Shown: positions 1 to 64,000 of the stretch, piece by piece
How positions within the stretch are numbered: position 1 is the first letter of the stretch
Layout: each line of letters begins with the position of its first letter
Assembly (NCBI RefSeq): GCF_001677475.2
Contig: NZ_CP015229.1
Strand: one strand, 5' to 3'
Length of the DNA stretch: 64,000 bases
Source of the DNA: Escherichia coli
GTDB lineage: Bacteria > Pseudomonadota > Gammaproteobacteria > Enterobacterales > Enterobacteriaceae
Position numbers and translations under genes: made by a program
The notes under the pieces: model-generated
What the model saw: the letters and a program-made list of their open reading frames with translations, nothing else
What the model was told of the DNA's origin: nothing
Databases searched by the model: none

Positions 1-1473
1 TTCCTGTACGCGGAAGGATTTGTGCATGTTCATCGGCAGAATCGCCACCTGGAACGGCGCGATAGCGTCAGGCCATACGATGCCGCGTTCGTCGTAGTTC
101 TGCTCGATCGCCGCAGCTACTACACGCGTTACCCCGATACCGTAGCAACCCATCGTCAGGATTTGATTACGGCCATCTTCACCCTGTACGGAGGCTTTCA
201 GTGCTTCAGAGTACTTAGTACCCAGCTGGAAGATGTGACCGACTTCGATACCACGTTTGATCAGCAGCGTACCCTGGCCATCCGGGCTTGGATCGCCAGC
301 CACCACGTTACGGATATCCGCAACTTCCGGGGTAGCGACATCGCGATCCCAGTTGATACCGAAGTAGTGTTTACCATCGATGTTAGCACCAGCAGCGAAA
401 TCACTCATCGTCGCAACGGTACGGTCAATCACCACCGGAATCGGCATGTTTACCGGACCCAGTGAACCCGGACCGGCTTTAACCACGGCACGAATTTCTT
501 CTTCGGTCGCGAAAGTCAGCGGGCTTGCAACCTGCGGCAGTTTTTCTGCTTTAACTTCGTTCAGTTCGTGGTCACCGCGCACCAGCAGCGCAACCAGCGG
601 GAAGCTACTGCCTTCAACCGCTTTAACCAGCAGAGTCTTAACCGTTTTCTCAATCGGCAGATTGAACTGTTCAACCAGTTCAGCGATGGTTTTCGCGTTC
701 GGCGTATCAACCAGCGTCATTTCCTGGGTAGCAGCAGCGCGCGGCTCTTTCGGCGCGATAGCTTCTGCCAGTTCAATGTTCGCTGCATAGTCAGAGGTGT
801 CGGAGAAGACCACATCGTCTTCACCGCTCTGCGCCAGCACCTGGAATTCGTGAGAGGCGCTGCCGCCGATAGAACCGGTGTCGGCCTGTACGGCGCGGAA
901 ATCCAGCCCCATGCGGCTGAAGATTTTGCTGTAGGCCGCATACATTGCATCGTAGGTTTCCTGCAGGGATTCCTGAGAAGTATGGAAAGAGTAAGCATCT
1001 TTCATCAGGAATTCGCGGGAACGCATGACGCCGAAACGCGGACGCACTTCGTCGCGGAACTTGGTCTGGATCTGATAGAAGTTCAACGGCAGCTGTTTGT
1101 AAGAGCTAAGCTCGTTACGAATCAGGTCAGTGATAACTTCTTCGTGAGTTGGGCCGAGTACGAACGGACGCTCGCCACGGTCAACAAAACGCAGCAGTTC
1201 CGGACCGTACTGTTCCCAACGACCACTCTCTTGCCACAAATCGGCTGGCTGAACCACCGGCATCGACACCTCGATCGCACCGGCGTTGTTCATCTCTTCA
1301 CGCACGATGTTTTCGACTTTTTTCAGAACGCGCACGCCGGTCGGCAGCCAGGTATATAACCCGGAGGCCAGCTTGCGGATCATCCCGGCGCGCAGCATCA
1401 GCTGATGGCTGATCACCTCGGCGTCGGCAGGTGTCTCCTTGAGAGTGGAGAGCAGGTATTGGCTAGTACGCAT
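1..1473 (-). CDS. proS: Prolyl-tRNA synthetase, N-terminal ~491 codons; 3' end lies beyond the window start
   Basis: Reverse-complement translation from ATG at 1473..1471 reads [46 protein letters not shown]..., matching recalled E. coli ProS. Absent from ORF track because no stop falls inside the window. Confidence 0.9.
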
Positions 1474-1583
1474 GTTGTTACGGTTCCAGTTGGAAGGTAG
1501 AACAGGCTCAAGGCGAGCCTGGGACAAAAAAAGTGATTTAGTTTACCAGTGCAAAAGAAATGTCAAAAGAGAAGGGCGTGAAT

Positions 1584-2291
1584 TTAACGCGGTTCCAGCG
1601 CAAAGACTTCAAAACCTGCGTCGGTGACGCGCCAGCGAACGTTAAAATCATGCAGCCAGACGGCATAGGTTTTACCCGTTTCCTCACCTTTACGATAGGC
1701 CGGGCGCGGGTCCTGCGCCAGTACTTCGCGGATAAACAGCGTTAACTGCGGATAACGCTTCTCCAGCGCCAAAAGCTGCTTTTCGACCTCTGCGGTAAAA
1801 CTCACTGCCATTTCTGCCGCAGGCGCACTTTGCGCATAGCTGGCACTGGCATCGGGAAGCGATTCGGCAAAGGGGAGATACGGTTTGATATCCACCACCG
1901 GCGTCCCATCGACCAGATCCAGACTGCCGAGCTTCAGAATCACGCTGTCTTTATGGCAAACAACCTCTTTCAGCTCTACCAGCGACATACCAATTGGGTT
2001 AGGGCGAAAAGTGGAGCGTGTAGCGAAAACACCCATTCTGGCATTACCACCAAGACGAGGCGGACGCACAGTCGGACGCCAGCCGCCTTCCATCGTTTGA
2101 TGAAAGACGAAAAGGATCCATAAATGGCTGAATGCTTCCAGGCCGCGAACGGCGTCGGCCTGGTTGTAGGGAGCAATGAGATGCAGTTCGCCGTTGGCGC
2201 TTTTTACCAGACCTGGCTGGCGCGGAACGGCGAATTTTTCTTTATAGGGCGAGCGAATAACGCCTATTTGCTCGAACTGGAAACTGCTCAT
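1584..2291 (-). CDS. tsaA: tRNA (adenine37-N6)-methyltransferase TsaA (YaeB)
   Basis: 235-aa ORF MSSFQFEQIGVIRSPYKEKFAVPRQPGL...; conserved position downstream of proS. Confidence 0.88.
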   Translation of the reverse strand: MSSFQFEQIGVIRSPYKEKFAVPRQPGLVKSANGELHLIAPYNQADAVRGLEAFSHLWILFVFHQTMEGGWRPTVRPPRLGGNARMGVFATRSTFRPNPIGMSLVELKEVVCHKDSVILKLGSLDLVDGTPVVDIKPYLPFAESLPDASASYAQSAPAAEMAVSFTAEVEKQLLALEKRYPQLTLFIREVLAQDPRPAYRKGEETGKTYAVWLHDFNVRWRVTDAGFEVFALEPR

Positions 2292-2692
2292 TTCGCCGTA
2301 ATGTTAAGCGCAGAGCCGATACATACAGCCTGACGATAGCAGCCTGGTGTACCGCTGGTAACTTCGCAGCTATGCAGTAATACCGCATTGGCTTTCATTT
2401 TAGAGGCGTTGATTTGCATCCGCTTACGCGCGGTTGGAATGCTCGGCGGAGAGTCCTGATTAGAGGCCTGGCAAGAGTCGCCACTGACTTCACCGAGATC
2501 GCGGAACGGTTTGCCGACTAATTCTTCTGCATTGGTATAAATTCGGACCGGCGTGGCGCGCGGCGCTTTCGGTTTTGCAGGCTCCGCTTTCGGCTGGGGT
2601 GCAGTGCTTTGAACGGGTTCGACAGGGGATCTGCTTAACATGGAACAGCCGCTTAGCATGAGTGCTACTAAACAGATCGGTAAAGCACGCAT
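2288..2692 (-). CDS. rcsF: Outer-membrane lipoprotein RcsF (Rcs phosphorelay sensor)
   Basis: 134-aa ORF with lipobox MLSGCS and C-terminal Cys-rich domain; 4-nt overlap with tsaA. Confidence 0.9.
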   Translation of the reverse strand: MRALPICLVALMLSGCSMLSRSPVEPVQSTAPQPKAEPAKPKAPRATPVRIYTNAEELVGKPFRDLGEVSGDSCQASNQDSPPSIPTARKRMQINASKMKANAVLLHSCEVTSGTPGCYRQAVCIGSALNITAK

Positions 2693-2809
2693 AGTATTTC
2701 CTCAATGTATGATCAAAACGTCAATATTGAATCAGGAGCTTGTAAAAATGACAAGACGGGCAAGCGCCCGTCCTGAATGATATTACAAATTGTGGAAACA
2801 GCCTAAAAA

Positions 2810-3625
2810 TTACCAGCCTTTAACAGCGCCGCCGTTAAACACTTTGTTTGCTGCTTCGTAAACTTCGTCAGACTGATAAGCCTGGACGAATTTCTTCACG
2901 TTCTCGGCGTCTTTGTTATCTTCACGCGTTACGATCAGGTTTACGTACGGGGACTCTTTATCTTCGACAAAGATACCGTCTTTCGCCGGAGTCAGACCAA
3001 TCTGGCTGGCATAGGTGGTATTGATAACTGCCAGAGCGATTTGCGCGTCGTCCAGAGAACGCGGCAGCTGCGGTGCTTCCAGCTCAACAATTTTCAGATT
3101 TTTGGGGTTCTCAACAACATCAAGAACGGTCGGCAGCAGGCCAACGCCATCTTTCAGTTTGATCAAGCCCACTTTTTGCAGCAGCAGCAGTGAACGACCA
3201 AGGTTAGTTGGGTCGTTTGGCACGGCAACCTGCGAACCATCCTGCAGTTCATCCAGTGATTTGATTTTCTTGGAGTAACCTGCAATCGGATAAACAAAAG
3301 TGTTGCCTACTGCGACCAGTTTGTAGCCACGATCTTTCAGTTGCTGATCAAGGTACGGTTTATGCTGGAAGGCGTTGGCGTCGATATCGCCTTTGCTCAA
3401 TGCTTCGTTTGGCAGAACATAGTCGTTGAAGGTTACCAGCTCAACGTCCAGGCCATATTTGTCTTTCGCAACTTTCTGCGCGACTTCTGCAACCTGCTGT
3501 TCGGCACCAACAATCACGCCGACTTTAATGTGGTTTGGATCTTTTTCATCCTGACCGCAGCCTACCAGTGCCAGTGATCCGATCAGGGCTCCCACTGCCG
3601 CAAAGGTTTTGAATTTGAACGCCAT
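2810..3625 (-). CDS. metQ: D-methionine ABC transporter substrate-binding lipoprotein
   Basis: 271-aa ORF with lipoprotein signal (LALVGCGQ); NlpA-family sequence; synteny with metI/metN. Confidence 0.9.
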   Translation of the reverse strand: MAFKFKTFAAVGALIGSLALVGCGQDEKDPNHIKVGVIVGAEQQVAEVAQKVAKDKYGLDVELVTFNDYVLPNEALSKGDIDANAFQHKPYLDQQLKDRGYKLVAVGNTFVYPIAGYSKKIKSLDELQDGSQVAVPNDPTNLGRSLLLLQKVGLIKLKDGVGLLPTVLDVVENPKNLKIVELEAPQLPRSLDDAQIALAVINTTYASQIGLTPAKDGIFVEDKESPYVNLIVTREDNKDAENVKKFVQAYQSDEVYEAANKVFNGGAVKGW

Positions 3626-3664
3626 ACCTTATTCCTTCTTCAATTATTTATGTTGTGTTGAACG

Positions 3665-4318
3665 TTACTTGCGAGTGACAGCCCGGACGATGCGGTCGCC
3701 TGCGAACTGAATTAAATAAACCAGAATGACCAGCAATACCAGTACCGTATTCATCACCGTCGCGTTGTAGCCGATGTAGCCATACTGATAGCCAATCTGA
3801 CCTAAACCACCGGCACCGACTGCACCACCCATCGCGGAATAACCAACCAGGGTAATCAGGGTGATAGTTGCCGCATTCACCAGACCCGGCAGCGCTTCCG
3901 GTAACAGCACCTTACGGACGATCTGCATCGGCGTGGCACCCATTGCGCGGGAAGCTTCAATTAACCCGGTTGGGATCTCCAGCAGAGCGTTCTCGACCAT
4001 ACGGGCAATAAACGGTGCTGCACCAACGGTTAACGGAACAATCGCTGCCTGCAAACCAATCGATGTACCGACAATAACGCGGGTAAACGGAATCATCCAT
4101 ACCAGCAAGATAATGAACGGGATGGAACGGAAAATGTTCACAATCGCAGAAACGGTACGATACAGCTTCGCGTTAGCAATAATTTGCCCCGGACGCGTGA
4201 CATAAAGCAGAACGCCAACCGGCAGACCAATCACAAAGCCAAAAAAACCGGATACGAAGGTCATTGCCAGCGTTTCCCATACGCCACGAACCAGCAGCCA
4301 CATCATCGGCTCAGACAT
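3665..4318 (-). CDS. metI: D-methionine ABC transporter permease
   Basis: 217-aa multi-TM ORF; ABC permease EAA-like loop ([25 protein letters not shown]). Confidence 0.9.
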
Positions 4319-5342
4319 AACCCAGTACCTCTACTTTTACATGGTGTTCCTGCAGCCAGGCAATGGCGGCTTGCGTATCTTGTTGGGTGCCGTGCATTTC
4401 AGTCAGCATGATGCCGAACTTAACGCCACCGGCGTAATCCATCTGCGCGCTAATAATGTTGTTGTTGACGTTGAAACGACGCGCGGTTTCAGAAAGCAGC
4501 GGGGCATCGACCGATTGACCGGTAAACTCCAGACGCAGCATCGGCACGCAGTCAGTAAATGGCTCCGCTTGCAGACGTTCCTGGTAATCTTCCGGGATAT
4601 CCAGATGCAGGGTCGACTGAATAAACTTCTGCGCCAGCGGCGTTTTCGGATGCGAGAACACTTCACTTACCGTGTCCTGCTCGATCAGTTCGCCATTGCT
4701 GATGACCGCCACGCAATCACAAATGCGCTTCACAACGTCCATTTCGTGAGTGATCAACAGAATCGTCAAACCCAGACGGCGGTTGATGTCTTTCAGCAGT
4801 TCGAGAATAGAACGTGTCGTTGCCGGGTCCAGCGCGCTGGTGGCTTCATCACACAGCAATACTTTGGGATTGCTGGCTAACGCACGGGCAATTGCCACAC
4901 GTTGTTTCTGCCCACCGGAAAGATTCGACGGGTAGCTATCATGCTTATCGCCAAGACCAACCAATGACAGCAATTCCGTCACGCGACGTTTGATCTCGTC
5001 TTTCGGTGTGTTGTCCAGCTCCAGCGGCAGAGCCACGTTGCCAAAAACAGTACGCGAAGAGAGCAGGTTAAAATGCTGGAAAATCATACCAATCTGGCGG
5101 CGAGCTTTGGTCAACTCGGATTCTGACAGCGTGGTCAGTTCCTGGCCATCGACCAGCACGCTACCCTCGGTTGGGCGCTCCAGCAGGTTTACACAACGTA
5201 TAAGCGTACTCTTACCCGCGCCTGAGGCACCGATAACGCCATAAATTTGTCCAGCTGGCACATGCAGGCTGACGTTGTTCAACGCCTGGATGGTGCGGGT
5301 GCCCTGGTGGAACACTTTGGTGATATTCGAAAGTTTTATCAT
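4311..5342 (-). CDS. metN: D-methionine ABC transporter ATP-binding protein
   Basis: 343-aa ORF; Walker [13 protein letters not shown] signature LSGGQKQR, Walker [12 protein letters not shown]; C-terminal regulatory domain. Confidence 0.92.
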
Positions 5343-5529
5343 TGATTATTTATTATCGTCATTAAGTTAGTCGTGGCATTTCGAATGCCTGGAACGGGCA
5401 ACGCCGTCAATGAAATGGATGTTAAGGCATCCAGACGTCTAAATCAATCAGGTTTATGCGAAGAGCACTTTCTTGCAGGTCGAAACATGCGATACTAGCG
5501 TCACATGCCTTATTAAGGAGCTATAAAAG

Positions 5530-6102
5530 GTGGCGAAGAGCGTACCCGCAATTTTTCTTGACCGTGATGGCACCATTAATGTCGATCACGGCTATGTCCA
5601 TGAGATCGACAATTTTGAATTTATCGACGGTGTTATTGACGCCATGCGCGAGCTAAAAAAAATGGGCTTTGCGCTGGTGGTAGTAACCAACCAGTCTGGC
5701 ATTGCTCGCGGTAAATTTACTGAAGCGCAGTTTGAAACGCTGACCGAGTGGATGGACTGGTCGCTGGCGGACCGAGATGTCGATCTGGATGGCATCTATT
5801 ATTGCCCGCATCATCCGCAGGGTAGTGTTGAAGAGTTTCGCCAGGTCTGCGACTGCCGCAAACCACATCCGGGGATGCTTTTGTCGGCACGCGATTATTT
5901 GCATATTGATATGGCCGCTTCTTATATGGTGGGCGATAAATTAGAAGATATGCTGGCAGCGGCTGCGGCGAACGTGGGAACAAAAGTGCTGGTGCGTACG
6001 GGTAAACCTGTTACGCCTGAAGCAGAAAATGCAGCGGATTGGGTGTTAAATAGCCTGGCAGACCTGCCGCAAGCGATAAAAAAGCAGCAAAAACCGGCGT
6101 AA
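5530..6102 (+). CDS. gmhB: D-glycero-beta-D-manno-heptose-1,7-bisphosphate 7-phosphatase
   Basis: 190-aa ORF; HAD motif FLDRDGTIN; matches recalled GmhB. Confidence 0.9.
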
Positions 6103-6144
6103 TGATTAAAAGATGAGCGGTTGAAATAAAAATGCATTTTTCCG

Positions 6145-6173
6145 CTTGTCTTCCTGAGACGACTCCCTATAAT
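6145..6173 (+). promoter_or_regulatory. rrnH P1 promoter (-35 ttgtct / 16-bp spacer / -10 tataat, GC-rich discriminator, upstream A/T-rich UP-like tract)
   Basis: ttgtcttcctgagacgactccctataatgcgcctcc; classic rrn P1 architecture. Confidence 0.75.
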
Positions 6174-6254
6174 GCGCCTCCATCGACACGGCGGATGTGA
6201 ATCACTTCACACAAGCAGTCGGTTCGGTTGAAGAGAAAAATCCTGAGATTCAGG

Positions 6255-6283
6255 GTTGACTCTGAAAGAGGAAAGCGTAATAT
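6255..6283 (+). promoter_or_regulatory. rrnH P2 promoter (-35 gttgac / -10 taatat)
   Basis: gttgactctgaaagaggaaagcgtaatat with 16-bp spacer, ~110 bp downstream of P1. Confidence 0.7.
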
Positions 6284-6323
6284 ACGCCACCTCGCGACAG
6301 TGAGCTGAAAGCCGCGTCGCAAC

Positions 6324-6336
6324 TGCTCTTTAACAA
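6324..6336 (+). promoter_or_regulatory. boxA antitermination element of rrn leader
   Basis: tgctctttaacaa in the 16S leader. Confidence 0.75.
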
Positions 6337-6467
6337 TTTATCAGACAATCTGTGTGGGCACTCGAAGATACGGATTCTTAACGTCGCAAGACGAAAAATG
6401 AATACCAAGTCTCAAGAGTGAACACGTAATTCATTACGAAGTTTAATTCTTTGAGCATCAAACTTTT

Positions 6468-8009
<1,542 letters not shown>

Positions 8010-8077
8010 CCTTAAAGAACTGTGCTTTGCAGTGCTCACACAGATTGTCTGATGAAAATGAGCAGTAAAACCTCTAC

Positions 8078-8154
<77 letters not shown>

Positions 8155-8196
8155 AATTTGCACCGCAAATTTGAAGAGGTTTTAACTACATGTTAT

Positions 8197-8272
8197 GGGG
8201 CTATAGCTCAGCTGGGAGAGCGCCTGCTTTGCACGCAGGAGGTCTGCGGTTCGATCCCGCATAGCTCCACCA
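8197..8272 (+). tRNA. alaV: tRNA-Ala (TGC)
   Basis: ggggctatagctcagctgggagagcgcctgctttgcacgcaggaggtctgcggttcgatcccgcatagctccacca. Confidence 0.97.
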
Positions 8273-8455
8273 TCTCTGTAGTGATTAAATAAAAAATACT
8301 TCAGAGTGTACCTGCAAAGGTTCACTGCGAAGTTTTGCTCTTTAAAAATCTGGATCAAGCTGAAAATTGAAACACTGAACAACGAAAGTTGTTCGTGAGT
8401 CTCTCAAATTTTCGCAACACGATGATGCATCGAAAGAAACATCTTCGGGTTGTGA

Positions 8456-11359
<2,904 letters not shown>

Positions 11360-11456
11360 CAACGCCGAAGATGTTTTGGCGGATAGAGAGAAGATTTTCA
11401 GCCTGATACAGATTAAATCGACAGGTCAGAACATGACGTGTTGATAAAACAGAATT

Positions 11457-11576
11457 TGCCTGGCGGCCGTAGCGCGGTGGTCCCACCTGACCCCATGCCG
11501 AACTCAGAAGTGAAACGCCGTAGCGCCGATGGTAGTGTGGGGTCTCCCCATGCGAGAGTAGGGAACTGCCAGGCAT
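11457..11576 (+). rRNA. rrfH: 5S ribosomal RNA
   Basis: tgcctggcggccgtagcgcggtggtcccacctgacc...gggaactgccaggcat; 120 nt. Confidence 0.98.
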
Positions 11577-11628
11577 CAAATTAAGCAGTAAGCCGGTCAT
11601 AAAACCGGTGGTTGTAAAAGAATTCGGT

Positions 11629-11705
11629 GGAGCGGTAGTTCAGTCGGTTAGAATACCTGCCTGTCACGCAGGGGGTCGCGGGTTCGAGTCCCGTCCGTTC
11701 CGCCA
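11629..11705 (+). tRNA. aspU: tRNA-Asp (GTC), distal gene of rrnH
   Basis: ggagcggtagttcagtcggttagaatacctgcctgtcacgcagggggtcgcgggttcgagtcccgtccgttccgcca; identical to the aspV copy at 19852..19928. Confidence 0.97.
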
Positions 11706-11715
11706 CTTATTAAGA

Positions 11716-11745
11716 AGCCTCGAGTTAACGCTCGAGGTTTTTTTT
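11716..11745 (+). terminator. Rho-independent terminator of rrnH
   Basis: Stem cctcgag/ctcgagg with loop ttaacg followed by T8. Confidence 0.8.
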
Positions 11746-11867
11746 CGTCTGGATATCTATTATTGCCAGAATCGCAAAAATCCTCTGCGTTTTACGCTCT
11801 TTTTCCGCAACAGTCTGAAGCCCATAATCACCTCAGTTAACGAAAATAGCATTAAAAGAGGCATATT

Positions 11868-12671
11868 ATGGCTATCCCTGCATTTGGTTTAGGTACTTTC
11901 CGTCTGAAAGACGACGTTGTTATTTCATCTGTGAAAACGGCGCTTGAACTTGGTTATCGCGCAATTGATACCGCACAAATCTATGATAACGAAGCCGCAG
12001 TAGGTCAGGCGATTGCAGAAAGTGGCGTGCCACGTCATGAACTCTACATCACCACTAAAATCTGGATTGAAAATCTCAGCAAAGACAAATTGATCCCGAG
12101 TCTGAAAGAGAGCCTGCAAAAATTGCGTACCGATTATGTTGATCTGACGCTAATCCACTGGCCGTCACCAAACGATGAAGTCTCTGTTGAAGAGTTTATG
12201 CAGGCGCTGCTGGAAGCCAAAAAACAAGGGCTGACGCGTGAGATCGGTATTTCCAACTTCACGATCCCATTGATGGAAAAGGCGATTGCTGCTGTTGGCG
12301 CTGAAAACATCGCTACTAACCAGATTGAACTCTCTCCTTATCTGCAAAACCGTAAAGTGGTCGCCTGGGCTAAACAGCACGGCATCCATATTACTTCCTA
12401 TATGACGCTGGCGTATGGTAAGGCCCTGAAAGATGAGGTTATTGCTCGTATCGCAGCTAAACACAATGCGACTCCGGCACAAGTGATTCTGGCGTGGGCT
12501 ATGGGGGAAGGTTACTCGGTAATTCCTTCTTCTACTAGACGTGAAAACCTGGAGAGTAATCTTAAGGCACAAAATTTACAGCTTGATGCCGAAGATAAAA
12601 AAGCGATCGCCGCACTGGATTGCAACGACCGCCTGGTTAGCCCGGAAGGTCTGGCTCCTGAATGGGATTAA
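11868..12671 (+). CDS. dkgB: 2,5-diketo-D-gluconate reductase B / aldo-keto reductase
   Basis: 267-aa AKR-family [42 protein letters not shown]...; RBS aaaagagg upstream. Confidence 0.9.
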
Positions 12672-13582
12672 GCCTCTCTGACAGCTCCTTCGGGAGCTGT
12701 TTTTACATGCTCGCTAAGGAAATCGATAAAAGCCCGGATGCGCGTACTTACCGCACGGTCGCTGTAATAGACTGCACTAAATGGCATTTCCACTGGCAAC
12801 ACTTTATCTGCCATTAACTCCACCAATTCTCCGCGAGCGATTTCTCTGTCGATCATGTAGTCGGACAAACACGCAATCCCGTTGCCACTCAGGCAAAGCT
12901 GTTTCAGTGTTTCCCCACTATTGGATGACAAACCGTACTTCACCTCATGTAATTGTCCATCGCTACAGGCTATCGGCCAGGTATTGAGGGAAGCGGGTTC
13001 AGTGAATCCCAGGCAAACATGTTGCTTTAAATCGTCGAGCGTTTCTGGCTTCCCATAGAGGGAAATATAATCGGGGGAGGCGATAATTTTTCGATAACTG
13101 TTAAATAACGGTCTGGCACGTAAGCTGGAATCCGTTAACGTACCGGCGCGTATCGCAACATCCACTTTTCTTTCGATCAAATTAATAATCGTTTCAGAGG
13201 AGACAAGCGATAAAGTGACTTCCGGATAGCGTTCACGGAAAGGTTTAATTAACGGCATCAGGAAATGCAGCACCACGGGCGTCGCGGCATCGATGCGCAA
13301 CAGTCCACGCGGTGTATTACGCGTCTCCATAATTTCTGATTCTGCCGCTGCCATCTCCTGCAAAATTGACTGTACGCGACGAAAATAACGCTCGCCTTCT
13401 TCCGTTAGGCTAAGTTGTCGCGTGGTGCGATTAAGCAGGCTAACGCCAAGTTTCATCTCCAGCTTTTTCACCGCCCGGCTTACCGCTGAGTTTGCTTGCC
13501 CTAATTGTTCCGCTGCCCGGCTAAAGCTGCCGCTTTCGACGACCGAAACAAAAATGGCGAGTTCTTCCGACGTGGCTTTCAT
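12668..13582 (-). CDS. yafC: LysR-family transcriptional regulator
   Basis: 304-aa ORF; N-terminal HTH ([23 protein letters not shown]) and LysR substrate-binding domain. Confidence 0.88.
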
Positions 13583-13771
13583 TTTTGCTCCTGTTGCAAA
13601 ATAGATGAGATATTTTGAATTTATTTGTCATTAAACCATCAGGATGCGTGATATGTCATCCGATTTAATGTTCTCAATAATGAGCAAATTTCTGACCGGT
13701 GTAAGCACTTGCTTACATAACAATATACAATTGCTCGTTGAAAGAGTGAGCTAAAATCCCTATAACAGTAG

Positions 13772-14623
<852 letters not shown>

Positions 14624-14699
14624 GGTATGTCAGGTCTGCCACAGGGCAGACCAACGTTTGGCGCTGCCCTTTTTAATCAAACAATAAAAGGACAGCGCA

Positions 14700-15470
14700 A
14701 TGACAACACAATCCCACCATGACCACGTAGAAAAGCAGTTTAGCTCTCAAGCCAGCGAATATCTGACCAGTACCGTACATGCATCCGGACGAGATTTACA
14801 GCGCCTGGCGGTGCGTCTGGCTGATTATCCTGATGCAAGTGTACTTGATATGGGCTGCGGAGCAGGGCATGCCAGCTTTGTTGCTGCGCAAAACGTGAGC
14901 GCGGTGGTGGCGTATGACTTATCTGCCCAAATGCTGGATGTCGTGGCACAAGCTGCCGAAGCCCGGCAACTGAAAAATATCACCACCCGCCAGGGTTATG
15001 CCGAAAGTCTGCCATTTGCCGATAACGCATTTGATATTGTTATCAGCCGTTATTCTGCCCATCACTGGCATGATGTTGGTGCAGCACTGCGTGAAGTGAA
15101 CCGGATATTGAAACCTGGCGGTAGGCTGATTGTGATGGACGTAATGTCTCCGGGCCACCCAGTGCGCGACATCTGGTTACAGACGGTAGAAGCATTACGC
15201 GATACCTCTCACGTACGAAACTACGCCAGCGGTGAGTGGTTGACGTTAATCAATGAAGCCAATCTGGTAGTTGATAATTTAATTACAGATAAGTTACCGC
15301 TGGAATTTTCTTCATGGGTCGTGAGAATGCGTACGCCAGAAGCGTTAGTAGACGCTATTCGCATTTACCAACAGAGCGCATCGACAGAGGTGAGAACGTA
15401 TTTTTCCTTGCAGAATGATGGCTCTTTCATCAGTGATATCATCATGGTAGAAGCACATAAAGCGGCATAA
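14700..15470 (+). CDS. yafE: SAM-dependent methyltransferase (start may be internal; K-12 annotation is shorter)
   Basis: Class I MTase motif VLDMGCGAGHAS; 256-aa longest ORF. Confidence 0.8.
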   Translation: MTTQSHHDHVEKQFSSQASEYLTSTVHASGRDLQRLAVRLADYPDASVLDMGCGAGHASFVAAQNVSAVVAYDLSAQMLDVVAQAAEARQLKNITTRQGYAESLPFADNAFDIVISRYSAHHWHDVGAALREVNRILKPGGRLIVMDVMSPGHPVRDIWLQTVEALRDTSHVRNYASGEWLTLINEANLVVDNLITDKLPLEFSSWVVRMRTPEALVDAIRIYQQSASTEVRTYFSLQNDGSFISDIIMVEAHKAA

Positions 15471-15473
15471 ATA

Positions 15474-15510
15474 AAAAAGGCACCGGGGGAATCGGTGCCT
15501 TTTTATTATC
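15474..15510. terminator. Bidirectional Rho-independent terminator between yafE and mltD
   Basis: aaaaaaggcaccg-gggga-atcggtgcctttttatt palindrome flanked by A and T runs. Confidence 0.8.
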
Positions 15511-15517
15511 TGGTTTG

Positions 15518-16876
15518 TCAGGAATCTGGCATGTTGTTGTTTTTCACAAACAACGTCAGCTTATCGCCTGGTTGCAGATTCGCAGTGTCGCTGTTCCAGC
15601 GCATCACATCTTTAATGTTCACGCCGTGGCGTTTAGCAATGCTTGAAAGCGAATCGCCTTTGCGCACACGATACGTAATGCTATCGCTGTTGTTTGCCAA
15701 CCGCTGTGCGCTACTACCTGCGCCAATCGTCAAGCTTTGGCCTGGCTTCAGCTTAGATCCGCGCAGTTTGTTCCACTGCTGCAAATCCTTGGTGCTAACG
15801 CCGAGACGTGAAGCGATACTTGAAAGCGTGTCGCCAGAGCGTACGGTGTAAACACGGCTGTTAAGCGGCGTATTGTCGGCAACCAGCGTCGACTGTACAG
15901 CAGCAATTTCGCCCGAAGCCAGAGATTCACGCAGTTGATCTGCATGCTTCTTTGGCACCATCACGTACTGCGGACCACTTGCGCCCAGCGTGGAGCCTTT
16001 CACGCCAGCGTTGAATGTCTTCAGCTTGCTGACGGAAATCCCCGCCATATCTGCAACCTTCGCCATTTCAACCGGGCTGCTCAGGTGCACACGCGCCAGA
16101 GCACGGCTTTCATCGGTCGTTGGCAGACGTACGCCATAACGCTTGCTGTTTTTGAGAATATCACTCAATGCCAGCATTTTAGGCACGTACTGCTTCGTTT
16201 CCTGCGGCAACGGTAACGACCAGAAGTCCGTGGATTTCCCACGCGCTTTGTTCGTTTTAATTGCCTTCATGACCCGACCTTCGCCGCTGTTATAAGCCGC
16301 TACGGTCAGAAGCCAGTCGCCGTCAAACATCTTGTTCAGACGCTGCATCATGTTCAGCGCGGCAGTTGTTGAAGCAACAACATCGCGACGCGCGTCATAA
16401 TTGCGGGTCTGTTTCAAACCATAATTGCGCCCCGTGCTCGGAATGATCTGCCAGATGCCTGCGGCATTGGCGCCAGACGTTGCGTGAGGATCAAAAGCGC
16501 TCTCCACTATGGGTAGTAGTACCAGTTCCATAGGCATGTTACGTTTTTTAACTTGCCCGGCTATCCAGTACATATACGGCTCTGCCCGTAAAGTTACATC
16601 GTGGAGATAGCTCTTATTGCGTAAATATTTCTGTTTCTGTTCGCGAATCCGGTCATTTTCCGGAATTCCCATCTTTAGCTCGTCGCCAATGAAAGCCCAC
16701 AAGTCACCATCTGGCGCGATAGACGTCCCATCGTCCATCCATCGTGCCTGACTTGTAAACTTTGCTGCTTCCCCTTGACCAGCTGCAGAAAGGCTCTGTG
16801 CGTGCTGTTGAACGTTGCCGGTACTCTGGCAACCCACGAGCAGGACAGAGGCGAGTAATATCGCTTTTGCCTTCAT
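15518..16876 (-). CDS. mltD: Membrane-bound lytic murein transglycosylase D (LysM repeats)
   Basis: 452-aa ORF, lipoprotein signal (LLVGCQS), SLT domain, two C-terminal LysM repeats (YTVRSGDTLSSIA, YRVRKGDSLSSIA). Confidence 0.9.
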   Translation of the reverse strand: MKAKAILLASVLLVGCQSTGNVQQHAQSLSAAGQGEAAKFTSQARWMDDGTSIAPDGDLWAFIGDELKMGIPENDRIREQKQKYLRNKSYLHDVTLRAEPYMYWIAGQVKKRNMPMELVLLPIVESAFDPHATSGANAAGIWQIIPSTGRNYGLKQTRNYDARRDVVASTTAALNMMQRLNKMFDGDWLLTVAAYNSGEGRVMKAIKTNKARGKSTDFWSLPLPQETKQYVPKMLALSDILKNSKRYGVRLPTTDESRALARVHLSSPVEMAKVADMAGISVSKLKTFNAGVKGSTLGASGPQYVMVPKKHADQLRESLASGEIAAVQSTLVADNTPLNSRVYTVRSGDTLSSIASRLGVSTKDLQQWNKLRGSKLKPGQSLTIGAGSSAQRLANNSDSITYRVRKGDSLSSIAKRHGVNIKDVMRWNSDTANLQPGDKLTLFVKNNNMPDS

Positions 16877-16947
16877 GTGTGTGTCAATAGTTGCTTAAAA
16901 GACGACCGATCATAACGGCGAACGGAGCCGATGACAAGAAAGTTTTA

Positions 16948-17706
<759 letters not shown>

Positions 17707-17736
17707 TTACCTCTCAGTGTGAAACGGAAGGTTGTG

Positions 17737-18459
17737 ATGAAACCGGCAAGAGTCCCTCAAACTGTCGTGGCTCCTGATTGCTGGGGCGATTTGCCCTGGG
17801 GAGAGCTTTATCGCAAGGCGCTGGAGCGCCAGCTCAACCCGTGGTTCACTAAAATGTATGGTTTTCATCTGCTTAAGATTGGCAATTTAAGCGCAGAAAT
17901 CAATTGCGAAGCGTGCGCGGTTTCTCATCAAGTGAATGTTTCTGCGCAAGGAATGCCCGTCCAGGTGCAGGCGGACCCACTTCATCTTCCTTTTGCCGAT
18001 AAATCCGTTGATGTGTGTCTACTGGCACATACATTGCCGTGGTGCACCGATCCGCATCGTTTATTGCGTGAAGCCGATCGGGTATTGATTGATGATGGCT
18101 GGCTGGTGATTAGTGGCTTCAATCCCATAAGTTTAATGGGATTACGAAAACTTGTGCCGGTATTGCGCAAAACCTCGCCCTATAACAGCCGGATGTTTAC
18201 TCTGATGCGGCAGCTGGACTGGCTCTCTTTGTTGAATTTTGAAGTGCTACACGCCAGCCGTTTCCACGTTCTCCCGTGGAACAAACACGGTGGAAAACTA
18301 TTGAATGCGCATATTCCTGCGCTTGGTTGCTTACAACTTATTGTCGCCCGGAAACGGACTATTCCTTTAACGCTAAATCCGATGAAACAGAGTAAAAACA
18401 AGCCACGAATTCGCCAGGCGGTTGGAGCCACCCGGCAATGTCGTAAACCACAGGTTTAA
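17737..18459 (+). CDS. yafS: Class I SAM-dependent methyltransferase-like protein YafS
   Basis: ORF 17719..18459; [14 protein letters not shown]... start at 17737 matches recalled K-12 N-terminus. Confidence 0.8.
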
Positions 18460-18923
18460 ACTTCGACTTGATAGCCCGTATCTTCCAGTGTGGGATTCAT
18501 CGCTGCGGCACGAGCCAGTTCATCGCAACGTTCGTTTTCCGGGTGTCCGGCATGGCCTTTAACCCATTCCCATTTGATTTGATGCTGCCCCAACGCAGCA
18601 TCAAGACGTTGCCAGAGATCGACATTTTTTACTGGTTTTTTGTCTGCTGTTTTCCAGCCACGTTTTTTCCAGTTATGGATCCACTGGGTGATACCCTGGC
18701 GGACATACTGGCTGTCGGTACTCAAAATGACTTCGCAATGTTCTTTTAACGCCTCCAGCGCGATAATAGCGGCCATCAACTCCATACGGTTGTTGGTGGT
18801 GCGGGTGTAGCCTGCGCTAAAGGTTTTCTCGCGTCCGCGATAGCGTAAAATAGCGCCGTAACCCCCAGGTCCAGGATTGCCCAGACACGAACCATCGGTG
18901 AAAATTTCTACCTGTTTAAGCAT
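18456..18923 (-). CDS. rnhA: Ribonuclease HI
   Basis: [35 protein letters not shown]...; 155 aa from internal Met of the longer ORF. Confidence 0.93.
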
Positions 18924-18987
18924 CTCTGGTAGACTTCCTGTAATTGAATCGAACTGTAAAACGACAAGTCTGACATAAATGACCGCT

Positions 18988-19719
18988 ATGAGCACTGCAA
19001 TTACACGCCAGATCGTTCTCGATACCGAAACTACCGGTATGAACCAGATTGGTGCGCACTATGAAGGCCACAAGATCATTGAGATTGGTGCCGTTGAAGT
19101 GGTGAACCGTCGCCTGACGGGCAATAACTTCCATGTTTATCTCAAACCCGATCGGCTGGTGGATCCGGAAGCCTTTGGCGTACATGGTATTGCCGATGAA
19201 TTTTTGCTCGATAAGCCCACGTTTGCCGAGGTAGCCGATGAGTTCATGGACTATATTCGCGGCGCGGAGTTGGTGATCCATAACGCAGCGTTCGATATCG
19301 GCTTTATGGACTACGAGTTTTCGTTGCTTAAGCGCGATATTCCGAAGACCAATACCTTCTGTAAGATCACCGATAGCCTTGCGGTGGCGAGGAAAATGTT
19401 TCCCGGTAAGCGCAACAGCCTCGATGCGTTATGTGCCCGCTACGAAATAGATAACAGTAAACGAACGCTGCACGGGGCATTACTCGATGCCCAGATCCTT
19501 GCGGAAGTTTATCTGGCGATGACTGGTGGTCAAACGTCGATGGCTTTTGCGATGGAAGGAGAGACACAACAGCAACAAGGTGAAACAACAATTCAGCGCA
19601 TTGTGCGTCAGGCAAGTAAGTTACGCGTTGTTTTTGCGACAGATGAAGAGCTTGCGGCACATGAAGCCCGTCTCGATCTGGTGCAGAAAAAGGGCGGAAG
19701 CTGCCTCTGGCGGGCATAA
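18988..19719 (+). CDS. dnaQ: DNA polymerase III epsilon subunit (3'-5' proofreading exonuclease)
   Basis: [19 protein letters not shown]...; Exo motifs DTETTG, HNAAFD; divergent from rnhA. Confidence 0.93.
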
Positions 19720-19851
19720 ATACCTGTAAAAGGCGCTAAAAATAGCGACTTGGGCGATTTTTGCAGCAAACGATTCAAAAGATGAGAAAAACCGTTGACG
19801 AAGGGTGAGGCAATCCGTAATATTCGCCTCATTCCCAACGGAACACAACGC

Positions 19852-19928
19852 GGAGCGGTAGTTCAGTCGGTTAGAATACCTGCCTGTCACGCAGGGGGTC
19901 GCGGGTTCGAGTCCCGTCCGTTCCGCCA
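19852..19928 (+). tRNA. aspV: tRNA-Asp (GTC); integration site of the downstream island
   Basis: 77-nt sequence identical to aspU; followed by a hairpin terminator. Confidence 0.97.
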
Positions 19929-19937
19929 ATATTCAGA

Positions 19938-19975
19938 AAGCCCGAATCAGTAATGATTCGGGCTTTCGTCGTTTT
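19938..19975 (+). terminator. Rho-independent terminator after aspV
   Basis: aaagcccgaatc-agtaa-tgattcgggcttt followed by T-rich tract. Confidence 0.75.
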
Positions 19976-20059
19976 GGTGAAGCGAGAATTTTTCACTCCG
20001 CAAGTAAAACGAATATGATTTAAAAAATGGCCAGATAATATAAATTCTGGCCACTTCTG

Positions 20060-21106
20060 TTACTCCAGCGCATCCCATTTTTCCAGCAGTTCTACTGGAA
20101 TTTCATTTATTACCTCCGAGAAGCGTTTTCCGACCAGGCGTTCTGCCTGGCGCAGCAAAGGAATGGTCGGGCTGCTCGGTTCGCTGTGCTCAAACCAGCG
20201 ACGGATGACACGCAGGCGTTCCAGCGCGTCGTTCCGGTCGCGGATCTGCCGGGGTTCTGCGCCGGACATCGGTGATATTTCCTCCGCGATATGCACCGGT
20301 AGCGCAATCTGCTCTGATGATATCTCTTCAGTATGAACGATGGTGGTGCTCTCCGGCTGTTCAGCCACTGGTTGTGGCAGGATCTCCGGCGTGGTGGTCC
20401 GTATCGCTCCCGGCAACAGGGCCAGCAATTGTGTCAGACGGGATAGGTTCGGTGCCTGGTCATTCAGCGTTTCACGCGCATGGCGTTGCAGCCGCTCAGT
20501 GGTCTCTGCGGCCTGGCGAAAGGCATCCAGCGGCAGTGTGCCGCGCGCCTCCAGGTCGGCCAGTTGCTGGCGTACCGATTCTGGTGCCAGCGCATCCGCC
20601 GGGCGTGATGCAGACAGCGAACGCTCCACATCCCGTACCTGAAGGCGTATGGCAGCATTGTTTGACAGTGTAATGCCACGAATATCCGCTATTACGCCTT
20701 CATGGTCCAGCAACGCCGCCAGGGCGTTACTACGTGCCACTGCCGCCTCTTCGGCGGTGATATCTTCAGTCGCGAGCAGTTGAGGATGGATGGCGTTCGG
20801 GTACGTGGCGCACAACGTTTCCAGCAGCGCGAGCGCCTCCGCCAGTCCCCTGGCACCGGCCTGCTGGATACGGCAGCGCAGCAGGACAACCAGAATGCGG
20901 ATATCTTTGCTGCGCGTCAGCAGGCGGCAGGCATCCCGCTCAAGCTCCGCCCAGTTAATGGTTTCCGGCGTACTGACAAAATCGCCGTATTGCGCTTCTT
21001 CACGCGGTGCGGCGCGCGTGAACAGTAGCAGGTATTCCGGATCGTACTCCAGATCCGGGCCGCAGGGGCATTCTGCCGAAATTGGGTCAGACAGGGATGT
21101 ATCCAT
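20060..21106 (-). CDS. tssA: Type VI secretion protein TssA (ImpA-family N-terminal domain)
   Basis: 348-aa ORF at end of the tssE-F-G operon; size and context fit ImpA/TssA; family assignment from recall only. Confidence 0.6.
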   Translation of the reverse strand: MDTSLSDPISAECPCGPDLEYDPEYLLLFTRAAPREEAQYGDFVSTPETINWAELERDACRLLTRSKDIRILVVLLRCRIQQAGARGLAEALALLETLCATYPNAIHPQLLATEDITAEEAAVARSNALAALLDHEGVIADIRGITLSNNAAIRLQVRDVERSLSASRPADALAPESVRQQLADLEARGTLPLDAFRQAAETTERLQRHARETLNDQAPNLSRLTQLLALLPGAIRTTTPEILPQPVAEQPESTTIVHTEEISSEQIALPVHIAEEISPMSGAEPRQIRDRNDALERLRVIRRWFEHSEPSSPTIPLLRQAERLVGKRFSEVINEIPVELLEKWDALE

Positions 21107-21116
21107 TAAATTATCC

Positions 21117-22112
21117 TCAGTGCGCCAGGTAGTGTTCTGGTTCGAAAATCATGCCCGTCACCGGGTTTTCGTGCATGGCTTTACCCGCCCATGCGGTCCA
21201 GCCCAGTTGGTACGAACCACCGGTAACAGCCGGAGGGGCGGCGTGGGGCTTTAGCTGTAGCTCAATTTCCCAGCAGTATTCAAAACCGCTAAAGGAGCGG
21301 ACCAGTTCTGTCAGGACTGGCAGGTTATTGCCGCCAGGCAGAAAACGTCGGTAATCCTCCAGCGTCAGCGGGCCGATAACCAGCCGGAACTTATACTGCA
21401 TGTCCGGCACGGCCTGGCCGATGAGTGCACCGTTGCCAATAACGGAAGAGGGGGCTGGCATCCCCAGCCGGGTGATCTCATCGTCCGCCACGGCTATCCA
21501 GTGCAGGACATACTCCTGTATCCGGAAAGGTACACCGAAATAGTGCGCCAGCGTGGTGGCCAGACCGTCCGGATTGCGGGACTCACGCACCAGATGGGCC
21601 GATGCCGCCAGGCGAGCGTGATCCTGCAACGGGCTGTCGGCGCTCTCCCGCAAATCCTGCCCGCTGAGGCTGGCGATATAAAAGGCAAAACGGTCATGTT
21701 GCGGTTTATCCAGACCGCCCCCAGCGGACTGGGCGCTGCGCCATGCCTGGTAAAACTGCGTCAGCCAGCGGTGATGAAAAAGATCAGAAAAACGGGTTAG
21801 CGTCGGGTCTCTTCGGCTTTCAGTCCGGTTGTGCGCCAGTTCGGTGTAGTGCAGCGGCAGTGGACCGTTCGGCCCCCACAGCCCGAGACTGTACAAACTG
21901 ATATGCAGCCGCTCTTCCTGCCAGCTCACACTGGCGATTTCCCGTGGCGCAAAGGTCAGCGCGGGAGTTTGTCCGAGGCGAAATTTTTCCATCCGTGGTT
22001 GCCAGGTGTTGCCTGCCGGAACAGTACACAACTGCACATCCACGCGGCGCATCAGGTTCAGAAAACCGTAACGCCAGGGGGTTTCCTGCGCCTGAGTGAA
22101 ATCGTCGCTCAT
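21117..22112 (-). CDS. tssG: Type VI secretion baseplate protein TssG
   Basis: 331-aa ORF, 4-nt overlap with tssF; canonical tssE-tssF-tssG order. Confidence 0.8.
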   Translation of the reverse strand: MSDDFTQAQETPWRYGFLNLMRRVDVQLCTVPAGNTWQPRMEKFRLGQTPALTFAPREIASVSWQEERLHISLYSLGLWGPNGPLPLHYTELAHNRTESRRDPTLTRFSDLFHHRWLTQFYQAWRSAQSAGGGLDKPQHDRFAFYIASLSGQDLRESADSPLQDHARLAASAHLVRESRNPDGLATTLAHYFGVPFRIQEYVLHWIAVADDEITRLGMPAPSSVIGNGALIGQAVPDMQYKFRLVIGPLTLEDYRRFLPGGNNLPVLTELVRSFSGFEYCWEIELQLKPHAAPPAVTGGSYQLGWTAWAGKAMHENPVTGMIFEPEHYLAH

Positions 22113-23992
22113 ACGCTTCCCCGCTGTCCCGCCCTGGCAGGCCAGGTCATAATTTTGCCGCGCTGCATGCTGTGCAGCGTCATCTGCGAGAAGGTATTAA
22201 TGGAAACATGACGGGCGATATAGTGCTCCAACACCAGACCGAACAGATACGGACTGATACCGGAGAACCCCTCCTCATCCACGGTCAGTTCACAACTGAC
22301 GCCGCGCCCATAGACCAGCAGCCCGGAACCGGGCAGACGGCGGGTGACCGGGGTGGTGTTGCAGCCAATCAGGCTGCGCACCTGGCGCGACTGCGGACTG
22401 TCATGCGCCGGAATAAACAGGTTAAGCAGATCGCGCAGCGCCTGACCACCGGTACGGTGATCCAGATCGGCCAGCGGCAGATAGTTAAAGGATAACTGGC
22501 GGATCAACCGCCAGGCCATTTCACGTTCAGCCAGCGGAGGCTGCGGCGGACGCGGCGGACGGATAAGCCCCACGCCCGCCACCGGGATGGCCGCATCCAC
22601 GGTCAGATCGTCCCGTCCATTGCGGGCAATAAGACAGGGCAGATCGCGGTTGGTGACCATAGCCGTGATGGTGATATGGCGCAGATTTTCCGGGTATGGC
22701 GCTTCATACTGGTCAACCAGCGACAGGAACACTTCTGATCCTGTATAGGAGGTGCGGGTGCCATAGCGGCGGGCATTTTCCGACAACCGGCGCGGCTCCC
22801 GGCGCAGGGAAAAATAACGTCCGTGATTGCCTTCATCATTATTGCGGGTGTGGTAGAGCGGGCGAAAGGCCATCTTCCGTGTGGTGTCAGTTTCCAGCCC
22901 TTCCACTTCCTGGACCGAGAACACCTCATAATCCAGCGGATGGGTTCTGTCCACCACCAGATGCTGTTCCGTCGTGCTGTGCGTGACATCGATCCGGGCG
23001 GCGACTCGGGGAAACAGGTTGATAACCGGGGTACAGAACAGACTGAACTGTGCCGCGTTTGTCTGGTGGATCAGCCAGTCCGGCGGCAGGCGGTTCAGCA
23101 GGATAACAATCTCCGCCACTCCGCCTTCAATTTTCTGTAACCCGGCAGACAGGCCTGTCGGGGTGAAAAAAAAGAAGCGTTCCGGACAGGTAAAATATTC
23201 ATGTAGCAGGTTATGGCCGTGAAACACATTCCACGCCAGCGGCAACAGTCCCTGATCCGGATCCAGGCCTTCGTACATAACGGGCTGTTTCAGATTCACA
23301 TCCAGTGCGCCGTCAAAATGCCCCGGAATGCCAGCCAGGCTCGCGATGGCGCTGGTATGCAGTAGTTCGAACAGGTGTGAGGCCGTGCGCTCCTCGCCGC
23401 AGAGATAAAATGGTAGCTTGTTCAGCCCTGCAAGCTGACTGAACGTCAGTTCACCAAAGGTGCGCAGGGTAATACGCAGCGCACCAGCGACGTGAATGTT
23501 GGCTGGCAGGTAGCGGTGCAGGGCAGGCATATCCGGCGGCGCGGCGGTCAGGCGCACCTCTTCGATGGCAAGCGGCCACAGCGTCACATTCTGGCTGCTA
23601 CGAAACTGGCAGGCAGTACTTTCGCCTTCCGGAATGGCGGAAAAAAAGGCCGTGTTGCGCGGGACGGTGAATCCCTTCGCCAGATCGCCTTCTTCCGGAT
23701 CGGGATGAAGCTGCGCCACGCTCATTGAGGGCGTGGGTGTGACGTAATTGGGGCTGACCACTTCCAGCAGGCGCTGGGTGAAACGGGGGAATTCAGCGTC
23801 AATTTTTAGCTGCGTGCGGGCGGTCAGGAAGCTGAAGGCCTCGACCATTCGCTCCACATACGGATCGGCAATATCCGTTCCCTGCATACCCAGTCGGGCG
23901 GCGACTTTAGGATGACGGGCGGCAAATTCGGCTCCCGTTTCCCGCAGATAGCTCAGTTCGCGGTTGTAGTATTCCAGTAGCCGTGGATCCAT
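22109..23992 (-). CDS. tssF: Type VI secretion baseplate protein TssF
   Basis: 627-aa ORF; length and operon position. Confidence 0.85.
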   Translation of the reverse strand: MDPRLLEYYNRELSYLRETGAEFAARHPKVAARLGMQGTDIADPYVERMVEAFSFLTARTQLKIDAEFPRFTQRLLEVVSPNYVTPTPSMSVAQLHPDPEEGDLAKGFTVPRNTAFFSAIPEGESTACQFRSSQNVTLWPLAIEEVRLTAAPPDMPALHRYLPANIHVAGALRITLRTFGELTFSQLAGLNKLPFYLCGEERTASHLFELLHTSAIASLAGIPGHFDGALDVNLKQPVMYEGLDPDQGLLPLAWNVFHGHNLLHEYFTCPERFFFFTPTGLSAGLQKIEGGVAEIVILLNRLPPDWLIHQTNAAQFSLFCTPVINLFPRVAARIDVTHSTTEQHLVVDRTHPLDYEVFSVQEVEGLETDTTRKMAFRPLYHTRNNDEGNHGRYFSLRREPRRLSENARRYGTRTSYTGSEVFLSLVDQYEAPYPENLRHITITAMVTNRDLPCLIARNGRDDLTVDAAIPVAGVGLIRPPRPPQPPLAEREMAWRLIRQLSFNYLPLADLDHRTGGQALRDLLNLFIPAHDSPQSRQVRSLIGCNTTPVTRRLPGSGLLVYGRGVSCELTVDEEGFSGISPYLFGLVLEHYIARHVSINTFSQMTLHSMQRGKIMTWPARAGQRGSV

Positions 23993-24007
23993 CGGTTTCT
24001 CTCTGAA

Positions 24008-24502
24008 TTAAAAAAACGTAATGCGGCTCTGTTCCATATCCAGCGCGCTGCGTACCCGGAATGCCATCGGGTAGGGCTGCGTGAGGATCTCGCCGCGAAT
24101 TTCAAACTGTAATGTGTTATGGCCGCTCTGGTGGCGCTCATCCTGAAGTGGGATGATTTGCAGGGGGGACGCTTTCAGCCGGGGTTCAAACCGGATGATG
24201 GTACGCAAAATGGCCCTGTGAATATCGTCCCACTTGTGTTCATACAGAAAGCTGCCCGCCAGTGGCGGCAGGCCGTAGTTCAGTACGGACGCTGCCGCGT
24301 GCGGATAACGTGCAGCATCAATATCATCTTCATGGCTGACGGTGTTGAGCAGAAATGACAAATCCCGGCGAATGATCTCCTTAAGCTGAACCGGGCTGAC
24401 GCTGATATCGTGGTCGCGTTTCTGGTTTGGGGCATCATCACACAGGCGGTCAAACAGCGTGGGCAGCAGGTGATTGCCCGGACGCTGGCGGGAAGCGCTC
24501 AC
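24008..24502 (-). CDS. tssE: Type VI secretion baseplate protein TssE (phage gp25-like)
   Basis: 164-aa ORF; gp25/GPW-like size and sequence (LKEIIRRDLSFLLNT). Confidence 0.85.
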   Translation of the reverse strand: MSASRQRPGNHLLPTLFDRLCDDAPNQKRDHDISVSPVQLKEIIRRDLSFLLNTVSHEDDIDAARYPHAAASVLNYGLPPLAGSFLYEHKWDDIHRAILRTIIRFEPRLKASPLQIIPLQDERHQSGHNTLQFEIRGEILTQPYPMAFRVRSALDMEQSRITFF

Positions 24503-25329
24503 GCGTCGCTTCCTTCAGCGGTGTTAAAGGTACAGGTGGACAAATCCAGCAGGCTGATATCGCCGTGACCGGTGAGCCACACCCTCTGACCCAGCGCCTG
24601 TACCAGAGTCTCTCCCGGCCCGTCCTGCCAGACCGTTTTCCGGCACAGACGCAGGGAGTCGGCAGCCTTTTCAGAGCCGCTGTAGCGGGAAAACAGCCAG
24701 GCACTGTGTGTGTCGCCATTATTCAGTGTGACGTTGACGGGTTTCCAGATCAAATCGGTCAGATGCGCAGGCCGCGGCGATTTTAGCGAACAGATTTGTG
24801 AAAACGGCAACCAGATATATACTCCGCCCGCGATGAGTTCGAGTACCGGACCGGTACGGGAGTCGCTGTCGCTAATCCAGTCAAATGCGCCGCCATTCCA
24901 CTGTCCTGCAGTATCTGTTATGGCCTCAAGTGCGCGGCTGCGGTGGGCGTCAGCTTCCTGCGCTTCACCACGGGCGTTACAGGCGAGGGCGGTCAGCAGA
25001 TCCTCCATCCAGGCGGGCGGCGGGAGAATAAAATCGGGCCGCTGTTCTCCCTGAAAGCAGGCGTGGCGGTATATCTCACAGCGGATCAGCTCGCCAAATA
25101 CCTGCGCTTCGCGGGTATAATTTGCGTCCATCCGGGCGCATAGCTGGATCTGTTGCAGTGCCCGCGACCAGTCGCCTGCCACGCACAATAACTGAAACAG
25201 GCTGTGGCGGCGGGAGGCCTGCGCCGGGGGCATCCTGACCTGCTGCTCTGCCATCTGAATGCCCTCCGCCACGGAATAATCCCGCAGCAGCGCCGACAGG
25301 GTAGCCGGTAGCTCGTTATTGTTTGTCAT
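24499..25329 (-). CDS. tagJ: T6SS accessory protein TagJ (ImpE family)
   Basis: 276-aa ORF, 4-nt overlap with tssE; size and context fit ImpE/TagJ. Confidence 0.55.
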   Translation of the reverse strand: MTNNNELPATLSALLRDYSVAEGIQMAEQQVRMPPAQASRRHSLFQLLCVAGDWSRALQQIQLCARMDANYTREAQVFGELIRCEIYRHACFQGEQRPDFILPPPAWMEDLLTALACNARGEAQEADAHRSRALEAITDTAGQWNGGAFDWISDSDSRTGPVLELIAGGVYIWLPFSQICSLKSPRPAHLTDLIWKPVNVTLNNGDTHSAWLFSRYSGSEKAADSLRLCRKTVWQDGPGETLVQALGQRVWLTGHGDISLLDLSTCTFNTAEGSDA

Positions 25330-26230
25330 GAGATATCTCTCCGTGTTGTGCCGGGTTTATCCGATAATGGCTGTCAATGCCAATGATGCGATGCTCTTTG
25401 CGTGTCAGGTCGGGTAGAACGGTGTTATGCGCTGTTTCCGGTGCGCATTCCGGGGATAGCAGGTGCAGGATATCTGGGGGCGTCTTTTCGGCAGGCCAGG
25501 CGGTTTCCCCTTCGCCGGTGGCGTCCAGGACATCGAGAATAGCGTCAATGCTTAACCCGCCAGTGACCATATCCTGCAATGTCTCGGCTTCAGTGACCAG
25601 ATCACGCAATGAATCCAGATCCTGTGAGGAGGGCTCTTCGTTAAAGGGAAAAGGATCAGCATGGCGATGAAGATCTTGTTCAGGAGATAACAACGCCTCG
25701 CGGTATTCCTGATAAAGTCGAGTCAGGGCATTTTCTTTTTTAGCATCTTCTCCAGTGGAGGAGGCTCCATGAACAGGAATGATATCGAATGGATTTTGTG
25801 ATGTCAGATGCTGCTGCCTGAACCAATCCAGATCCAGATATTCGGTTATTGTTTCCGACATGGTGGCAGTCTGCGATGTCGTTTTTACTGCGCTCAGGTC
25901 CGGAGATGATGGATTGCCGTGCACAAGGCACCATGAAGATAACCCCCATTCTATCAGGTCGCCTTCATTCAGACGCATACGGTGATGAGGTTCCACAATC
26001 TGGTCGTTTACCGTACAGCAATATTCGGTAGACTGATTGATAATCCACCATGCTTCTTCGTGGCGGGTCAGACTGAGGGCAATCTTTACATCATCATTCA
26101 CCTCAAAAACAGGAATCCAGGGTGAGGTAACGGTGAAGATAATTTGGGTTCCTTCAGTCGCGTAAATTGTGTTATCGGCGATCCCGTGCGCCTGTATTTT
26201 TTGGAGTCCCCACGTAATATTTGGTTTCAT
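25316..26230 (-). CDS. T6SS-associated FHA-domain-like protein (first gene of leftward operon)
   Basis: 304-aa ORF; N-terminal region loosely FHA-like (…CTVNDQIVEPHHRMRLNEGDLIEWG…), acidic C-terminal half; divergent from clpV. Confidence 0.4.
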   Translation of the reverse strand: MKPNITWGLQKIQAHGIADNTIYATEGTQIIFTVTSPWIPVFEVNDDVKIALSLTRHEEAWWIINQSTEYCCTVNDQIVEPHHRMRLNEGDLIEWGLSSWCLVHGNPSSPDLSAVKTTSQTATMSETITEYLDLDWFRQQHLTSQNPFDIIPVHGASSTGEDAKKENALTRLYQEYREALLSPEQDLHRHADPFPFNEEPSSQDLDSLRDLVTEAETLQDMVTGGLSIDAILDVLDATGEGETAWPAEKTPPDILHLLSPECAPETAHNTVLPDLTRKEHRIIGIDSHYRINPAQHGEISHDKQ

Positions 26231-26562
26231 TGTGTATCACTGTGTAGAATGTTTCTTTCAAAAGAATAAGTTTTCTAAATTTTTAGATAAGCAATGCTGA
26301 TTAATTTACTTTATCAATATAAGTTTTCGCGGAAATATATAGTGGCGATTTTCAATTTAATATATTCATGGTATGTATGAAATTGGCTTGCTCTATTGAA
26401 TATCACCATGAAAAAGATACTACCTGCTATATTACATTGTGTTCTGTGATATGCATCATTGTTTCATTCGGCCTTTTTGATAATTCTATTAATTAGAAGT
26501 TTTAATCGATACAGTTATGTTTATGTATCATTTATATGTTCTTACATCATTAGGTGTAACAG

Positions 26563-29196
26563 ATGGACACTCCTGTTTCGCGCAGTGCACTGTATGGAAA
26601 GCTAACCAAATCTTTGTTTAGATCTTTGGAATCTGCGACGACGTTCTGTAAATTACGCGCTAATCCTTATGTCGAACTGACGCATTGGTTGCATCAGTTA
26701 ATACAACAACCAGAGAATGACATTCACAATGTGCTTCGACATTATCAAATAACATCTGCTGATGTTGAGAAGGCGTTAATTCAGCAATTGAATATATTGC
26801 CTGCCGGAGCGAGTGTAATTAACGATTTTTCCCATCATATCGATCTTTCTGTTGAAAAAGCCTGGATGTTGGCAAGTATCCGCTTTGGCGATCAAAAAAT
26901 TCGTAGTGGATGGTTATTACTTGCCTGGTTAACCACGCCAGAATTGTGTCGGGTGTTAAAAAATATTTGTGCGCCATTGGCAGAGCTGCCGGTAGATGAA
27001 CTATTAGATATTCTTCCGTCTTTAATCACTTCATCTCCTGAATTAACAGAAATGCCTTATGACTGCTCGGATTTAAATTCTGCAGTACCGGGGGAAGCTA
27101 GCCAGGTCTTTGCCGGCGAATCAACCGGAAGCAAATCCGCGCTGGCGAAATACTGCCAGGACATGACTGCGCTGGCCCGTGAAGGCAATATCGATCCGGT
27201 CACCGGTCGCGAACACGAGATCCGTACTATGACGGATATTCTGCTGCGCCGTCGCCAGAACAACCCGCTACTGACCGGCGAAGCGGGAGTCGGGAAAACG
27301 GCAGTGGTGGAAGGATTCGCGCTGGCGATTGCCGGGGGGGAAGTACCGCCTTCACTGCGTAACGTGCGGTTGCTGTCACTGGATGTTGGAGCGCTGCTGG
27401 CTGGGGCGTCCATGAAGGGTGAATTTGAATCCCGCCTGAAAGCGTTGCTAGAAGAGGCCGCGCGCTCGCCGCAGCCGGTAATCCTTTTTGTTGATGAAGT
27501 TCACACGCTGGTGGGCGCTGGTGGTACATCCGGTACGGGGGATGCTGCCAACCTGCTGAAACCGGCGCTGGCGCGTGGCACCCTGCGCACCATCGGCGCA
27601 ACCACCTGGAGCGAGTACAAACGCCATATCGAAAAGGATCCGGCGCTGACTCGGCGTTTTCAGGTATTGCAGGTTGCTGAGCCGGAAGAGGTTGCGGCTG
27701 TTGAGATGGTACGCGGGTTAGTCACCACGCTTGAAAAACACCATGACGTGCTGATCCTTGATGAGGCCGTGCGCGCCGCCGTACAGCTTTCTCACCGTTA
27801 CATTCCGGCCCGGCAACTACCGGATAAGGCCATCAGCCTGCTGGATACGGCGGCGGCCCGTGTAGCGCTGTCGCTGCATACCCCGCCTGCGAGAGTCCAG
27901 TATCTGCGCCAGCAGCTCAACGCTGCCGAACTGGAGCAGGTGTTGTTATTAAAGCAGGAAAAAATGGGTATCCGCTCGGAGCGGGGCGATGTACTGACGG
28001 CGCGGATTATATCGCTTAATGCCGATCTTTCTGACACCGAAGCGCGGTGGCAGCAGGAACTGGAGTTGGTTCGCAGTTTACAGGAGCAACGCGGCGCAGC
28101 GCCTGGCGAGCGCGACGAAATCACTCTACAACAGGCAGAAACGGCATTAAGAGGCTGGCAGGGTGAAAACCCCGTCGTGTACCCGGAAGTCAGTGCAACC
28201 GTGGTGGCAGAGATTGTCTCCGACTGGACCGGTATTCCCGCCGGACGGATGGTGAAAGATGAAGCCAGTCAGATACTGGAATTGCCCACCCGTTTGGCGC
28301 AGCGTGTTACCGGGCAGATGGATGCGTTGGCGCAGATTGGCGAGCGTATCCAGACCGCGCGGGCGGGTTTAGGTGACCCGCGTAAGCCTGTGGGTGTCTT
28401 TTTGCTGGCCGGGCCGTCCGGAGTAGGCAAGACTGAGACCGCGCTGGCACTGGTAGAAGCAATCTATGGCGGTGAACAGAATCTGATCACCATCAACATG
28501 AGCGAGTATCAGGAGTCTCACACAGTCTCCACTCTGAAAGGCGCGCCGCCCGGCTACGTCGGTTATGGCGAAGGCGGCGTGTTGACGGAAGCGGTACGCC
28601 GCCATCCCTGGAGCGTGGTATTGCTGGATGAAATTGAAAAAGCCCATCACGACGTCCACGAGCTGTTCTTCCAGGTGTTTGATAAGGGGGCGATGGAAGA
28701 TGGCGAAGGTGTCCACATCGATTTCAAAAATACCACGCTGTTGTTGACGACTAACGCGGGGGCGGAACTTATCAGCCAGCTCTGTGAGGATCCGGCGCTG
28801 ATGCCCGATTCGGCAGGGTTAAAAGAGGCGTTAATGCCGGAGTTACGTAAACACTTCCCGGCGGCTTTCCTGGGGCGTGTGACGGTTATTCCTTATTTAC
28901 CGCTGGATGAGACCGCGCGTGGTGTTATTGCCCGCCTGCATCTTGGCAGATTGATGGCTCGGATGGCGGAGCAGCATGGCGTTTCACTGGTGTATGGCGA
29001 TGAACTGATTACGCATATTGTGTCGCGCTGCCCGATGCACGAGACCGGCGCTCGTTTGCTCATCGGCTATATCGAACAACATATCCTCCCACAACTGTCC
29101 CGTTATTGGTTGCAGGCGATGACAGAGAAAACGGCCATCACGCAAATCCGCATTCGTGTTGATGAGGATGAACAGATTATTTTTGAAACGGATTAA
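26563..29196 (+). CDS. clpV: T6SS AAA+ ATPase ClpV (TssH)
   Basis: 877-aa ORF; two Walker A motifs (GEAGVGKTA, GPSGVGKTE), Clp N-domain. Confidence 0.92.
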   Translation: MDTPVSRSALYGKLTKSLFRSLESATTFCKLRANPYVELTHWLHQLIQQPENDIHNVLRHYQITSADVEKALIQQLNILPAGASVINDFSHHIDLSVEKAWMLASIRFGDQKIRSGWLLLAWLTTPELCRVLKNICAPLAELPVDELLDILPSLITSSPELTEMPYDCSDLNSAVPGEASQVFAGESTGSKSALAKYCQDMTALAREGNIDPVTGREHEIRTMTDILLRRRQNNPLLTGEAGVGKTAVVEGFALAIAGGEVPPSLRNVRLLSLDVGALLAGASMKGEFESRLKALLEEAARSPQPVILFVDEVHTLVGAGGTSGTGDAANLLKPALARGTLRTIGATTWSEYKRHIEKDPALTRRFQVLQVAEPEEVAAVEMVRGLVTTLEKHHDVLILDEAVRAAVQLSHRYIPARQLPDKAISLLDTAAARVALSLHTPPARVQYLRQQLNAAELEQVLLLKQEKMGIRSERGDVLTARIISLNADLSDTEARWQQELELVRSLQEQRGAAPGERDEITLQQAETALRGWQGENPVVYPEVSATVVAEIVSDWTGIPAGRMVKDEASQILELPTRLAQRVTGQMDALAQIGERIQTARAGLGDPRKPVGVFLLAGPSGVGKTETALALVEAIYGGEQNLITINMSEYQESHTVSTLKGAPPGYVGYGEGGVLTEAVRRHPWSVVLLDEIEKAHHDVHELFFQVFDKGAMEDGEGVHIDFKNTTLLLTTNAGAELISQLCEDPALMPDSAGLKEALMPELRKHFPAAFLGRVTVIPYLPLDETARGVIARLHLGRLMARMAEQHGVSLVYGDELITHIVSRCPMHETGARLLIGYIEQHILPQLSRYWLQAMTEKTAITQIRIRVDEDEQIIFETD

Positions 29197-29208
29197 TGGA
29201 GCATCCTT

Positions 29209-29773
29209 ATGGCAAAAGAATTAAGTGGCGCACTGTGGTTCAGTCGCTTTCCTGGAAGTTCTTCCACTAATGATTTGCAGGGGACTTTTCGTGCATCGGT
29301 AGATAATTTTTTGCGCGCGCATTGGTAATGCGCGTGCAAGGGTCAGTATCTCTGCAACATATCGCCCTCCCGCCAGAGCATATCTCATGCACTGGTCATG
29401 GTTGATTGCTCATGAAATCGTTCAGGCAAAAAACGTCCCGGCGATGGAGGGGGTGGATATTGAGTGGGTTCACCCGACTGAGCAAGCCTCGCTTGAAGCG
29501 GCGCAGGCTATGGTTACGGCCTATGGTATTAATAATCTGAATGTCGCGCCTGCACTGAGCTCCAACCATACACGCGGTACTGCGATAGATATGAATATCA
29601 GTTGGAGCGGAACATTAACAATTGCGGGGAGCAATGGTCAGAATGTTGCAATTAATACACTACCTCGAACCGGAATGAATGCCCAGCTTCAGGCGGTAGG
29701 TCTGGGTTACGGCGTCAGAAAATTTGTTGGCGGCAATACAGATATACCTCACTGGTCAATTGATGGACATTAA
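29209..29773 (+). pseudogene. Frameshifted peptidase M15 (VanY-like zinc D-Ala-D-Ala carboxypeptidase fold) candidate T6SS effector
   Basis: ATG 29209 with ggag RBS opens a 39-codon frame ending taa 29326..29328; peptidase frame continues in +1 from 29303 (track ORF 29387..29773) with SxHxxGxAxD (SNHTRGTAID) and distal His; T6 run 29307..29312 and (GC)4 are the likely slip site. Confidence 0.6.
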
Positions 29774-29775
29774 GT

Positions 29776-30066
29776 ATGACATTTCGTTATCCGATGTTGT
29801 TGACATTCCTGTTAATGATGTTCGCTTTCTGTGTTCAGGGGGAACCGCCTTTACCACAGGATGTGCAGCATTTTCTGAGTAATGCGGAAATGTGCCAGCA
29901 TCTTGCTGGTGAATGGGACAGTTCTTTACCAAAGAAGGATAAAAGAGACATCGAAAAGGGGGTTGATACCTGGTGTCCTCCGGCGAAGAAATCACTCCCT
30001 GTGCTGCGGGAAAAGTACAAAGAAAACAAAGAGATTATAAAAATACTCTCTGCGTATGATTTTTAA
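29776..30066 (+). CDS. Secreted small protein, candidate cognate immunity for the M15 peptidase
   Basis: 96-aa ORF starting 2 nt after the peptidase stop; N-terminal signal peptide (LLTFLLMMFAFCVQG). Confidence 0.5.
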   Translation: MTFRYPMLLTFLLMMFAFCVQGEPPLPQDVQHFLSNAEMCQHLAGEWDSSLPKKDKRDIEKGVDTWCPPAKKSLPVLREKYKENKEIIKILSAYDF

Positions 30067-30127
30067 ACTGTACCGTCGGGCCACTCTCCAGGTGGTCGTC
30101 GGCTGACTGATAAGGAAATGAAGGATT

Positions 30128-30673
30128 ATGGCTATCAACAACAGCGCGCAGAAGTTTATTGCCCGCAACCGCGCGCCCCGCGTGCAGATTGAGTATGACG
30201 TTGAGATTTACGGCTCCGAGAAAAAAATCGAACTGCCGTTTGTCATGGCGGTGCTGGCCGATCTGGCTGGTAAACCACGCGAAGAGCTGCCACCGGTCAC
30301 CGATCGTAAATTCCTTGATATTGATATCGATAACTTCAACGAGCGGATGAAAGCCATTGCGCCGCGCGTGGCGTTTGCTGTCCCCAATACGCTGACGGGC
30401 GAAGGGCAGTTAATGGTCGATATCACGCTGGAGAATATGGACGATTTTTCGCCTGCGCAGATTGCCCGTAAGGTGGATGCCCTGAACCAGCTGCTGGAAG
30501 CGCGTACTCAGCTTGCCAACCTACAAACGTATATGGATGGTAAAGCGGGAGCAGAAAATCTTATCAACAAACTATTACAAGACCCTACGTTACTGAAAGC
30601 TCTGGCTAGTGCGCCAAAACCTGTCGCTCAACAGGAAAGTGTCTTATCAGGTGAAACGGGAACAGCAGACTAA
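30128..30673 (+). CDS. tssB: T6SS contractile sheath small subunit TssB (VipA)
   Basis: 181-aa ORF MAINNSAQKFIARNRAPRVQIEYDVEIYGSEKKIELPFVMAVLADL... Confidence 0.92.
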   Translation: MAINNSAQKFIARNRAPRVQIEYDVEIYGSEKKIELPFVMAVLADLAGKPREELPPVTDRKFLDIDIDNFNERMKAIAPRVAFAVPNTLTGEGQLMVDITLENMDDFSPAQIARKVDALNQLLEARTQLANLQTYMDGKAGAENLINKLLQDPTLLKALASAPKPVAQQESVLSGETGTAD

Positions 30674-30697
30674 CTGCGATTTTATTAAGGAACTTCC

Positions 30698-32212
30698 ATG
30701 GTAAACGATACTCTTCTGGCGACTGGCGAACTCTCTGCTGCGCAAACCACTGCCTATCAGGACACTGAATTTGATTCGCTCTTGGATAAAGCCTTCCGTC
30801 CCAAGACACCTCAGGCAGCAAAGGCTGTTGAGGCAGCAGTTCAGACGCTGGCCCAACAGGCTTTGACAAATACCGTCACCGTCAGTGACGACGCTTATAA
30901 AAGTATTGCTGCGATTATTGAGCAGATCGATTTCAAATTAACTGAGCAGATCAAACTAATCCTGAGTCATCCGGAATTTCAGAAACTGGAGTCCTCCTGG
31001 CGTGGGATGGAACATTTGGTTTACAACACTGAAACCGATGAAAAATTAAAAATCCGTTTTATGAATCTTTCAAAGGATGAATTGCGGAAAAATATGAAGC
31101 GTTACAAAGGGATCGCCTGGGATCAAAGCCCCATGTTCAAAAAGCTTTATGAAGCTGAATATGGACAGTTAGGCGGAGAACCTTACGGTTGTATCATTGC
31201 GGATTATTATTTTGATCACACGCCACCGGATGTAGATCTGCTCGGCTCCATTGCCAAAGTGGCAGCCTCAGCCCATGCGCCGTTTATTGCTGGGGCCTCT
31301 CCGTCAGTGTTGCAGATGGACTCCTGGCAGGAACTGGCTAACCCGCGTGATCTGACCAAAATTGTGACCCAAAACCTCGAATACGCACCGTGGAACTCGC
31401 TGCGAAAAAGTGAGGATTCTCGCTACATTGGCCTGACGATGCCACGTTTTCTCTCCCGTTTGCCTTATGGTGCGAAAACAAACCCTGTCGATGAGTTTGA
31501 TTTTGAAGAAGATGCGGATGGCGCAGATCACAGCAAATATGTCTGGAGCAATGCCGCCTATGCAATGGGTGTAAATATCAACCGCTCTTTCAAACATTAC
31601 GGTTGGTGTACGTTGATCCGTGGTGTTGAATCTGGTGGCGCGGTGGAAAATCTGCCCTGTCATACCTTCCCGACCGATGACGGCGGCGTGGATATGAAAT
31701 GCCCGACAGAAATTGCCATCTCTGACCGTCGTGAAGCTGAACTGGCGAAAAATGGTTTTATCCCACTTATCCACCGCAAAAACTCTGATTACGCCGCCTT
31801 TATTGGCGCGCAGTCTCTACAAAAACCGCAGGAGTATTACGATCCGGACGCTACGGCCAACGCCAATCTCTCTGTTCGTTTGCCATATCTTTTCGCCTGT
31901 TCACGGTTTGCGCACTTCCTCAAATGTATCGTGCGCGACAAGATCGGCTCGTTCAAAGAGCGTGAAGATATGCAGCGCTGGCTCAATGAGTGGATCATGA
32001 ACTACGTCGATGCCGATCCGGTGAACTCCTCACAGGAAACCAAAGCTCGTCGCCCACTGGCAGCTGCTGAAGTGGTGGTGGAAGAGGTGGAAGGTAATCC
32101 GGGTTATTACGATGCCAAATTCTTCCTGCGCCCGCATTTTCAGCTTGAAGGGTTAACAGGATCACTGCGTCTGGTCACAAAACTGCCGTCTGTAAAACAG
32201 GGTAATGCCTGA
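30698..32212 (+). CDS. tssC: T6SS contractile sheath large subunit TssC (VipB)
   Basis: 504-aa ORF directly after tssB. Confidence 0.92.
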   Translation: MVNDTLLATGELSAAQTTAYQDTEFDSLLDKAFRPKTPQAAKAVEAAVQTLAQQALTNTVTVSDDAYKSIAAIIEQIDFKLTEQIKLILSHPEFQKLESSWRGMEHLVYNTETDEKLKIRFMNLSKDELRKNMKRYKGIAWDQSPMFKKLYEAEYGQLGGEPYGCIIADYYFDHTPPDVDLLGSIAKVAASAHAPFIAGASPSVLQMDSWQELANPRDLTKIVTQNLEYAPWNSLRKSEDSRYIGLTMPRFLSRLPYGAKTNPVDEFDFEEDADGADHSKYVWSNAAYAMGVNINRSFKHYGWCTLIRGVESGGAVENLPCHTFPTDDGGVDMKCPTEIAISDRREAELAKNGFIPLIHRKNSDYAAFIGAQSLQKPQEYYDPDATANANLSVRLPYLFACSRFAHFLKCIVRDKIGSFKEREDMQRWLNEWIMNYVDADPVNSSQETKARRPLAAAEVVVEEVEGNPGYYDAKFFLRPHFQLEGLTGSLRLVTKLPSVKQGNA

Positions 32213-32262
32213 TTTTTATGGATATTTTAATGAATGATGCCGGGTAATACACAGGGGAATAT

Positions 32263-32670
32263 ATGGCATATGTTTATGGACTGGTAGATTCATTACAGGG
32301 CACTGACATGGTGGGAATGGCGGGGGCAGGAGACAGAAAGGAATGTGTGTTCTTAGTTCAGGTATATGCACATGTGGGGAATACTGGAGCCTGGAAGCAG
32401 GGGCGAAAGGTTTTTGGGGATAAATCGATCCCCAGAGGAACAGCAATTGCCACTTTTGTTAACGGAAAGTATCCCTCGAGGCAGAATGAGCATAAGCATG
32501 CCGCTTTCTATCTGGAACAGGATAGTCAGTATATTTATGTTATGGACCAGTGGACAGGTAAAACCACGAAAGTCTCTGCACGCCCTATTTCCCGAAAAGG
32601 TGGAATGCGCAGCGATGGAACATATCCTGATGCCAGTAATAATGCGGAAGCTTTTTATATTATTGAGTAG
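32263..32670 (+). CDS. Small Cys/His-containing protein without signal peptide; candidate T6SS effector (possibly Tae2-like amidase)
   Basis: 135-aa AT-rich ORF between tssC and hcp; Cys in KECVFLV and His in EHKHAAFY; family assignment tentative. Confidence 0.4.
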   Translation: MAYVYGLVDSLQGTDMVGMAGAGDRKECVFLVQVYAHVGNTGAWKQGRKVFGDKSIPRGTAIATFVNGKYPSRQNEHKHAAFYLEQDSQYIYVMDQWTGKTTKVSARPISRKGGMRSDGTYPDASNNAEAFYIIE

Positions 32671-32682
32671 AGGATAGATTCA

Positions 32683-33135
32683 ATGGGAACACGTTTTATT
32701 TTTTCTCTGTTGTTGGGTTTTATGTTGTTTTATTCACCATTTGTTGCAGCGTGGGAAGTCAGTTGCCCCGTGTTTATCAATATAAAATCCTCAACAACAG
32801 TACTGGAGCCAGATATATCTGCATCGTGGCAGAGATCTTCCCGCTATGAACCCCGTCTGTGGTTGGACGGGGTAGGGATGTCGCAGGGAAAACCTGAAAA
32901 TCGGGTGGATCTAAAACCAGAGACAGAGACAATAAAGGGTGAAACCAGGCAAATATGGGATACCACAATGGCCAGTAATCAGAATAGTGAACGTTACTGG
33001 GTTTCCTGTATTTATAACCATGGACAGGTTTGGTTATCACAACCGGTCCCTGCATTGGCGACACAGTGCCAGGCATCTTCTTTGCCGGGGCAGCGGGTAC
33101 CAGGAGAGTCATCGGTATCTGTGACATGTAAATAG
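32683..33135 (+). CDS. Secreted Cys-containing protein; candidate immunity partner
   Basis: 150-aa ORF with N-terminal signal peptide (FSLLLGFMLFYSPFVAAWE), 12 nt after preceding gene. Confidence 0.4.
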   Translation: MGTRFIFSLLLGFMLFYSPFVAAWEVSCPVFINIKSSTTVLEPDISASWQRSSRYEPRLWLDGVGMSQGKPENRVDLKPETETIKGETRQIWDTTMASNQNSERYWVSCIYNHGQVWLSQPVPALATQCQASSLPGQRVPGESSVSVTCK

Positions 33136-33308
33136 AAGTAATACATTCATTTTGTGAATTAATGACGTGCCGGTATCTCATTACCGGAAATTATACAGCC
33201 TTCTATTCTTCTGAAATTAAGGAGAGGGGGGTCTGTACGGCCATGGTTTACCTGAATTCATATGCGAAGATAAACCAGGGATTATTTTAAGTAATTCTTA
33301 ATAAGGAA

Positions 33309-33800
33309 ATGAAAATGGCTTATGACATTTTTCTGAAAATTGACGGCATTGACGGCGAGTCAATGGATGACAAACATAAAAATGAAATTGAGGTGCTGAG
33401 CTGGCGCTGGAATATCCACCAGGAGTCCACCATGCACGCGGGTAGCGGTCTGGGATCCGGCAAAGTCTCCGTGACTAACCTGGAGTTTGAACATTACATC
33501 GATCGCGCTAGCCCGAACCTGTTCAAATACTGCGCCTCTGGTAAGCATATTCCAAAGTCCATCCTTGTCATGCGCAAAGCAGGCGGCAATCCGCTGGAAT
33601 ACCTCAAATATACCTTCACTGACCTGATTGTGGCTGTTGTTTCCCCCAGTGGTAGTAAGGAGGGTGAGATCGCCTCCCGCGAGAGAGTCGAACTATCTTT
33701 CAGCACCGTGAAGCAGGAATACGTGGTGCAGAACCAGCAGGGCGGCAGCGGCGGCACAATCACGGCAGGTTACGATTTCAAAGCTAACAAAGAAATTTAA
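33309..33800 (+). CDS. hcp: T6SS inner tube protein Hcp (TssD)
   Basis: 163-aa ORF MAYDIFLKIDGIDGESMDDKHKNEIEVLSWRWNIHQ...; strong RBS. Confidence 0.93.
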   Translation: MKMAYDIFLKIDGIDGESMDDKHKNEIEVLSWRWNIHQESTMHAGSGLGSGKVSVTNLEFEHYIDRASPNLFKYCASGKHIPKSILVMRKAGGNPLEYLKYTFTDLIVAVVSPSGSKEGEIASRERVELSFSTVKQEYVVQNQQGGSGGTITAGYDFKANKEI

Positions 33801-33867
33801 GCAACATTTTCCCGGCCAGGTATATAGCCTGGCCGGTTTTTATTATTTGATTTTAAAGGAAATTACA

Positions 33868-34401
33868 GTGAATAAATGGCGTAACCCCGGTGGGTGGTTA
33901 TGTGCGGTAGCTTTGTCTTTTGTCTTCCTGCTTTCCGGGTGCAGCATTGACAGTGACGACGTGCCGGACCTGATGTCACAAAGACTCGATCTGGTGATTA
34001 AGGCTTCCGATAAGGTGAATCCTGACAATCAGAAAAAAGCCGCGCCCATAGAGATACGCATTTATGAACTGAAAAATGATGCAGCTTTCACGGCGGCGGA
34101 CTGGTGGTCCCTTCAGGACAATGACAAGGCTGTTCTTGCCGATGATTTACTCCACCGCGACAGCTTTATCCTGCGTCCGGGCGAGGAGAAAAAATTACGC
34201 CGCGCCCTCAATAAGGAAACTACCACGCTGGGGATCCTCGCCGGATACCGCAATCTGGGAAAATCGGTCTGGCGGGCTACATATAAAATTCCTGATCCAC
34301 CGGAAAAAAGTTGGTACAGCCGCTTTATGCCAAAGAAAAAAGTCGAATTGGATGCTGGCATAGAGCAAAGCGCCATAGTGATTAAAGAACGGGATGAGTA
34401 A
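33868..34401 (+). CDS. tssJ: T6SS outer-membrane lipoprotein TssJ
   Basis: Lipobox LLSGCS; probable GTG start at 33868 with aagga RBS (track ORF begins 33847). Confidence 0.82.
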   Translation: MNKWRNPGGWLCAVALSFVFLLSGCSIDSDDVPDLMSQRLDLVIKASDKVNPDNQKKAAPIEIRIYELKNDAAFTAADWWSLQDNDKAVLADDLLHRDSFILRPGEEKKLRRALNKETTTLGILAGYRNLGKSVWRATYKIPDPPEKSWYSRFMPKKKVELDAGIEQSAIVIKERDE

Positions 34402-34404
34402 ATT

Positions 34405-35748
34405 ATGAGTTGGAATAACCGGGTGGTCTGGAGTGAAGGACAATTTTTGTTGCCACAGATGTTTCAGCAGCAGGAACGCTATCTGGAACATGTCATTCAT
34501 TATCGCAGTTTGCCTCTTTCACCTTTTTACTGGGGTTTCAATGAGTATGGTATTGGTAGTGAGGCGCTGAACATCGGAAAACTGGTACTTACGAAGGCTT
34601 CCGGGGTATTTGCTGACGGTACACCTTTTAATGCGCCGGGTCATACACCACTCCCGCCGCCGCTGACCATCCTTCCAGAACATCTTAACCAGTTGATTTA
34701 TCTGGCTGTGCCAATACGTACGCCGAACAGTGAAGAAACCAGTTTCGACAATAACCCTGAATCACTGGCACGTTTTTCGGTACATGAAAGTGAAATCCGT
34801 GATGCCAATTCGCTGGGGCGAGGCGCGCAACTGCTGCAACTTAGCCACCTGCGCTTGCGACTGTTACCGGAAAAGGCGGTGACAGACGCGTGGATCGGCC
34901 TGCCGCTGACGCGCATCACGGCGCTGCATCCCGATGGTCGGGTCGATATAGACAAAGAGTTGATCCCGCCAGTGGCGAACTACCAGGCCAGTACGCTGAT
35001 ATGTACCTGGCTGTCGTGGATTAACGATCTGATAAAAATGCGTGCAGATTCGCTGGCGGAACGATTGACGGGGAGCGACAAACACGGTCATGAAGCGGCG
35101 GAAGTGTCGGATTACCTGCTTCTGCAAGTTCTTAATCGTTTCGGCCCCTTATTGATCCATATGTCGAAAACGCCGCTATCGCCTGAAGTACTTTATCGTA
35201 ACCTCTGCGCACTGGCCGGAGAACTCTCTACCTACGTGCGTCCGCAAACACGTCGTCCGGAAGAATATAAAGAATATAAGCACCTGACGCCCTATGCCGG
35301 GCTGAAATCGGTGGTGGACGAGGTTCAGTATCTACTGAATGCTGTGCTAATACGTGGGGCGCAGCGAATCCCTCTGGAAGAGGGAACTTACGGTATTCTC
35401 AATGCGGTGGTTGAACCTACCGAACTGTCAGATTTCAGCTCGTTAGTATTGGCGGTGAAGGCACAGATGTCCGCCGACACCTTACTACAACATTTTTCGG
35501 CTCAGACCAAAATAGGGCCGTCAGAACGCCTGCCGGAACTGATTCGCTCGCACCTTCCTGGTCTTGTTCTACAGGTGCTGCCAGTGCCACCGCGTCAGAT
35601 CCCGTTCCAGTCCGGTTACATCTATTACGACATCCGCCGCGACGGCGTGTTGTGGGAACATATCGCCCGCTATGGTGGCATGGCAATGCATACCGCCGGA
35701 GAGTTTCCAGGGCTGGAGCTGGAGCTGTGGGGAGTTCGCGATAAATGA
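34405..35748 (+). CDS. tssK: T6SS baseplate protein TssK
   Basis: 447-aa ORF; position between tssJ and tssL. Confidence 0.88.
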   Translation: MSWNNRVVWSEGQFLLPQMFQQQERYLEHVIHYRSLPLSPFYWGFNEYGIGSEALNIGKLVLTKASGVFADGTPFNAPGHTPLPPPLTILPEHLNQLIYLAVPIRTPNSEETSFDNNPESLARFSVHESEIRDANSLGRGAQLLQLSHLRLRLLPEKAVTDAWIGLPLTRITALHPDGRVDIDKELIPPVANYQASTLICTWLSWINDLIKMRADSLAERLTGSDKHGHEAAEVSDYLLLQVLNRFGPLLIHMSKTPLSPEVLYRNLCALAGELSTYVRPQTRRPEEYKEYKHLTPYAGLKSVVDEVQYLLNAVLIRGAQRIPLEEGTYGILNAVVEPTELSDFSSLVLAVKAQMSADTLLQHFSAQTKIGPSERLPELIRSHLPGLVLQVLPVPPRQIPFQSGYIYYDIRRDGVLWEHIARYGGMAMHTAGEFPGLELELWGVRDK

Positions 35749-36464
35749 CCGACGATATTCTGACGCAACCTGCGGTGAATACCCTGCAATTACAGCCTTC
35801 AATGAGGGGAACAAGGTCGCCTGATAATGACGGTTACGATACGCTCGTCCAGGACAGCCTTCGCAGGGAAGATATAAAGGTGGTGGTTGAAGACGGGCCA
35901 GATTTGAAGCTCCGCTTGGCTGAGATCACTGCTGCTGTGAATCCTCTTCTGGCGGCGGCCAGCCCTCTGTTATGCGCGCTGGCGCAAATGCCCCGTGAAC
36001 TTTCCCCTGGTTTTGTCGAACATTATCGCGCCCTACTGGAGCGTGAAGTCCGCCGGTATCAGACGCTGTGCGACCAGGCAAACCTGCGCCGCGAACATGT
36101 GCTGGCGGTACGTTACTGCGTGTGCACGGCGCTGGATGAAGCTGCCAACAACACCGTCTGGGGGCGACGCGGTGTCTGGGCCGGGAAGAGCCTGCTGGTG
36201 ACTTTTCATGGCGAAAGTGAAGGCGGCATCAAGCTGTTTCAGATAATCGGGCGTCTGGCCGCCAGCTTCCAGGAGCACAGCGATGTACTGGAAATCATTT
36301 ACCACATTCTGGGACTGGGTTTTGAAGGCCGCTACAGTGTACGGCCTGACGGGCGTAAACAACTGGACGATATCCGCCAGCAACTGCTGACTCAACTGGT
36401 CCAGCGTCGCGATCCGATCACGCCGACGCTCTTGCCGGGTTTTGCCGGTGCCGTCAGTGGGTGA
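35745..36464 (+). CDS. tssL: TssL cytoplasmic DotU-like domain (239 aa), ends at in-frame TGA before its expected membrane anchor
   Basis: 4-nt overlap with tssK; no TM helix in this ORF; stop 36462..36464 immediately followed in-frame by ATG of the next ORF. Confidence 0.7.
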   Translation: MTDDILTQPAVNTLQLQPSMRGTRSPDNDGYDTLVQDSLRREDIKVVVEDGPDLKLRLAEITAAVNPLLAAASPLLCALAQMPRELSPGFVEHYRALLEREVRRYQTLCDQANLRREHVLAVRYCVCTALDEAANNTVWGRRGVWAGKSLLVTFHGESEGGIKLFQIIGRLAASFQEHSDVLEIIYHILGLGFEGRYSVRPDGRKQLDDIRQQLLTQLVQRRDPITPTLLPGFAGAVSG

Positions 36465-37061
36465 ATGCGGCGGATGCGCCGGGTGCCGGTCTGGCTGAGC
36501 GCCGGAATCGCCCTGCTGGTGATGCTGACGCTGTTTGGCCTTTACAGCCACCGGATGAACCTCGCCACCGAAACCGTACAACAGCGTATCGACGCCATTG
36601 GTAAAAATCTTCCGCCGCCACCCGTTCCGGTGCATAAACTGCGGTTGAAAATCCTGCTGGCGAACGAAATCGCCCGTGGCCTGCTGACGGTGGAGGAAGA
36701 TGACCATCACAGCCGTGTAATCTTTCGTGGCGATACGATGTTTATACCGGGGCAGAAAACCGTGAATGATGCGCTGCGCCCGGTGATTGACAAGGCCGCG
36801 CGTGAGATTGCGCGTGTGGGGGGCGCGGTGACGGTGACCGGCCACACGGACAGCCAGCCGATCCACTCCGCTGAATTCCCGTCCAACCAGGTATTGTCGG
36901 AAAAACGTGCGGCAGAAGTAGCTTCGCTGCTGACATCTGGTGGCGTTCCGGCTAGCCGAATTCGGGGTGTCGGTAAAGGGGATACTATGCCGGTGGCTGA
37001 TAATAGTACTAAAACTGGACGAGCGCAGAATCGCCGGGTGGAAATTCTGGTGGTGGAGTGA
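36465..37061 (+). CDS. TM helix plus OmpA/MotB-like peptidoglycan-binding domain (expected C-terminal part of a long-form TssL)
   Basis: 198-aa ORF; TM segment WLSAGIALLVMLTLFGLY then OmpA-like motifs (TGHTDSQP…NQVLSEKRA…NRRVEI). Confidence 0.7.
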   Translation: MRRMRRVPVWLSAGIALLVMLTLFGLYSHRMNLATETVQQRIDAIGKNLPPPPVPVHKLRLKILLANEIARGLLTVEEDDHHSRVIFRGDTMFIPGQKTVNDALRPVIDKAAREIARVGGAVTVTGHTDSQPIHSAEFPSNQVLSEKRAAEVASLLTSGGVPASRIRGVGKGDTMPVADNSTKTGRAQNRRVEILVVE

Positions 37062-37069
37062 ATTAATAA

Positions 37070-37755
37070 TGGAAAAGCTAGAGTGTAATGCGTCTAACCA
37101 TTCGCCAGTGTGGGGAGTAACAGAATTTATATTCTGGAAACTGGCGCCTAAAAAATGGGGGGGAGGCGTAGCATTTGGGCGTTATTTTAAAGATGGTTGG
37201 GTGAAGCATAACGGTCTTTTGATCAATGCAGCTGCAAATGCCTGGCATTTACCTGCCCCCTTACTTGCTGGAGTTTGTTGGATTGAAGTAGGGGGTGATC
37301 CTCAGATTATAGACACGCTGGCATTTGAATTTCGTGCTATGAGTTGGAGTGGGCCTGAATGGGTTGATGAACATATCACAATCGCTTCGAAACCAGAAAA
37401 AACTTCTTTTGGTGCGGTGAGTATGCAATTGCGAACTGCAGCCAGAACACTCGGGCTTGATGAGACTAAAATGGACAACTCTCAGTTGCGTGAGCTGGCA
37501 AATTGTCTCCAGCATGATGTGTTTAATATACAATTAGCTGCAAGACATCTTTATCAATTGGCTGAAAAAGATGGTTTTCAGGTATCCTTACCTCACCTGA
37601 CAAAAGAACAAATAAGAATTATTGGAGCTCGTTATAATCGAGGTGTTTCCCTTAGTCTGGAAAAAATAAAGGAAGATACCAGCTATGGCGATTTTATTAT
37701 AAATAACTGGTTACATTTCTCTAGTTTATTAATAACTACCTGGAAGTCTTCATGA
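37070..37755 (+). CDS. Lysozyme-like / lytic-transglycosylase-like protein without signal peptide; candidate Tge-type effector or T6SS-associated murein hydrolase
   Basis: AT-rich; start MEKLECN chosen after OmpA ORF stop (track 36940 start overlaps it); motifs CWIEVGG, FGAVSMQL, IGARYNRG resemble GH23 E…S / GLMQ / AYN-G. Confidence 0.4.
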
Positions 37756-38039
37756 GAAAAATAATTCAGATATCAGGGTGGTTATTATTTATTATGGGAT
37801 TGGTCACTATCATGCTTTTTTCCGGGAGTGAGTACCAGTGGATGCAGGATATGGACCCTTCAATAACAGCATTACCTCAGGGAAACGGAAATAGAGATGT
37901 AATCAGAAAATTAATTTATTCTATTTCAGTGGCTATTCAGATTGTTCTTTATTTTCTTTCAGTATCGCGTACAGGAAAGGGATTTTCAGCCCTGGGTATT
38001 TTGCTATTACTGATTACCGCATGGAGCTCTGAACAATAA
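37752..38039 (+). CDS. Small two-TM membrane protein; candidate immunity
   Basis: 95-aa ORF coupled (ATGA) to the upstream gene; hydrophobic segments WLLFIMGLVTIMLF and LGILLLLITAW. Confidence 0.4.
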   Translation: MRKIIQISGWLLFIMGLVTIMLFSGSEYQWMQDMDPSITALPQGNGNRDVIRKLIYSISVAIQIVLYFLSVSRTGKGFSALGILLLLITAWSSEQ

Positions 38040-41000
38040 TGCAAAAATTTCTCAGTCTGCTGTTTTCCCGCCGCACACTGGCCGTTGTCGGCGTGGTGGT
38101 GCTGGCGTTGCTGGTCTGGTTTATCGGGCCGCTGGTGGCGTTTGACACCTTGCATCCGCTTGCGTCCGTGGGTAGCCGGGTAGTCACTATCGTTCTGTTA
38201 CTGATGTTCCTTGCACTGTGGCTGGTTAACTGGTCGATGAGCATCATTGGCGTTACGGTTCTGTGCCTGGTTATCGGCTTTGTCTCACCGTTGCTGGCCT
38301 TCGGTGATGTTTATCCATTTGCGCCGCTGTGGCTGCGTCTGACGCTTATCGGCCTGATCCTTCTGTCTTATACGCTGTATGGCCTGTACCGATTGTGGCG
38401 GGCGCTGCGTCTGGATGAACAACTGCTGCGCCGTTTCCTGCATCCGCGCGGGGAAGATGTTCCGGTGGCAGGGGAAATTAAAGCCGACTTACGCACCGTC
38501 AGCCATATTGTCACTCGCGCTATTCGGCAACTGAAGCAACTGCGCGTAGACCTGCCGGGTTGGCGTAAGGTGCTGGAAGGAAAGCGTTTTCTGTACGAAC
38601 TGCCGTGGTTCATGGTTATCGGCAGCCCCGGTGATGGTAAAACTACCGCGCTGCTTAACACCGGGCTACAGTTTCCGCTGGCGGAGCAGATGGAGCAGAC
38701 CGCGCATATCCTTACCGTGCCGGGCGGCGGCACGCTGCACTGCGACTGGTGGTTCACCAACGAAGCGGTGCTCATTGACACTGCCGGGCGCTATGCCCGC
38801 CACGATGACGGCGGTGAAATCAGTGCGACCCAGCGCAACGCCGGGGAATGGCAGGGGTTTCTGGGACTGCTGCGTAAACACCGTCCCGGCGCACCGCTGA
38901 ACGGCGTTATCCTGACGCTAAACGTGGCGGATCTGACCGCGCAGTCCCCGGCGGAACGACTGGCTGCCTGTGCGGCTTTGCGTGCGCGGCTGGCTGAACT
39001 GCGTGAGACGCTGGGTATTCGTTTCCCGGTTTATCTGGTTGTCACTAAGATGGATCTGCTGCCGGGCTTTACGGAGTATTTCCGTGGGCTGACCAGTCAC
39101 CTGCGTGCCCAGGTCTGGGGCTTCACCCTGCCATACAGCCGCAGGCGTCACGCCAGCGATCCGCAGTCGTTGCATGCGCTCTGTGGCCAGGAACTGGCAA
39201 ATCTGACGCTGCGGCTGGATCAGGGGCTGGATACCCGGTTGCAGGAAGAGTACGACCTTAAAAGCCGTCAACGGCTCTACCGCTTTCCGCGCGAATTTGC
39301 CGCGCTGGGCGCGCCGCTGCTGGAAGCCATTGAACAGATTTTCCTCGATTCAAAATTTGACGCCACTCAGCTTAACAACACCCTACGCGGCGTATTTTTT
39401 ACCAGCGCCGCACAGGCGCAGGCAGACGCGGTGGCCGATCAGACGGGCATCTGGCAGCGCTTTGTCCGGGCGATCAAAGGGAAAGTGGAGTCACCTTCTC
39501 ATACCTTACCGGACGGCAACCGCAGCTATTTTCTTCATGACCTACTGACCCAGTTTATCTTCCGTGAAGCACACCTGGTGGAGCCGAATCTTCAATGGGC
39601 CTGGCGTTATCGCCTGCTGCGTACTGGCGGGCATCTGCTGGTACTAGCGTTGGCTTTCTGGTTGTGGCAGGGAATGCAGGGCAGCCAGCAGGGTAACAGC
39701 GGCTATCTGAATGAAATCGCCAGCCGGACGGTCCAACTGGATGGTGACGTCAAAGCCTATACCGGAAAACCTGCTATGCAGCCTGTCCCAGTCCTGTTGA
39801 ACCAGGCGCGGGCGCTCTCTGCCTGGCCGGGGCTGGACCCGGACTCACCGCCGCTGGCCTGGCGTTATGGTCTTTACAGCGTTCCGCCAGTAATGGAGAG
39901 CGTCGCATCCCTGTATGACCGTCTGCTGGACCAGCTCCTATTGCCGCCACTGGTGAAGCGCATGGAATATGTGCTTTCAGATGCCATTGCTCGTCAGGAC
40001 AGCAAAGCCGCGTATGACGCTCTGCATGTTTATCTGCTGCTGAATCTTGATAAAGACCACGAGGACAAATACAACGCAGCGGAGATCCACGCCTGGGTAC
40101 TGAACGATCTGGAAAACCGCGATAGCGTGGCGGAGTTCGGCGGCCGTGCAGCAGTGCTGGAACATATCGACGCCCTGTTTGACGGCAGCCGTGTGGTGCA
40201 TTCGCCTTATGACAAAGATGAGGGACTGATCCGCATGGCGCGGGCTTTCCTTGACGGTCATACCAGCACCGAGCGTATCTATACTCGAGCCCTGGCTTCC
40301 ATGGAGAGCGAAGCACCGCAGGAGTTTTCGCTGGTTCGCGCGGTGGGCGCGGATGCGGGGACGGTTTTTGTCCGCACGGATGGCGCGCCACTGGATAGGG
40401 GCGTGCCCGGCATCTTTACTCGCGAAGGCTACCGGGAACTGTTCGACAAACGGCTGTCGGAGTTTGTCGCCTCCGCATCAGCGGACGACGCCTGGGTAAT
40501 GGGCCGGGAAAACGCGCAAAAAAAAACGACTGATATTGTGATGAGCCAGTTGCCGGGGCAGGAACTCCCGGTTACCCGTGAGGTACGCCGCCTGTATCTG
40601 GCTGAATATGCCCGCCGCTGGCAGGATTTTCTGGCTAGTATTCACAGCATCAACAGTGCCGGGGAAGACGGTAGTCCCGGACTGGCGTATGACCTTCAGG
40701 TGCTTCGCACACTGGCCTCGCCTGACTCACCTCTGATGCGCCTGAGTAAAGCGGTGGTGGAGCAGACCACGCTGGTACCGCCGCTGGATGCGCAGGCCAG
40801 ACAAAAACAAATGGCCCAGCGCGCGCAGGACCGGCTCTCCGGTAATGCGGGTAAAGCAGTGCAGACGGCAAAGCTGTTGCAGGATATCCACCCGGAAGAG
40901 CGGCTGGAAAAATCGCTGGTGGATGACCGTTTCGCCGCTCTGCGGGAAGTGGTTTCCGGGCGGACGGACAGTGGACAGGGGGGCGGGGCGCCGCAGTTAA

Positions 41001-41905
41001 ATTCGCTGCTGACAATGCTCAATGAGTATTACACCCAGCTCACCATCGCCGACAGTGCATTGGCAGCGAGCACATTACCGGGCCGCATTTCGGCGGCGGA
41101 TAAACTACAACTGGAAGCGGCAAAACTGCCCGCACCGCTGAAAAATATTCTGCTGGATCTCACGCAGCAGGGAACGCGAAAGATCAACGCCGGCACCGGT
41201 GAAGTGCTGAACGCGCAGATGGAGGCGGTGATCGGTGATGAGTGCCGTGACGCCATTGACGGGCGCTATCCCTTCACCGACAGCCCGCAGGAAGTCAGCG
41301 CGGACGATTTTAACCGTATCTTTGCTAGCGGCGGTGTGCTGGATGCCTTCTGGACGAAGCAACTGGCCCCGCTGGCGGATACCGCCAGCAACCCGTGGCG
41401 ATACAAACCGACCGAAGGCAACATGACTTTACAGGGGCCGGACCTGACGCCGTTTCAGGAGGCGAAACAGATCCGCAGCGTGTTTTTTAACGGCGACGGC
41501 GGGAAAAAGTTCTCCTGGGCGATGCAGGTCCGCGTCGTGGATATGGACCCGGCCATCACCGAACTGGTGATTGACATTGACGGCCAGGTACTGCGTTACG
41601 CTCACGGCCCGGTCAGGCCGCTGAAAGTGAACTGGCCGGGTCCGCGCAACGGCTCAATGGCGGAAATAACCGCCAGCCCGCGCATCCGCCAGGACACCTC
41701 GACGCTGCTGACTAATGGACCGTGGGCGCTGTTTCACCTGCTGGATGCGGGAAAAGCGCAAGAAACGGCGGTACGGGGAATACAGCAGGTGGAGTACAGC
41801 TTTGACGGGCGGCGGGTGATACTGGAAATCACCGCCGGACGGGATTTTGACCCAGTGGATCGCGGACTATTGCAACTCTTCGCCTGCCCGGAGCGAGCGC
41901 TGTGA
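38039..41905 (+). CDS. tssM: T6SS membrane complex protein TssM (IcmF)
   Basis: 1288-aa ORF; N-terminal TM helices; Walker A GSPGDGKTT. Confidence 0.92.
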   Translation: MQKFLSLLFSRRTLAVVGVVVLALLVWFIGPLVAFDTLHPLASVGSRVVTIVLLLMFLALWLVNWSMSIIGVTVLCLVIGFVSPLLAFGDVYPFAPLWLRLTLIGLILLSYTLYGLYRLWRALRLDEQLLRRFLHPRGEDVPVAGEIKADLRTVSHIVTRAIRQLKQLRVDLPGWRKVLEGKRFLYELPWFMVIGSPGDGKTTALLNTGLQFPLAEQMEQTAHILTVPGGGTLHCDWWFTNEAVLIDTAGRYARHDDGGEISATQRNAGEWQGFLGLLRKHRPGAPLNGVILTLNVADLTAQSPAERLAACAALRARLAELRETLGIRFPVYLVVTKMDLLPGFTEYFRGLTSHLRAQVWGFTLPYSRRRHASDPQSLHALCGQELANLTLRLDQGLDTRLQEEYDLKSRQRLYRFPREFAALGAPLLEAIEQIFLDSKFDATQLNNTLRGVFFTSAAQAQADAVADQTGIWQRFVRAIKGKVESPSHTLPDGNRSYFLHDLLTQFIFREAHLVEPNLQWAWRYRLLRTGGHLLVLALAFWLWQGMQGSQQGNSGYLNEIASRTVQLDGDVKAYTGKPAMQPVPVLLNQARALSAWPGLDPDSPPLAWRYGLYSVPPVMESVASLYDRLLDQLLLPPLVKRMEYVLSDAIARQDSKAAYDALHVYLLLNLDKDHEDKYNAAEIHAWVLNDLENRDSVAEFGGRAAVLEHIDALFDGSRVVHSPYDKDEGLIRMARAFLDGHTSTERIYTRALASMESEAPQEFSLVRAVGADAGTVFVRTDGAPLDRGVPGIFTREGYRELFDKRLSEFVASASADDAWVMGRENAQKKTTDIVMSQLPGQELPVTREVRRLYLAEYARRWQDFLASIHSINSAGEDGSPGLAYDLQVLRTLASPDSPLMRLSKAVVEQTTLVPPLDAQARQKQMAQRAQDRLSGNAGKAVQTAKLLQDIHPEERLEKSLVDDRFAALREVVSGRTDSGQGGGAPQLNSLLTMLNEYYTQLTIADSALAASTLPGRISAADKLQLEAAKLPAPLKNILLDLTQQGTRKINAGTGEVLNAQMEAVIGDECRDAIDGRYPFTDSPQEVSADDFNRIFASGGVLDAFWTKQLAPLADTASNPWRYKPTEGNMTLQGPDLTPFQEAKQIRSVFFNGDGGKKFSWAMQVRVVDMDPAITELVIDIDGQVLRYAHGPVRPLKVNWPGPRNGSMAEITASPRIRQDTSTLLTNGPWALFHLLDAGKAQETAVRGIQQVEYSFDGRRVILEITAGRDFDPVDRGLLQLFACPERAL

Positions 41906-42093
41906 TACGCCGGGCGGCGGCAGTATCGTTGGCAGACTACCGGACCCATGTGACTATGCTAAAGGCTGCATTCACGGATGTCTTGACGTGGAGTTGTATG
42001 CTAAAACAGGCCGTTGCACCAGGTGAGCAAAAAGTCACCATTAATGTCACTTATATACTGAGATGGCAGGGCAACGACGCAACAAAACTATAA
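41902..42093 (+). other. Short ORF whose 5' end is a degenerate duplicate of the tagF start (probable insertion scar)
   Basis: tgtgatacgccgggc…ggcagactaccggacc at 41901..41946 parallels ttgtgatgcgccgggc…ggcagactgccggacc at 43504..43560; peptide MIRRAAAVS vs TagF MMRRAEIS. Confidence 0.45.
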
Positions 42094-42151
42094 ACTTTCT
42101 TAAACCGACGTTATAGCGACCATCCTACTACCGTGATTCAGGAAGCATGAT

Positions 42152-42847
42152 ATGCAACAATATACGCGTTTTTTTATTATTTTTTTGTTATATGCCATGT
42201 CAGGAAATGTTTTTGCTGATATCAGAAAAAACACAGGAACTATTGACCCCGATTATATTAATCTCAGTGCGCAGGAATTTTTGTCATTTTATGCTCGTGG
42301 AACGTCACAGGAAAAAGAAAATGTTCTGATGTATGTCCTTGGTGTGAGTGATGCGACAGAAAGTAAAACCTGGTGTGGATATAATAAGATTAATGAAATA
42401 GAACTTTATTCATCGGTACTGACATATCTTAATCAGCAGTCGGTTAACGATATGAATATGCGAGCTTCAACTCTGATTGAACAAGCGATGGTCAGGCTGT
42501 TTCCCTGCCCGGATATGGCATCACCGGAAAAAAAATCTCCCCGGCAGTCATCTGTTTCACACCTGACCTCTGGCGCGTTCGATCTGAACGGAGATGATTT
42601 TTTCCGCTTCTGGCAGTCAGATAACAGGCAGGATAGGCTTAATGCGAAAATCTATCTTTTGGGTATAGAAGATGCCACGGAAAGAAAAACATGGTGCGAT
42701 TATAAAACGATTAAAACAGTTACACTGGATGAGATTATTTACTGGTATTTCAGAAAAAAAACGTCAGATAAACTGAATGAACGGGCTGCAAATATTATTA
42801 TTGAGGCACTAAGTAAACACTCCTGTGATAAAGGAAATAATAAATGA
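42152..42847 (+). CDS. Secreted protein with two tandem homologous domains; candidate immunity for Tae4
   Basis: 231-aa AT-rich ORF; signal peptide (FFIIFLLYAMSGNVFA); internal repeat (…VLMYVLGVSDATESKTWCGYNKI… vs …IYLLGIEDATERKTWCDYKTI…). Confidence 0.4.
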   Translation: MQQYTRFFIIFLLYAMSGNVFADIRKNTGTIDPDYINLSAQEFLSFYARGTSQEKENVLMYVLGVSDATESKTWCGYNKINEIELYSSVLTYLNQQSVNDMNMRASTLIEQAMVRLFPCPDMASPEKKSPRQSSVSHLTSGAFDLNGDDFFRFWQSDNRQDRLNAKIYLLGIEDATERKTWCDYKTIKTVTLDEIIYWYFRKKTSDKLNERAANIIIEALSKHSCDKGNNK

Positions 42848-43320
42848 AACCTTCATTTTTCACACTTAAAAAAAAACATTACTCATCAGTTCAGATTGAT
42901 GGTGATGTTTTGTACAGTGAAGTGGGTTATAACTATGAAGCACTGCAACAGCAAAATGCTGGTTATGTAAATACCTGTGCCACACGTATGAGTCTGGCGC
43001 TGATTAAATCAGGCGTCAGCTTTAACGGGCGACTGACGATCAAAAGTGGTGACTGGAAAGGGAAGAAAATAGAAACCGGTGCGAAATTACTGGCAGATCA
43101 GCTTTCCCGAGCTGATGTTTTTGGAAGACCAGTTATCTGGTGTGACTCAGAAAAATTTAAAACAGACACCAGTAATAAAAGAGGAGTGGTCTTTTTCTGG
43201 AAGATTACGGGTTACGGTGGCGGTCATATTGATCTTATTGAGCCTTCTACCACAGGTGCTATATGTCATTCACATTGCTATTTTAGCTGCAAGGAAATCT
43301 GGTTCTGGGAACTGAATTAA
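42844..43320 (+). CDS. tae4: Tae4-family T6SS amidase effector (peptidoglycan D-Glu-mDAP amidase family)
   Basis: 158-aa ORF, ATGA-coupled; Cys45 in NTCATRMSLAL and His128 in GGGHIDLIE, then CHSHCYF, as recalled for Tae4; no signal peptide. Confidence 0.6.
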   Translation: MKPSFFTLKKKHYSSVQIDGDVLYSEVGYNYEALQQQNAGYVNTCATRMSLALIKSGVSFNGRLTIKSGDWKGKKIETGAKLLADQLSRADVFGRPVIWCDSEKFKTDTSNKRGVVFFWKITGYGGGHIDLIEPSTTGAICHSHCYFSCKEIWFWELN

Positions 43321-43505
43321 CAATTTTATTGGAAGCTGATTCCTGTTCTCTTTGTTGGGGGGATGCCCGAGCGATTTTATTATAAATGCTCTGATTCCTG
43401 TGGAAGAAAATTAATCCTGATATCTGACTTTATTATTGAAATGAAGAATTATGTTATGTATTACCGGGAATTGCTGAAAAACTTCACCTGTCCGGTAAGG
43501 ACGTT

Positions 43506-44276
43506 GTGATGCGCCGGGCAGAGATATCGGCCCCGGCGATGTTCGGCAGACTGCCGGACCAGCGGGACTATGTGCGCTGGCGGGTGAGCGCGAACGAAGG
43601 GCAGGTGTGGCAGGCGTGGCTGAACCAGCAAACGTGGCTGGGACAGGGGCGGCATATTGTTCTGCCGGAAGGAACGGATGCTGCGAAGACCGGAGTAAAT
43701 GACGGTTGGATGCACCTGTCACCGAGCGAGAAAACGGCGGTGCCGGAACACCATCCGCTACCGTGGAGCTTTGTATTATCGCCGGGATTTTTATCCATTG
43801 GTGGGCGCGATGAGTGGCTGACCGGGGTACTGACCGCCTCGCGTGACAGCACGGGCAGGCCGTGGCCGCTGGTGATTTACCAGCGTGCCGGACGGGAATG
43901 GCTGGAAGAGAGTCTGGATGAAACGCAAGGCTGGCTGTACTGGCTGGCAAGACTGGCGGCAGTACATGTCTCACCACAGACAGAACGCTGCGGGCGGCTG
44001 GCGGAGCAGGCAGACCAGCTGTGGGCGATGTGGCGACCGGGGCCGCGCTGGGCGCAGTGGTTGCGTGGTTTGCGGCGTGTACCGCAGCGCAGCCGGGAAC
44101 TCACCGGCCTGCCGGACGCACCGGTAGTGGAACTGCCCGGCGTGCGGCACCTGCCGTGGCCGGGCTGGCCGGACAAAATGCTGACGCAGGCACAACAAGG
44201 GCAGGGCTGGTTCTGGCAGCAGAACAGCGAGGGGCGGTATGTGGATGCGCTGCGGCTGACGGGGCAATCCTCATAA
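43506..44276 (+). CDS. tagF: T6SS-associated protein TagF (ImpM/DUF2094)
   Basis: 256-aa GC-rich ORF; N-terminal FGRLPDQRDYV resembles TagF F(Y)GKLPxxGDF motif. Confidence 0.55.
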   Translation: MMRRAEISAPAMFGRLPDQRDYVRWRVSANEGQVWQAWLNQQTWLGQGRHIVLPEGTDAAKTGVNDGWMHLSPSEKTAVPEHHPLPWSFVLSPGFLSIGGRDEWLTGVLTASRDSTGRPWPLVIYQRAGREWLEESLDETQGWLYWLARLAAVHVSPQTERCGRLAEQADQLWAMWRPGPRWAQWLRGLRRVPQRSRELTGLPDAPVVELPGVRHLPWPGWPDKMLTQAQQGQGWFWQQNSEGRYVDALRLTGQSS

Positions 44277-44342
44277 TATATAAAATCATATTTCCCCCCA
44301 AAATATTTCAGATGAAACCAGATAATATTTAACGAGAATAAA

Positions 44343-45044
44343 ATGACCAAGCTTAAATATGATGAAAACGGCCTGCTAGCAGAATACTATGCAAAAACAG
44401 ATATTGACGGTGATGTCATCACTCACAAAGATGACAGAATGACGTATTTATTAAATAAAAATACTGGCTCTATTTCTGTAGTGATAAAGTGGAAGTATGA
44501 GTGGTATAAGGATAATACCGTTACAGATGACTGGACTGTATTGGAAAAAGCTATTTTCATGAGATCAGTATATTTATCTGTTCAACAGGCATGGAATGGG
44601 AAAATAACTTATTCTGTTTCCGGTGAATCTGAGTTCGCTAAAAAATTTCAGGGGAAAGCTTTGCCTTTTGATGTGAGGATAATCCCTGTATCTCAGAATG
44701 AAGACTGGTTGGTAATTGCAACTAAAGTTTTGCCTGGTGCTGATTTAAGAACGTATGTTGATTTTAAGAACAGCACGGTTCATGTTGACTCAGCAGACCT
44801 GGAAAAAGTAGCAAAATGTTTTAATTGTAACAATACAGTGCAAATAAATATACCACATGAAGCCGGACATGTACTTGGTTACTTAGATGATGATTATGAT
44901 TCTTCGTCTCCGTATGTTGGAGATGTTAGTGGGCTGATGAATATGGGAATGGAACTCCGGGAAAGATATCTTAAAAACTCAACTATAACGTTGAATGTAA
45001 TAATGCCTGATACTAACTTCACTCTATTGAATGTAACCAAATGA
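44343..45044 (+). CDS. Putative zinc metallopeptidase toxin (HExxHxxGxxD motif), no signal peptide; candidate T6SS effector
   Basis: 233-aa AT-rich ORF; HEAGHVLGYLDD; immediately upstream of vgrG. Confidence 0.5.
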   Translation: MTKLKYDENGLLAEYYAKTDIDGDVITHKDDRMTYLLNKNTGSISVVIKWKYEWYKDNTVTDDWTVLEKAIFMRSVYLSVQQAWNGKITYSVSGESEFAKKFQGKALPFDVRIIPVSQNEDWLVIATKVLPGADLRTYVDFKNSTVHVDSADLEKVAKCFNCNNTVQINIPHEAGHVLGYLDDDYDSSSPYVGDVSGLMNMGMELRERYLKNSTITLNVIMPDTNFTLLNVTK

Positions 45045-45427
45045 AATTAATCTGTATTATAGTGTTCTTTCTTTCAATAAATTACGTAATCACAGCAAAT
45101 GTTTTCGAGCCTTCTGTAGTTTTTCAATCTCCCAGGTATTATGAGGAAAATGATATACAGAATGGAAATAACGATGCTTTTTTTGTGAAAAAATACGGCC
45201 CGCCTGTTCATGAGTTCATGAAGCCACGATATAAGTTTGCCGGTGAATATTATATCGGCTTGAATCAGACTTATCGCATCACAAACCCTGAATTTAAAGA
45301 TGTGCCTATTAAAGAAATGTTCTGGAATCTGCAAGAGGATTTAAATCTTACATGCTGGTTCCATTATAAAGACGGGCAGTGGCGGGTTATTTCTTATATT
45401 TTTTGGCCACCAGGGGCTAAATTTTAA
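45041..45427 (+). CDS. Secreted small protein, candidate immunity for the metallopeptidase
   Basis: 128-aa ORF, ATGA-coupled; N-terminal signal peptide (MKLICIIVFFLSINYVITANVF). Confidence 0.45.
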   Translation: MKLICIIVFFLSINYVITANVFEPSVVFQSPRYYEENDIQNGNNDAFFVKKYGPPVHEFMKPRYKFAGEYYIGLNQTYRITNPEFKDVPIKEMFWNLQEDLNLTCWFHYKDGQWRVISYIFWPPGAKF

Positions 45428-45451
45428 TCCGGTATTAAAGGAGTAAACACC

Positions 45452-47665
45452 ATGAGTTTTGTATCTACGGGTAATAAACCAGTTGGAAACGGTAGACCCG
45501 TCATCACCACACCACCAATAGCTCGCGAAAGTGGCGGTATGAGCGCAAGTTCAGCCGCAACCGATGTAGCTGATGCAGCCGAACAGATGGCAGAACAGGC
45601 AGTTGCAGATCTATTTGGTGCGCTTCCAGAACCGTCAGGACTGGTTAAAGCTGCAGTAGCTGCTGCGCAGGCCGCCGCCGCCGCGGCAGGGATCTCGGAT
45701 ATGGCTGGTGCAGCTCAGGATGCGGCGGCATCGCTTGCTGCCGCTGGTTCGGGGGCGCATAACGTCACAGTAAGTGGTAGTGCGGTGCCGGCGCAGATGC
45801 TGCTGTTCGCAGGTATGAATGGTTCGGAAGGGCTTGGGAATCTGTTTTCCTATACAGTACAGCTTAAAACGCCTGACACCCTGAACCTCGGATATGTCTC
45901 CCCTGCTGCCAATCTGCCGCTCAAACCGATGGTGGGCAAAGACCTGTGCGTCAATATTGAACTGGAGGGCGGCGGCAAACGGCATATCAGCGGGCTGGTG
46001 ACGGCTGCGAGGGTAGTCGGTCACGAGGGGCGCTCGGTCACGTATGAATTGCGCATTGAACCGTGGTTGAAGCTGCTGACCCACACCAGCGACTACAAAG
46101 CCTTCCAGAACAAAACCGTGGTGGATATTCTCGATGAAGTCCTGGCTGAATATTCCTTTCCGGTGGAAAAGCGGCTGGTGGAAAATTATCCGCCCCGCGC
46201 CTGGCAGGTGCAGTATGGTGAAACCGATTTTGATTTCATCCAGCGCCTGATGCAGGAATGGGGTATCTACTGGTGGTTTGAGCACAGCGAGAACAGCCAC
46301 ACGCTGGTACTGGCTGATGCCATCAATGGTCATAAAACGTGCCCGGACTCGCCGCTGGTAGAGTGGCACCAGGAAGGACTGAAGCTCGATAAGGAATTTA
46401 TCCACACCATTACGGCCAGTGAGAGGCTGCGTACTGGAAAGTGGGTGCTGGACGATTTTGATTTTATGAAGCCGCGTTCACTGCTGAAAAGTACCGTGGC
46501 TAATCCGCGTGATACCGGTCATGCTGAATATGAGCATTACGAATGGCCTGGTGATTACTTCACTATGGGGGAAGGCGAGATGCTGACGCGCATTCGTATG
46601 GAAGCGCAGCGCAGCCCTGGCAGCCGGGTTGGAGGGGCGGGGAATATCCGCACCCTCATGACTGGTTACACCTTTACGTTGATGAATCATCCGACGGCGG
46701 AGGTCAACCAGGAATATCTGCTGGTGCAGACCACACTGTTTTTACGGGACAATGCGCAGTACAGCGGCCAGGACCAGCATTTTACCTATGTCACCACGTT
46801 CGAACTGCACCCTACCAGTGAAGTCTACCGCCCACAGCGAACCCTGAGCAAACCTCATACCAAAGGCCCGCAGAGCGCCATCGTCACCGGTCCGGCGGGG
46901 CAGGAAATCTGGACGGATAAATATGGCCGGGTGAAGGTGCAGTTTGGCTGGGATCGTTATGGTAACAATGACGAAAACAGCTCCTGCTGGGTCCGTGTTA
47001 GCTATCCGTGGGCGGGAAAAGGATTCGGCATGATCCAGATCCCGCGTATTGGCCAGGAAGTGCTGGTGGATTTCAAAAATGGTGACCCGGATTTACCCAT
47101 CATCGTGGGGCGTACCTATAACCAGGACACGATGCCGCCGTGGGGATTGCCTGGCATGGCGTCGCAGAGCGGGATATTCAGCCATTCGTTACAGGGGGGG
47201 CCGACCAACGGAAACATGCTGCGCTTTGATGACAAAACGGGGGCGGAAGAGGTGAAGTTCCATGCGGAAAAAGACCTCAATACCACAGTAAAAAACAATG
47301 AAACCCACACGGTCATGGTCGATCGCACAAAAACCATTGTCAAAAATGAAACCATCAGCGTGGGAGAAGACCGTAATGCCACCATCACAAACAATGATGG
47401 GCTTTCCGTCAAACTAGCTCAAACCATCAATGTCGGGACGACATATCGTCTGGACGTTGGCGAGCAATTTACCCTTCGCTGCGGCAATGCAGCGCTTGTA
47501 TTACACAAGGATGGCTCGATTGAGTTTTGCGGAAAACAACTTTTACTGCACGCCAGCGATGTGATGCAACTCATTGGCAGTGGTATTGATATGAATCCGG
47601 ATGGCGGAAAAGCCATTACTGCGAATGATATTGCCCCAGTACCCACTCCGGATGCTTCTGAATAA
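45452..47665 (+). CDS. vgrG: T6SS spike protein VgrG (TssI) with ~100-aa Ala-rich N-terminal extension
   Basis: 737-aa ORF; RBS aaggag before ATG 45452; canonical VgrG region begins near residue 105 ([34 protein letters not shown]). Confidence 0.88.
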
Positions 47666-47688
47666 AAAATAATAAAAGGATTTTATCT

Positions 47689-48132
47689 ATGACCAGCCTT
47701 TACCGTATTCAGGAGGGCAGCTTTGCCCTGCCTGAAACTTTTCTTGATCGCACCGTCAATATCTTCGTCCCGTCGGGCAATGAGAGGGCAACTCCCAGTC
47801 TGAATATTTCCCGCGACACGCTCAGGCCCGAGGAAAACCTGACCACCTACATTGACCGCCAGATAGCCTTGATGAAAAAAAACCTGGGTCAGCACCGGGT
47901 ACTTTCGCGGGGAACGGCAGTGGCGGGAACTGGCGAAGCTGCCATGGCAGGTGAACAAATTCTCGCAACTCACCGTTCTGGAAAAACAGAAGTGTATCAG
48001 CGTCAGGCCGGGTTTATCACCGGGCCAGGAAAGGTTCTGGTGTTAACCCTGACCTGTCAACGTCCTTTTGATGAGCATACTGACCAGCTATGGACTGTCT
48101 GGTTGACCAGTTTTCAGCCCGCTAAGAGTTAA
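47689..48132 (+). CDS. eagR: DUF1795-family Eag chaperone (EagR-like) for the downstream prePAAR-Rhs effector
   Basis: 147-aa ORF between vgrG and rhs; size and position typical of Eag chaperones. Confidence 0.6.
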
Positions 48133-48137
48133 AATAA

Positions 48138-52623
<4,486 letters not shown>

Positions 52624-52628
52624 TGCCG

Positions 52629-52669
52629 AAAAAAGCCGGGAACAATATTAAATCTTCCCGGCTTTTTAT
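52629..52669. terminator. Bidirectional Rho-independent terminator between rhs-immunity operon and symE-like gene
   Basis: aaaaagccgggaa…ttcccggcttttt inverted repeat with flanking A/T runs. Confidence 0.75.
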
Positions 52670-52672
52670 TAT

Positions 52673-52966
52673 TTAATTATCGTTCAGCATACTAAACATC
52701 CCGTCACGCATCCCCTTAACCGCCTGTTTGACCTGGTAAAGTTCCCTGCGCAGTTCCTGTACTTCGTTGTTATCCGCTAGCAGGATCAGGCAACCTTCCG
52801 AGATCTTCACGGTAACGCCCGTGCCGATCTCAAATCCCGCTTCTCTCAGCCATTTGGCGCTGATTTTGATCACCGGCGTGTCGCTGCGGTTGGGCAGATA
52901 GCCCACGGTACAGTGGCGCTGTGTTTTGGAAATGGTGACTTCTGGCGTAATATCGTGTTCAGCCAT
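52673..52966 (-). CDS. SymE-family (AbrB-fold) type I toxin-like protein
   Basis: 97-aa ORF; RHCTVGY…ISAKWLREAGFEIGTGVTVKISEGCLILLA parallels recalled SymE (RHVTVGY…[31 protein letters not shown]). Confidence 0.6.
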   Translation of the reverse strand: MAEHDITPEVTISKTQRHCTVGYLPNRSDTPVIKISAKWLREAGFEIGTGVTVKISEGCLILLADNNEVQELRRELYQVKQAVKGMRDGMFSMLNDN

Positions 52967-53166
52967 GATTAACTACCTTGATTAGTTGCTTGTGGTGAGC
53001 GGTGATTAAGGGGGGGGCAGCCCCAGGGAAAGATCACATAACGTTGTTTTTTGCACTAAATAATTCGCACTATATATTCAATAATTGAGTAATTCCTTAT
53101 TACTCAAAACTGTTTTTCACAGCTTATATATAATCAAATACTCCTTACATAAATAAGGAGAACAAA

Positions 53167-53610
53167 ATGGTACTTAAAAAATGATGGAGCATATTTCTAT
53201 TATCCCTGATTACAGACAAGCCTAGAAAGTGGAACATAATTTGTCAGATATTCTACTGTTGACTATTTGTGCCGTCATTTTCGGGGCTGAAGGATAGGAA
53301 GATATAGAGGATTTTGGAGAAACACATCTCGATTTTTTGAAGCAATATGGTCATTTTAAAAATGGCATCCCCGTTCACGATTCCATTGCCAGAGTTGGAT
53401 CCTGTATCAGTCCTGCAAAATTTTAACTGGATGCGTGACTGCCATTCCTCAAATGATAAAGACATTATCGCAATTGATGGAAAAACGCTCCGGCACTCTT
53501 ATGATAAGAGTCGCCGCAAGGGAGCGATTCATGTCATTAGTGCGTTCTCAACTATGCACAGTCTGAGCCTTGGGCAGATTAAGACAGATGAGAAATCCAA
53601 TGAGATTACA
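53167..53610 (+). pseudogene. yafF: Truncated, mutated ISAs1-family (H-repeat) transposase remnant, yafF-like
   Basis: Matches recalled YhhI/H-rpt N-terminus (…MEHISIIPDYRQA…ICAVI…[13 protein letters not shown]…NWMRDCHSS…[33 protein letters not shown]…[10 protein letters not shown]) but with TGG->TAG stops, frameshifts and truncation after ~150 codons. Confidence 0.8.
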
Positions 53611-53674
53611 GTGACCGCGCGTCAGTCCTTGCGGAGGGCGTCTACCCAGCCCCTTCCCTAAAAACAACGCCCAC

Positions 53675-54445
53675 TCACAGCAACCTGAACCCATCCGCGT
53701 CCTGCCATGCCGGGAATTTTTCACGATATTCTCGTAATGCCACCATCGAAAGTTCTGCATCAATGCGTGTGGCCTGGTGTGGTTCGGCGCTAGCGAGAGT
53801 TTCGCCTTGCGGATTAATCACCCGACTGTCGCCGCGATAGTGGCAGCCATTGCCATCGCTACCCACGCGATTACATCCAGCCACATACGCCTGATTTTCA
53901 ATAGCGCGAGCCGTCAGCAAAGCCTGCCAGTGCAGAGAGCGCGGGGCAGGCCAGTTGGCGACGTAGATTGCCAGGTCATAATCGTTGAAATTGCGCGACC
54001 ACACCGGAAAACGTAAGTCGTAGCACACCAGCGGCAAAATACGCCAGCCGCGCCATTCCACAATCACTCGCGCATTGCCCGCTTTATAATGCAGATGCTC
54101 ATCTGCCATGCGGAACAGATGACGCTTATCATAAAAATGTACCGTGCCGCCCGGCTCAACCAGCAAAAAGCGGTTAACCGAACCAGACTCCGTTTGTAAT
54201 GCAACACTGCCTGCAATCAGCGCATTGCACTGCTGCGCTTTAGCTGTCATCCAGTTCACTACGTCATCTTGTGCTAGCGACGAAGCTGCCGCTTCCATGG
54301 CAAAGCCGCTGGTAAACATCTCCGGTAGAACGATCACATCGCGTCCGGTAATACCTTCCAGTTGACGATCAAAATGGCGCAGGTTGGCAGGACCATCCAT
54401 CCACACCAGTGGTTGCTGTAAAAGCGTAATCTTCAAACCAGGCAC
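53675..54445 (-). CDS. yafV: Omega-amidase / nitrilase-family hydrolase YafV
   Basis: Nitrilase-superfamily motifs (…LPEMF…, CYDLRFP); GTG start at 54445 with aaggag RBS. Confidence 0.88.
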   Translation of the reverse strand: MPGLKITLLQQPLVWMDGPANLRHFDRQLEGITGRDVIVLPEMFTSGFAMEAAASSLAQDDVVNWMTAKAQQCNALIAGSVALQTESGSVNRFLLVEPGGTVHFYDKRHLFRMADEHLHYKAGNARVIVEWRGWRILPLVCYDLRFPVWSRNFNDYDLAIYVANWPAPRSLHWQALLTARAIENQAYVAGCNRVGSDGNGCHYRGDSRVINPQGETLASAEPHQATRIDAELSMVALREYREKFPAWQDADGFRLL

Positions 54446-54598
54446 GGTGTACAACTCCTTTATGCGAAGGGTTTTATAACTCTAACACCTTATCAGGCAG
54501 TTGCCTTAGCGCAGAATAAATTGATAACAAATGCTGATATTGGAAATATCTGATTTGCAAATCATCGTGTTATCGCCAGGCTTTAGGAGGTTAATAAC

Positions 54599-55072
54599 AT
54601 GGGCAGGATAAGCTCGGGAGGAATGATGTTTAAGGCAATAACGACAGTCGCCGCACTGGTCATCGCCACCAGTGCAATGGCACAGGATGATTTAACCATT
54701 AGCAGCCTTGCAAAGGGCGAAACCACCAAATCTGCATTTAATCAGATGGTGCAAGGGCATAAGCTGCCAGCCTGGGTGATGAAAGGCGGTACTTATACCC
54801 CTGCACAAACCGTGACATTGGGAGATGAGACGTATCAGGTGATGAGCGCGTGCAAACCGCATGACTGTGGCTCGCAACGTATCGCTGTGATGTGGTCCGA
54901 GAAATCTAATCAGATGACGGGGCTGTTCTCGACTATTGATGAGAAAACGTCGCAAGAGAAACTCACCTGGCTGAATGTGAACGATGCGCTTTCGATTGAT
55001 GGTAAAACGGTGCTGTTCGCGGCGTTGACCGGCAGCCTGGAAAACCATCCGGATGGCTTTAATTTTAAATAA
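54599..55072 (+). CDS. ivy: Inhibitor of vertebrate lysozyme
   Basis: 157-aa ORF with signal peptide and CKPHDC loop. Confidence 0.93.
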   Translation: MGRISSGGMMFKAITTVAALVIATSAMAQDDLTISSLAKGETTKSAFNQMVQGHKLPAWVMKGGTYTPAQTVTLGDETYQVMSACKPHDCGSQRIAVMWSEKSNQMTGLFSTIDEKTSQEKLTWLNVNDALSIDGKTVLFAALTGSLENHPDGFNFK

Positions 55073-55085
55073 TTAGCGGATAAAG

Positions 55086-55112
55086 AAACGGAGCCTTTCG
55101 GCTCCGTTATTC
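55086..55112. terminator. Bidirectional terminator between ivy and fadE
   Basis: aacggagcc-tttc-ggctccgtt hairpin. Confidence 0.7.
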
Positions 55113-55114
55113 AA

Positions 55115-57559
55115 TTACGCGGCTTCAACTTTCCGCACTTTCTCCGGCAACTTTACCGGCTTCGTCGCCAGCTCTTCCGGATCAAAGTCATCAACGTTAA
55201 TACTGCGCAGACGGCTTTCTTCAGCTTTCACCAGCATAGCGGCTTCATCTTTATCAATCAGCCCCTTCGCCAGCGCGTTGTGCGCCAGTTCATCCAGACG
55301 GGTAAACGGCAGGTTTTTACCCAGCTCTTTACAGATCCGCTGATGAATCGGGTCGGCGGCAATCACATCCACTAGCGCCTCTTCCAGTAAACCAACTGGG
55401 TTATGCTCGCTCGGCGTCAGGTACTGACCGCGACCAATGCGGGAACGGGTGGCGTTCGGCACTTGTAAAATCTTCGCCACCTTATGATCCAGCTTGTCAG
55501 ACGGTGCCAGATAATGACGTCCGGTCGGGAAGATCACCACATTCAGCAGCCCGGCAACCACGCGGTTCGGGAAGTTTTGCAGTAAATCGTCCATCGCCTG
55601 TTCTGCCTGATACAGCGCATCCTGTACGCCCCAGTGCACCAGCGGCAGGTCGGCTTCATTACGGCCTTCGTCGTCATAACGCTTCAGAACGGCAGAGGCG
55701 AGGTAAAGCTGGCTTAAAATATCCCCCAGACGTGCCGAGATACGCTCGCGACGTTTCAGGCTGCCGCCCAGCACAGCCATCGAGACATCAGAAAGCAGGG
55801 CGAGGTTGGCGCTCAGGCGGTTCAGGTGTTGATAGTAGCGTTTAGTGGCATCGCCGGTTGGCGTGCTGCTGGTTAAACCGCGCGTCAGGCCCAGCCAGAA
55901 GCTGCGAACTTTGTTGCTACCGACGTGACCGATATGTTTAAACAGGAGTTTATCGAACGCGTTGACGTCATTGTTCTTCGCCGCTTCCATCTCTTCCAGC
56001 ACGTACGGATGGCAACGAATCGCTCCTTGTCCGAAGATCATCATGCTGCGGGTCAGAATGTTAGCCCCTTCAACGGTGATGGCAATCGGTGCGCCCTGGT
56101 AAGCACGCGCCAGGAAGTTGCTCTGCCCGAGCATAATGCCTTTGCCACCAGTGATATCCATCGCATCAATAATCGACTGCTGCCCACGGTGGGTACAGTG
56201 ATACTTAACGATAGCCGACAGCACGGCAGGTTTCTCACCGAGCATAATGCCGTAGGTAATCAGCGACGCCGCAGCATCCATTACGTACGCATTACCGGCA
56301 ATACGCGCGAGCGGCTCTTCAATCCCTTCCATCTTACCAATAGAAATTTTGAACTGACGGCGAATGTGCGCATACGCACCCGTTGCCAGCGCTACCGATT
56401 TCACGCCGCCGGTTGAGTTGGAAGGCAGGGTGATGCCGCGGCCTACCGAGAGGCACTCCACCAGCATCCGCCAGCCTTGCCCGGCCATTTTTGGTCCGCC
56501 GATAATGTAATCGATCGGTACGAAGACATCTTTACCGCGCGTCGGTCCGTTCTGGAACGGTACGTTCAGCGGGAAATGGCGACGACCAATTTCCACGCCC
56601 GGCGTGGTGGTCGGGATCAGCGCACAGGTAATACCTAAATCTTCTGCGCCACCCAGCAGTTTTTCCGGGTCGGAGAGTTTAAACGCCAGCCCAAGCACGG
56701 TCGCAATCGGTGCCAGCGTAATGTAGCGTTTGTTCCAGGTCAGACGCATCCCCAGCACCTGCTGGCCCTGCCATTCCCCCATGCAGACAATTCCGGTATC
56801 CGGGATCGCGCCCGCATCGGAACCCGCTTCCGGGCTGGTCAGTGCAAAGCAAGGGATTTCCTGACCACGCGCCAGACGCGGCAGATAGTGATTTTTCTGC
56901 TCGTCAGTGCCGTAATGTTGCAGCAGCTCGCCCGGACCTAATGAGTTCGGCACGCCGACGGTAATCGCCAGGATCCCGCTCACGCCGGAGAGTTTTTGCA
57001 GCACGCGAGACTGGGCATAAGCCGAGAACTCCAGCCCGCCGTACTCTTTTTTGATGATCATCGCGAAGAAACGATGCTCTTTAAGGTACGCCCACAACTC
57101 CGGCGGCAAATCAGCCAGCTCATGAGTAATCTGGAAATCATTCGCCATCCGGCAGGCTTCTTCTACCGGGCCGTCGAGAAACGCTTGCTCTTCTGCGGTC
57201 AGGCGTGGCTGCGGATAGTTATGCAGCTTTTTCCAGTCCGGCTTGCCCTGGAACAAATCGCCTTCCCACCAGGTGGTGCCTGCGTCGATTGCTTCTTTCT
57301 CAGTGCGCGACATCGGCGGCATTACCTTACGGAAACCGCGAAATACCGGCGCGGAAATCATCGACTTACGCATAGGCGCAAAGTTAAATGGCACGAGGAT
57401 AATGGCCAGAGGCACCAGTACCCACGCCGACCACAGACCAGCAACGCCGAGGGCGGCTGTCCAGGCGAGCAAAATCAGACTGCTGATAAATAAGCTCACG
57501 CGGTGATAGAACAACGCGCCGAGCAGGACAACCGTAGCGAGAATACTCAAAATCATCAT
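55115..57559 (-). CDS. fadE: Acyl-CoA dehydrogenase FadE
   Basis: Start [20 protein letters not shown] at 57559 matches recalled FadE; track ORF extends to 57637. Confidence 0.92.
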
Positions 57560-57798
57560 AACGAAAAGCCCCTTACTTGTAGGAGGTCTGACCACTTGTG
57601 ATGATATGGTTGTAGTGGATGTAAAAACATTTAGCAATGTGTTTACAATATAATTACAACAAAGCTCACATTGTTGCTGTTTTTATCCGCACTTCAGGTC
57701 AAAAAGTCCTGGTCATAGCACCTGCCCGTACTTCTCGCTTTTGGCGGTATCCGGTACACTGCATTTTGTCTATTACATTTATGCTGAAGGATATCCTC

Positions 57799-58377
57799 AT
57801 GTACCAGGATCTTATTCGTAACGAACTGAACGAAGCGGCGGAAACGCTGGCTAACTTTTTAAAAGATGACGCCAATATTCACGCCATTCAGCGCGCGGCG
57901 GTCCTGTTAGCAGACAGCTTTAAAGCTGGTGGCAAAGTGCTTTCCTGCGGCAACGGCGGCTCCCATTGCGACGCTATGCACTTTGCCGAAGAGTTGACCG
58001 GTCGCTACCGTGAAAACCGTCCGGGCTACCCGGCGATTGCCATTTCTGACGTTAGTCATATTTCCTGCGTCGGTAACGATTTTGGTTTCAATGATATTTT
58101 CTCCCGTTACGTTGAAGCGGTAGGTCGCGAAGGCGATGTACTGCTGGGGATCTCCACCTCCGGTAACTCTGCAAACGTGATCAAAGCGATCGCGGCGGCG
58201 CGTGAGAAGGGGATGAAAGTGATCACCCTGACAGGTAAAGACGGCGGCAAAATGGCTGGCACGGCGGATATTGAAATTCGCGTTCCGCACTTTGGTTATG
58301 CCGACCGCATTCAGGAGATCCACATTAAAGTGATCCATATCCTGATCCAGTTAATTGAAAAAGAGATGGTTAAGTAA
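57799..58377 (+). CDS. gmhA: D-sedoheptulose 7-phosphate isomerase (GmhA/LpcA)
   Basis: 192-aa SIS-domain protein from [21 protein letters not shown]…; longer track ORF is an upstream in-frame extension. Confidence 0.93.
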
Positions 58378-58498
58378 GGGCTTTTCTCCCTCTCCCTTTC
58401 AGGGAGAGGGCCGGGGTGAGGGTAACAGCCTGCACCTTTTTACTTTTTAATCAATCTTCGCCGGGGGCCATGCGCTCCCGCTGTTGTGGAGGTTACCC

Positions 58499-59266
58499 AT
58501 GTGCGAATTGCTCGGGATGAGCGCCAACGTCCCTACCGATATCTGCTTTAGTTTCACCGGGCTTGTACAGCGTGGTGGTGGAACCGGGCCACATAAAGAT
58601 GGCTGGGGCATCACCTTTTACGAAGGTAAAGGCTGTCGCACATTTAAAGATCCACAACCCAGCTTTAATTCCCCCATCGCCAAACTTGTCCAGGACTACC
58701 CGATAAAATCCTGTTCGGTGGTGGCTCATATTCGCCAGGCGAATCGGGGCGAGGTGGCGCTGGAAAATACTCACCCATTTACCCGCGAGTTATGGGGGCG
58801 TAACTGGACTTATGCCCATAACGGACAACTGACGGGCTACAAATCACTGGAAACCGGCAACTTCCGCCCGGTCGGTGAAACCGACAGCGAAAAAGCCTTC
58901 TGCTGGCTCCTGCATAAATTAACGCAGCGTTACCCGCGTACGCCGGGCAATATGGCGGCAGTGTTTAAATATATCGCCTCACTGGCGGATGAACTGCGGC
59001 AGAAGGGCGTTTTCAACATGCTGCTTTCTGACGGGCGCTATGTAATGGCGTATTGCTCGACTAATTTACACTGGATCACCCGCCGCGCGCCGTTTGGCGT
59101 GGCAACGTTGCTGGATCAGGATGTGGAAATCGACTTCAGCTCGCAGACCACACCGAATGATGTGGTCACGGTGATTGCGACACAGCCGCTGACGGGCAAT
59201 GAAACCTGGCAAAAGATTATGCCAGGCGAATGGCGCTTATTTTGCCTCGGGGAGCGTGTAGTTTGA
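58499..59266 (+). CDS. yafJ: Class II glutamine amidotransferase-like protein YafJ
   Basis: N-terminal [11 protein letters not shown] (Ntn-type Cys2). Confidence 0.88.
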
Positions 59267-59977
59267 TGCCAGCTGTGGCTGCACAACTTCGTGGCTTAAC
59301 GGCTTGCTGACCACGTAACGACCATTGACCACAGAAACGGTCGGTGGCTTACGGGTTTGCTCAAAGTAGTCGTAACCTGGCTTCAGCTGCTCCCAGAAGT
59401 CCTTAAAGTTGGAATATTTATGGCGCTTCATATTGGCGTCGGTCATGCGGAACGGGTAAATACTCACTTGCACGCTCGGCTGACCAAACACCAGCGCACC
59501 AGTAACGAACTGGAAGATCTCATCAATACCCTGATTGGTCATCGCGTAGCAGCCGATGGAAACACAATCGCCGTGGATCATCAGATATTTCCCTTCATAA
59601 CCATGCGCACGGTCATAAGCATTGGGGAATCCAATATTAATCGCTTTGTAGTAACGGCTGTCTGGTTTTAACTGATTACGCTGGACGCTATAAAACCCTT
59701 CCGGGCTTTTGAAATCGCCCTGACGCTGTTTTGGCCCTAAGCCGCCGGAATATTTACAGATTTTATAGCTGTCGAGCAGTTGATATTGCTCGCCCATTTT
59801 GACGTAGAGATCGAGCGTACGTTCTTCCTTGAAGATCTGGATGTAGACAGGGGATCCCATCAACTGCTGCTTATACTCTTTGCTCACTGGCGTGGTCGAG
59901 CTACTGCTGCCCAGCAAACCGGCAAACGAAACGCACGGGATCAACAACATCGCAAGAATTAATGCGATTTTACGCAT
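59237..59977 (-). CDS. yafK: L,D-transpeptidase-like periplasmic protein YafK
   Basis: 246-aa ORF with signal peptide; YkuD-like motif ([12 protein letters not shown]). Confidence 0.88.
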
Positions 59978-60132
59978 ACTGCTTATTCCTTGATAAAACG
60001 GTTACACACGCCAGGACGGCAAAATGGATCCCAAATCGGAATAGTCTGGATTTGGAAGGCTCACATTATCACCAAAAGAGTTTTACGCAAGCCTGTCGGC
60101 GCAGGGTTTACAAATTTCATCGGAAGCGGGCT

Positions 60133-60411
60133 TTACCCAAATAGCGCCGCGTGAGTTCCAGTTCTCTCAAATCGTAAAAGTTTATCGGTAAGTTTGTAAA
60201 TCAGGATCCAGTCCGGCTCGACATGAGCATCGCGATAACCTTTCCATGAACCTTGCAGCGGGTGGTCTTTATAAACAGCTGGAAGCGGTAAAGTATTATT
60301 GATAAGAAGCGTCATAAGATATTTCAATTTATTCATATCCTTATGACGCTTTTGTGCAAGTTTTACATCCTTTGAAAATTGTCCCGAGTATTCAATATCC
60401 CTTTGAATCAT
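60133..60411 (-). CDS. yafQ: mRNA interferase toxin YafQ (RelE family)
   Basis: 92-aa ORF MIQRDIEYSGQFSKDVKLAQKRHKDMNKLKYLM…. Confidence 0.93.
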   Translation of the reverse strand: MIQRDIEYSGQFSKDVKLAQKRHKDMNKLKYLMTLLINNTLPLPAVYKDHPLQGSWKGYRDAHVEPDWILIYKLTDKLLRFERTGTHAALFG

Positions 60412-60413
60412 AT

Positions 60414-60674
60414 TTAAATTCCTAATTTATCAAATAAATCATCGGCGTCTTTGGCCTTATGAACATCAACGCCAGCTTCGCTGTTTTTAATTGATTGAAT
60501 GGTTAATTGATTAGGCTCGCGTAAATCAAACGGCAATGCCTTTTCACGCGCGACTTTTGTGAGGGTTATGCGAACCAGGTCAGAGATGGTCAGCCCCATC
60601 CCGGCCAGTACGTCCGCCGCCTGATTCTTCAGATCTTCATCGATTCGGGCGCGAACAAACGCGTTAGCAGCCAT
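60414..60674 (-). CDS. dinJ: Antitoxin DinJ
   Basis: 86-aa ORF MAANAFVRARIDEDLKNQAADVLAGMGLTISDLVRITLTKVAREKALPFDL…; 2 nt upstream of yafQ. Confidence 0.93.
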   Translation of the reverse strand: MAANAFVRARIDEDLKNQAADVLAGMGLTISDLVRITLTKVAREKALPFDLREPNQLTIQSIKNSEAGVDVHKAKDADDLFDKLGI

Positions 60675-60690
60675 TGGGGTATCTCCTGTG

Positions 60691-60706
60691 CTGTATATTT
60701 ATTCAG
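60691..60706. promoter_or_regulatory. LexA (SOS) box in dinJ-yafQ promoter
   Basis: ctgtatatttattcag = CTG-N10-CAG palindrome just upstream of dinJ start. Confidence 0.7.
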
Positions 60707-60883
60707 CTTGAATTGTAGCTCAAATGAGCAACAGCGACAATCCATGAGTAATTTAATAAACGGATGTTTTTACATAATTAACTGAAATATATTTATTAAT
60801 TTTATAATAATGGTTTATTAAGTTTGTTCAGGTACGGGCCGGGATACACTGCAACATCAATGCATGACCAGCCATTATTGAGA

Positions 60884-61633
60884 ATGTCTTTGCCGTCGAT
60901 TCCCTCTTTTGTGTTGTCGGGATTATTGTTGCTTTGCTTGCCGTTTTCTTCATTTGCCAGCGCCACCACATCACATATCTCTTTCAGCTACGCCGCCCGC
61001 CAGCGGATGCAAAACCGTGCGCGTTTATTAAAACAGTACCAAACCCATCTGAAAAAACAGGCCAGCTATATTGTGGAAGGCAATGCCGAAAGCAGAAAGG
61101 CGCTGCGCCAGCACAACCGCGAACAGATAAAACAGCATCCAGAATGGTTTCCTGCGCCGCTCAAGGCGAGTGACAGACGCTGGCAGGCGCTGGCGGAGAA
61201 CAACCATTTCTTAAGCAGCGACCATCTACACAACATCACCGAAGTGGCGATTCACCGCCTGGAGCAGCAGCTTGGTAAGCCTTACGTCTGGGGCGGTACG
61301 CGGCCCGATCAAGGCTTCGACTGTAGCGGGTTGGTTTTTTATGCCTACAACAAGATCCTCGAGGCGAAGCTCCCGCGTACGGCCAATGAGATGTATCACT
61401 ACCATCGGGCAACGATTGTGGCGAATAACGACCTGCGCCGGGGAGATTTGCTGTTTTTCCATATTCACAGCCGTGAGATTGCCGATCATATGGGCGTGTA
61501 TCTGGGAGACGGGCAATTTATCGAATCGCCACGCACCGGGGAAACCATACGGGTAAGCCGGTTAGCCGAACCTTTCTGGCAGGATCATTTTTTGGGCGCG
61601 CGACGGATTTTGACGGAAGAGACGATTTTGTAG
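60884..61633 (+). CDS. yafL: NlpC/P60-family lipoprotein peptidase YafL
   Basis: MSLPSIPSFVLSGLLLLCLPF… start; NlpC/P60 catalytic region (…DCSGLVFYAY…, …HMGVYLG…). Confidence 0.85.
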   Translation: MSLPSIPSFVLSGLLLLCLPFSSFASATTSHISFSYAARQRMQNRARLLKQYQTHLKKQASYIVEGNAESRKALRQHNREQIKQHPEWFPAPLKASDRRWQALAENNHFLSSDHLHNITEVAIHRLEQQLGKPYVWGGTRPDQGFDCSGLVFYAYNKILEAKLPRTANEMYHYHRATIVANNDLRRGDLLFFHIHSREIADHMGVYLGDGQFIESPRTGETIRVSRLAEPFWQDHFLGARRILTEETIL

Positions 61634-61635
61634 AA

Positions 61636-61712
61636 CGGATAAGGCGTTCACGCCGCATCCGGCGGTTATGCGCTGGTGCCTGATGCGACGCTGGCGCGTC
61701 TTATCAGGCCTA
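61636..61712. repeat. REP (repetitive extragenic palindrome) element(s)
   Basis: gccgcatccggcgg… and gcctgatgcgacgctggcgcgtcttatcaggcctac palindromic units. Confidence 0.7.
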
Positions 61713-61809
61713 CGAGTCTGAGAATTTTTTGCGAGCAGCTTTCCCGATGTAACACAACCTAATTGTCGACTTTTCCTTTTTCTCTTACCGTTGAGAAATA
61801 GGAGTCGCT

Positions 61810-62307
61810 ATGTCTGAATATCGTCGTTATTACATCAAGGGGGGAACATGGTTTTTCACGGTAAATTTACTGAATCGTCGAAGCCAGCTTTTGACCACCC
61901 AGTACCAGACGCTCCGTAACGCCATTGTTAAAGTTAAGCGAGCCAGACCTTTTGAAATTAACGCCTGGGTAGTTTTGCCGGAGCATATGCACTGTATCTG
62001 GACATTACCCGAAAGCGATGATGATTTTTCCTCTCGCTGGCGGGAGATTAAAAAGCAATTTACCCATGCTTGTGGATTGAAAAATATCTGGCAACCGCGT
62101 TTTTGGGAGCACGCCATCCGCAATACGAAAGATTATCGCCATCATATTGATTATATTTATATAAATCCAGTAAAGCATGGTTGGGTAAAGCAGGTGAGTG
62201 ATTGGCCATTCTCAACGTTCCATCGCGATGTCGCGCAAGGGTTATATCCCATCGATTGGGCGGGAGACGTAACGGATTTTAGTGCCGGGGAGCGTATCAT
62301 TTTATAA
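61810..62307 (+). CDS. rayT: REP-associated tyrosine transposase RayT (YafM)
   Basis: 165-aa IS200/IS605-like TnpA (HuH motif PEHMHCIW), flanked by REP elements. Confidence 0.85.
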   Translation: MSEYRRYYIKGGTWFFTVNLLNRRSQLLTTQYQTLRNAIVKVKRARPFEINAWVVLPEHMHCIWTLPESDDDFSSRWREIKKQFTHACGLKNIWQPRFWEHAIRNTKDYRHHIDYIYINPVKHGWVKQVSDWPFSTFHRDVAQGLYPIDWAGDVTDFSAGERIIL

Positions 62308-62309
62308 TT

Positions 62310-62515
<206 letters not shown>

Positions 62516-62518
62516 TGC

Positions 62519-64000
62519 CTACATCAACGCCCCCATAATCTTCAACTCCAGCTCATCCGGCACTTCGTTATACGACAGCACATGCAGCCCCGGCGCAAAC
62601 AATCTCGCATAGCGCTCCAGTAAAGGGCGTAACTGCGGCGGCACCAACAACACCGGGTCTTTCCCTGCAGCTTTCATCTGCTCCTTCACCTGCGGCATCG
62701 TGCTCTGGAACTGGTTGAGCATATTCGGGTCCACCGGCACGCTGTCGAGCATCACTTTCCCGCCCTGTTGCGCCTGACTCACCACATTGGTCAGCAGATT
62801 TTCCAGCTCATTATTCAGCGTATATACCGTCAGCTCCTGCTTGCGAACGAACGGATGGGTAATGCTACGCCGCAGCGCCAGGCGCACATCGGCTGCCAGC
62901 AGAATATGATCTTTGGTCACTGTACTACTGGCAACCAGCACGGTGGCGATGGTGACGATATCGCGCAGGGAAACGCCCTCGGTCAGCAGCGCACGGTACA
63001 CTTTCAGCAACTGGCTGTAATTCAGCGCCGCGCTTAAGTCTTCCGCCAGGCGCGGCGCCATCGACGACAAACGGTTATGTAACTGCGTAATATCGTCATA
63101 GTTAAACAAATCAGGGATATAGCTGCGCACAATCTTGTTCACATGGGTGGCAATCACGCTGGCGCTGTCGATCACCTGATACCCCATATTCAGCGCCTTC
63201 GCTTTCTGCGCAGGCTGGATCCAGGTCACCGGCATCCCATACGCCGGGTCATTCCCCAGCACGCCGTCTATCTCGCCGTAAGTTTCGCTGGAGGGCAGCG
63301 CCATCAGTTTATCCGCCGGAATATCCGCTTCATCAGCCTTTATGCCGTTGATGAAAATAGCGTACTGGCTGGGCTTGAGGCGGAAGTTTTCCCGAATGCG
63401 GATCTCCGGCAGCAGCACGCCGTTACCGTCGGATATCACCTGCCGCACGCCGCGAATCCGCTGGGTGAGCGGGTTACCTTGGGCTTTATCGACCAGCGCC
63501 ACCAGCTTGTAGCCGAGGCTTAAGCTGATGGGCTCGATCAGCGGAATGGTTTCCCAACTGACCTGTTGCTCGCTGGTTTCGGTGATGGTTCGGGTCAGCG
63601 TTTCGAGGCTTTTCTCCTCCGCCTCCGCCGCCTGCGGGCGTTTGCTCATCCGCCAGCCGGTAAAGCCAAGCAGGGCGCTGAACAGCAAAAATGGCAGATG
63701 CGGCATCCCCGGCACCACCGCCAGCACAAACATGATCCCGGTGGCGGTGTAGAGCACCGACGGGCTTGCCAGCAGCTGGTGGCGCACGTCATGGGCGATA
63801 TCGCCGTTGTCGCTGACGCGGGTGACGATAATTGCCGCCGCGGTGGAGAGCAGCAGGGACGGGATCTGCGCCACCAGGCCGTCGCCGATGGTCATCAGCA
63901 CATATTGCTGGAAGGCGGCGTCGGCGCTCAGGTTGTATTTGAAGATGCCGATACAGACGCCGCCGATCAGGTTGATCGCCAGAATCATCATCCCGGCGAT
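62519..64000 (-). CDS. lfhA: FlhA-family export-gate protein of the Flag-2 locus, C-terminal part; N-terminus beyond window end
   Basis: Open frame on minus strand from stop at 62519 to window edge; FlhA-like sequence (…LSLGYKLVALVD…, …VRGVRQVISDGNGVLLPEIRIRENF…). Confidence 0.8.
   Translation of the reverse strand: MAGMMILAINLIGGVCIGIFKYNLSADAAFQQYVLMTIGDGLVAQIPSLLLSTAAAIIVTRVSDNGDIAHDVRHQLLASPSVLYTATGIMFVLAVVPGMPHLPFLLFSALLGFTGWRMSKRPQAAEAEEKSLETLTRTITETSEQQVSWETIPLIEPISLSLGYKLVALVDKAQGNPLTQRIRGVRQVISDGNGVLLPEIRIRENFRLKPSQYAIFINGIKADEADIPADKLMALPSSETYGEIDGVLGNDPAYGMPVTWIQPAQKAKALNMGYQVIDSASVIATHVNKIVRSYIPDLFNYDDITQLHNRLSSMAPRLAEDLSAALNYSQLLKVYRALLTEGVSLRDIVTIATVLVASSTVTKDHILLAADVRLALRRSITHPFVRKQELTVYTLNNELENLLTNVVSQAQQGGKVMLDSVPVDPNMLNQFQSTMPQVKEQMKAAGKDPVLLVPPQLRPLLERYARLFAPGLHVLSYNEVPDELELKIMGALM

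What the first reader, a model, noticed from the sequence alone, without database searches (positions are those of the whole stretch)
19929..53660. ~33.7-kb T6SS island at tRNA-Asp aspV carrying six AT-rich candidate effector/immunity cassettes
Everything between aspV and the H-repeat remnant next to yafV is absent from K-12, which has yafT-ykfM-yafU here. It encodes all 13 T6SS core genes plus tagJ, an FHA-like gene, tagF and eagR, with no integrase. Six AT-rich cassettes are wedged between GC-richer core genes, each a no-signal-peptide protein paired with a small signal-peptide or membrane protein, usually start/stop-coupled. Six cassettes in one locus is dense.
Basis: partly seen in the sequence, partly recalled or inferred. 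Interest (0 to 1): 0.65.

Follow-up and report, generated by a model that had tools for sequence, protein, structure and literature searches.

The report
SPI-6-type T6SS island, tssL broken
This is a 33.7-kb bacterial "toxin-injecting weapon" gene island (a type VI secretion system of the Salmonella SPI-6 kind) inserted beside a tRNA gene in E. coli, carrying six toxin/antidote gene pairs. It is a well-understood kind of system, and in this strain a stop codon in an essential part has probably disabled it.

Summary
K-12 homology stops 7 nt after aspV (window 19935) and resumes at 53650. The 33.7 kb between encodes homologues of TssA-M plus TagJ, TagK, a TagF-domain protein, EagR and a prePAAR-PAAR-Rhs, with no integrase and no att repeats. 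Six AT-rich cassettes (GC 0.32-0.49, against 0.49-0.65 for core genes) sit in fixed intergenic slots.

It is the E. coli counterpart of the Salmonella SPI-6 T6SS: subclass i3, like the Pseudomonas aeruginosa H1-T6SS, at the same aspV site and with the same variable-region layout. The cassettes are:
- a ChiX/M15-like endopeptidase
- Tae2/Tai2
- an SLT/lysozyme-like glycosidase with a 2-TM partner
- Rap1a/Tae4 (Ssp1-like)
- a metzincin with a signal-peptide partner
- an Rhs-HYD1 ADP-ribosyltransferase-like toxin with a cytoplasmic partner

tssL has an in-frame TGA (36462-36464; CGA or CGG in five relatives). The first effector has a +1 frameshift (29321). Both recur in an independent assembly, so the apparatus is probably dead while all six immunity genes stay intact.

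Six cassettes is normal for this family in E. coli. The type occurs in about 2% of complete E. coli genomes and is absent from a 2025 E. coli T6SS census, which counted only i1, i2 and i4b. Ordinary kind, modest interest.

The parts
19852..19928 (+). aspV tRNA-Asp(GTC), left border of the island
   Evidence: ARAGORN and Rfam tRNA at 67.7 bits. K-12 homology ends at 19935.
20060..21106 (-). tssA (short, 348 aa)
   Evidence: TIGR03363 E 1.2e-42, below the curated cut-off. RefSeq names the orthologue TssA.
21117..22112 (-). tssG
   Evidence: TIGR03347 E 9e-100.
22109..23992 (-). tssF
   Evidence: TIGR03359 E 2e-185.
24008..24502 (-). tssE
   Evidence: TIGR03357 E 3e-18.
24499..25329 (-). tagJ (ImpE family accessory gene)
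   Evidence: Pfam ImpE PF07024 E 1.4e-39.
   Evidence: NF033418 T6SS_TagK E 1.4e-166. No FHA Pfam hit.
26231..26562 (.). AT-rich divergent intergenic region between tagK and tssH; presumed promoters
   Evidence: GC 0.32-0.36 in the composition profile. The promoter scan was no better than shuffles. The promoter role is inferred.
26563..29196 (+). tssH (clpV)
   Evidence: TIGR03345 at 1215 bits.
29209..29773 (+). Cassette 1 effector pseudogene: LAS/M15 (ChiX-like) peptidoglycan endopeptidase, +1 A at 29321
   Evidence: Alignment to the intact 187-aa orthologue in L001. Weak Peptidase_M15_4 hit (i-E 1.4) over the SxHxxGxAxD motif. The same frameshift is in GCA_002516285.1.
29776..30066 (+). Cassette 1 immunity candidate (96 aa, signal peptide)
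   Evidence: N-terminal hydrophobic segment; 2-nt gap from the effector.
30128..30673 (+). tssB
   Evidence: TIGR03358 E 2e-56.
30698..32212 (+). tssC
   Evidence: TIGR03355 E 1e-214. Best solved structure is 5n8n (P. aeruginosa H1 sheath, identified from my own knowledge) at 801 bits, against V. cholerae VipB at 376.
32263..32670 (+). Cassette 2 effector: Tae2 amidase (BPSL0067 family)
   Evidence: PDB 6win 'Type 6 secretion amidase effector 2' E 4e-32. NF033857 E 8e-50.
32683..33135 (+). Cassette 2 immunity: Tai2 (STY0301 family, signal peptide)
   Evidence: NF042415 E 2.4e-18. N-terminal hydrophobic segment.
33315..33800 (+). hcp (tssD)
   Evidence: TIGR03344 E 1e-16. Pfam T6SS_HCP on the identical gene in L005.
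33868..34401 (+). tssJ lipoprotein
   Evidence: TIGR03352 E 2e-37.
34405..35748 (+). tssK
   Evidence: TIGR03353 E 5e-120.
35745..37061 (+). tssL, long form, interrupted by in-frame TGA at 36462-36464 (codon 240). It splits into a 239-aa DotU domain and a 198-aa TM + OmpA-like part.
   Evidence: DotU hit on the first part and type_VI_ompA hit on the second. The codon is CGA in L001, L004, L007 and L009 and CGG in L006. The exact 239-aa product is found in independent assemblies.
37069..37755 (+). Cassette 3 effector (E3, 228 aa): SLT/goose-lysozyme-like glycan-strand hydrolase candidate
   Evidence: 323 homologues with no Pfam domain. Invariant E73, S118-M-Q120 and Y189-N190-x-G192. The model's best PDB matches are Tse3, MltE and g-type lysozyme.
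37752..38039 (+). Cassette 3 immunity candidate (I3, 95 aa, two TM segments)
   Evidence: Hydropathy; 4-nt overlap with E3.
38039..41905 (+). tssM
   Evidence: TIGR03348 at 1052 bits.
42152..42847 (+). Cassette 4 immunity: tandem Rap1a domains, signal peptide
   Evidence: Pfam Rap1a twice, E 1e-9 and 3e-8.
42844..43320 (+). Cassette 4 effector: Tae4-family amidase, closest to Serratia Ssp1
   Evidence: Pfam Tae4 E 5e-14. PDB 4bi3 Ssp1 E 2e-57.
43506..44276 (+). TagF-domain gene
   Evidence: TIGR03373 E 4e-10. Pfam TagF_N E 5e-7.
44343..45044 (+). Cassette 5 effector (E5, 233 aa): metzincin-type zinc peptidase candidate
   Evidence: Invariant H172-E173-x-x-H176...D183 and near-invariant M199. 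Model pLDDT 92. Top PDB matches are MMP-11, karilysin and ADAMs. Relatives weakly hit Reprolysin/M64, and a few carry LysM or PG_binding_1.
45041..45427 (+). Cassette 5 immunity candidate (I5, 128 aa, signal peptide)
   Evidence: Hydropathy; 4-nt overlap with E5.
45452..47665 (+). vgrG (tssI)
   Evidence: TIGR03361 E 1e-166.
47689..48132 (+). eagR chaperone (DUF1795/DcrB family)
   Evidence: Pfam DcrB E 1.5e-32.
48153..52295 (+). Cassette 6 effector: prePAAR-PAAR-Rhs (1380 aa). The AT-rich C-terminal toxin (51903-52295) resembles a HYD1 ADP-ribosyltransferase.
   Evidence: prePAAR_I E 8e-24 and PAAR E 5e-16. YD repeats and Rhs core. Tox-ART-HYD1 i-E 0.0012, with 17 of 18 homologues at <=0.1. 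H9, Y34 and E83 are conserved. CT GC 0.344.
52288..52623 (+). Cassette 6 immunity candidate (I6, 111 aa, no signal peptide or TM)
   Evidence: 8-nt overlap with the rhs stop; GC 0.321. The same protein is common in E. albertii.
52673..52966 (-). SymE-like type I toxin gene (passenger next to the H-repeat fragment)
   Evidence: Pfam SymE_toxin E 5.6e-13. NF010128 E 1.7e-12, below the cut-off.
53024..53661 (+). ISAs1/H-repeat transposase fragment, right border next to yafV
   Evidence: 86% blastn identity to the ISEc1 transposase gene of L001. Weak DDE_Tnp_1 hit. K-12 homology resumes at 53650.

Best explanation
Window 19936-53649 is a horizontally acquired antibacterial type VI secretion island of subclass i3. 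It is the E. coli counterpart of the Salmonella SPI-6 T6SS and is inserted at the same tRNA-Asp gene (aspV).

**Layout.** A conserved, GC-rich structural scaffold is interrupted at fixed intergenic slots by six AT-rich effector/immunity cassettes. The scaffold comprises tssA-G-F-E-tagJ-tagK on one strand. On the other strand it comprises tssH, tssBC, hcp, tssJKLM, tagF, vgrG, eagR and the rhs core. Different strains and genera carry different cassettes in the same slots, presumably swapped by homologous recombination through the flanking core genes.

**Periplasmic effectors.** Five cassettes encode enzymes that would attack a rival's peptidoglycan:
- a ChiX/M15-like endopeptidase
- the Tae2 amidase
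- an SLT/lysozyme-like glycosidase
- an Ssp1-like Tae4 amidase
- a metzincin peptidase

Each has a periplasm- or membrane-directed immunity protein.

**Cytoplasmic effector.** The sixth is a prePAAR-PAAR-Rhs protein. By analogy with the family, it would be loaded onto VgrG with the EagR chaperone. Its C-terminal toxin looks like a HYD1-type ADP-ribosyltransferase and is paired with a cytoplasmic immunity protein.

**State in this strain.** A CGA-to-TGA change at codon 240 of tssL cuts the cytoplasmic DotU domain off from its membrane anchor and peptidoglycan-binding domain, and the first effector is frameshifted. The machine is therefore most likely non-functional. The six intact immunity genes would still protect against attack by relatives.

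**Shown:** gene identities, boundaries, composition, both lesions, and slot variability. **Inferred:** loss of firing, the enzymatic targets of E3, E5 and the Rhs toxin, and the recombination mechanism.
For: **Boundaries and K-12 comparison:**

**Core and accessory families:**

**Subclass i3:**
- TssC scores 801 bits against 5n8n (the P. aeruginosa H1 sheath), against 376 for VipB.
- TagJ is present.
- TssA is the short form.

**Link to SPI-6:**
- Same aspV site and the same VR1-VR3 layout (PMC2907695; PMC10469887).
- A Salmonella enterica contig carries E3/I3, Rap1a/Tae4, Tge2/Tgi2, Tlde1, vgrG, eagR and a prePAAR-Rhs.
- Its VgrG is 83%, EagR 73% and Rhs N-terminus 87% identical to the window's.

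**Cassettes:**
- Tae2
- Tae4/Ssp1 plus Rap1a
- E3 SLT motifs and fold
- E5 HExxH/Met-turn and fold
- Rhs-CT HYD1
- signal peptides, TM segments and gene coupling
- GC contrast

**Slot variability:**
- E. coli loci L001, L003, L004, L006-L011 and L022-L024.
- Escherichia sp., Enterobacter and Citrobacter loci.

**Lesions:**
- tssL TGA and E1 frameshift.
- Both are reproduced in an independent draft assembly.
Against: - No experiment shows that the split TssL is inactive. The codon after the TGA is ATG, so both halves could be made.
- The recurrence of the lesions in 'independent' assemblies may reflect one clone sequenced several times.
- Subclass assignment rests on similarity ranking to solved sheath structures and on accessory gene content, not on a formal phylogeny.
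- No full SPI-6 core sequence from Salmonella was compared here. Only vgrG-eagR-rhs and fragments of tssM and tagF were.
- E1, E3, E5 and the Rhs toxin are assigned from weak profile or fold matches plus motifs.
- No immunity function was tested.
- No recombination breakpoints were mapped statistically.
Confidence: 0.85

Rival explanations
1. The island is a fully working T6SS. The TGA at tssL codon 240 is followed directly by ATG. Translation restarts there, and the soluble DotU fragment and the TM + OmpA-like fragment reassemble. Alternatively, another T6SS in the genome supplies TssL.
For: - The sequence reads ...GGG TGA ATG CGG..., so a coupled restart is possible.
- Every other core gene has the same length as its intact orthologues.
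- Five effector genes and all six immunity genes are intact.
Against: - The break lies upstream of the only TM helix (VPVWLSAGIALLVMLTLFGLY), so the DotU domain loses its anchor.
- From established knowledge, TssL is a tail-anchored inner-membrane core subunit whose anchor is needed for function.
- Two other E. coli lineages carry independent tssL nonsense codons, at codons 129 and 139.
- Ten of the 13 loci examined (the window and 12 RefSeq loci) have a lesion in a core gene. This looks like decay, not a tolerated split.
- The same locus also has a frameshifted effector.
- TssL proteins of other E. coli T6SS subclasses are too divergent for their tssBC even to match by blastn, so cross-complementation is unlikely.
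Confidence: 0.12
2. The interval is not an acquired island. It is ancestral Escherichia chromosome that K-12 and most strains have lost by deletion. The AT-rich cassettes are the only foreign DNA.
For: - There is no integrase and no att repeats.
- The island's mean GC (0.525) is close to that of the flanks (0.49-0.52).
- K-12 keeps an H-repeat fragment (yafF) at the same junction, so it has itself lost something here.
Against: - tssBC of this type is found in only 117 of 5426 complete E. coli genomes.
- Other T6SS types are described at aspV in other E. coli (PMC5363993, PMC2941450, PMC2808357).
- Five of the E. coli loci I examined carry the same island at a different tRNA-Asp, directly after rrf, with integrase fragments beside it.
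- Core proteins are 80-97% identical in Enterobacter and Citrobacter, and the homologous island sits at aspV in Salmonella (PMC2907695). This fits transfer between genera.
- Core genes are markedly GC-richer (0.57) than the flanks.
Confidence: 0.05
3. The two lesions (tssL TGA and the E1 +1 A) are assembly or sequencing errors, and the locus is intact in the living strain.
For: - Each lesion is a single-base event.
- I found no complete RefSeq record for the source genome among the hits.
Against: - The exact 239-aa TssL fragment, together with the 39-aa + 128-aa split of E1, is called on a contig of the separate assembly GCA_002516285.1. The fragment is on four contigs in all, from NCBI and Logan assemblies.
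- The 128-aa E1 fragment is on 10 contigs.
- The TGA is a substitution, not a homopolymer indel.
Confidence: 0.04

Closest known systems
Salmonella enterica SPI-6 T6SS (subtype i3; formerly SCI)
   Same: - Inserted at tRNA-Asp aspV.
- All 13 core genes plus tagJ, tagK, tagF and eagR, in the same order.
- Effector/immunity modules lie in variable regions: tssH-tssB and after tssC (VR1), after tssM (VR2), and after vgrG (VR3).
- Shared effector families: Tae2, Tae4, a ChiX-like L-Ala-D-Glu endopeptidase remnant, 243-aa Reprolysin/M64-like peptidases, and PAAR-Rhs-Tox-ART-HYD1 (PMC2907695; PMC10469887).
- A Salmonella contig shares E3/I3 at 77% and 64%, VgrG at 83% and the Rhs N-terminus at 87% identity.
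   Different: - The host is E. coli.
- There are no saf or tcf fimbrial operons.
- There is an extra occupied slot between tssL and tssM.
- The Tae4 member is Ssp1/Rap1a-like rather than the S. Typhimurium Tae4/Tai4 type.
- tssL is a pseudogene here.
- It holds six modules, against the 3-4 effectors per genome usual for Salmonella genomes with one T6SS cluster (PMC12994826).
Pseudomonas aeruginosa H1-T6SS (prototype of subclass i3)
   Same: - TssC is most similar to the solved H1 sheath, 5n8n (801 bits).
- TagJ/ImpE and TagF are present.
- TssA is the short form.
- It is antibacterial, with periplasmic peptidoglycan-targeting effectors. E3's best fold match is the H1 effector Tse3.
   Different: - No Fha/PpkA/PppA phosphorylation-pathway genes are detected in the island.
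- The effector set differs.
- Effectors are embedded inside the structural cluster.
Serratia marcescens Db10 T6SS effectors Ssp1/Rap1a
   Same: - The window's Tae4-family protein matches Ssp1 at E 2e-57.
- The adjacent gene has two Rap1a domains.
   Different: - The immunity protein is a tandem duplication (231 aa).
- The immunity gene lies upstream of the effector.
- The genomic slot is different.
The E. coli T6SSs already catalogued (T6SS1/i2, T6SS2/i1, T6SS3/i4b), several also at aspV
   Same: - The same chromosomal hot spot, aspV, is used in EHEC OI#7, LF82 PAI I and EAEC 042 (PMC5363993, PMC2941450, PMC2808357).
- The same general machine.
   Different: - tssBC of the window matches only 117 of 5426 genomes even with sensitive blastn, so it is none of the common E. 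coli types.
- A census of 131,610 genomes lists only i1, i2 and i4b for E. coli (PMC12282107).

Membership tests
Type VI secretion system, subclass i3 (H1-T6SS / SPI-6 type) | Homologues of all 13 core components TssA-TssM in one cluster | tested here: met
   NCBIfam hits for every component. TssA is below its curated cut-off but scores E 1e-42. tssL is present but interrupted by a stop codon.
Type VI secretion system, subclass i3 (H1-T6SS / SPI-6 type) | Sheath proteins cluster with i3 references rather than with i1, i2 or i4b | tested here: inconclusive
   TssC scores 801 bits to 5n8n (the P. aeruginosa H1 sheath, from my own knowledge), against 376-383 for VipB and 5urw TssC. There is no blastn match to the common E. 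coli T6SS types. This is a similarity ranking; no tree with SecReT6 references was built.
Type VI secretion system, subclass i3 (H1-T6SS / SPI-6 type) | Accessory gene tagJ (ImpE), associated with H1-like systems (established knowledge) | tested here: met
   Pfam ImpE E 1.4e-39.
Type VI secretion system, subclass i3 (H1-T6SS / SPI-6 type) | Functional secretion (Hcp export, contact-dependent killing) | not testable with these tools
   Needs wet-lab assays. The tssL nonsense codon predicts a negative result.
SPI-6-type island | Insertion at tRNA-Asp aspV | tested here: met
   The SPI-6 site is given in PMC2907695.
SPI-6-type island | Conserved gene order with variable regions after tssH/tssC, after tssM and after vgrG | tested here: met
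   Window gene map compared with the description in PMC10469887. The same slots vary among E. coli, Enterobacter and Citrobacter loci.
SPI-6-type island | Sequence similarity to Salmonella SPI-6 proteins | tested here: met
   Against S. enterica contig L020: VgrG 83%, EagR 73%, Rhs N-terminus 87%, tssM and tagF fragments 79-84%, E3 77%. The remaining core genes were not compared with Salmonella.
SPI-6-type island | saf and tcf fimbrial operons in the island (as in S. enterica) | tested here: not met
   No such ORFs lie between rhs and yafV. The homology therefore concerns the T6SS part only.
Integrase-mobilised tRNA genomic island | Tyrosine integrase next to the tRNA, and direct repeats of the tRNA 3' end at the far border | tested here: not met
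   No integrase ORF. No repeat of 14 nt or more of aspV within 19929-56000, and no flanking repeats. Integrase fragments do flank the same island at another tRNA-Asp in other strains.
Tae2/Tai2 amidase effector-immunity pair | Sequence membership of both partners | tested here: met
   PDB 6win E 4e-32. BPSL0067_fam at 167.9 bits against a cut-off of 27, and STY0301_fam at 66.3 against 22. Catalytic residues were not inspected.
Tae4 (Ssp1) / Rap1a effector-immunity pair | Sequence membership of both partners | tested here: met
   Pfam Tae4 E 5e-14. Ssp1 4bi3 E 2e-57. Rap1a twice.
prePAAR-PAAR-Rhs effector with Eag chaperone | prePAAR motif, PAAR domain, YD repeats, Rhs core with the DPxGL cleavage motif, and an upstream DUF1795 gene | tested here: met
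   '...[11 protein letters not shown]...' precedes the toxin.
Tox-ART-HYD1 ADP-ribosyltransferase toxins | Significant match to PF15633 and a conserved H-Y-E-type triad | tested here: inconclusive
   i-E 0.0012 for the query; 4 of 18 homologues at <=0.001 and 17 of 18 at <=0.1. H9 is nearly invariant, and Y34 and E83 are invariant. No structure or activity data.
Family 1 lytic transglycosylase / goose-lysozyme fold (E3) | Catalytic Glu motif, GLMQ-like motif and AYNAG-like motif; SLT fold | tested here: inconclusive
   Invariant E73 (CWIEVGG), S118-M-Q120 and Y189-N190-R-G192. Foldseek top hits are Tse3, MltE and g-type lysozyme, but with E about 1e-2, TM 0.48 and model pLDDT 75. No Pfam or PDB sequence hit. 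The motif definitions come from established knowledge of the family.
Metzincin zinc peptidases (E5) | HExxHxxG motif, a third ligand, a Met-turn and the metzincin fold | tested here: inconclusive
   HEAGHVLGYLDDD with invariant H172, E173, H176 and D183 and near-invariant M199. Model pLDDT 92. Best PDB hits are MMP-11 (E 5.7e-4), karilysin and ADAMs, but TM is only 0.3-0.35. The query has no significant Pfam hit; relatives weakly hit Reprolysin_2/4 and M64.
LAS / peptidase M15 (ChiX-like) endopeptidases (E1) | SxHxxGxAxD and HxH zinc motifs; profile match | tested here: inconclusive
   The motifs SNHTRGTAIDM and HWSIDGH are visible. Pfam Peptidase_M15_4 scores only i-E 1.4, and there is no PDB sequence hit. 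The gene is frameshifted here.

The most novel reading that the evidence does not exclude
The most novel reading has three parts:
1. E. coli carries a fourth T6SS subclass, a SPI-6-like i3 system. It is present in about 2% of complete genomes, sits at either of two tRNA-Asp genes, and is missing from the species' standard T6SS classification.
2. This system is being inactivated repeatedly and independently, with three separate tssL nonsense codons plus IS, frameshift and deletion lesions, while at least in this window its immunity genes stay intact.
3. Two of its cargo families have not been characterised experimentally as T6SS effectors. One is the SLT-like E3 with a two-TM partner, found widely across Proteobacteria with no Pfam family. 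The other is the snapalysin-like metzincin E5.
Probability: 0.45. Interest if true: 0.45.

Novelty: new member of a known kind. Interest (0 to 1): 0.3.

Why it matters
**For annotation.** The locus can be labelled with confidence as an SPI-6-type T6SS with a defined effector set. It should be flagged as probably non-functional.

**For E. coli biology.**
- Surveys that type E. coli T6SSs only as i1, i2 or i4b will miss this system.
- In my small sample, 10 of 13 loci have a lesion in a core gene.
- The loci nevertheless still carry effector/immunity cassettes, and in this window all six immunity genes are intact. Such strains may be 'disarmed but shielded', which bears on how T6SS warfare shapes gut E. 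coli populations.

**For enzymology.** E3 and E5 are cheap, testable candidates for new peptidoglycan-targeting T6SS effectors.

None of this changes how T6SSs are understood to work.

Tried and rejected
- **ARAGORN 'tRNA-His'.** ARAGORN called a 94-nt tRNA-His at 22233-22326 (-) inside tssF. Rfam does not support it, so I treat it as a false positive.
- **att-type repeats.** I looked for repeats of aspV and for repeats flanking the island or the cassettes. Only chance-level matches appeared.
- **Promoters and terminators.** The scan of the tagK-tssH intergenic region was no better than shuffles.
- **Pfam on concatenated cassette proteins.** No hit for E1, I1, E3, I3, E5, I5 or I6. Tae2 and Tai2 also gave no Pfam hit.
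- **Direct PDB sequence searches.** Nothing for E1, E3 or E5. A PDB profile search for the E5 family gave only E > 0.3 zincin hits.
- **FHA identity for the tagK gene.** Rejected: no FHA Pfam hit, and a strong TagK model hit.
- **E3 as the 'TseH-like + DUF4229' module of Salmonella VR2.** Not supported. The E3 fold and motifs are SLT/lysozyme-like, not NlpC/P60.
- **The search for related loci on genome contigs with TssK.** It returned only very close relatives and distant Thiomonas-type clusters, and no Salmonella locus. I made the Salmonella comparison through an exact-protein look-up instead.
- **Literature.** My searches found no paper describing an i3 T6SS in E. coli. That is absence from the held library, not proof that none exists.

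Full report

ARAGORN and Rfam place tRNA-Asp(GTC) at 19852-19928. The upstream genes are rrnH, a first tRNA-Asp, dkgB and onward to dnaQ, so this copy is aspV.

blastn against K-12 MG1655 shows 98.3% identity up to window 19935. It then shows nothing until 53650, where the yafV-ivy-fadE homology resumes. K-12 has yafT, ykfM, yafU and yafF in the gap.

There is no integrase ORF. No copy of the aspV 3' end occurs in or after the island, and no repeats flank the island or the cassettes. The right border is an ISAs1/H-repeat transposase fragment. K-12's yafF keeps a piece of the same element at that junction.

**2. The structural genes**

NCBIfam models identify most of the cluster:
- On the minus strand: TssA (short form), TssG, TssF, TssE and TagK.
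- On the plus strand: TssH, TssB, TssC, Hcp, TssJ, TssK, TssL (long form), TssM, a TagF-domain protein, VgrG and an Rhs protein.

Pfam adds TagJ (ImpE), EagR (DcrB/DUF1795), and prePAAR plus PAAR at the Rhs N-terminus.

**3.

*tssL.* The gene (35745-37061) has an in-frame TGA at 36462-36464. The same codon is CGA in four relatives and CGG in a fifth. This splits the 438-aa protein in two:
- a 239-aa DotU domain;
- a 198-aa piece that holds the only TM helix and the OmpA-like domain.

*Cassette 1 effector.* The gene (29209-29773) has one extra A at 29321 relative to the intact 187-aa orthologue.

Both lesions are also present in a separate draft assembly, GCA_002516285.1. The exact truncated products occur on several contigs, so a one-off sequencing error is unlikely. 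All other core genes have the same lengths as their intact orthologues.

**4. The six cassettes**

Per-gene GC is 0.32-0.49 for the 12 cassette genes and 0.49-0.65 for the 18 core genes, with no overlap (p = 2.7e-6).

| Cassette | Slot | Effector | Partner | Evidence |
|---|---|---|---|---|
| 1 | tssH-tssB | LAS/M15-type motifs (SNHTRGTAIDM...HWSIDGH); frameshifted | 96 aa, signal peptide | |
| 2 | tssC-hcp | Tae2 (PDB 6win E 4e-32; BPSL0067 family) | Tai2 (STY0301 family), signal peptide | |
| 3 | tssL-tssM | E3, 228 aa, SLT/lysozyme-like | I3, 95 aa, two TM segments | |
| 4 | tssM-tagF | Tae4-family amidase, closest to Serratia Ssp1 (E 2e-57) | tandem Rap1a domains; the immunity gene comes first | |
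| 5 | tagF-vgrG | E5, 233 aa, metzincin-like | I5, 128 aa, signal peptide | |
| 6 | Rhs C-terminus | 130-aa AT-rich toxin after DPLGL, HYD1 ART-like | I6, 111 aa, no export signal | |

*E3.* The family has over 300 homologues at 50-60% identity in Burkholderia, Rhodanobacter, Yersinia, Methylobacter and others, with no Pfam domain. Its invariant residues reproduce the three signature motifs of family 1 lytic transglycosylases: E73; S118-M-Q120; and Y189-N190-x-G192. The AlphaFold model (pLDDT 75) best matches the H1-T6SS muramidase Tse3, then MltE and goose-type lysozymes. The scores are weak but consistent.

*E5.* It carries HEAGHVLGYLDDD. H172, E173, H176 and D183 are invariant, and a methionine is nearly invariant. 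The model is confident (pLDDT 92), and its top PDB matches are MMP-11, karilysin and ADAMs. The family has 189 clusters at 50% identity. Some members carry LysM or PG_binding_1 domains, and some weakly hit Reprolysin or M64 profiles.

*Rhs toxin.* It matches Tox-ART-HYD1 at i-E 0.0012, and 17 of 18 homologues match at <=0.1. His, Tyr and Glu positions are conserved.

Four of the six pairs overlap start to stop. The other two are 2 and 12 nt apart.

**5. What kind of T6SS is it?**

TssC is far closer to 5n8n, the solved P. aeruginosa H1-T6SS sheath, than to V. cholerae VipB or other sheaths (801 against 376 bits). Together with TagJ and the short TssA, this points to subclass i3.

The Salmonella SPI-6 T6SS shares the following:
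- It is subtype i3 (PMC12994826) and sits at aspV (PMC2907695).
- It has variable regions after tssH/tssC, after tssM and after vgrG.
- Those regions carry Tae2, Tae4, Tge2, Tlde1 and a ChiX-like L-Ala-D-Glu endopeptidase remnant.
- They also carry 243-aa Reprolysin/M64-like candidates with signal-peptide partners, and PAAR-Rhs-Tox-ART-HYD1 (PMC10469887).

A Salmonella enterica contig found through the E3 homologue carries E3/I3, Rap1a/Tae4, Tge2/Tgi2, Tlde1, vgrG, eagR and a prePAAR-Rhs. Its VgrG is 83%, EagR 73% and Rhs N-terminus 87% identical to the window's.

The same gene order occurs in an unnamed Escherichia species, in E. coli E69, in an Enterobacter and in Citrobacter amalonaticus. 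Core proteins there are 80-99% identical. In three of these four the Rap1a/Tae4 pair occupies the tssL-tssM slot instead.

**6. Distribution in E. coli**

- Even with sensitive blastn, tssBC of this type is found in 117 of 5426 complete genomes, always on the chromosome. It is therefore none of the common E. coli T6SSs.
- A 2025 census of 131,610 genomes lists only i1, i2 and i4b for the species (PMC12282107).
- Earlier papers describe other T6SS types at aspV (PMC5363993, PMC2941450, PMC2808357).
- I found no paper on an i3 system in E. coli in the held library, although RefSeq annotates the genes routinely.
- The E5/I5 cassette matches 34 complete genomes at 87-88% identity. E3/I3 matches two by megablast. 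The Rhs toxin/I6 pair matches none, though I6 is common in E. albertii.

**7. Comparison of 13 loci (the window plus 12 RefSeq loci)**

The slots are the same, but their contents differ:
- tssC-hcp: Tae2/Tai2 or Tae4/Tai4.
- tssL-tssM: Tlde1 or E3.
- tssM-tagF: Rap1a/Tae4 or nothing.
- tagF-vgrG: Tge2/Tgi2, other pairs, or E5/I5.
- After vgrG: different Rhs toxins.

Four loci that I counted hold about six modules, so six is the norm here.

Ten of the 13 loci have a lesion in at least one core gene:
- The window (tssL).
- JNEC-KY177, VCSW7, M18 and A31 (vgrG only).
- LHM10-1 (tagJ, tssL).
- A20 (hcp::IS21, tssM).
- RM9387 (tssL, tssM).
- 2012C-4221 (tssH, vgrG).
- GmM077 (tssM through rhs deleted).

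E189, R32_14_1F and 23CRST046 look intact. Three independent tssL nonsense codons exist, at codons 129, 139 and 240. The sample is small and not random, and vgrG lesions may be covered by other vgrG copies.

In five of these strains the island follows the tRNA-Asp directly after rrf, with integrase fragments and a higA gene beside it. In A31 it ends at a dkgB fragment. The island has therefore used two tRNA-Asp sites.

**8. Mechanism, and what is inferred**

*Shown:* gene content, boundaries, composition, both lesions, slot variability and cross-genus conservation.

*Inferred from established T6SS knowledge:*
- TssJLM forms the membrane complex, and TssEFGK plus VgrG the baseplate.
- TssBC contracts around the Hcp tube, and ClpV recycles the sheath.
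- The five small effectors travel as Hcp or VgrG cargo to the rival's periplasm.
- EagR shields the prePAAR-Rhs transmembrane helices while it is loaded onto VgrG.
- The Rhs toxin acts in the cytoplasm.

*Also inferred:*
- Losing the TssL anchor abolishes firing (my estimate is about 0.75-0.8).
- The retained immunity genes still protect the cell.
- Cassettes are exchanged by homologous recombination through the conserved neighbouring genes. No mobile-element signatures were found at the slots.
- The AT-rich tagK-tssH region holds divergent promoters.

**9. Verdict**

The locus is a member of a well-studied kind (the SPI-6-type i3 T6SS), is probably inactivated in this strain, and is not unusually dense.

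Three things give it modest residual interest:
- This T6SS subclass is under-recognised in E. coli.
- It appears to decay repeatedly across lineages.
- Two of its effector families (E3 and E5) are untested.

Noticed in passing
L007, L009, L022, L023, L024 (E. coli RM9387, E189, M18, 23CRST046, A31): In these strains the same i3 T6SS island follows the tRNA-Asp directly after rrf, not aspV. Between the tRNA and tssA lie P4-type integrase fragments, an IS3 element and a higA gene. In A31 the island ends at an ISAs1 element and a dkgB fragment. The island has therefore used two tRNA-Asp sites, and one version keeps integrase remnants.
   Followed up: partly
L001, L003, L004, L006, L007, L008, L011, L022, L024, plus window 36462-36464: Ten of the 13 E. 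coli i3 loci examined have a lesion in at least one core gene: nonsense, frameshift, IS insertion, truncation or deletion. tssL carries three independent nonsense codons (codon 129 in LHM10-1, 139 in RM9387, 240 in the window). This suggests recurrent decay of the system in E. coli. The sample is small and not random.
   Followed up: partly
window 52673-52966 (-): A 97-aa SymE-like type I toxin gene (Pfam SymE_toxin E 5.6e-13) lies between the Rhs immunity gene and the H-repeat fragment. Rfam gave no SymR-type RNA hit at gathering threshold.
   Followed up: partly
window 22233-22326 (-): ARAGORN calls a 94-nt 'tRNA-His' inside tssF. Rfam finds no tRNA there, so it is a false positive.
   Followed up: yes
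L012, L014, L015 (Escherichia sp. E1V33, Enterobacter sp. ENT03, Citrobacter amalonaticus): A Rap1a/Tae4 pair 46-60% identical to the window's sits in the tssL-tssM slot in these genomes. In the window it sits in the tssM-tagF slot. The same module type can therefore occupy different slots of the conserved scaffold.
   Followed up: partly
window 53560-53661 and L002 14300-14440 (K-12 yafF): The window and K-12 share a short H-repeat-derived stretch (GCGTCAGTCCTTGCGG) just before yafV. K-12's small aspV-yafV segment therefore looks like a remnant of an earlier Rhs/H-repeat-bearing insertion.
   Followed up: partly
L020 (Salmonella enterica contig DAIZZA010000122.1): E3/I3 homologues lie directly after an ISAs1-type transposase gene, and the locus retains only fragments of tssM and tagF. 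This appears to be a truncated SPI-6 that keeps its VR2/VR3 effector modules.
   Followed up: no
window 51903-52623: The Rhs C-terminal toxin and its immunity gene match none of the 5426 complete E. coli genomes by megablast. The 111-aa immunity protein is nevertheless common in Escherichia albertii (178 contigs). Toxin homologues cap Rhs proteins in Salmonella, Cronobacter, Pectobacterium, Photorhabdus and Pseudomonas.
   Followed up: partly
window 14667-14863: There is a break of about 195 bp in the alignment to K-12 between yafD and the yafE-like methyltransferase gene. Relatives of the window annotate a 771-nt gene where K-12 has the 624-nt yafE.
   Followed up: no

What the first reader, a model, noticed from the sequence alone, without database searches (positions are those of the whole stretch)
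26231..26562. 330-bp AT-rich divergent control region between the two T6SS operons
This is the longest non-coding stretch in the island and separates the leftward baseplate operon from the rightward clpV operon. Its AT-richness makes it a likely H-NS silencing and promoter hub. I found no GATC sites, convincing sigma-54 element or Fur box by eye.
Basis: seen in the sequence. Interest (0 to 1): 0.3.

Follow-up and report, generated by a model that had tools for sequence, protein, structure and literature searches.

The report
AT-rich divergent T6SS promoter region
This 332-bp AT-rich gap is the shared control region between the two back-to-back operons of a Salmonella SPI-6-type type VI secretion gene cluster in E. 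coli; it is an ordinary regulatory spacer, although it holds one short, strongly conserved block whose binding protein is not known.

Summary
Positions 26231-26562 (332 bp, 27.4% GC) lie between tagK (leftward tagK-tagJ-tssE-tssF-tssG-tssA operon) and tssH/clpV (rightward). This is the most AT-rich 332-bp stretch in the 64-kb window. It has no GATC, no sigma-54 element and no Fur box better than chance.

The island is a SPI-6-type T6SS at tRNA-Asp (aspV), present in 119 of 5426 complete E. coli genomes. The same divergent, AT-rich spacer (330-423 bp, 23-30% GC) occurs in Escherichia, Salmonella, Citrobacter and Enterobacter.

Sequence conservation is uneven:
- The clpV-proximal 150 bp is more conserved than clpV third-codon positions.
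- A near-invariant block (26441-26470, core TGATATGCATCATTGTTTC) overlaps the only positionally conserved sigma-70-like promoter (-35 at 26431-36, -10 at 26454-59, predicted TSS about 26466).
- A conserved TATAAT-like hexamer on the minus strand (26364-26359) is the candidate tagK promoter.
- A small hairpin that sequesters the ribosome-binding site precedes the clpV AUG.

In Salmonella the orthologous clpV promoter is bound by H-NS and Fur. Verdict: an ordinary new member of a known kind, of low interest.

The parts
26231..26562 (.). tagK-tssH intergenic region, 332 bp, 27.4% GC
25316..26230 (-). tagK, first gene of the leftward tagK-tagJ-tssE-tssF-tssG-tssA operon (20060-26230)
   Evidence: NCBIfam TagK equivalog; annotation in 99.6%-identical E. 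coli loci
26563..29196 (+). tssH/clpV, first gene of the rightward operon. Its first ~490 nt are also AT-rich (GC 0.35-0.47)
26343..26366 (-). Conserved block on the tagK side: minus-strand -10-like hexamer TATATT (26364->26359; TATAAT in most other genera), followed by TTGAAAATCGCCA. Candidate P_tagK with predicted TSS about 26352 and a leader of about 122 nt
   Evidence: Positional conservation in the alignment; minus-strand PWM hits at the same column in several orthologues. Inferred; no TSS data
26416..26424 (+). Conserved upstream element GATACTACC (AATATTAAC elsewhere), about -50 to -42 of the predicted clpV TSS. Either UP-like or a factor site
   Evidence: inferred
26431..26437 (+). Predicted -35 of P_clpV (ATTACA/TTACAT here; TTGCTA, TTGTAA, TTGTAT in other genera)
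26441..26470 (+). Most conserved block of the region (TTCTGTGATATGCATCATTGTTTCATTCGG). The core motif TGATMTGYATCATTGTTTY at 26447-26465 contains the dyad TGAT-N4-ATCA (26447-26458)
   Evidence: Majority fraction 0.94 against a mean of 0.68. Unique in the window. Exact core motif found in 12 of the 15 T6SS loci held at that point, always once per locus. 71-97% identity across genera
26454..26459 (+). Predicted -10 of P_clpV (CATCAT here; TATCAT in 11 of 16 sequences, CATCAT in 4, TGTCAT in 1). Predicted TSS about A26466, leader about 97 nt
   Evidence: The only plus-strand promoter prediction that recurs at the same alignment column
26479..26497 (+). Best Fur-box-like 19-mer (GATAATTCTATTAATTAGA, 13/19). 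Not better than chance
26542..26559 (+). Leader hairpin UUACAUC-AUUA-GGUGUAA, whose 3' arm contains the Shine-Dalgarno sequence (AGGUG, 26552-26556). About -5.5 kcal/mol
   Evidence: 97.6% of cells paired against 32-54% for slid partners; 2 pairs with compensatory changes

Best explanation
The region is the bidirectional regulatory spacer of a SPI-6-type T6SS island. It carries two back-to-back, weak sigma-70-type promoters.

- P_clpV: -35 at 26431-36, 17-bp spacer, -10 CATCAT at 26454-59, TSS about 26466.
- P_tagK: minus-strand -10 TATATT at 26364-26359, TSS about 26352.

The two predicted start sites are about 114 bp apart. They sit in about 330 bp of 73% A+T DNA that continues about 490 bp into clpV.

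Most likely, H-NS coats this AT-rich tract and keeps both operons silent, as shown for the Salmonella orthologue. A further sequence-specific protein probably binds the near-invariant TGAT-N4-ATCA/TTGTTT block. That block overlaps the spacer, the -10 and the start site of P_clpV, which is the position of a repressor operator.

After transcription, a small hairpin that pairs with the Shine-Dalgarno sequence probably damps clpV translation.

What is shown: the anatomy, the composition, the conservation pattern and the orthology. What is inferred: the TSS positions, H-NS occupancy in E. coli, the identity and sign of the factor at the block, and the function of the hairpin.
For: - Gene identities and divergent orientation.
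- Lowest GC in the window.
- Same architecture and composition in 15 orthologous loci from Escherichia, Enterobacter, Citrobacter, Salmonella and metagenomes.
- The clpV-proximal half (26414-26562) is more conserved than clpV third-codon positions (0.92 vs 0.72 for E. coli E69; 0.59 vs 0.47 for Salmonella). The tagK-proximal half drifts about as fast as tagK third-codon positions, and in the Escherichia comparisons somewhat more slowly (0.74-0.77 vs 0.59-0.60).
- The block 26446-26465 is the conservation peak.
- The promoter with its -10 at column 26454 is top-ranked in Salmonella, C. koseri and Enterobacter ENT03, and in the top four in most others.
- Conserved minus-strand TATAAT.
- Conservation begins about 52 bp upstream of the predicted clpV TSS, as expected for a promoter.
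- H-NS motif matches exceed shuffles, and their density is the highest in the window.
- Published H-NS EMSA/ChIP and Fur binding at the Salmonella clpV promoter.
- Hairpin covariation.
Against: - There are no TSS, ChIP or reporter data for this locus.
- The tool's strict sigma-70 scan finds no site in 26100-26700 (0 against 2.6 expected). The E. coli P_clpV reading is only 8/12.
- AT-rich DNA yields many promoter-like hits, and my PWM used remembered frequencies.
- The block matches no known factor better than chance: CRP core 8/10 p=0.20, FNR 8/10 p=0.53, Fur 13/19 p=0.38.
- Hairpin support rests on 12-14 related sequences and two covarying pairs. In some orthologues an alternative pairing with the AUG is predicted.
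- This copy of the island carries a tssL nonsense codon and a frameshifted accessory gene, so regulation may be moot in this strain.
Confidence: 0.65

Rival explanations
1. The conserved dyad is a class II activator site for a CRP/FNR-family protein. It would drive a downstream promoter whose -10 is GATAAT at 26479-26484 (TSS about 26491-26493, site centre at about -38.5 to -40.5), rather than acting as an operator over a -10.
For: TGTGA-N6-TCATT gives 8/10 to the CRP core, and GTGAT-N4-ATCAT gives 8/10 to FNR. An nAnnAT hexamer recurs at column 26479 in 12 of the 16 aligned sequences, preceded by a conserved T-tract. A similar half-degenerate CRP site is functional at deoP2 (from memory).
Against: Neither match beats shuffles (p=0.20 and 0.53). 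The bases that discriminate CRP (the G of GTGA) or FNR (the outer T/A) are variable or never present; Salmonella has CCTGA. The spacing to GATAAT is about 3 bp shorter than the canonical -41.5. That hexamer is absent in Salmonella (TTCGAG). Conservation is asymmetric, extending through TTGTTT, which does not look like a symmetric dimer site.
Confidence: 0.15
2. The block, or the 26479 19-mer, is a degenerate Fur operator, so the locus is iron-repressed as reported for Salmonella clpV. This is compatible with the H-NS model.
For: Fur is reported to bind the Salmonella clpV promoter directly. The minus-strand reading of the block gives 11-12/19 to the Fur consensus in several orthologues. The 26479 site gives 12-14/19 in Escherichia alleles.
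Against: No match exceeds chance in this AT-rich sequence (375/1000 shuffles). The best-scoring position is not conserved between genera. The window's block scores only 10/19 by my own hand count, with no tool call. The original Fur footprint paper could not be read.
Confidence: 0.2
3. The region hides a small gene, a leader peptide or an sRNA, and that explains the conservation.
For: A 42-aa ORF lies at 26368-26496. A start-like codon at 26523 is conserved as ATG/GTG/TTG, and in 8 of 16 sequences (6 of the 14 distinct ones) a 12-codon uORF ends 3 nt before the clpV AUG.
Against: The 42-aa ORF is interrupted in E. coli E69, lies in the least conserved part and has no Pfam hit. The uORF frame and end differ between lineages (three different frames; 33 codons running into clpV in Escherichia), and no Shine-Dalgarno sequence precedes it. 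Rfam gives only sub-threshold eukaryotic noise. RNAalifold finds no structure except the SD hairpin. The leader fold z-score is -0.88.
Confidence: 0.04
4. The spacer is merely AT-rich filler, and both operons are transcribed from elsewhere.
For: No consensus promoter by the strict scan. The left half evolves at close to the rate of tagK third-codon positions.
Against: tagK and clpV are the first genes of opposed operons, so there is no upstream gene to read through from. Conserved blocks and a right half under stronger constraint than synonymous sites argue for function. Promoter activity of the orthologous clpV upstream region has been shown in Salmonella.
Confidence: 0.03

Closest known systems
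Salmonella enterica SPI-6 T6SS, tagK(sciF-side)-clpV(sciG) intergenic / clpV promoter region
   Same: Orthologous flanking genes (TagK 55-57% aa identity; ClpV N-terminus 80%). Same divergent layout. Similar length (367-368 bp) and GC (26-27%). Shared conserved block, predicted -35/-10 and SD hairpin. In Salmonella it is bound by H-NS and Fur and de-repressed by c-di-GMP, bile or arginine.
   Different: Outside the conserved blocks the sequence is about 40% identical, close to tagK third-codon identity in the same comparison. The E. coli version has a weaker core promoter (CATCAT and TTA instead of TATCAT and TTG). It lacks the GATC inside the block. Its AT-rich tract runs about twice as far into clpV. 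No experimental data exist for E. coli.
EAEC sci1 T6SS promoter (Fur boxes overlapping Dam GATC sites; PMC3145626)
   Same: A T6SS promoter under global-regulator control. In non-Escherichia orthologues a single conserved GATC lies inside the operator-like block over the promoter, which is formally reminiscent of the sci1 arrangement.
   Different: A different T6SS subtype with different flanking genes. The window has no GATC at all and no Fur box above chance, so the defining features are not met here.
EHEC EDL933 / Shigella sonnei T6SS bidirectional regulatory region (tssB<->hcp2; PMC10924462, PMC5363993)
   Same: An AT-rich intergenic region between two divergent T6SS operons in Escherichia/Shigella, with predicted divergent promoters and predicted H-NS and CRP sites. 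H-NS repression is shown for the EHEC system.
   Different: A different T6SS family with a different gene order (tssB/hcp2, not tagK/clpV). Sequence relatedness was not tested here.
H-NS xenogeneic silencing of AT-rich horizontally acquired DNA (Navarre 2006; Lucchini 2006, cited)
   Same: An island at a tRNA gene, patchily distributed (2% of E. coli genomes). The promoter region is far more AT-rich than the host. H-NS-motif density is the highest in the window.
   Different: The island's coding DNA is not AT-rich (53% GC). Only the approximately 1.1-kb zone around the divergent promoters is. H-NS binding is untested.

Membership tests
SPI-6-type (tagK-clpV) T6SS divergent promoter region | Lies between divergently transcribed tagK and tssH/clpV within a tagK-tagJ-tssEFG-tssA / clpV-tssBC-hcp-tssJKLM cluster | tested here: met
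SPI-6-type (tagK-clpV) T6SS divergent promoter region | Homologous sequence elements shared with the Salmonella region (conserved block, -35/-10, leader) | tested here: met
   Alignments; motif found once per locus; identity statistics
SPI-6-type (tagK-clpV) T6SS divergent promoter region | Direct binding of H-NS and Fur to the clpV promoter, as published for Salmonella | not testable with these tools
   Literature on Salmonella only. The primary papers PMC4468533 and PMC6759306 are not held
H-NS-silenced xenogeneic promoter | AT content well above the genome average, on horizontally acquired DNA | tested here: met
   27.4% GC against 51.9% for the window; island at tRNA-Asp; present in 119/5426 genomes
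H-NS-silenced xenogeneic promoter | High-affinity nucleation motif (TCGATAAATT-like; consensus recalled from memory, Lang et al. 2007) | tested here: inconclusive
   Best matches are 8/10. Four sites at >=8/10 against 1.13 in shuffles (p about 0.03). No 9-10/10 site
Fur/Dam epigenetic switch (EAEC sci1 type) | Fur box(es) overlapping GATC sites in the promoter | tested here: not met
   0 GATC; best Fur match 13/19, reached by 375/1000 shuffles
Sigma-54 / bEBP-dependent T6SS promoter | TGGCAC-N5-TTGCW -24/-12 element | tested here: not met
   Best match 7/11, reached by 997/1000 shuffles
CRP- or FNR-dependent promoter | TGTGA-N6-TCACA or TTGAT-N4-ATCAA site at a class I/II position | tested here: inconclusive
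   8/10 to each at 26445/26446, not above chance. The discriminating bases are not conserved. Centre at -13.5 of the favoured TSS, or about -39 of the alternative
Known RNA families (Rfam) | Match at or above the gathering score | tested here: not met
   Only sub-threshold snoRNA/miRNA noise

The most novel reading that the evidence does not exclude
The near-invariant 19-30-bp block (TGAT-N4-ATCA followed by TTGTTT) over the clpV promoter is the operator of a not-yet-identified sequence-specific regulator shared by all SPI-6-type T6SS loci of Enterobacteriaceae. In Salmonella, Citrobacter and Enterobacter its single conserved GATC makes binding sensitive to Dam methylation, giving a phase-variable switch. 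The Escherichia lineage has lost that GATC and with it this layer of control. A conserved SD-sequestering hairpin adds translational, possibly temperature-dependent, control of ClpV.
Probability: 0.25. Interest if true: 0.4.

Novelty: new member of a known kind. Interest (0 to 1): 0.2.

Why it matters
SPI-6-type T6SSs are gut-competition weapons that stay silent in the laboratory. Knowing where their promoters and operators lie would show how to switch them on. For E. coli this subtype is rare (2% of complete genomes) and unstudied. The comparative map produced here gives concrete targets for mutagenesis: two candidate promoters, one invariant operator-like block, a lineage-specific loss of a GATC, and a hairpin over the ribosome-binding site. 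These targets would also apply to the well-studied Salmonella system. Beyond that, the region is what one expects between two divergent operons of a horizontally acquired island.

Tried and rejected
1. Strict sigma-70/terminator scan of 26100-26700: nothing found.
2. Rfam at permissive E-value: only noise.
3. Internal repeats: short, AT-rich pairs at chance level. The TATGCATCATT/TATGTATCATT direct repeat is not conserved outside Escherichia.
4. Consensus scans for Fur, CRP, FNR, sigma-54, PhoP, IHF, LexA, ArcA and RcsAB: none beat dinucleotide shuffles.
5. Metagenome-wide scan with the block motif, to look for a regulon. No regulon evidence.
6. The motif occurs nowhere else in the 64-kb window.
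7. The 42-aa ORF at 26368-26496 and the uORFs at 26517/26523/26536: not conserved in frame.
8. RNA structure for the block or the whole leader: none beyond the SD hairpin; z-score -0.88.
9. Primary papers on H-NS and Fur at SPI-6 (PMC4468533, PMC6759306) are not held, so published footprint positions could not be compared. A search for Salmonella TSS data was unproductive.
10. By eye I also looked at PmrA-, OmpR-, EvgA- and SlyA-like half-sites. I dropped them as numerology, because they were either not conserved or only half-sites.

Full report
**Observation**

The window is an E. coli-type chromosome segment: an rRNA operon, tRNA-Asp, dkgB-yafC...rnhA-dnaQ, then a second tRNA-Asp (aspV, 19852-19928), followed by a T6SS island that ends before yafV.

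Inside the island, tagK (25316-26230, minus strand) heads a tightly packed leftward operon, tagK-tagJ-tssE-tssF-tssG-tssA. tssH/clpV (26563-29196, plus strand) heads the rightward genes. NCBIfam confirms TagK, TssH, TssE/F/G, a TssA-like protein and TssB/C directly on the window's ORFs.

The gap between them is 26231-26562, 332 bp. Its GC content is 27.4%, against 51.9% for the window and 52.8% for the island. It is the most AT-rich 332-bp stretch in all 64 kb. GC stays below about 0.47 until about 27050, so the AT-rich zone is really about 1.1 kb long.

- There is no GATC. Only 0.78 were expected, so the absence alone means little.
- The best sigma-54 match is 7/11, reached by 997 of 1000 shuffles.
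- The best Fur match is 13/19 at 26479, reached by 375 of 1000 shuffles.

One sub-claim needs a caveat. This is the longest spacer among the T6SS structural genes, the next being 246 bp after tssM. At the degenerate right edge of the island, however, 52967-53346 (380 bp) lies between a symE-like toxin gene and an ISEc1 fragment and has no credible ORF.

**What the island is**

The spacer plus 100 bp of each flank is found at 95% identity or better in 119 of 5426 complete E. coli genomes, always chromosomal and always annotated tagK | tssH.

TagK homologues occur in other Escherichia species (75-86% identity) and in Citrobacter, Enterobacter and Salmonella enterica (55-60%). In Salmonella the locus is the SPI-6 T6SS, with the same order: clpV, spacer, tagK, ImpE-family tagJ, tssE, tssF. 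The window therefore holds an E. coli member of the SPI-6-type T6SS, inserted at aspV.

**Comparative anatomy**

I collected 15 orthologous spacers. All are 330-423 bp at 23-30% GC, flanked by coding DNA at 52-60% GC. Composition is therefore conserved everywhere. Sequence is not.

- The tagK-proximal part (26231-26413) is about as diverged as tagK third-codon positions: 0.40 against 0.40 for Salmonella and 0.74 against 0.60 for E. coli E69. In the Escherichia comparisons it is somewhat more conserved than those positions.
- The clpV-proximal 150 bp (26414-26562) is more conserved than clpV third-codon positions: 0.59 against 0.47 for Salmonella and 0.92 against 0.72 for E69.
- The conservation peak is 26446-26465, with a majority fraction of 0.94 against a mean of 0.68.

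The core of that peak, TGATMTGYATCATTGTTTY (TGATATGCATCATTGTTTC in the window), has three properties:
- It is unique in the window.
- Its exact form is present, always as a single copy, in 12 of the 15 T6SS loci held at that point. L007 and L012 carry one- to three-base variants, and the distant L016 has no equivalent.
- It always lies about 100-130 bp upstream of the clpV ATG.

It contains the dyad TGAT-N4-ATCA.

**Promoters (inferred)**

A log-odds sigma-70 scan of every orthologue gave many scattered hits, as expected for AT-rich DNA. The hexamer frequencies in that scan were recalled from memory.

Only one plus-strand prediction recurs at the same alignment column. It has a -35 at 26431-37 (ATTACA/TTACAT here; TTGCTA, TTGTAA or TTGTAT elsewhere), a 16-17 bp spacer, and a -10 at 26454-59 (CATCAT here; TATCAT in 11 of the 16 sequences, CATCAT in 4, TGTCAT in 1). 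It is the top hit in both Salmonella sequences, C. koseri and Enterobacter ENT03, and in the top four in most others. This places the clpV TSS near A26466, with a 97-nt leader.

Strong conservation begins about 52 bp upstream of that point, with an A-tract/ATAYTAAC element at 26410-26424. That is the extent expected of a promoter.

In E. coli the core elements score 4/6 + 4/6. This explains why the tool's stricter scan returned nothing (0 found against 2.6 expected). It also suggests an intrinsically weak or factor-dependent promoter.

On the minus strand, a second conserved patch (26343-26366) reads TATATT in the window and TATAAT in 7 of the 16 aligned sequences, followed by TCAAAAAAGACA-like sequence. 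Minus-strand promoter hits fall at this column in several orthologues. This is my candidate for P_tagK, with a TSS near 26352 and a leader of about 122 nt.

The two start sites would be about 114 bp apart, back to back.

**The conserved block**

Nineteen consecutive near-invariant bases are more than a -10 hexamer needs. The block covers the spacer, the -10 and the start site of P_clpV, which is where a repressor would sit. I could not name the protein.
- The CRP core gives 8/10 (TGTGA-N6-TCATT) and FNR gives 8/10 (GTGAT-N4-ATCAT). Neither beats shuffles.
- The positions that discriminate CRP from FNR are variable or never canonical. Salmonella has CCTGA.
- Read on the minus strand, the block matches the Fur 19-mer at 11-12/19 in several genera, but at only 10/19 in the window; the 10/19 is my own hand count, with no tool call.
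- A metagenome-wide scan with the motif returned the T6SS spacer 18 times. The rest were unrelated chance hits, so there is no sign of a regulon.

One detail stands out. Every non-Escherichia sequence of the close SPI-6-type set (12 sequences) has a GATC at the equivalent of 26448, inside the block, and it is often the only GATC in the spacer. The distant relative L016 has none. All Escherichia alleles seen have GATA instead: the window, L001-L004 and 16 metagenomic alleles.

**Leader**

No Rfam family matches. The leader as a whole does not fold unusually well (z = -0.88).

The one conserved structure is a 7-bp hairpin, 26542-26548 with 26553-26559. Its 3' arm contains the Shine-Dalgarno AGGUG.
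- 97.6% of cells pair, against 32-54% when partners are slid.
- Two pairs show compensatory double changes (C-G/U-A/U-G and A-U/G-C/G-U).
- Only 6 of 500 shuffles reach the covariation score.
- Stability is modest, about -3 to -6 kcal/mol. In some orthologues the same CAUC pairs with the AUG instead.

I read this as mild translational damping of clpV. The evidence is limited.

Candidate small ORFs and uORFs are not conserved in frame.

**Mechanism and literature**

For Salmonella SPI-6:
- H-NS binds the clpV promoter (EMSA, ITC, ChIP).
- Deletion of hns raises clpV, hcp1, tae4 and vgrG expression.
- c-di-GMP, induced by bile or arginine, relieves the repression.
- Fur represses clpV by direct binding (PMC10657408; PMC12288458; PMC10482370).

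The window's spacer is orthologous and shares the composition. It has the highest density of H-NS-motif-like 10-mers in the window, with 4 sites at 8/10 or better against 1.13 expected, p about 0.03. That 10-mer consensus (TCGATAAATT, Lang et al. 2007) was recalled from memory.

H-NS silencing of two weak divergent promoters is therefore the best-supported model, but it rests on orthology. The 'hub' label is too strong, because hcp1, tae4 and vgrG have their own promoters in Salmonella. Whether Fur acts in E. coli is open.

**Comparison, novelty and verdict**

The closest known system is the Salmonella SPI-6 clpV promoter region. Membership by position and shared sequence elements is met. The binding data cannot be tested here.

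The region is not an EAEC sci1-type Fur/Dam switch, since it has no GATC and no Fur box. It is not a sigma-54 promoter. The EHEC/S. sonnei T6SS has an analogous bidirectional AT-rich region with predicted H-NS and CRP sites, but it belongs to a different T6SS family.

The finding is real and correctly located, and its interpretation is sensible but generic. It is a new member of a known kind. Interest is low (0.2). The unidentified conserved operator-like block and the lineage-specific loss of GATC are the only points that might repay an experiment.

**Condition of this copy**

tssL carries a CGA->TGA nonsense codon at 36462-36464, relative to two other E. coli strains. The small gene after clpV has a 1-bp insertion. 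This strain's T6SS may therefore be inactive, whatever the promoter does.

Noticed in passing
window 36462-36464 (tssL, 35745-37061): In-frame TGA where E. coli E04 and MEI003 have CGA (C->T at 36462). It splits the long-form TssL into 239-aa and 198-aa ORFs, the second starting with ATG immediately after the stop. This core membrane-complex gene is probably inactivated.
   Followed up: partly
window 29209-29773: The hypothetical gene directly downstream of clpV has a 1-bp insertion (near 29321) relative to E04, so only a 128-aa ORF (29387-29773) remains. This is a second sign of decay in this copy of the island.
   Followed up: partly
orthologues L005-L015 and L138-L141, at the column equivalent to window 26448: A GATC inside the conserved block is invariant in every non-Escherichia sequence of the close SPI-6-type set (12 sequences; the distant L016 lacks it) and is often the only GATC in the whole spacer. 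All Escherichia alleles have GATA. A Dam-sensitive site may have been lost in Escherichia.
   Followed up: partly
window 26563-27050: The first ~490-600 nt of clpV are AT-rich (GC 0.40-0.46, GC3 0.33-0.42) in the Escherichia lineage. In Salmonella, Citrobacter and Enterobacter only the first ~300 nt are mildly so. The AT-rich zone around the promoters is therefore about 1.1 kb here.
   Followed up: partly
window 52673-52966 (-) and 53347-53661 (+): A SymE-family type I toxin ORF (PF08845, E = 8e-15) and a fragment of an ISAs1/ISEc1 transposase lie at the right edge of the island, just before yafV. The 380 bp between them is longer than the finding's spacer.
   Followed up: partly
window 32263-33135, 37081-38039, 42152-43320: The effector/immunity cargo differs from other E. 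coli copies of the island. The window has BPSL0067-family and STY0301-family genes where MEI003 has Tae4/Tai4. It has an unassigned 224-aa ORF plus a 95-aa membrane ORF where E04 has Tlde1. Rap1a-type immunity genes follow tssM.
   Followed up: no
window 25316-26230 (TagK): TagK gives a weak, sub-threshold FHA-domain hit at residues 54-96 (E = 0.0013, 19.6 bits against a cutoff of 20.7). This hints at a phosphothreonine-binding role for this accessory protein.
   Followed up: no
locus L014 (ENA metagenome contig): In one orthologue the called gene across the spacer from tagK carries Rhs/YD-repeat Pfam hits instead of a normal clpV annotation, yet its first codons read MEAPVSRSAL like ClpV. This may be a rearrangement or a gene-calling artefact.
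   Followed up: no

Follow-up and report, generated by a model that had tools for sequence, protein, structure and literature searches.

A probable recently pseudogenised LAS-fold effector gene and its putative immunity gene between clpV and tssB of an aspV-island T6SS in Escherichia coli

Pairs of a wall-targeting effector and its immunity protein, such as Tae4/Tai4 and Tlde1/Tldi1, are well known from the variable regions of SPI-6-like T6SS clusters. Zinc peptidases have also been described among T6SS toxins: M15-like or MepA-like N-termini occur in WHIX effectors (PMC12135965), and Tse2b of Stenotrophomonas rhizophila was reported as a 'Zn-dependent DD-peptidase' T6SS effector (PMC13340143). 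In Salmonella, Blondel et al. 2023 (PMC10469887) listed, without experiments, an unannotated 32-residue 'L-Ala-D-Glu endopeptidase' ORF between tssH and tssB (VR1), together with a 146-residue signal-peptide partner.

Here we analyse a locus of the same kind in a stretch of 64,000 nucleotides from E. coli (GCF_001677475.2, NZ_CP015229.1), hereafter the window. An earlier note, made from the sequence alone, had proposed that positions 29209-30066 hold a frameshifted M15-type effector, acting in the periplasm, and its secreted immunity partner. Our analysis makes it quite probable that a cargo effector gene of the aspV-island (SPI-6-like) T6SS has recently become a pseudogene here, that it is followed by a still-intact immunity gene, and that the intact effector is a LAS-fold peptidoglycan peptidase.

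Layout of the locus and fold of the repaired protein

The T6SS cluster of the window lies at aspV, with the tRNA-Asp gene (19852-19928) adjoining tssA, and its gene order is SPI-6-like. The upstream neighbour of the effector gene is clpV/tssH (26563-29196, forward strand), an intact gene of 877 residues in the same operon, which was assigned from the ORF list, the tssH label in orthologous loci and the AAA/ClpB domains that Pfam gives for an identical contig; tssB (30128-30673, forward strand, 181 residues) is the downstream neighbour. A ribosome-binding site read from the sequence (GGAG, 29198-29201) stands 7 nucleotides before an ATG at 29209, itself 13 nucleotides past the clpV stop, and the frame that begins there closes after 39 codons at a TAA (29326-29328), as the earlier note had described. 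Its further reading of the +1 frame also holds: this frame is open from 29302 to a stop at 29771-29773 and encodes, in order, ISATYR, SSNHTRGTAID (an instance of SxHxxGxAxD) and DIPHWS (DIPHW at 29741-29755). Two nucleotides past that stop, on the same strand, starts the 96-residue ORF (29776-30066), which has the hydrophobic N-terminal signal sequence previously attributed to it. No signal for a promoter or a terminator exceeded chance within 29000-30300, and no PAAR, VgrG or adaptor gene adjoins the effector gene in E. coli.

Alignment with the intact alleles of 2012C-4221 and HCP5S3_I2 identified a sole indel, one extra A at 29321 (GCGCGCGC[A]TTGG), which truncates the effector after 37 native residues. 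The N-terminal fragment (29209-29328) continues with HW and a stop, while the C-terminal fragment, counted from its first ATG (29387-29773), comprises 128 residues, corresponds to residues 60-187 and has been deposited as a hypothetical protein (ANO87373.1 / WP_065226136.1). When A29321 is removed, the forward-strand segment 29209-29773 encodes a protein of 187 residues, the same length as the gene annotated as intact in other E. coli (564 nucleotides), and the repaired protein differs from the intact ones at 3-6 positions. The length of ~187 residues that the earlier note had predicted from a one-base repair is thus correct, but the site is not: it had placed the repair in the T6 run at 29307-29312, which is identical in the intact alleles, and removing a T there changes residues 35-37 to CAR instead of LRA.

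Searches of Pfam, NCBIfam and PDB sequences, carried out with the repaired protein and with a 41-sequence profile, returned no significant match, and the PDB gave none even with the family profile. Below significance, Peptidase_M15_4 matched the repaired protein over 16 residues (Pfam, i-E 0.12), VanY reached a best E of 4.3e-3 among the 41 homologues, and the D-Ala-D-Ala dipeptidase model of NCBIfam (NF007557) scored 13.8 bits against a cut-off of 176 (E 0.033); SxHxxGxAxD is the sole stretch matched by Peptidase_M15_4 and by the dipeptidase model. The NCBIfam search of nine long homologues produced a single match, to an unrelated subtilisin-like model. With hhalign, alignment of the family profile to the canonical VanY domain of one multidomain relative, P0135, superimposed the H/D motif on HxxGxAxD at a probability of 1%. 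The effector domain is distinct from the VanY module, since P0135 carries both.

The predicted structure was far more informative than the profiles. An AlphaFold2 model built on the 41-sequence alignment had a pLDDT of 93.6 and a pTM of 0.85, and the best 20 Foldseek matches to it were all M15 proteins (LAS/M15: Ply500, VanY, LdcB and VanX), with Ply500 at an E of 2.3e-4. The predicted model has the Hedgehog/DD-peptidase fold of MEROPS M15 and of the Pfam clan Peptidase_MD, whereas no M15 family profile (VanY, Peptidase_M15_2/3/4 or their NCBIfam equivalents) recognises the protein at a significant level. The M15 homology that the earlier note had expected a Pfam-type search of the repaired protein to reveal was therefore found in the fold and not in profile membership, and the model describes a divergent LAS-fold putative enzyme that lies outside every Pfam M15 family profile.

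Close inspection of the 41 sequences (50-96% identity) reveals that R52, H88, H120, D178, H181, W182 and S183 are invariant and that D127 is conserved in at least 90%. A zinc triad of the form H-x(6)-D...H is preserved by this conservation, with H120 (29567-29569) and D127 (29588-29590), both within the SxHxxGxAxD motif (29561-29590), and H181 as putative ligands. The motif DIPH (29741-29752), i.e., D178-x-x-H181, would supply the general base together with the third zinc ligand, an arrangement described for Ply500 and TagX (PMC5061870); the equivalence of D178 to the base of those enzymes is taken from the motif and from that description, not from a residue-level superposition. Upstream, R52 (codon 29363-29365, in ISATYR) is the putative Arg that binds the substrate carboxylate, an assignment that presumes its equivalence to the Arg of the M15 SxxR motif. 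The order of these conserved residues, Arg followed by H-x6-D and D-x-x-H, is the LAS pattern, and the family adds invariant positions of its own (W86-x-H88, M156-N157 and HWS). The 128-residue fragment retains H120, D127, D178 and H181 and lacks R52. An Asp, rather than a Glu, before the last His and the two best structural matches suggest that the family belongs to the L-Ala-D-Glu endopeptidase subgroup, and we would favour this activity over that of a carboxypeptidase, although it is the least certain step of the interpretation.

The 96-residue partner and the wider family

The effector domain is widespread, with 344 matches in a database clustered at 90% and ~925 representatives at 50% identity. 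It is nearly always C-terminal, and most of the 50%-identity representatives carry N-terminal extensions. Pfam annotation of 57 multidomain relatives found PG_binding_1 (9), eCIS_core (4), PAAR_motif (2) and SH3_3 (2), besides single fusions to SLT, Amidase_2, phage lysozyme, GH19, Pesticin and a canonical VanY domain; the two PAAR fusions escaped phmmer searches with PAAR and VgrG seeds against 150 representatives, which detected no fusions. Among the AFDB50 matches were a Rhodanobacter PAAR fusion annotated for T6SS and fusions to LysM, M23 and PGRP. By these annotations, the fusion partners are wall-binding, wall-cutting and contractile-injection delivery modules.

To place the family in its genomic context, one genome per species was scanned, which found 177 relatives, and 80 loci were analysed. 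A PAAR gene lies directly upstream in ~25 of the 80 species-level loci, Pseudomonas shows the order VgrG-PAAR-effector, and five further loci have T6SS core genes or hcp within 10 kb. In E. coli the T6SS neighbourhood is given by the tssH-tssB slot itself, in the window as in ~115 genomes. A pair of 186 and 96 residues also occurs in Pectobacterium as an orphan, far from T6SS genes. Members from Gram-positive bacteria, Saccharibacteria, Planctomycetes and Chloroflexi have neither PAAR or T6SS genes nor the 96-residue partner; the domain is therefore not specific to the T6SS, and its origin is older, and its spread wider, than its role in that system.

The 96-residue protein of the window is 100% identical to its counterpart in 2012C-4221. 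A homologue, in each case with a signal peptide or a lipobox, is found directly downstream of an effector homologue in ~30 loci that span the alpha-, beta- and gamma-proteobacteria (Enterobacterales, Burkholderiales, Acetobacter, Xanthomonadales-like genera and Pseudomonas), and in Ralstonia and Duganella a signal-peptide protein of 167-177 residues takes its place. The gene thus has the features of a putative immunity gene, i.e., a small, adjacent, co-oriented and compartment-targeted gene conserved with the candidate toxin. Alignment of the partner family shows five invariant residues (D29, C40, E46, C67 and Y81), and no Pfam family covers the protein. We discounted a match to the NCBIfam model StoA_CxxC (E 1e-6, 28.6 bits, with a cut-off of 210) as spurious, because the protein has no CxxC motif and no Pfam match. 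The partner is probably a disulfide-bonded helical periplasmic protein. To model the complex, we joined the effector to the mature partner by a linker and used 19 paired sequences (AlphaFold2, pTM 0.82); the partner formed a three-helix unit (pLDDT 88-97), and the pLDDT of effector loop 151-160 rose from 70 in the effector alone to 97 in the fusion. The model fits a specific complex that forms close to the active-site loops of the effector.

Overall, these observations agree with the central proposal of the earlier note, that of an M15-type, periplasm-acting effector with a secreted immunity partner: the fold, the active-site residues, the PAAR/VgrG/T6SS linkage and the downstream partner all point the same way, the link to M15 being one of fold and motifs. 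In the mechanism that we propose, the intact 187-residue effector, which has no secretion signal, would carry a zinc site formed by H120, D127 and H181, with D178 as the base and R52 as the substrate-binding residue. The T6SS would deliver it, on Hcp or on the spike, to the periplasm of an adjacent Gram-negative bacterium, where it would weaken the wall by cleaving peptidoglycan at a peptide bond of the stem or of the cross-link. The Sec-exported 96-residue protein may shield the producer and its kin by binding near the active-site loops of the enzyme. In the copy of the window, the extra A at 29321 truncates the effector, and with the tssL stop described below firing would probably be lost while immunity is kept.

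A broader proposal, which we consider slightly better than even, is that the intact gene and its partner represent a toxin-immunity superfamily. It would be built on a divergent LAS-fold domain without a Pfam model (the ~925 clusters above), mounted on at least two contractile injection systems (the T6SS through PAAR and the eCIS through eCIS_core) as well as on secreted proteins with several hydrolase domains, and neutralised in proteobacteria by a new family of small, disulfide-bonded helical immunity proteins of the periplasm. Its bond specificity could differ from those of Tae, Tge and Tlde, and the lineage of the window would be 'disarmed but shielded'.

The protein might instead be a T6SS accessory enzyme that opens the producer's own wall for assembly and is not a toxin at all. 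Such enzymes exist: TagX, an M15_4 (PF13539)/Ply500-like L,D-endopeptidase whose gene lies in T6SS clusters, is required for the secretion of Hcp (PMC5061870), a rhizobial cluster contains the M15 homologue TagY (PMC11872809), and the effector gene likewise sits within the core operon, between clpV and tssB. However, TagX has two transmembrane helices (PMC5061870) and TagY a signal peptide (PMC11872809), whereas the N-terminus of the effector (MAKELSGALWFSRFPGSSSTND) shows on inspection no hydrophobic core of a Sec or Tat signal and no hydrophobic segment occurs anywhere in its 187 residues, so that in the producer it would be cytoplasmic. Moreover, the effector is accompanied by a gene for a periplasmic partner in three proteobacterial classes, also far from any T6SS in Pectobacterium, and its relatives follow PAAR genes or are fused to PAAR. 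The slot is also variable among E. coli clusters, the pair being absent from strain A20 and the slot only partly covered in others (22% and 68% coverage). The locus therefore lacks both the membrane anchor and the conservation in all clusters without an immunity partner that mark a TagX-type gene, and we regard such a role as unlikely.

A second alternative keeps the LAS fold and assigns it a different task, either a binding module without catalysis or a peptidase that acts on some periplasmic substrate other than peptidoglycan. The database name 'peptidoglycan-binding domain-containing protein' and the lack of profile-level membership in M15 speak for it. The name, however, probably comes from relatives that bear PG_binding_1, and the full set of H/D/H, Asp and Arg is maintained down to 50% identity and below (D127 in at least 90%, the rest invariant). 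In addition, the fusion partners bind or cleave peptidoglycan, and the existence of a dedicated periplasmic partner implies that the activity of the effector is harmful. Set against a peptidoglycan peptidase effector, we consider this alternative rather improbable.

The insertion and the state of the cluster

Single-base indels are the commonest assembly error and a T6 run lies nearby, so that the frameshift could in principle be a sequencing or assembly artefact, for example a homopolymer miscall, in a gene that is intact in the organism. The inserted A, however, lies outside any homopolymer or other repeat unit, with no A beside it, and the T6 run, like a (GC)4 run, is of equal length in the broken and intact alleles. 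The exact 128-residue downstream product is found on at least 10-16 contigs that vary in size, one of them a 5.5-Mb chromosome; the extra A itself recurs in the draft assembly GCA_002516285.1. The cluster has a further lesion, a substitution in tssL, which this independent assembly shares. Since the broken allele recurs on independent assemblies, it represents a real, lineage-restricted mutation, and we judge an artefact very unlikely.

A survey of 5426 complete RefSeq E. coli genomes provided the allele comparison that had been suggested as a check. The locus was found in 115-117 of them and the gene is intact, at 187 residues, in ~115; among the matches listed, the alignment spans one base fewer than the query, which indicates that these reference genomes lack the extra base. 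A 100-nucleotide probe across the lesion had no 100% match in the 5426 genomes, whose closest matches to the window reached 99.5% over 1.1 kb and 98.3% over 10.5 kb. Beyond the complete genomes, variants of the intact 187-residue protein occur on well over 900 contigs. Intact alleles from different Escherichia lineages have a dN/dS of ~0.08, which argues that the gene is constrained when intact and that its disruption happened not long ago; three nucleotide differences, each of them non-synonymous, separate the repaired effector from the closest intact allele. Pseudogenisation of the effector thus appears, from these comparisons, to be recent.

The T6 and (GC)4 runs lie inside the overlap of the two frames, a position that might suggest control of the effector by reversible phase variation or by programmed ribosomal frameshifting. 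Either is extremely unlikely, given that neither repeat varies relative to the intact alleles and the indel lies outside both rather than in a simple repeat of varying length, that the gene is a single unbroken frame in all of the ~115 complete genomes that have it, so that no frameshift signal is conserved, and that the broken allele is limited to a few assemblies. Of the three causes entertained in the earlier note, decay is the one that stands; a homopolymer read error and slipped-strand phase variation do not explain a base inserted outside repeats that recurs in independent assemblies and is accompanied by a nonsense codon in tssL.

That codon (CGA to TGA, 36462-36464, forward strand) is R240*, just before the transmembrane helix of TssL. 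The other core T6SS genes are full-length in the window, as determined by tblastn with the proteins of strain 2012C-4221. The truncated TssL of 239 residues occurs on four contigs, one of which is the GCA_002516285.1 contig that also bears the effector frameshift. TssL is an essential subunit of the T6SS membrane complex, and the T6SS of this lineage is therefore probably unable to fire. Taken at the level of the genes, the T6SS is probably in decay, and the lineage has probably lost T6SS firing and kept the immunity gene. The strain is accordingly best described as probably T6SS-inactive, with effector and TssL both broken, and probably still protected by the immunity protein.

Our verdict is that the copy of the window is an ordinary recent pseudogene, and that the intact gene would be a member of a widespread, unannotated LAS-fold effector family with an immunity family of its own. 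Positions 29209-29773 should be annotated as one pseudogene and not as two hypothetical ORFs. If our interpretation is correct, a family of peptidoglycan-peptidase effectors and immunity proteins joins the repertoire of the SPI-6-like T6SS of E. coli and Salmonella. At present the effector is mislabelled as a 'peptidoglycan-binding domain-containing protein' or as 'hypothetical', and the effector, like its partner, has no Pfam family. Since this modular domain occurs so widely, which bond it cuts and what inhibits it could be of interest for cell-wall enzymology and for the design of antibacterial enzymes.

Comparison with known systems

A literature search by protein accessions found no paper that names the effector or its 96-residue partner, the gene is not described in the main text of the STEC T6SS1 preprint or of the Salmonella 10k effector paper, and the literature yielded no activity, secretion or toxicity data for any family member. 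Tae4-Tai4 and Tlde1-Tldi1 share the organisation of the locus: in the same cluster type, a variable slot houses a small cargo effector together with an immunity gene whose product has a signal peptide; Tae4, however, is a papain-like amidase and Tlde1 has an L,D-transpeptidase fold, so that both differ from the effector in chemistry and in fold. The WHIX effectors and Tse2b resemble our proposal in the type of toxin, being LAS-type zinc peptidases of the T6SS with periplasmic immunity proteins, but they are larger and carry WHIX or SH3 modules (they were compared with the effector by description only). The Salmonella VR1 candidate (PMC10469887) occupies the same tssH-tssB slot. It is probably a remnant of the effector family, a view based on the top AFDB match of the effector, a 79%-identical fragment from Salmonella Napoli.

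TagX of Acinetobacter (PMC5061870) is, like the effector, a LAS/Ply500-like peptidase encoded within a T6SS cluster. It is anchored in the membrane, works on the wall of its producer, is required for assembly and lacks an immunity partner, in contrast to the effector, which is soluble, has no export signal, is accompanied by a periplasmic partner and has PAAR-linked relatives. The D,D-peptidases VanY, VanX and VanXY and the L,D-carboxypeptidase LdcB (M15B/D; VanY PF02557, Peptidase_M15_4 PF13539) share the SxHxxGxAxD motif, the upstream Arg and the fold with the effector. They use E-x-x-H, whereas the effector family has D-x-x-H and scores far below the thresholds of their families.

By fold and motifs, the effector is likened to the L-alanoyl-D-glutamate endopeptidases of the M15C group, small single-domain zinc peptidases that act on the stem peptide. 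Ply500 of Listeria phage A500 (PDB 2vo9), LysB4 of a Bacillus phage, the endolysins of T5 and RB49 and Serratia ChiX all have the same order of putative ligands, H...D followed by D-x-x-H. The effector differs from these enzymes in its sequence, with 13-16% identity and no HMM-level match, in ~40 extra residues and in its additional invariant positions. The two would also differ in purpose: the phage enzymes of M15C serve phage lysis, whereas the effector is proposed to be delivered between bacteria and to be held in check by a cognate immunity protein.

A possible second partner family and a two-domain relative

In a subset of the effector homologues, found in Ralstonia, Duganella and Rugamonas (loci L004, L010, L021, L028 and L031), the 96-aa family is replaced downstream by an unrelated signal-peptide protein of 167-177 aa that carries the motif GxxSN...DDPH. 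This substitution suggests that a single toxin domain is served by two putative immunity families, the longer proteins making up the second. The multidomain relative P0135 (a metagenomic representative of 422 aa) additionally bears a canonical VanY/M15B domain, with the motifs SGYRS, HLSGLAVD and EPWHW, N-terminal to the divergent LAS domain of the effector family, and thus combines two different LAS peptidases in one polypeptide.

Further candidate cargo slots of the cluster

Between tssM and tagF lie the genes for a Rap1a-domain protein of 231 aa (42152-42847) and, after it, a Tae4-domain protein of 158 aa (42844-43320), both assigned from the precomputed Pfam annotation of an identical contig; they form a Tae4-type amidase pair in which the immunity gene precedes the effector gene. 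The slot between tssC and hcp, which harbors Tae4/Tai4 in many other E. coli, is instead occupied in the window by a BPSL0067-family gene (32263-32670, 135 aa; family match E 8e-50), followed by one for an STY0301-family signal-peptide protein (32683-33135, 150 aa), which looks like a further swapped effector-immunity pair. Between tssL and tssM, a 228-aa ORF (~37069-37755) overlaps the gene for a 95-aa membrane protein (37752-38039), and an NCBIfam search returned no match for either; they are possibly an additional, uncharacterised effector-immunity pair. In strain 2012C-4221 this slot holds Tlde1 and its partner.

Lesions and position of the island

The tssL gene (35745-37061) has an in-frame TGA at 36462-36464 where other strains have CGA; the resulting R240* separates the DotU part of TssL from its TM and OmpA part. 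The truncated product is present on four contigs, one of which (draft GCA_002516285.1) shares the effector frameshift. In E. coli 2012C-4221 (locus L005), the closest complete genome, the effector gene is intact, while only a shortened clpV of 1482 nt and a partial vgrG are present (L005 33743-35224 and 16608-18785, respectively). The aspV-island T6SS is probably inactivated by different lesions in different lineages. The island is bordered, beside tssA, by the tRNA-Asp gene aspV (19852-19928), upstream of which lie a second tRNA-Asp (11629-11705) and the tRNA-Ile and tRNA-Ala genes of an rRNA operon (8078-8272). This position is the classical aspV integration site, common to Salmonella SPI-6.

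Follow-up and report, generated by a model that had tools for sequence, protein, structure and literature searches.

A premature TGA codon between the DotU domain and the transmembrane and OmpA-like parts of long-form TssL in an Escherichia coli type VI secretion island

We analyzed a stretch of Escherichia coli DNA of 64,000 nucleotides (hereafter, the window) that carries a type VI secretion system (T6SS) island and found its tssL gene to be divided into two reading frames by a single in-frame stop codon. TssL resides in the inner membrane and is essential to the membrane complex of the T6SS. The features of the locus and of its surroundings are the following:

29209..29773, + strand: accessory gene 3' of tssH/clpV, frameshifted (aligned in two frames by tblastn)
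34405..35748, + strand: tssK, intact, with a 4-nt overlap with the tssL start (TIGR03353, E 4.7e-120)
35745..37061, + strand: tssL, long form, 438 codons with one premature stop (tblastn and RefSeq annotation of orthologues)
35745..36461, with the stop to 36464, + strand: 5' fragment (ORF1), 239 codons long, encoding the cytoplasmic DotU/TssL domain but not its membrane anchor
36433, + strand: private C>T change, TCG>TTG (Ser230Leu), located ten codons 5' of the stop (TCG in all compared E. coli alleles)
36462..36464, + strand: premature stop TGA at codon 240 (alignment and codon lists)
36465..37061, + strand: 3' fragment (ORF2) of 198 codons, opening at the adjacent ATG and encoding the transmembrane (TM) helix and the periplasmic OmpA-like peptidoglycan-binding domain
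36483..36545, + strand: single TM segment, residues 247-267 of the joined TssL and 7-27 of ORF2 (Kyte-Doolittle)
36642..37052, + strand: OmpA-like peptidoglycan-binding domain (TIGR03350; PF00691 in homologues)
38039..41905, + strand: tssM, intact, encoding the membrane-complex partner of TssL (tblastn over 1288/1288 aa, no stops)

An earlier note on this DNA had described a DotU reading frame of 239 codons ending at the TGA and a second frame opening at the adjacent in-frame ATG with a TM helix and an OmpA-like domain, and the sequence and the list of open reading frames bear out both descriptions. The two frames are in register (36465 - 35745 = 720 = 3 x 240), and gene callers place the start of ORF2 at the GTG at 36483, giving a product of 192 aa. 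Among the NCBIfam models, TIGR03349 (DotU/TssL) matched residues 66-236 of ORF1 with an E-value of 3.8e-53 (180 bits, cut-off 89.95), and TIGR03350 (type_VI_ompA, "TssL, long form") matched residues 60-196 of ORF2 with an E-value of 2.7e-49 (166.6 bits, cut-off 139.8). The longer profile NF005999 (432 positions) was covered by ORF1 at positions 17-234 and by ORF2 at positions 238-432, with scores of 308 and 321 bits, neither half reaching the cut-off of 571 bits; as the two frames match consecutive positions of this one profile, they are successive halves of one protein. A Kyte-Doolittle analysis detected no hydrophobic segment in ORF1. The top 19-residue windows, with a mean of about 2.08, fell in VPVWLSAGIALLVMLTLFGLY, the sole strongly hydrophobic stretch of the joined TssL, which is encoded 3' of the stop, such that ORF1 terminates seven codons ahead of the only TM segment. 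The DotU domain, the TM helix and the C-terminal OmpA-like domain that characterize long-form TssL are thus each present in the window, while the uninterrupted polypeptide that should contain all three is broken by the TGA at codon 240. The family is represented at this locus by a disrupted long-form tssL gene and not by an intact member.

The intact E. coli TssL (438 aa) aligned with the window by tblastn at 35745..37058 with 97.7% identity, without gaps and with exactly one stop, and the orthologues are entered in RefSeq as one undivided "tssL, long form" coding sequence. The closest of the known systems are the long-form ("evolved") TssL proteins of the E. coli aspV-island T6SS (WP_059341500.1 of strain 2012C-4221 and WP_052920659.1 of JNEC-KY177), which represent the same gene located between tssK and tssM and share the order of DotU, TM and OmpA; the window gene is 97.6% identical to them in nucleotides and about 98% in amino acids, and it differs in having TGA for CGA at codon 240 and leucine for serine at residue 230. 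Further long-form orthologues are found in the Salmonella SPI-6-type cluster, Citrobacter and Enterobacter.

To learn which codon occupies the stop site in other strains, as the earlier note had proposed, we aligned 36400..36520 with three E. coli genomes and found CGA (Arg240) opposite the TGA and ATG (Met241) in all of them. We then searched complete E. coli genomes with 41-nt queries centred on codon 240, using megablast with a word of 28 nt so that any match contains the codon exactly. The two queries with CGA matched in 21 and 91 complete genomes, while the two corresponding queries with TGA matched in none of 5426; a sense codon, CGA, was thus present in 112/112 complete genomes carrying the stretch, and TGA in 0. 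At 91-97.6% nucleotide identity, tssL was found in 115 complete E. coli genomes as one 438-codon "tssL, long form" coding sequence. From these comparisons, the stop is derived, a single C>T transition from an ancestral CGA (Arg240), and the ATG of ORF2 is the ancestral Met241 codon; the idea that it evolved as a start codon was rejected on this ground.

More distant homologues gave the same picture. A protein search with the repaired TssL returned matches from Escherichia, Citrobacter, Enterobacter, Salmonella, Snodgrassella, Paraburkholderia, Burkholderia, Variovorax and others, and virtually all of the about 120 best matches listed were 410-475 aa long and combined PF09850 (DotU) with PF00691 (OmpA), the shorter entries among them being contig-end partials or other truncations. 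TssL of Salmonella and other enterobacteria is continuous across the junction, reading "SGR(M/L)RRMRRVPVWLSAG", with glutamine in place of arginine in one case. Salmonella sciP/sciQ had been considered as a possible natural split and was set aside, the Salmonella protein sequences being among those continuous at this point.

The surroundings of the gene are those of an otherwise well-preserved island. Towards its two ends the window consists of E. coli core genome (about 98.7% identity): rrn, proS, mltD and metN lie at one end, yafV and fadE at the other. Annotated E. coli genomes have the T6SS island beside tRNA-Asp (aspV), after dnaQ, in the order tssA-G-F-E-tagJ-tagK / tssH ... tssB-C ... 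hcp-tssJ-tssK-tssL-(cargo)-tssM ... tagF ... vgrG-rhs; the window retains the same arrangement in hcp-tssJ-tssK-tssL-(2 ORFs)-tssM. We compared 25 proteins of the intact cluster of JNEC-KY177 with the window using tblastn and found the core genes tssA, B, C, E, F, G, H, J, K and M and hcp to be full length and free of stops, leaving tssL as the only core gene in the window with a stop. TssK is identical in amino acids (100%) to that of JNEC-KY177, and the vgrG reading frame of the window is complete, with 737 codons.

A codon-by-codon comparison with four E. coli alleles left the window with two private changes and no others between codons 1 and 387, S230L and R240stop, both of them C>T, and with no more frameshifts or stops in tssL downstream of codon 240. 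As tssL shows no additional damage and the other core T6SS genes are intact, the lesion is recent. The allele was also rare: in a collection of 15 billion proteins covering NCBI and Logan assemblies, the exact 239-aa product occurred on 3-4 contigs only and the 192-aa C-terminal product on 3 contigs, and contig NJSK01000030.1 of assembly GCA_002516285.1 was the same as the window over all 6720 nt fetched. Exact matches to the window were absent from the complete E. coli genomes, for which reason Shigella was considered as a source; the idea was dropped in view of the draft contig, and the named members of the same protein clusters are labelled Escherichia coli. Judging by this distribution, the TGA allele is restricted to one narrow lineage, and a recent, lineage-specific nonsense mutation is the most likely account of the tssL stop. 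The CGA>TGA change is a case of ordinary gene decay, an event of a kind already known.

A second lesion lies elsewhere in the island. The accessory gene 3' of tssH, which in other E. coli encodes a protein of 187 aa named "peptidoglycan-binding domain-containing protein" in RefSeq, carries a 1-bp insertion in the window, an extra A near 29321 in comparison with two references. A 128-aa fragment of the frameshifted gene was present on 10 contigs, including a 5.5-Mb genome, and because of this occurrence the accessory-gene lesion predates the tssL stop and is more widespread.

Other strains have lost different parts of the same island. In LHM10-1, tssL (L008:6238-7554) has a stop at codon 129, reported by PGAP as an internal stop, and the 128-aa fragment ending there occurs on about 36 contigs; in VE-T9, a tssL frameshift, flagged as a pseudogene by PGAP, is accompanied by an internal stop in tssK. 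In a further cluster (L006), tssB and tssM are split and Tae4 is truncated, and in JNEC-KY177, vgrG is frameshifted. The tssL genes of LHM10-1 and VE-T9 resemble that of the window in being independent disruptions of the same gene in the same island, although they differ from it in the position and type of the lesion, the window stop being located exactly at the domain boundary. Taken across E. coli lineages, inactivation of the T6SS island looks recurrent and independent, and the tssL stop adds one more case to these frequent events.

The probable effect of the stop can be judged from an engineered allele of a paralogous E. coli system. In the Sci-1 T6SS of EAEC, a TssL protein terminated at residue 184 (Y184stop, TssL-deltaTM), a few residues before the TM segment at 189-211, was stable and soluble, being found in the cytoplasmic fraction at normal levels (Aschtgen et al. 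2012, PMC3426401), and it restored neither Hcp release nor biofilm formation (PMC3426401). The window allele resembles this construct in that the stop is placed a few residues before a single C-terminal TM segment and would leave a soluble DotU domain. It is unlike the construct in that the latter was engineered in a short-form TssL, from another T6SS subtype, and had neither an OmpA extension nor a restart codon next to the stop; nor was the detached TM segment co-expressed in the experiment; the loss of function was measured in EAEC and is deduced for the window. As the window allele is the natural equivalent of the EAEC stop before the TM segment, we expect the T6SS to be null or severely impaired, which agrees with the suggestion of the earlier note that separating the DotU domain from its anchor would inactivate the apparatus.

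In the course of events that we propose, translation would end at codon 240 and free the DotU domain as a soluble cytoplasmic protein of 239 aa, unable to join TssM and TssJ in the membrane complex. The TM and OmpA remainder, if made at all, would come only from reinitiation, or from weak internal initiation, at the adjacent Met241 ATG and would be without the cytoplasmic domain that docks the baseplate. Assembly and firing of the T6SS would then be lost or nearly lost, as one step in the repeated decay of the island across E. coli. We are largely confident of this reading as a whole, that is, of a recent, lineage-specific CGA>TGA mutation in the single-copy tssL, after which the T6SS would assemble and fire hardly or not at all, and the most likely state of the strain is to be T6SS-null or severely reduced for the cluster of this island. 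A single tssL pseudogene carrying an internal stop is then the best annotation for ORF1 and ORF2, in place of "DotU" and "OmpA family protein", and the strain should be predicted to be T6SS-negative for the cluster despite a gene set that otherwise looks complete.

The best-surviving alternative is that TssL is leaky or functional in two pieces, with a T6SS that works at a reduced or heterogeneous level owing to readthrough of the TGA by tRNA-Trp or to noncovalent association of the fragments. UGA is the leakiest stop in E. coli, with readthrough of about 2% at 37 °C and 4% at 25 °C and variation from cell to cell in a K-12 reporter (PMC10570021), and termination-reinitiation, which in E. coli works efficiently only where two frames overlap by, or are separated by, a few nucleotides (PMC10666635), would here meet a favourable gap of 0 nt. 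Apart from the stop, both halves of tssL are undamaged, as is the remainder of the cluster. A certain amount of full-length R240W protein and of TM-OmpA fragment may thus be produced and may provide residual activity. The arrangement does not, however, look conserved or selected: UGA was found in 0/112 complete E. coli genomes, the distant orthologues have Arg or Gln at the site, and both the adjacent ATG and the local RNA fold belong to ancestral sequence that intact tssL genes share without change. The sole Shine-Dalgarno-like match that can be read from the sequence (GGUGA) touches the ATG without a spacer, and the soluble TssL lacking its TM segment was nonfunctional in EAEC (PMC3426401). 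The comparisons gave no sign of selection on readthrough or reinitiation at the TGA-ATG junction, and we consider a working, leaky or split TssL unlikely. Readthrough had been among the alternatives raised by the earlier note; unprogrammed leakage may occur at a low level, whereas programmed readthrough found no backing in UGA conservation or in an Rfam element.

A stronger form of the same idea would have the TGA-ATG junction act as a switch, in which readthrough or the reassembly of coupled halves keeps the T6SS active in a fraction of the cells. If true, TssL would be split or leaky by nature in this strain and still support secretion, but we give this only a very slim chance, and the stop would raise a new biological question only if the residual function were real.

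It is also highly improbable that the natural strain has CGA at codon 240 and that the TGA stems from a sequencing or assembly error or from a mutation during laboratory passage. The difference is a single base, it is known from 3-4 contigs that perhaps represent one isolate or read set, and the second lesion in the cluster is a 1-bp insertion, all of which would fit an error. The tssL change is, however, a substitution outside any homopolymer, and the same 239-aa and 192-aa products were recovered both from an NCBI assembly and from independently assembled Logan contigs, which weakens the proposal of a sequencing error made in the earlier note; the frameshift in the accessory gene, given its fragment on 10 contigs including the 5.5-Mb genome, is at least real and inherited.

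That the two frames are a natural two-gene arrangement of DotU and TM-OmpA, or that the UGA is recoded as selenocysteine, has a negligible probability. The two-gene layout, another of the alternatives in the earlier note, is mimicked in the window because the stop falls exactly at the domain boundary, and T6SS clusters with a separate peptidoglycan-binding protein do exist. TagL of EAEC Sci-1 is such a protein, and there, as in the window, the peptidoglycan-binding and DotU modules are on separate polypeptides. In the TssL/TagL pair, however, the TM anchor remains part of the DotU protein, and TagL is a separate, polytopic protein, whereas the DotU part in the window has been cut off from the anchor, and by a point mutation. 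We rejected a natural two-gene arrangement since close and distant orthologues are fused into one reading frame, with CGA or a CAG-type Gln codon at the stop site. A selenocysteine or structured recoding signal was likewise rejected: the search of 36300-36700 against Rfam, SECIS included, returned no match at E<=1, the local RNA fold at the junction was unexceptional (z = -1.98) and formed by sequence shared with intact genes, and the sequence downstream of the TGA is unchanged from those genes.

Apart from the recent C>T mutation that most likely inactivated tssL, the gene bears the mark of an exchange at its 3' end. Codons 388-430 hold about 25 differences, while the far longer stretch of codons 1-387 holds about 7, and this density marks a recombination boundary and not decay. 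Over its last ~45 codons tssL follows another allele than that of 2012C-4221 and JNEC-KY177, one tied to a different downstream cassette, and the same C-terminal allele was found elsewhere with an intact R240 (P0002). The dN/dS values of the two tssL halves against JNEC-KY177 were uninformative on relaxed selection, the excess divergence of the C-terminal half reflecting the recombination boundary in the last ~150 nt.

The cassette 3' of the tssL boundary (36908..38036, + strand) contains two unannotated reading frames of 228 aa and 95 aa, for which we found no NCBIfam or PADLOC match and which are presumably an effector/immunity pair; in the nearest E. coli clusters, Tlde1 and an immunity gene occupy the cassette position 3' of tssL. 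Compared with JNEC-KY177, tssM has a dS of about 0.23, while tssK, hcp and tssA-G have a dS of 0.01-0.03. By these sequence patterns, the island is a mosaic of alleles. Two reading frames upstream of vgrG (44343..45427, + strand), 233 and 128 aa in length, share only 39% and 52% amino acid identity with their positional counterparts in JNEC-KY177 and form a further variable cassette.

Follow-up and report, generated by a model that had tools for sequence, protein, structure and literature searches.

A lysozyme-like protein and a small membrane protein encoded between tssL and tssM of an Escherichia coli T6SS cluster: a putative peptidoglycan-targeting effector and its immunity protein

The window analysed here is a stretch of 64,000 nucleotides of Escherichia coli DNA (contig NZ_CP015229.1). 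It carries a SPI-6-like T6SS island, which begins just past a tRNA-Asp gene (19852-19928) and in which the + strand reads, in order, hcp, tssJ, tssK, tssL, an open reading frame of 228 aa, one of 95 aa, and tssM (Table 1). The 228-aa frame is separated from the tssL stop by 7 nt, and its ATG is one base upstream of position 37070, where a preliminary description of this DNA had the pair begin. The two frames are joined by a 4 nt ATGA overlap, and the stop codon of the 95-aa frame overlaps the tssM start in the sequence TAATG (38037-38041). These overlaps indicate that the pair is translationally coupled into the tssJ-K-L-M operon. About 2% of complete E. coli genomes have homologous clusters; both frames are annotated there as 'hypothetical', the small one sometimes as 'DUF2645 family'.

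Table 1. Positions of the gene pair and of neighbouring T6SS genes in the window.
Feature	Position	Strand	Remarks
hcp, 163 aa	33309..33800	+	Upstream; open reading frame; called Hcp in near-identical E. coli clusters
tssL, left border of the variable slot	35745..37061	+	Both halves match long-form TssL models (NCBIfam)
228-aa open reading frame, putative T6SS cargo effector (GH23/lysozyme-like, candidate catalytic Glu73)	37069..37755	+	No signal peptide
95-aa open reading frame, putative cognate immunity protein, predicted inner-membrane	37752..38039	+	Three hydrophobic segments; possible distant DUF2645/YjeO relative
tssM, 1288 aa, intact, right border of the slot	38039..41905	+	Open reading frame and annotation of homologous clusters

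The pair was found in 100 of 5,426 complete E. coli genomes. One of these carries an allele 99.8% identical to that of the window and the other 99 carry an allele at about 81% identity. The pair is AT-rich, as was noted at the outset: GC and GC3 are 0.41 and 0.32 in the 228-aa gene and 0.37 and 0.34 in the 95-aa gene, against 0.58 and 0.63 in tssL and 0.59 and 0.67 in tssM. A similarly low GC3 (0.35-0.36) is seen in the Rap1a/Tae4 effector-immunity pair downstream. When compared with the common E. coli allele, the pair shows dN of 0.10-0.13 and dS of 0.5-1.0, as opposed to 0.013-0.05 and about 0.3 for the flanking tssK, tssL and tssM. This greater divergence points to a history of the pair that is separate from, and older than, that of its neighbours. 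The dN/dS of the pair is 0.10-0.24, so both genes are under purifying selection and functional. Judged by composition and divergence, the pair is a foreign, fast-diverging cassette, its GC content being the mark of foreign origin.

Is the tssL-tssM junction normally uninterrupted, as had been supposed? In this lineage it is not. In 22 E. coli genomes, with flanks about 95% identical, the junction is filled by a Tlde1-type pair that consists of a Tlde1-domain protein of 122 aa (Pfam PF10908, E 7e-11) and a protein of 147 aa whose N-terminus is hydrophobic and signal-peptide-like and which is likely the immunity partner of the Tlde1-family effector. In the orthologous cluster of Snodgrassella (TssK 70% identical) the gap between tssL and tssM holds an unrelated 174-aa open reading frame, again with a hydrophobic, signal-peptide-like N-terminus, and the pair is situated after tagF. 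On gene content, this E. coli T6SS lineage has a variable effector slot at its tssL-tssM junction. Three variable regions have been described in Salmonella SPI-6 (PMC10469887), and the effector surveys of that island locate such regions following tssC, tssM and tssI, with none in the tssL-tssM interval. In the SPI-6-like T6SS of E. coli the junction would be a fourth slot of variable effector content, beside the three of Salmonella. The Salmonella Tge2 of SPI-6 VR2 was also considered as a counterpart, but it is encoded downstream of tssM and belongs to a different family.

A survey of 58 species-representative loci with 10-kb flanks, in which T6SS genes were detected with the proteins of the window as the only queries, shows how widely the pair is scattered. 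It is found between tssL and tssM in E. coli alone. With these queries about three-quarters of the 58 loci have no detectable T6SS gene within 10 kb. Metabolic genes surround a solitary pair in Yersinia pseudotuberculosis and in Burkholderia ambifaria, in Paracidovorax citrulli the pair is downstream of an Rhs-immunity island, and on small Cronobacter plasmids it is located beside toxin-antitoxin genes, in a 12.6-kb stretch with no annotated T6SS genes. Other loci have a closer tie to secretion. The pair directly adjoins hcp in six Pseudomonas species and in one Burkholderiaceae MAG, and a conjugative Serratia plasmid carries, in order, hcp, a homologue of the 228-aa gene and a DUF2645 gene. 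Kuenenia has vgrG near the pair, an Enterobacter has EagR and Rhs near it, and in one further locus (L056) the pair adjoins tssH. The preliminary description named the universal presence of orthologues as core components as a refutation of its reading; what is found is a pair that is orphan, relocated or replaced. By its distribution it is a mobile two-gene cassette and not a core part of the T6SS.

The 228-aa protein (MEKLECNASNHSPVWGV) has no hydrophobic N-terminus, in agreement with the earlier statement that it lacks a signal peptide. The motifs first noticed in it, IEVGG, GAVSMQL and ARYNRG, are real and form the conserved core of a family. In 30 close homologues there is little or no variation at E73 (in CWIEVGGDP), TSFGxVSxQxR and ARYNRG. 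A set of 148 diverse homologues shows no exception at E73 and S113, and hardly any at G75, G76, P78, T112, G115, Q120, R188, Y189, N190, G192, Y206 and G207. Homologues with 50-63% identity are present in Snodgrassella, Methylobacter, Rhodanobacter, Burkholderia, Yersinia, Paracidovorax, Cronobacter and Pseudomonas.

Database models say little of this family. The 228-aa protein has no match among the models of Pfam, NCBIfam and PADLOC, Pfam SLT (PF01464) giving no match even at E<=10, and no MIX, FIX or PAAR delivery motif was recognised on the 228-aa form. A profile search of PDB sequences with the family returned nothing; the single-sequence search gave a match to the Cry49Aa toxin (E 1.1), which was taken as chance. 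The SLT model does match four of 48 longer homologues, marginally (E 0.009-0.1). When aligned by hhalign with a 452-aa GH23-type open reading frame of the window, which we take to be MltD, the family shows a weak local match in the YNxG region only (E 0.12-0.17), where ARYNRG is weakly aligned with AAYNSG. With a match so weak and limited to YNxG, a GH23 assignment cannot be claimed at the sequence level.

The predicted structure is more informative. An AF2 model computed from the 148-sequence alignment has a pLDDT of 94.9 and a pTM of 0.90; a model from the 30-sequence alignment (pLDDT 70, residues 78-122 disordered) was set aside. A lysozyme-like alpha-helical catalytic fold is predicted, as had been suspected, and the comparison with SLT/GH23 and Tge proteins that had been suggested gives a graded picture. 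Tse3 was ranked first by Foldseek. In the structure-comparison scores it is followed by Slt (10.6), MltE (10.5), then MltF, MltC, Slt70 and g-type lysozyme (9.1), and Tge2 scores only 6.8. In the model, helix 63-73 ends at E73, and the C-terminal end of a helix is the usual place of the GH23 catalytic glutamate. Glu73 is a candidate catalytic residue, possibly the general acid. By its modelled fold the 228-aa protein is a member of the GH23/lysozyme-like superfamily, with a marginal sequence link to SLT.

Fusions add another dimension to the family. In a library of protein-cluster representatives there are many homologues of 300-1,088 aa that have the domain at the C-terminal end. The N-terminal parts recognised in 48 such longer homologues are eCIS_core (10 proteins), OmpA (five), PG_binding_1 (three to five), PAAR, DUF4280 and WXG100. 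Rhs, PAAR, WXG100 and eCIS-core proteins are also among the AFDB neighbours, and in Minicystis rosea the domain represents the C-terminal tip of an Rhs-like open reading frame. Domain architectures of the PAAR, Rhs, eCIS and WXG100 type are the signature of a polymorphic toxin, and the fusions with peptidoglycan-binding modules would fit the cell wall as target. The domain is also carried on eCIS and T7SS (WXG100) modules, and the T6SS is not its sole vehicle.

The 95-aa protein displays three hydrophobic segments (residues ~4-22, 50-68 and 77-92) where two TM helices had been described. A homologous small membrane protein frame of 92-115 aa is present 3' of the effector gene in about 52 of the 58 species loci. 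These partners are all built alike: the N-terminus is short and basic, TM1 and TM2 are separated by a conserved loop, and a short basic turn leads from TM2 into a third hydrophobic segment. In the alignment the loop between TM1 and TM2 carries Y-x-W-M-x-(D/E)-x-D-P and then an acidic stretch, the 95-aa protein itself having the conserved E-Y-x-W-M-x-D-M-D-P; TM2 of the family often contains a Gln. According to the positive-inside rule, the conserved loop is predicted to be periplasmic. The partner is far more variable than the enzyme, with a mean pairwise identity of 23% versus 54%, and the distance matrices of the two correlate with r=0.73, a value that is inflated by shared phylogeny.

To which family does the partner belong? 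The 95-aa protein has no match in Pfam, NCBIfam or PADLOC, and DUF2645 (Pfam PF10840) gives none even at E<=10. Among 38 members of the partner family, DUF2645 is matched by one at E<=0.001 and by 12 at E<=0.1. The family profile also aligns by hhalign with YjeO of E. coli K-12 (probability 79%, E 1.5e-5), and the alignment includes the E-W-M motif. From these profile matches, the 95-aa protein may be a distant DUF2645/YjeO relative. No lysozyme-like gene precedes yjeO in K-12; yjeN, which is upstream of yjeO there, was examined as a possible relative of the partner and is unrelated to the family.

In this genome tssL is interrupted by a nonsense codon (CGA to TGA, 36462-36464). The cytoplasmic DotU part of the gene product (35745..36464) is thereby cut off from the part with the TM and OmpA-like regions (36465..37061). 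CGA is read at this position in all three of the other E. coli clusters aligned. Because of the nonsense codon, delivery may be lost in this genome. Among complete genomes, this allele of the pair is shared only by that of E. coli strain A20, which is 96-98% identical in the region of the window; its hcp is IS-disrupted and its tssM is frameshifted. In both of the carriers known for this allele, then, the pair may no longer be delivered, and in the present genome the cassette may have kept just its immunity role, or no role.

What, then, is the pair? A peptidoglycan-cleaving T6SS cargo effector together with a DUF2645/YjeO-like membrane immunity protein is, on the comparative evidence, the probable answer. 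The mobility of the bicistron, the fusions of the domain to delivery modules and its allelic relation to the Tlde1 pair all favour the effector-immunity reading. The preliminary description had thought of a Tge-type glycoside-hydrolase effector with a membrane immunity protein; the effector-immunity part of that idea is supported, but 'Tge-type' can refer only to the proposed mode of action, as by sequence the 228-aa protein is neither Tge1 nor Tge2. Most likely the pair represents a new family of a well-known kind, the T6SS peptidoglycan glycoside hydrolase with its immunity protein, and not a new kind of system. Full-text literature searches covering DUF2645, Tge4/Tgi4, lytic transglycosylases and T6SS, tssL or tssM brought up no account of the family, nor of DUF2645 in connection with the T6SS.

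The proposed course of events is as follows. The cassette would have been gained horizontally at the tssL-tssM slot. The 228-aa protein would be made in the cytoplasm without a signal peptide and loaded into or onto Hcp for T6SS-dependent export. Hcp is the presumed carrier of the effector; its gene directly adjoins the effector-immunity pair in seven other species and on the Serratia plasmid. The T6SS would then inject the effector into a Gram-negative neighbour, in whose periplasm the GH23/lysozyme-like domain would cut the MurNAc-GlcNAc glycan backbone of peptidoglycan with Glu73 as general acid. The chemistry could be either hydrolytic (a muramidase, like Tse3) or that of a lytic transglycosylase. 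The 95-aa partner would have its N-terminus inside, followed by TM1, a periplasmic loop, TM2, a short basic cytoplasmic turn and TM3. Its periplasmic loop would bind the enzyme and block it in exchanges of fire between sister cells.

Could the 228-aa protein act on the wall of its own cell instead? The preliminary description offered as its alternative a dedicated murein hydrolase for the apparatus, i.e. a 'space-making' enzyme that opens the producer's sacculus for TssJLM, with the 95-aa protein as an anchor or regulator. There are precedents, as MltE, recruited by TssM in enteroaggregative E. coli, opens the wall for the T6SS, and TagX does likewise in Acinetobacter; the translational embedding of the 228-aa gene in the membrane-complex operon is consistent with such a role. 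However, the protein has neither a signal peptide nor a lipobox with which to reach its own periplasm. Close E. coli clusters have the Tlde1 pair in the slot instead, the Snodgrassella cluster has the pair elsewhere, and most species loci are without T6SS core genes within 10 kb, which is not the behaviour of a universal core component. The foreign GC content of the pair and the fusion of the domain to PAAR, Rhs, eCIS and WXG100 delivery modules also argue against an assembly enzyme, and this alternative is disfavoured and appears quite unlikely. A dual use, whereby the effector, once established in the tssJKLM operon, would be a fired toxin and also the wall-breaching enzyme of the machine, let out into the producing cell's own periplasm where TssJLM assembles and held in check there by the DUF2645-like membrane partner, is highly improbable.

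Two further explanations were weighed. A toxin-immunity pair might be delivered by another route, such as a different contractile injection system, or might be a bacteriocin-like module that needs no cell contact, and have come to rest in a part of the island that tolerates insertions. This would agree with the presence of eCIS_core in 10 of 48 longer homologues, or of WXG100, rather than T6SS modules, and with the large number of orphan loci, the Cronobacter plasmids among them. But adjacency to hcp recurs in independent lineages as well as on the Serratia plasmid, the pair is co-transcribed with T6SS genes, and it alternates in its slot with a bona fide T6SS effector family, Tlde1. Moreover, scattered bicistrons are the norm for Hcp-borne effectors, e.g. 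tse1-3 of Pseudomonas aeruginosa. Delivery of the pair by such another route is very unlikely. The other explanation is an endolysin without a signal peptide paired with a small multi-TM holin, and the 228-aa protein does match PHROG 11932, a group of unknown function (E 6e-73); no PHROG match was obtained for the 95-aa partner. A phage-type lysis cassette, either a prophage remnant or a release module for lysis of the producing cell, is nevertheless exceedingly improbable. The pair has no tblastn match in 50,697 GenBank phage genome records, and no phage genes were seen in the annotated or Pfam-profiled neighbourhoods examined. A charged C-terminal tail of the kind usual in holins is missing from the partner, whose extramembrane loop instead carries a conserved motif, and the PAAR, Rhs and eCIS fusions point to toxin export.

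If the effector-immunity reading is right, a widespread and so far unnamed family of toxins that cleave the glycan strands of peptidoglycan joins the T6SS arsenal. Its close relatives are spread across Gamma-, Beta- and Alphaproteobacteria, and on PAAR, Rhs, eCIS and T7SS (WXG100) carriers the domain recurs in organisms as remote as Cyanobacteria and Actinobacteria. Immunity to a periplasmic wall hydrolase would in this case come from a tiny integral membrane protein, as opposed to the usual soluble or lipoprotein inhibitor. A function would also be suggested for the orphan DUF2645/YjeO family. That the whole family, K-12 yjeO included, consists of membrane immunity proteins against these lysozyme-like toxins is a tentative and somewhat doubtful extension. 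The picture of how the T6SS works is unchanged by these findings.

How does the pair compare with known systems? The top structural match of the 228-aa model is Tse3/Tge1 of P. aeruginosa with its partner Tsi3, an H1-T6SS muramidase (PDB 4LUQ, 3WA5, 4M5E). However, identity over the structural alignment is only 17%, and Tse3 was not returned at E<=10 by either the single-sequence or the profile search of PDB sequences. The proteins also differ in size, 228 aa as against about 408 aa in Tse3, and in immunity: the partner here is integral to the membrane, with three segments, whereas Tsi3 is soluble and resides in the periplasm. Tge2 (PDB 4KT3) shows no sequence or close structural similarity to the 228-aa protein. 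PseM/PA0990, a T6SS muramidase (JBC 2025), was considered and set aside: its fold is unrelated, it carries a signal peptide, and its immunity protein is of the Nudix type.

The GH23 lytic transglycosylases (Slt70/Slt, MltE, MltF, MltC, MltD) and goose-type lysozyme are the other structural relatives. In contrast with these, the 228-aa protein is without a Pfam SLT match and has about 40 residues, forming two extra helices, between the Glu and the Ser/Gln hairpin. It also has no signal peptide or lipoprotein anchor, has a dedicated membrane partner and, in its relatives, is fused to toxin-delivery modules. MltE (of EAEC Sci-1) and TagX are exported to the producer's periplasm and needed for assembly, whereas the 228-aa protein has no export signal and is dispensable in sister clusters, as befits a mobile toxin module. 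The 95-aa protein resembles DUF2645/YjeO, an inner-membrane protein of E. coli K-12, in size and multi-TM layout, and RefSeq calls some of its orthologues 'DUF2645 family'; it differs in having no Pfam match, as K-12 yjeO does in having no lysozyme-like gene before it. Another parallel is the Tlde1/Tldi1 pair of Salmonella SPI-6, which is L,D-transpeptidase-like. Its fold and chemistry are unrelated (Tlde1 is YkuD-like and acts on peptide stems), and the partner of Tlde1 in the slot, with its signal-peptide-like N-terminus, is presumably soluble and periplasmic; but a pair of this family fills the same slot in 22 E. coli genomes, is likewise organised as a bicistron and is also directed at peptidoglycan.

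[quoted passage not shown] The tssL gene carries a premature stop, where the sequence reads GGG TGA ATG as opposed to GGx CGx ATG in three other E. coli clusters, as determined by sequence comparison. On one side of the stop lies the cytoplasmic DotU domain (239 aa); on the other lies a 198-aa portion with the TM and the OmpA-like peptidoglycan-binding region, and the open reading frame of this portion starts with the codon directly after the stop. With TssL split in this way, the T6SS of this genome is probably inactive, unless both halves can still cooperate.

E. coli A20 (NZ_CP028755.1) is the only complete E. coli genome that shares the window's allele of the pair (99.8%), and its hcp and tssM genes are both damaged. 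Taken together with the tssL stop, these lesions mean that the T6SS has decayed in both known carriers of the allele. In E. coli 6EVA (NZ_CP138428.1), insertion elements truncate the gene homologous to that of the 228-aa protein, and the remaining island, including tssM, is lost by a deletion that reaches yafV-ivy-fadE. This represents a case of T6SS island decay with the tssL-tssM slot as starting point.

The cassette is also found outside the chromosomal island. In Cronobacter, the pair occurs on small IncFIB plasmids, close to a RelE/ParE toxin-antitoxin module, and the 12.6-kb plasmid stretch examined has no annotated T6SS genes; plasmids are an additional vehicle of the cassette. The slot itself holds an unrelated open reading frame in the orthologous bee-gut cluster of Snodgrassella alvi. 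It has no NCBIfam match and may be a further immunity or effector gene; if so, the variability of the slot extends outside E. coli.

Could an immunity gene persist alone? E. coli K-12 YjeO aligns with the putative immunity family profile (hhalign probability 79%, E 1.5e-5), and the E-W-M loop motif lies within the alignment. The annotation upstream of yjeO shows no lysozyme-like gene, and the upstream neighbour, yjeN, is unrelated. The yjeO gene could be an orphan immunity gene.

In the 228-aa protein (37069-37755), all 30 close homologues conserve Cys70 and Cys146 without exception, and Cys6 is almost invariant in the same set. Cys70 lies in the motif GVCWIE, three residues ahead of the candidate catalytic Glu. 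A hypothetical disulfide, made only once the protein reaches the oxidizing periplasm of its target, would serve well as an activation switch.

Features of the island and of comparison loci
Feature	Locus	Position	Description	Basis
BPSL0067-family protein	window	32263-32670	135 aa	NCBIfam E 8e-50
STY0301-family protein	window	32683-33135	150 aa, signal-peptide-like N-terminus	NCBIfam E 2e-18
tssL	window	35745-37061	stop codon at 36462-36464	
Rap1a/Tai-family immunity gene	window	42152-42847	231 aa, hydrophobic signal-peptide-like N-terminus	A20 RefSeq name
Tae4-family amidase effector gene	window	42844-43320	158 aa	A20 RefSeq name
DcrB-related protein	window	47689-48132	upstream of Rhs toxin	A20 annotation
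Rhs toxin	window	48153-52295		
hcp; tssM	L001 (E. coli A20)	6788-9401 and 13640-17505	IS21-like element insertion (hcp); frameshift (tssM)	
228-aa gene homologue	L068 (E. coli 6EVA)	6323-8784	cut by IS1 and IS256 insertions	
Slot ORF	L010 (Snodgrassella alvi)	4647-5171	174 aa, signal-peptide-like N-terminus	
Pair homologue	L069 (Cronobacter dublinensis plasmid pA84-2)	5980-6949	52% identity	
yjeO (DUF2645)	L071 (E. coli K-12 MG1655)	5705-6019	uncharacterized inner-membrane protein	

An ARAGORN call in the island, a 94-nt tRNA-His (22233-22326, - strand), falls within a 627-aa open reading frame (22109-23992, - strand) and is almost certainly a false positive.

Immediately downstream of tssM are the Rap1a/Tai immunity gene and then the Tae4 effector gene, both AT-rich (GC3 0.35-0.36). 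Both names are those that RefSeq gives to their counterparts in A20, whose cluster is near-identical, and the window proteins have no NCBIfam matches. The BPSL0067 and STY0301 genes sit in the tssC-hcp interval, the position at which the Salmonella literature locates Tae2/Tai2. Thus, the island may hold three distinct wall-targeting pairs, plus the Rhs toxin with its DcrB-related protein.
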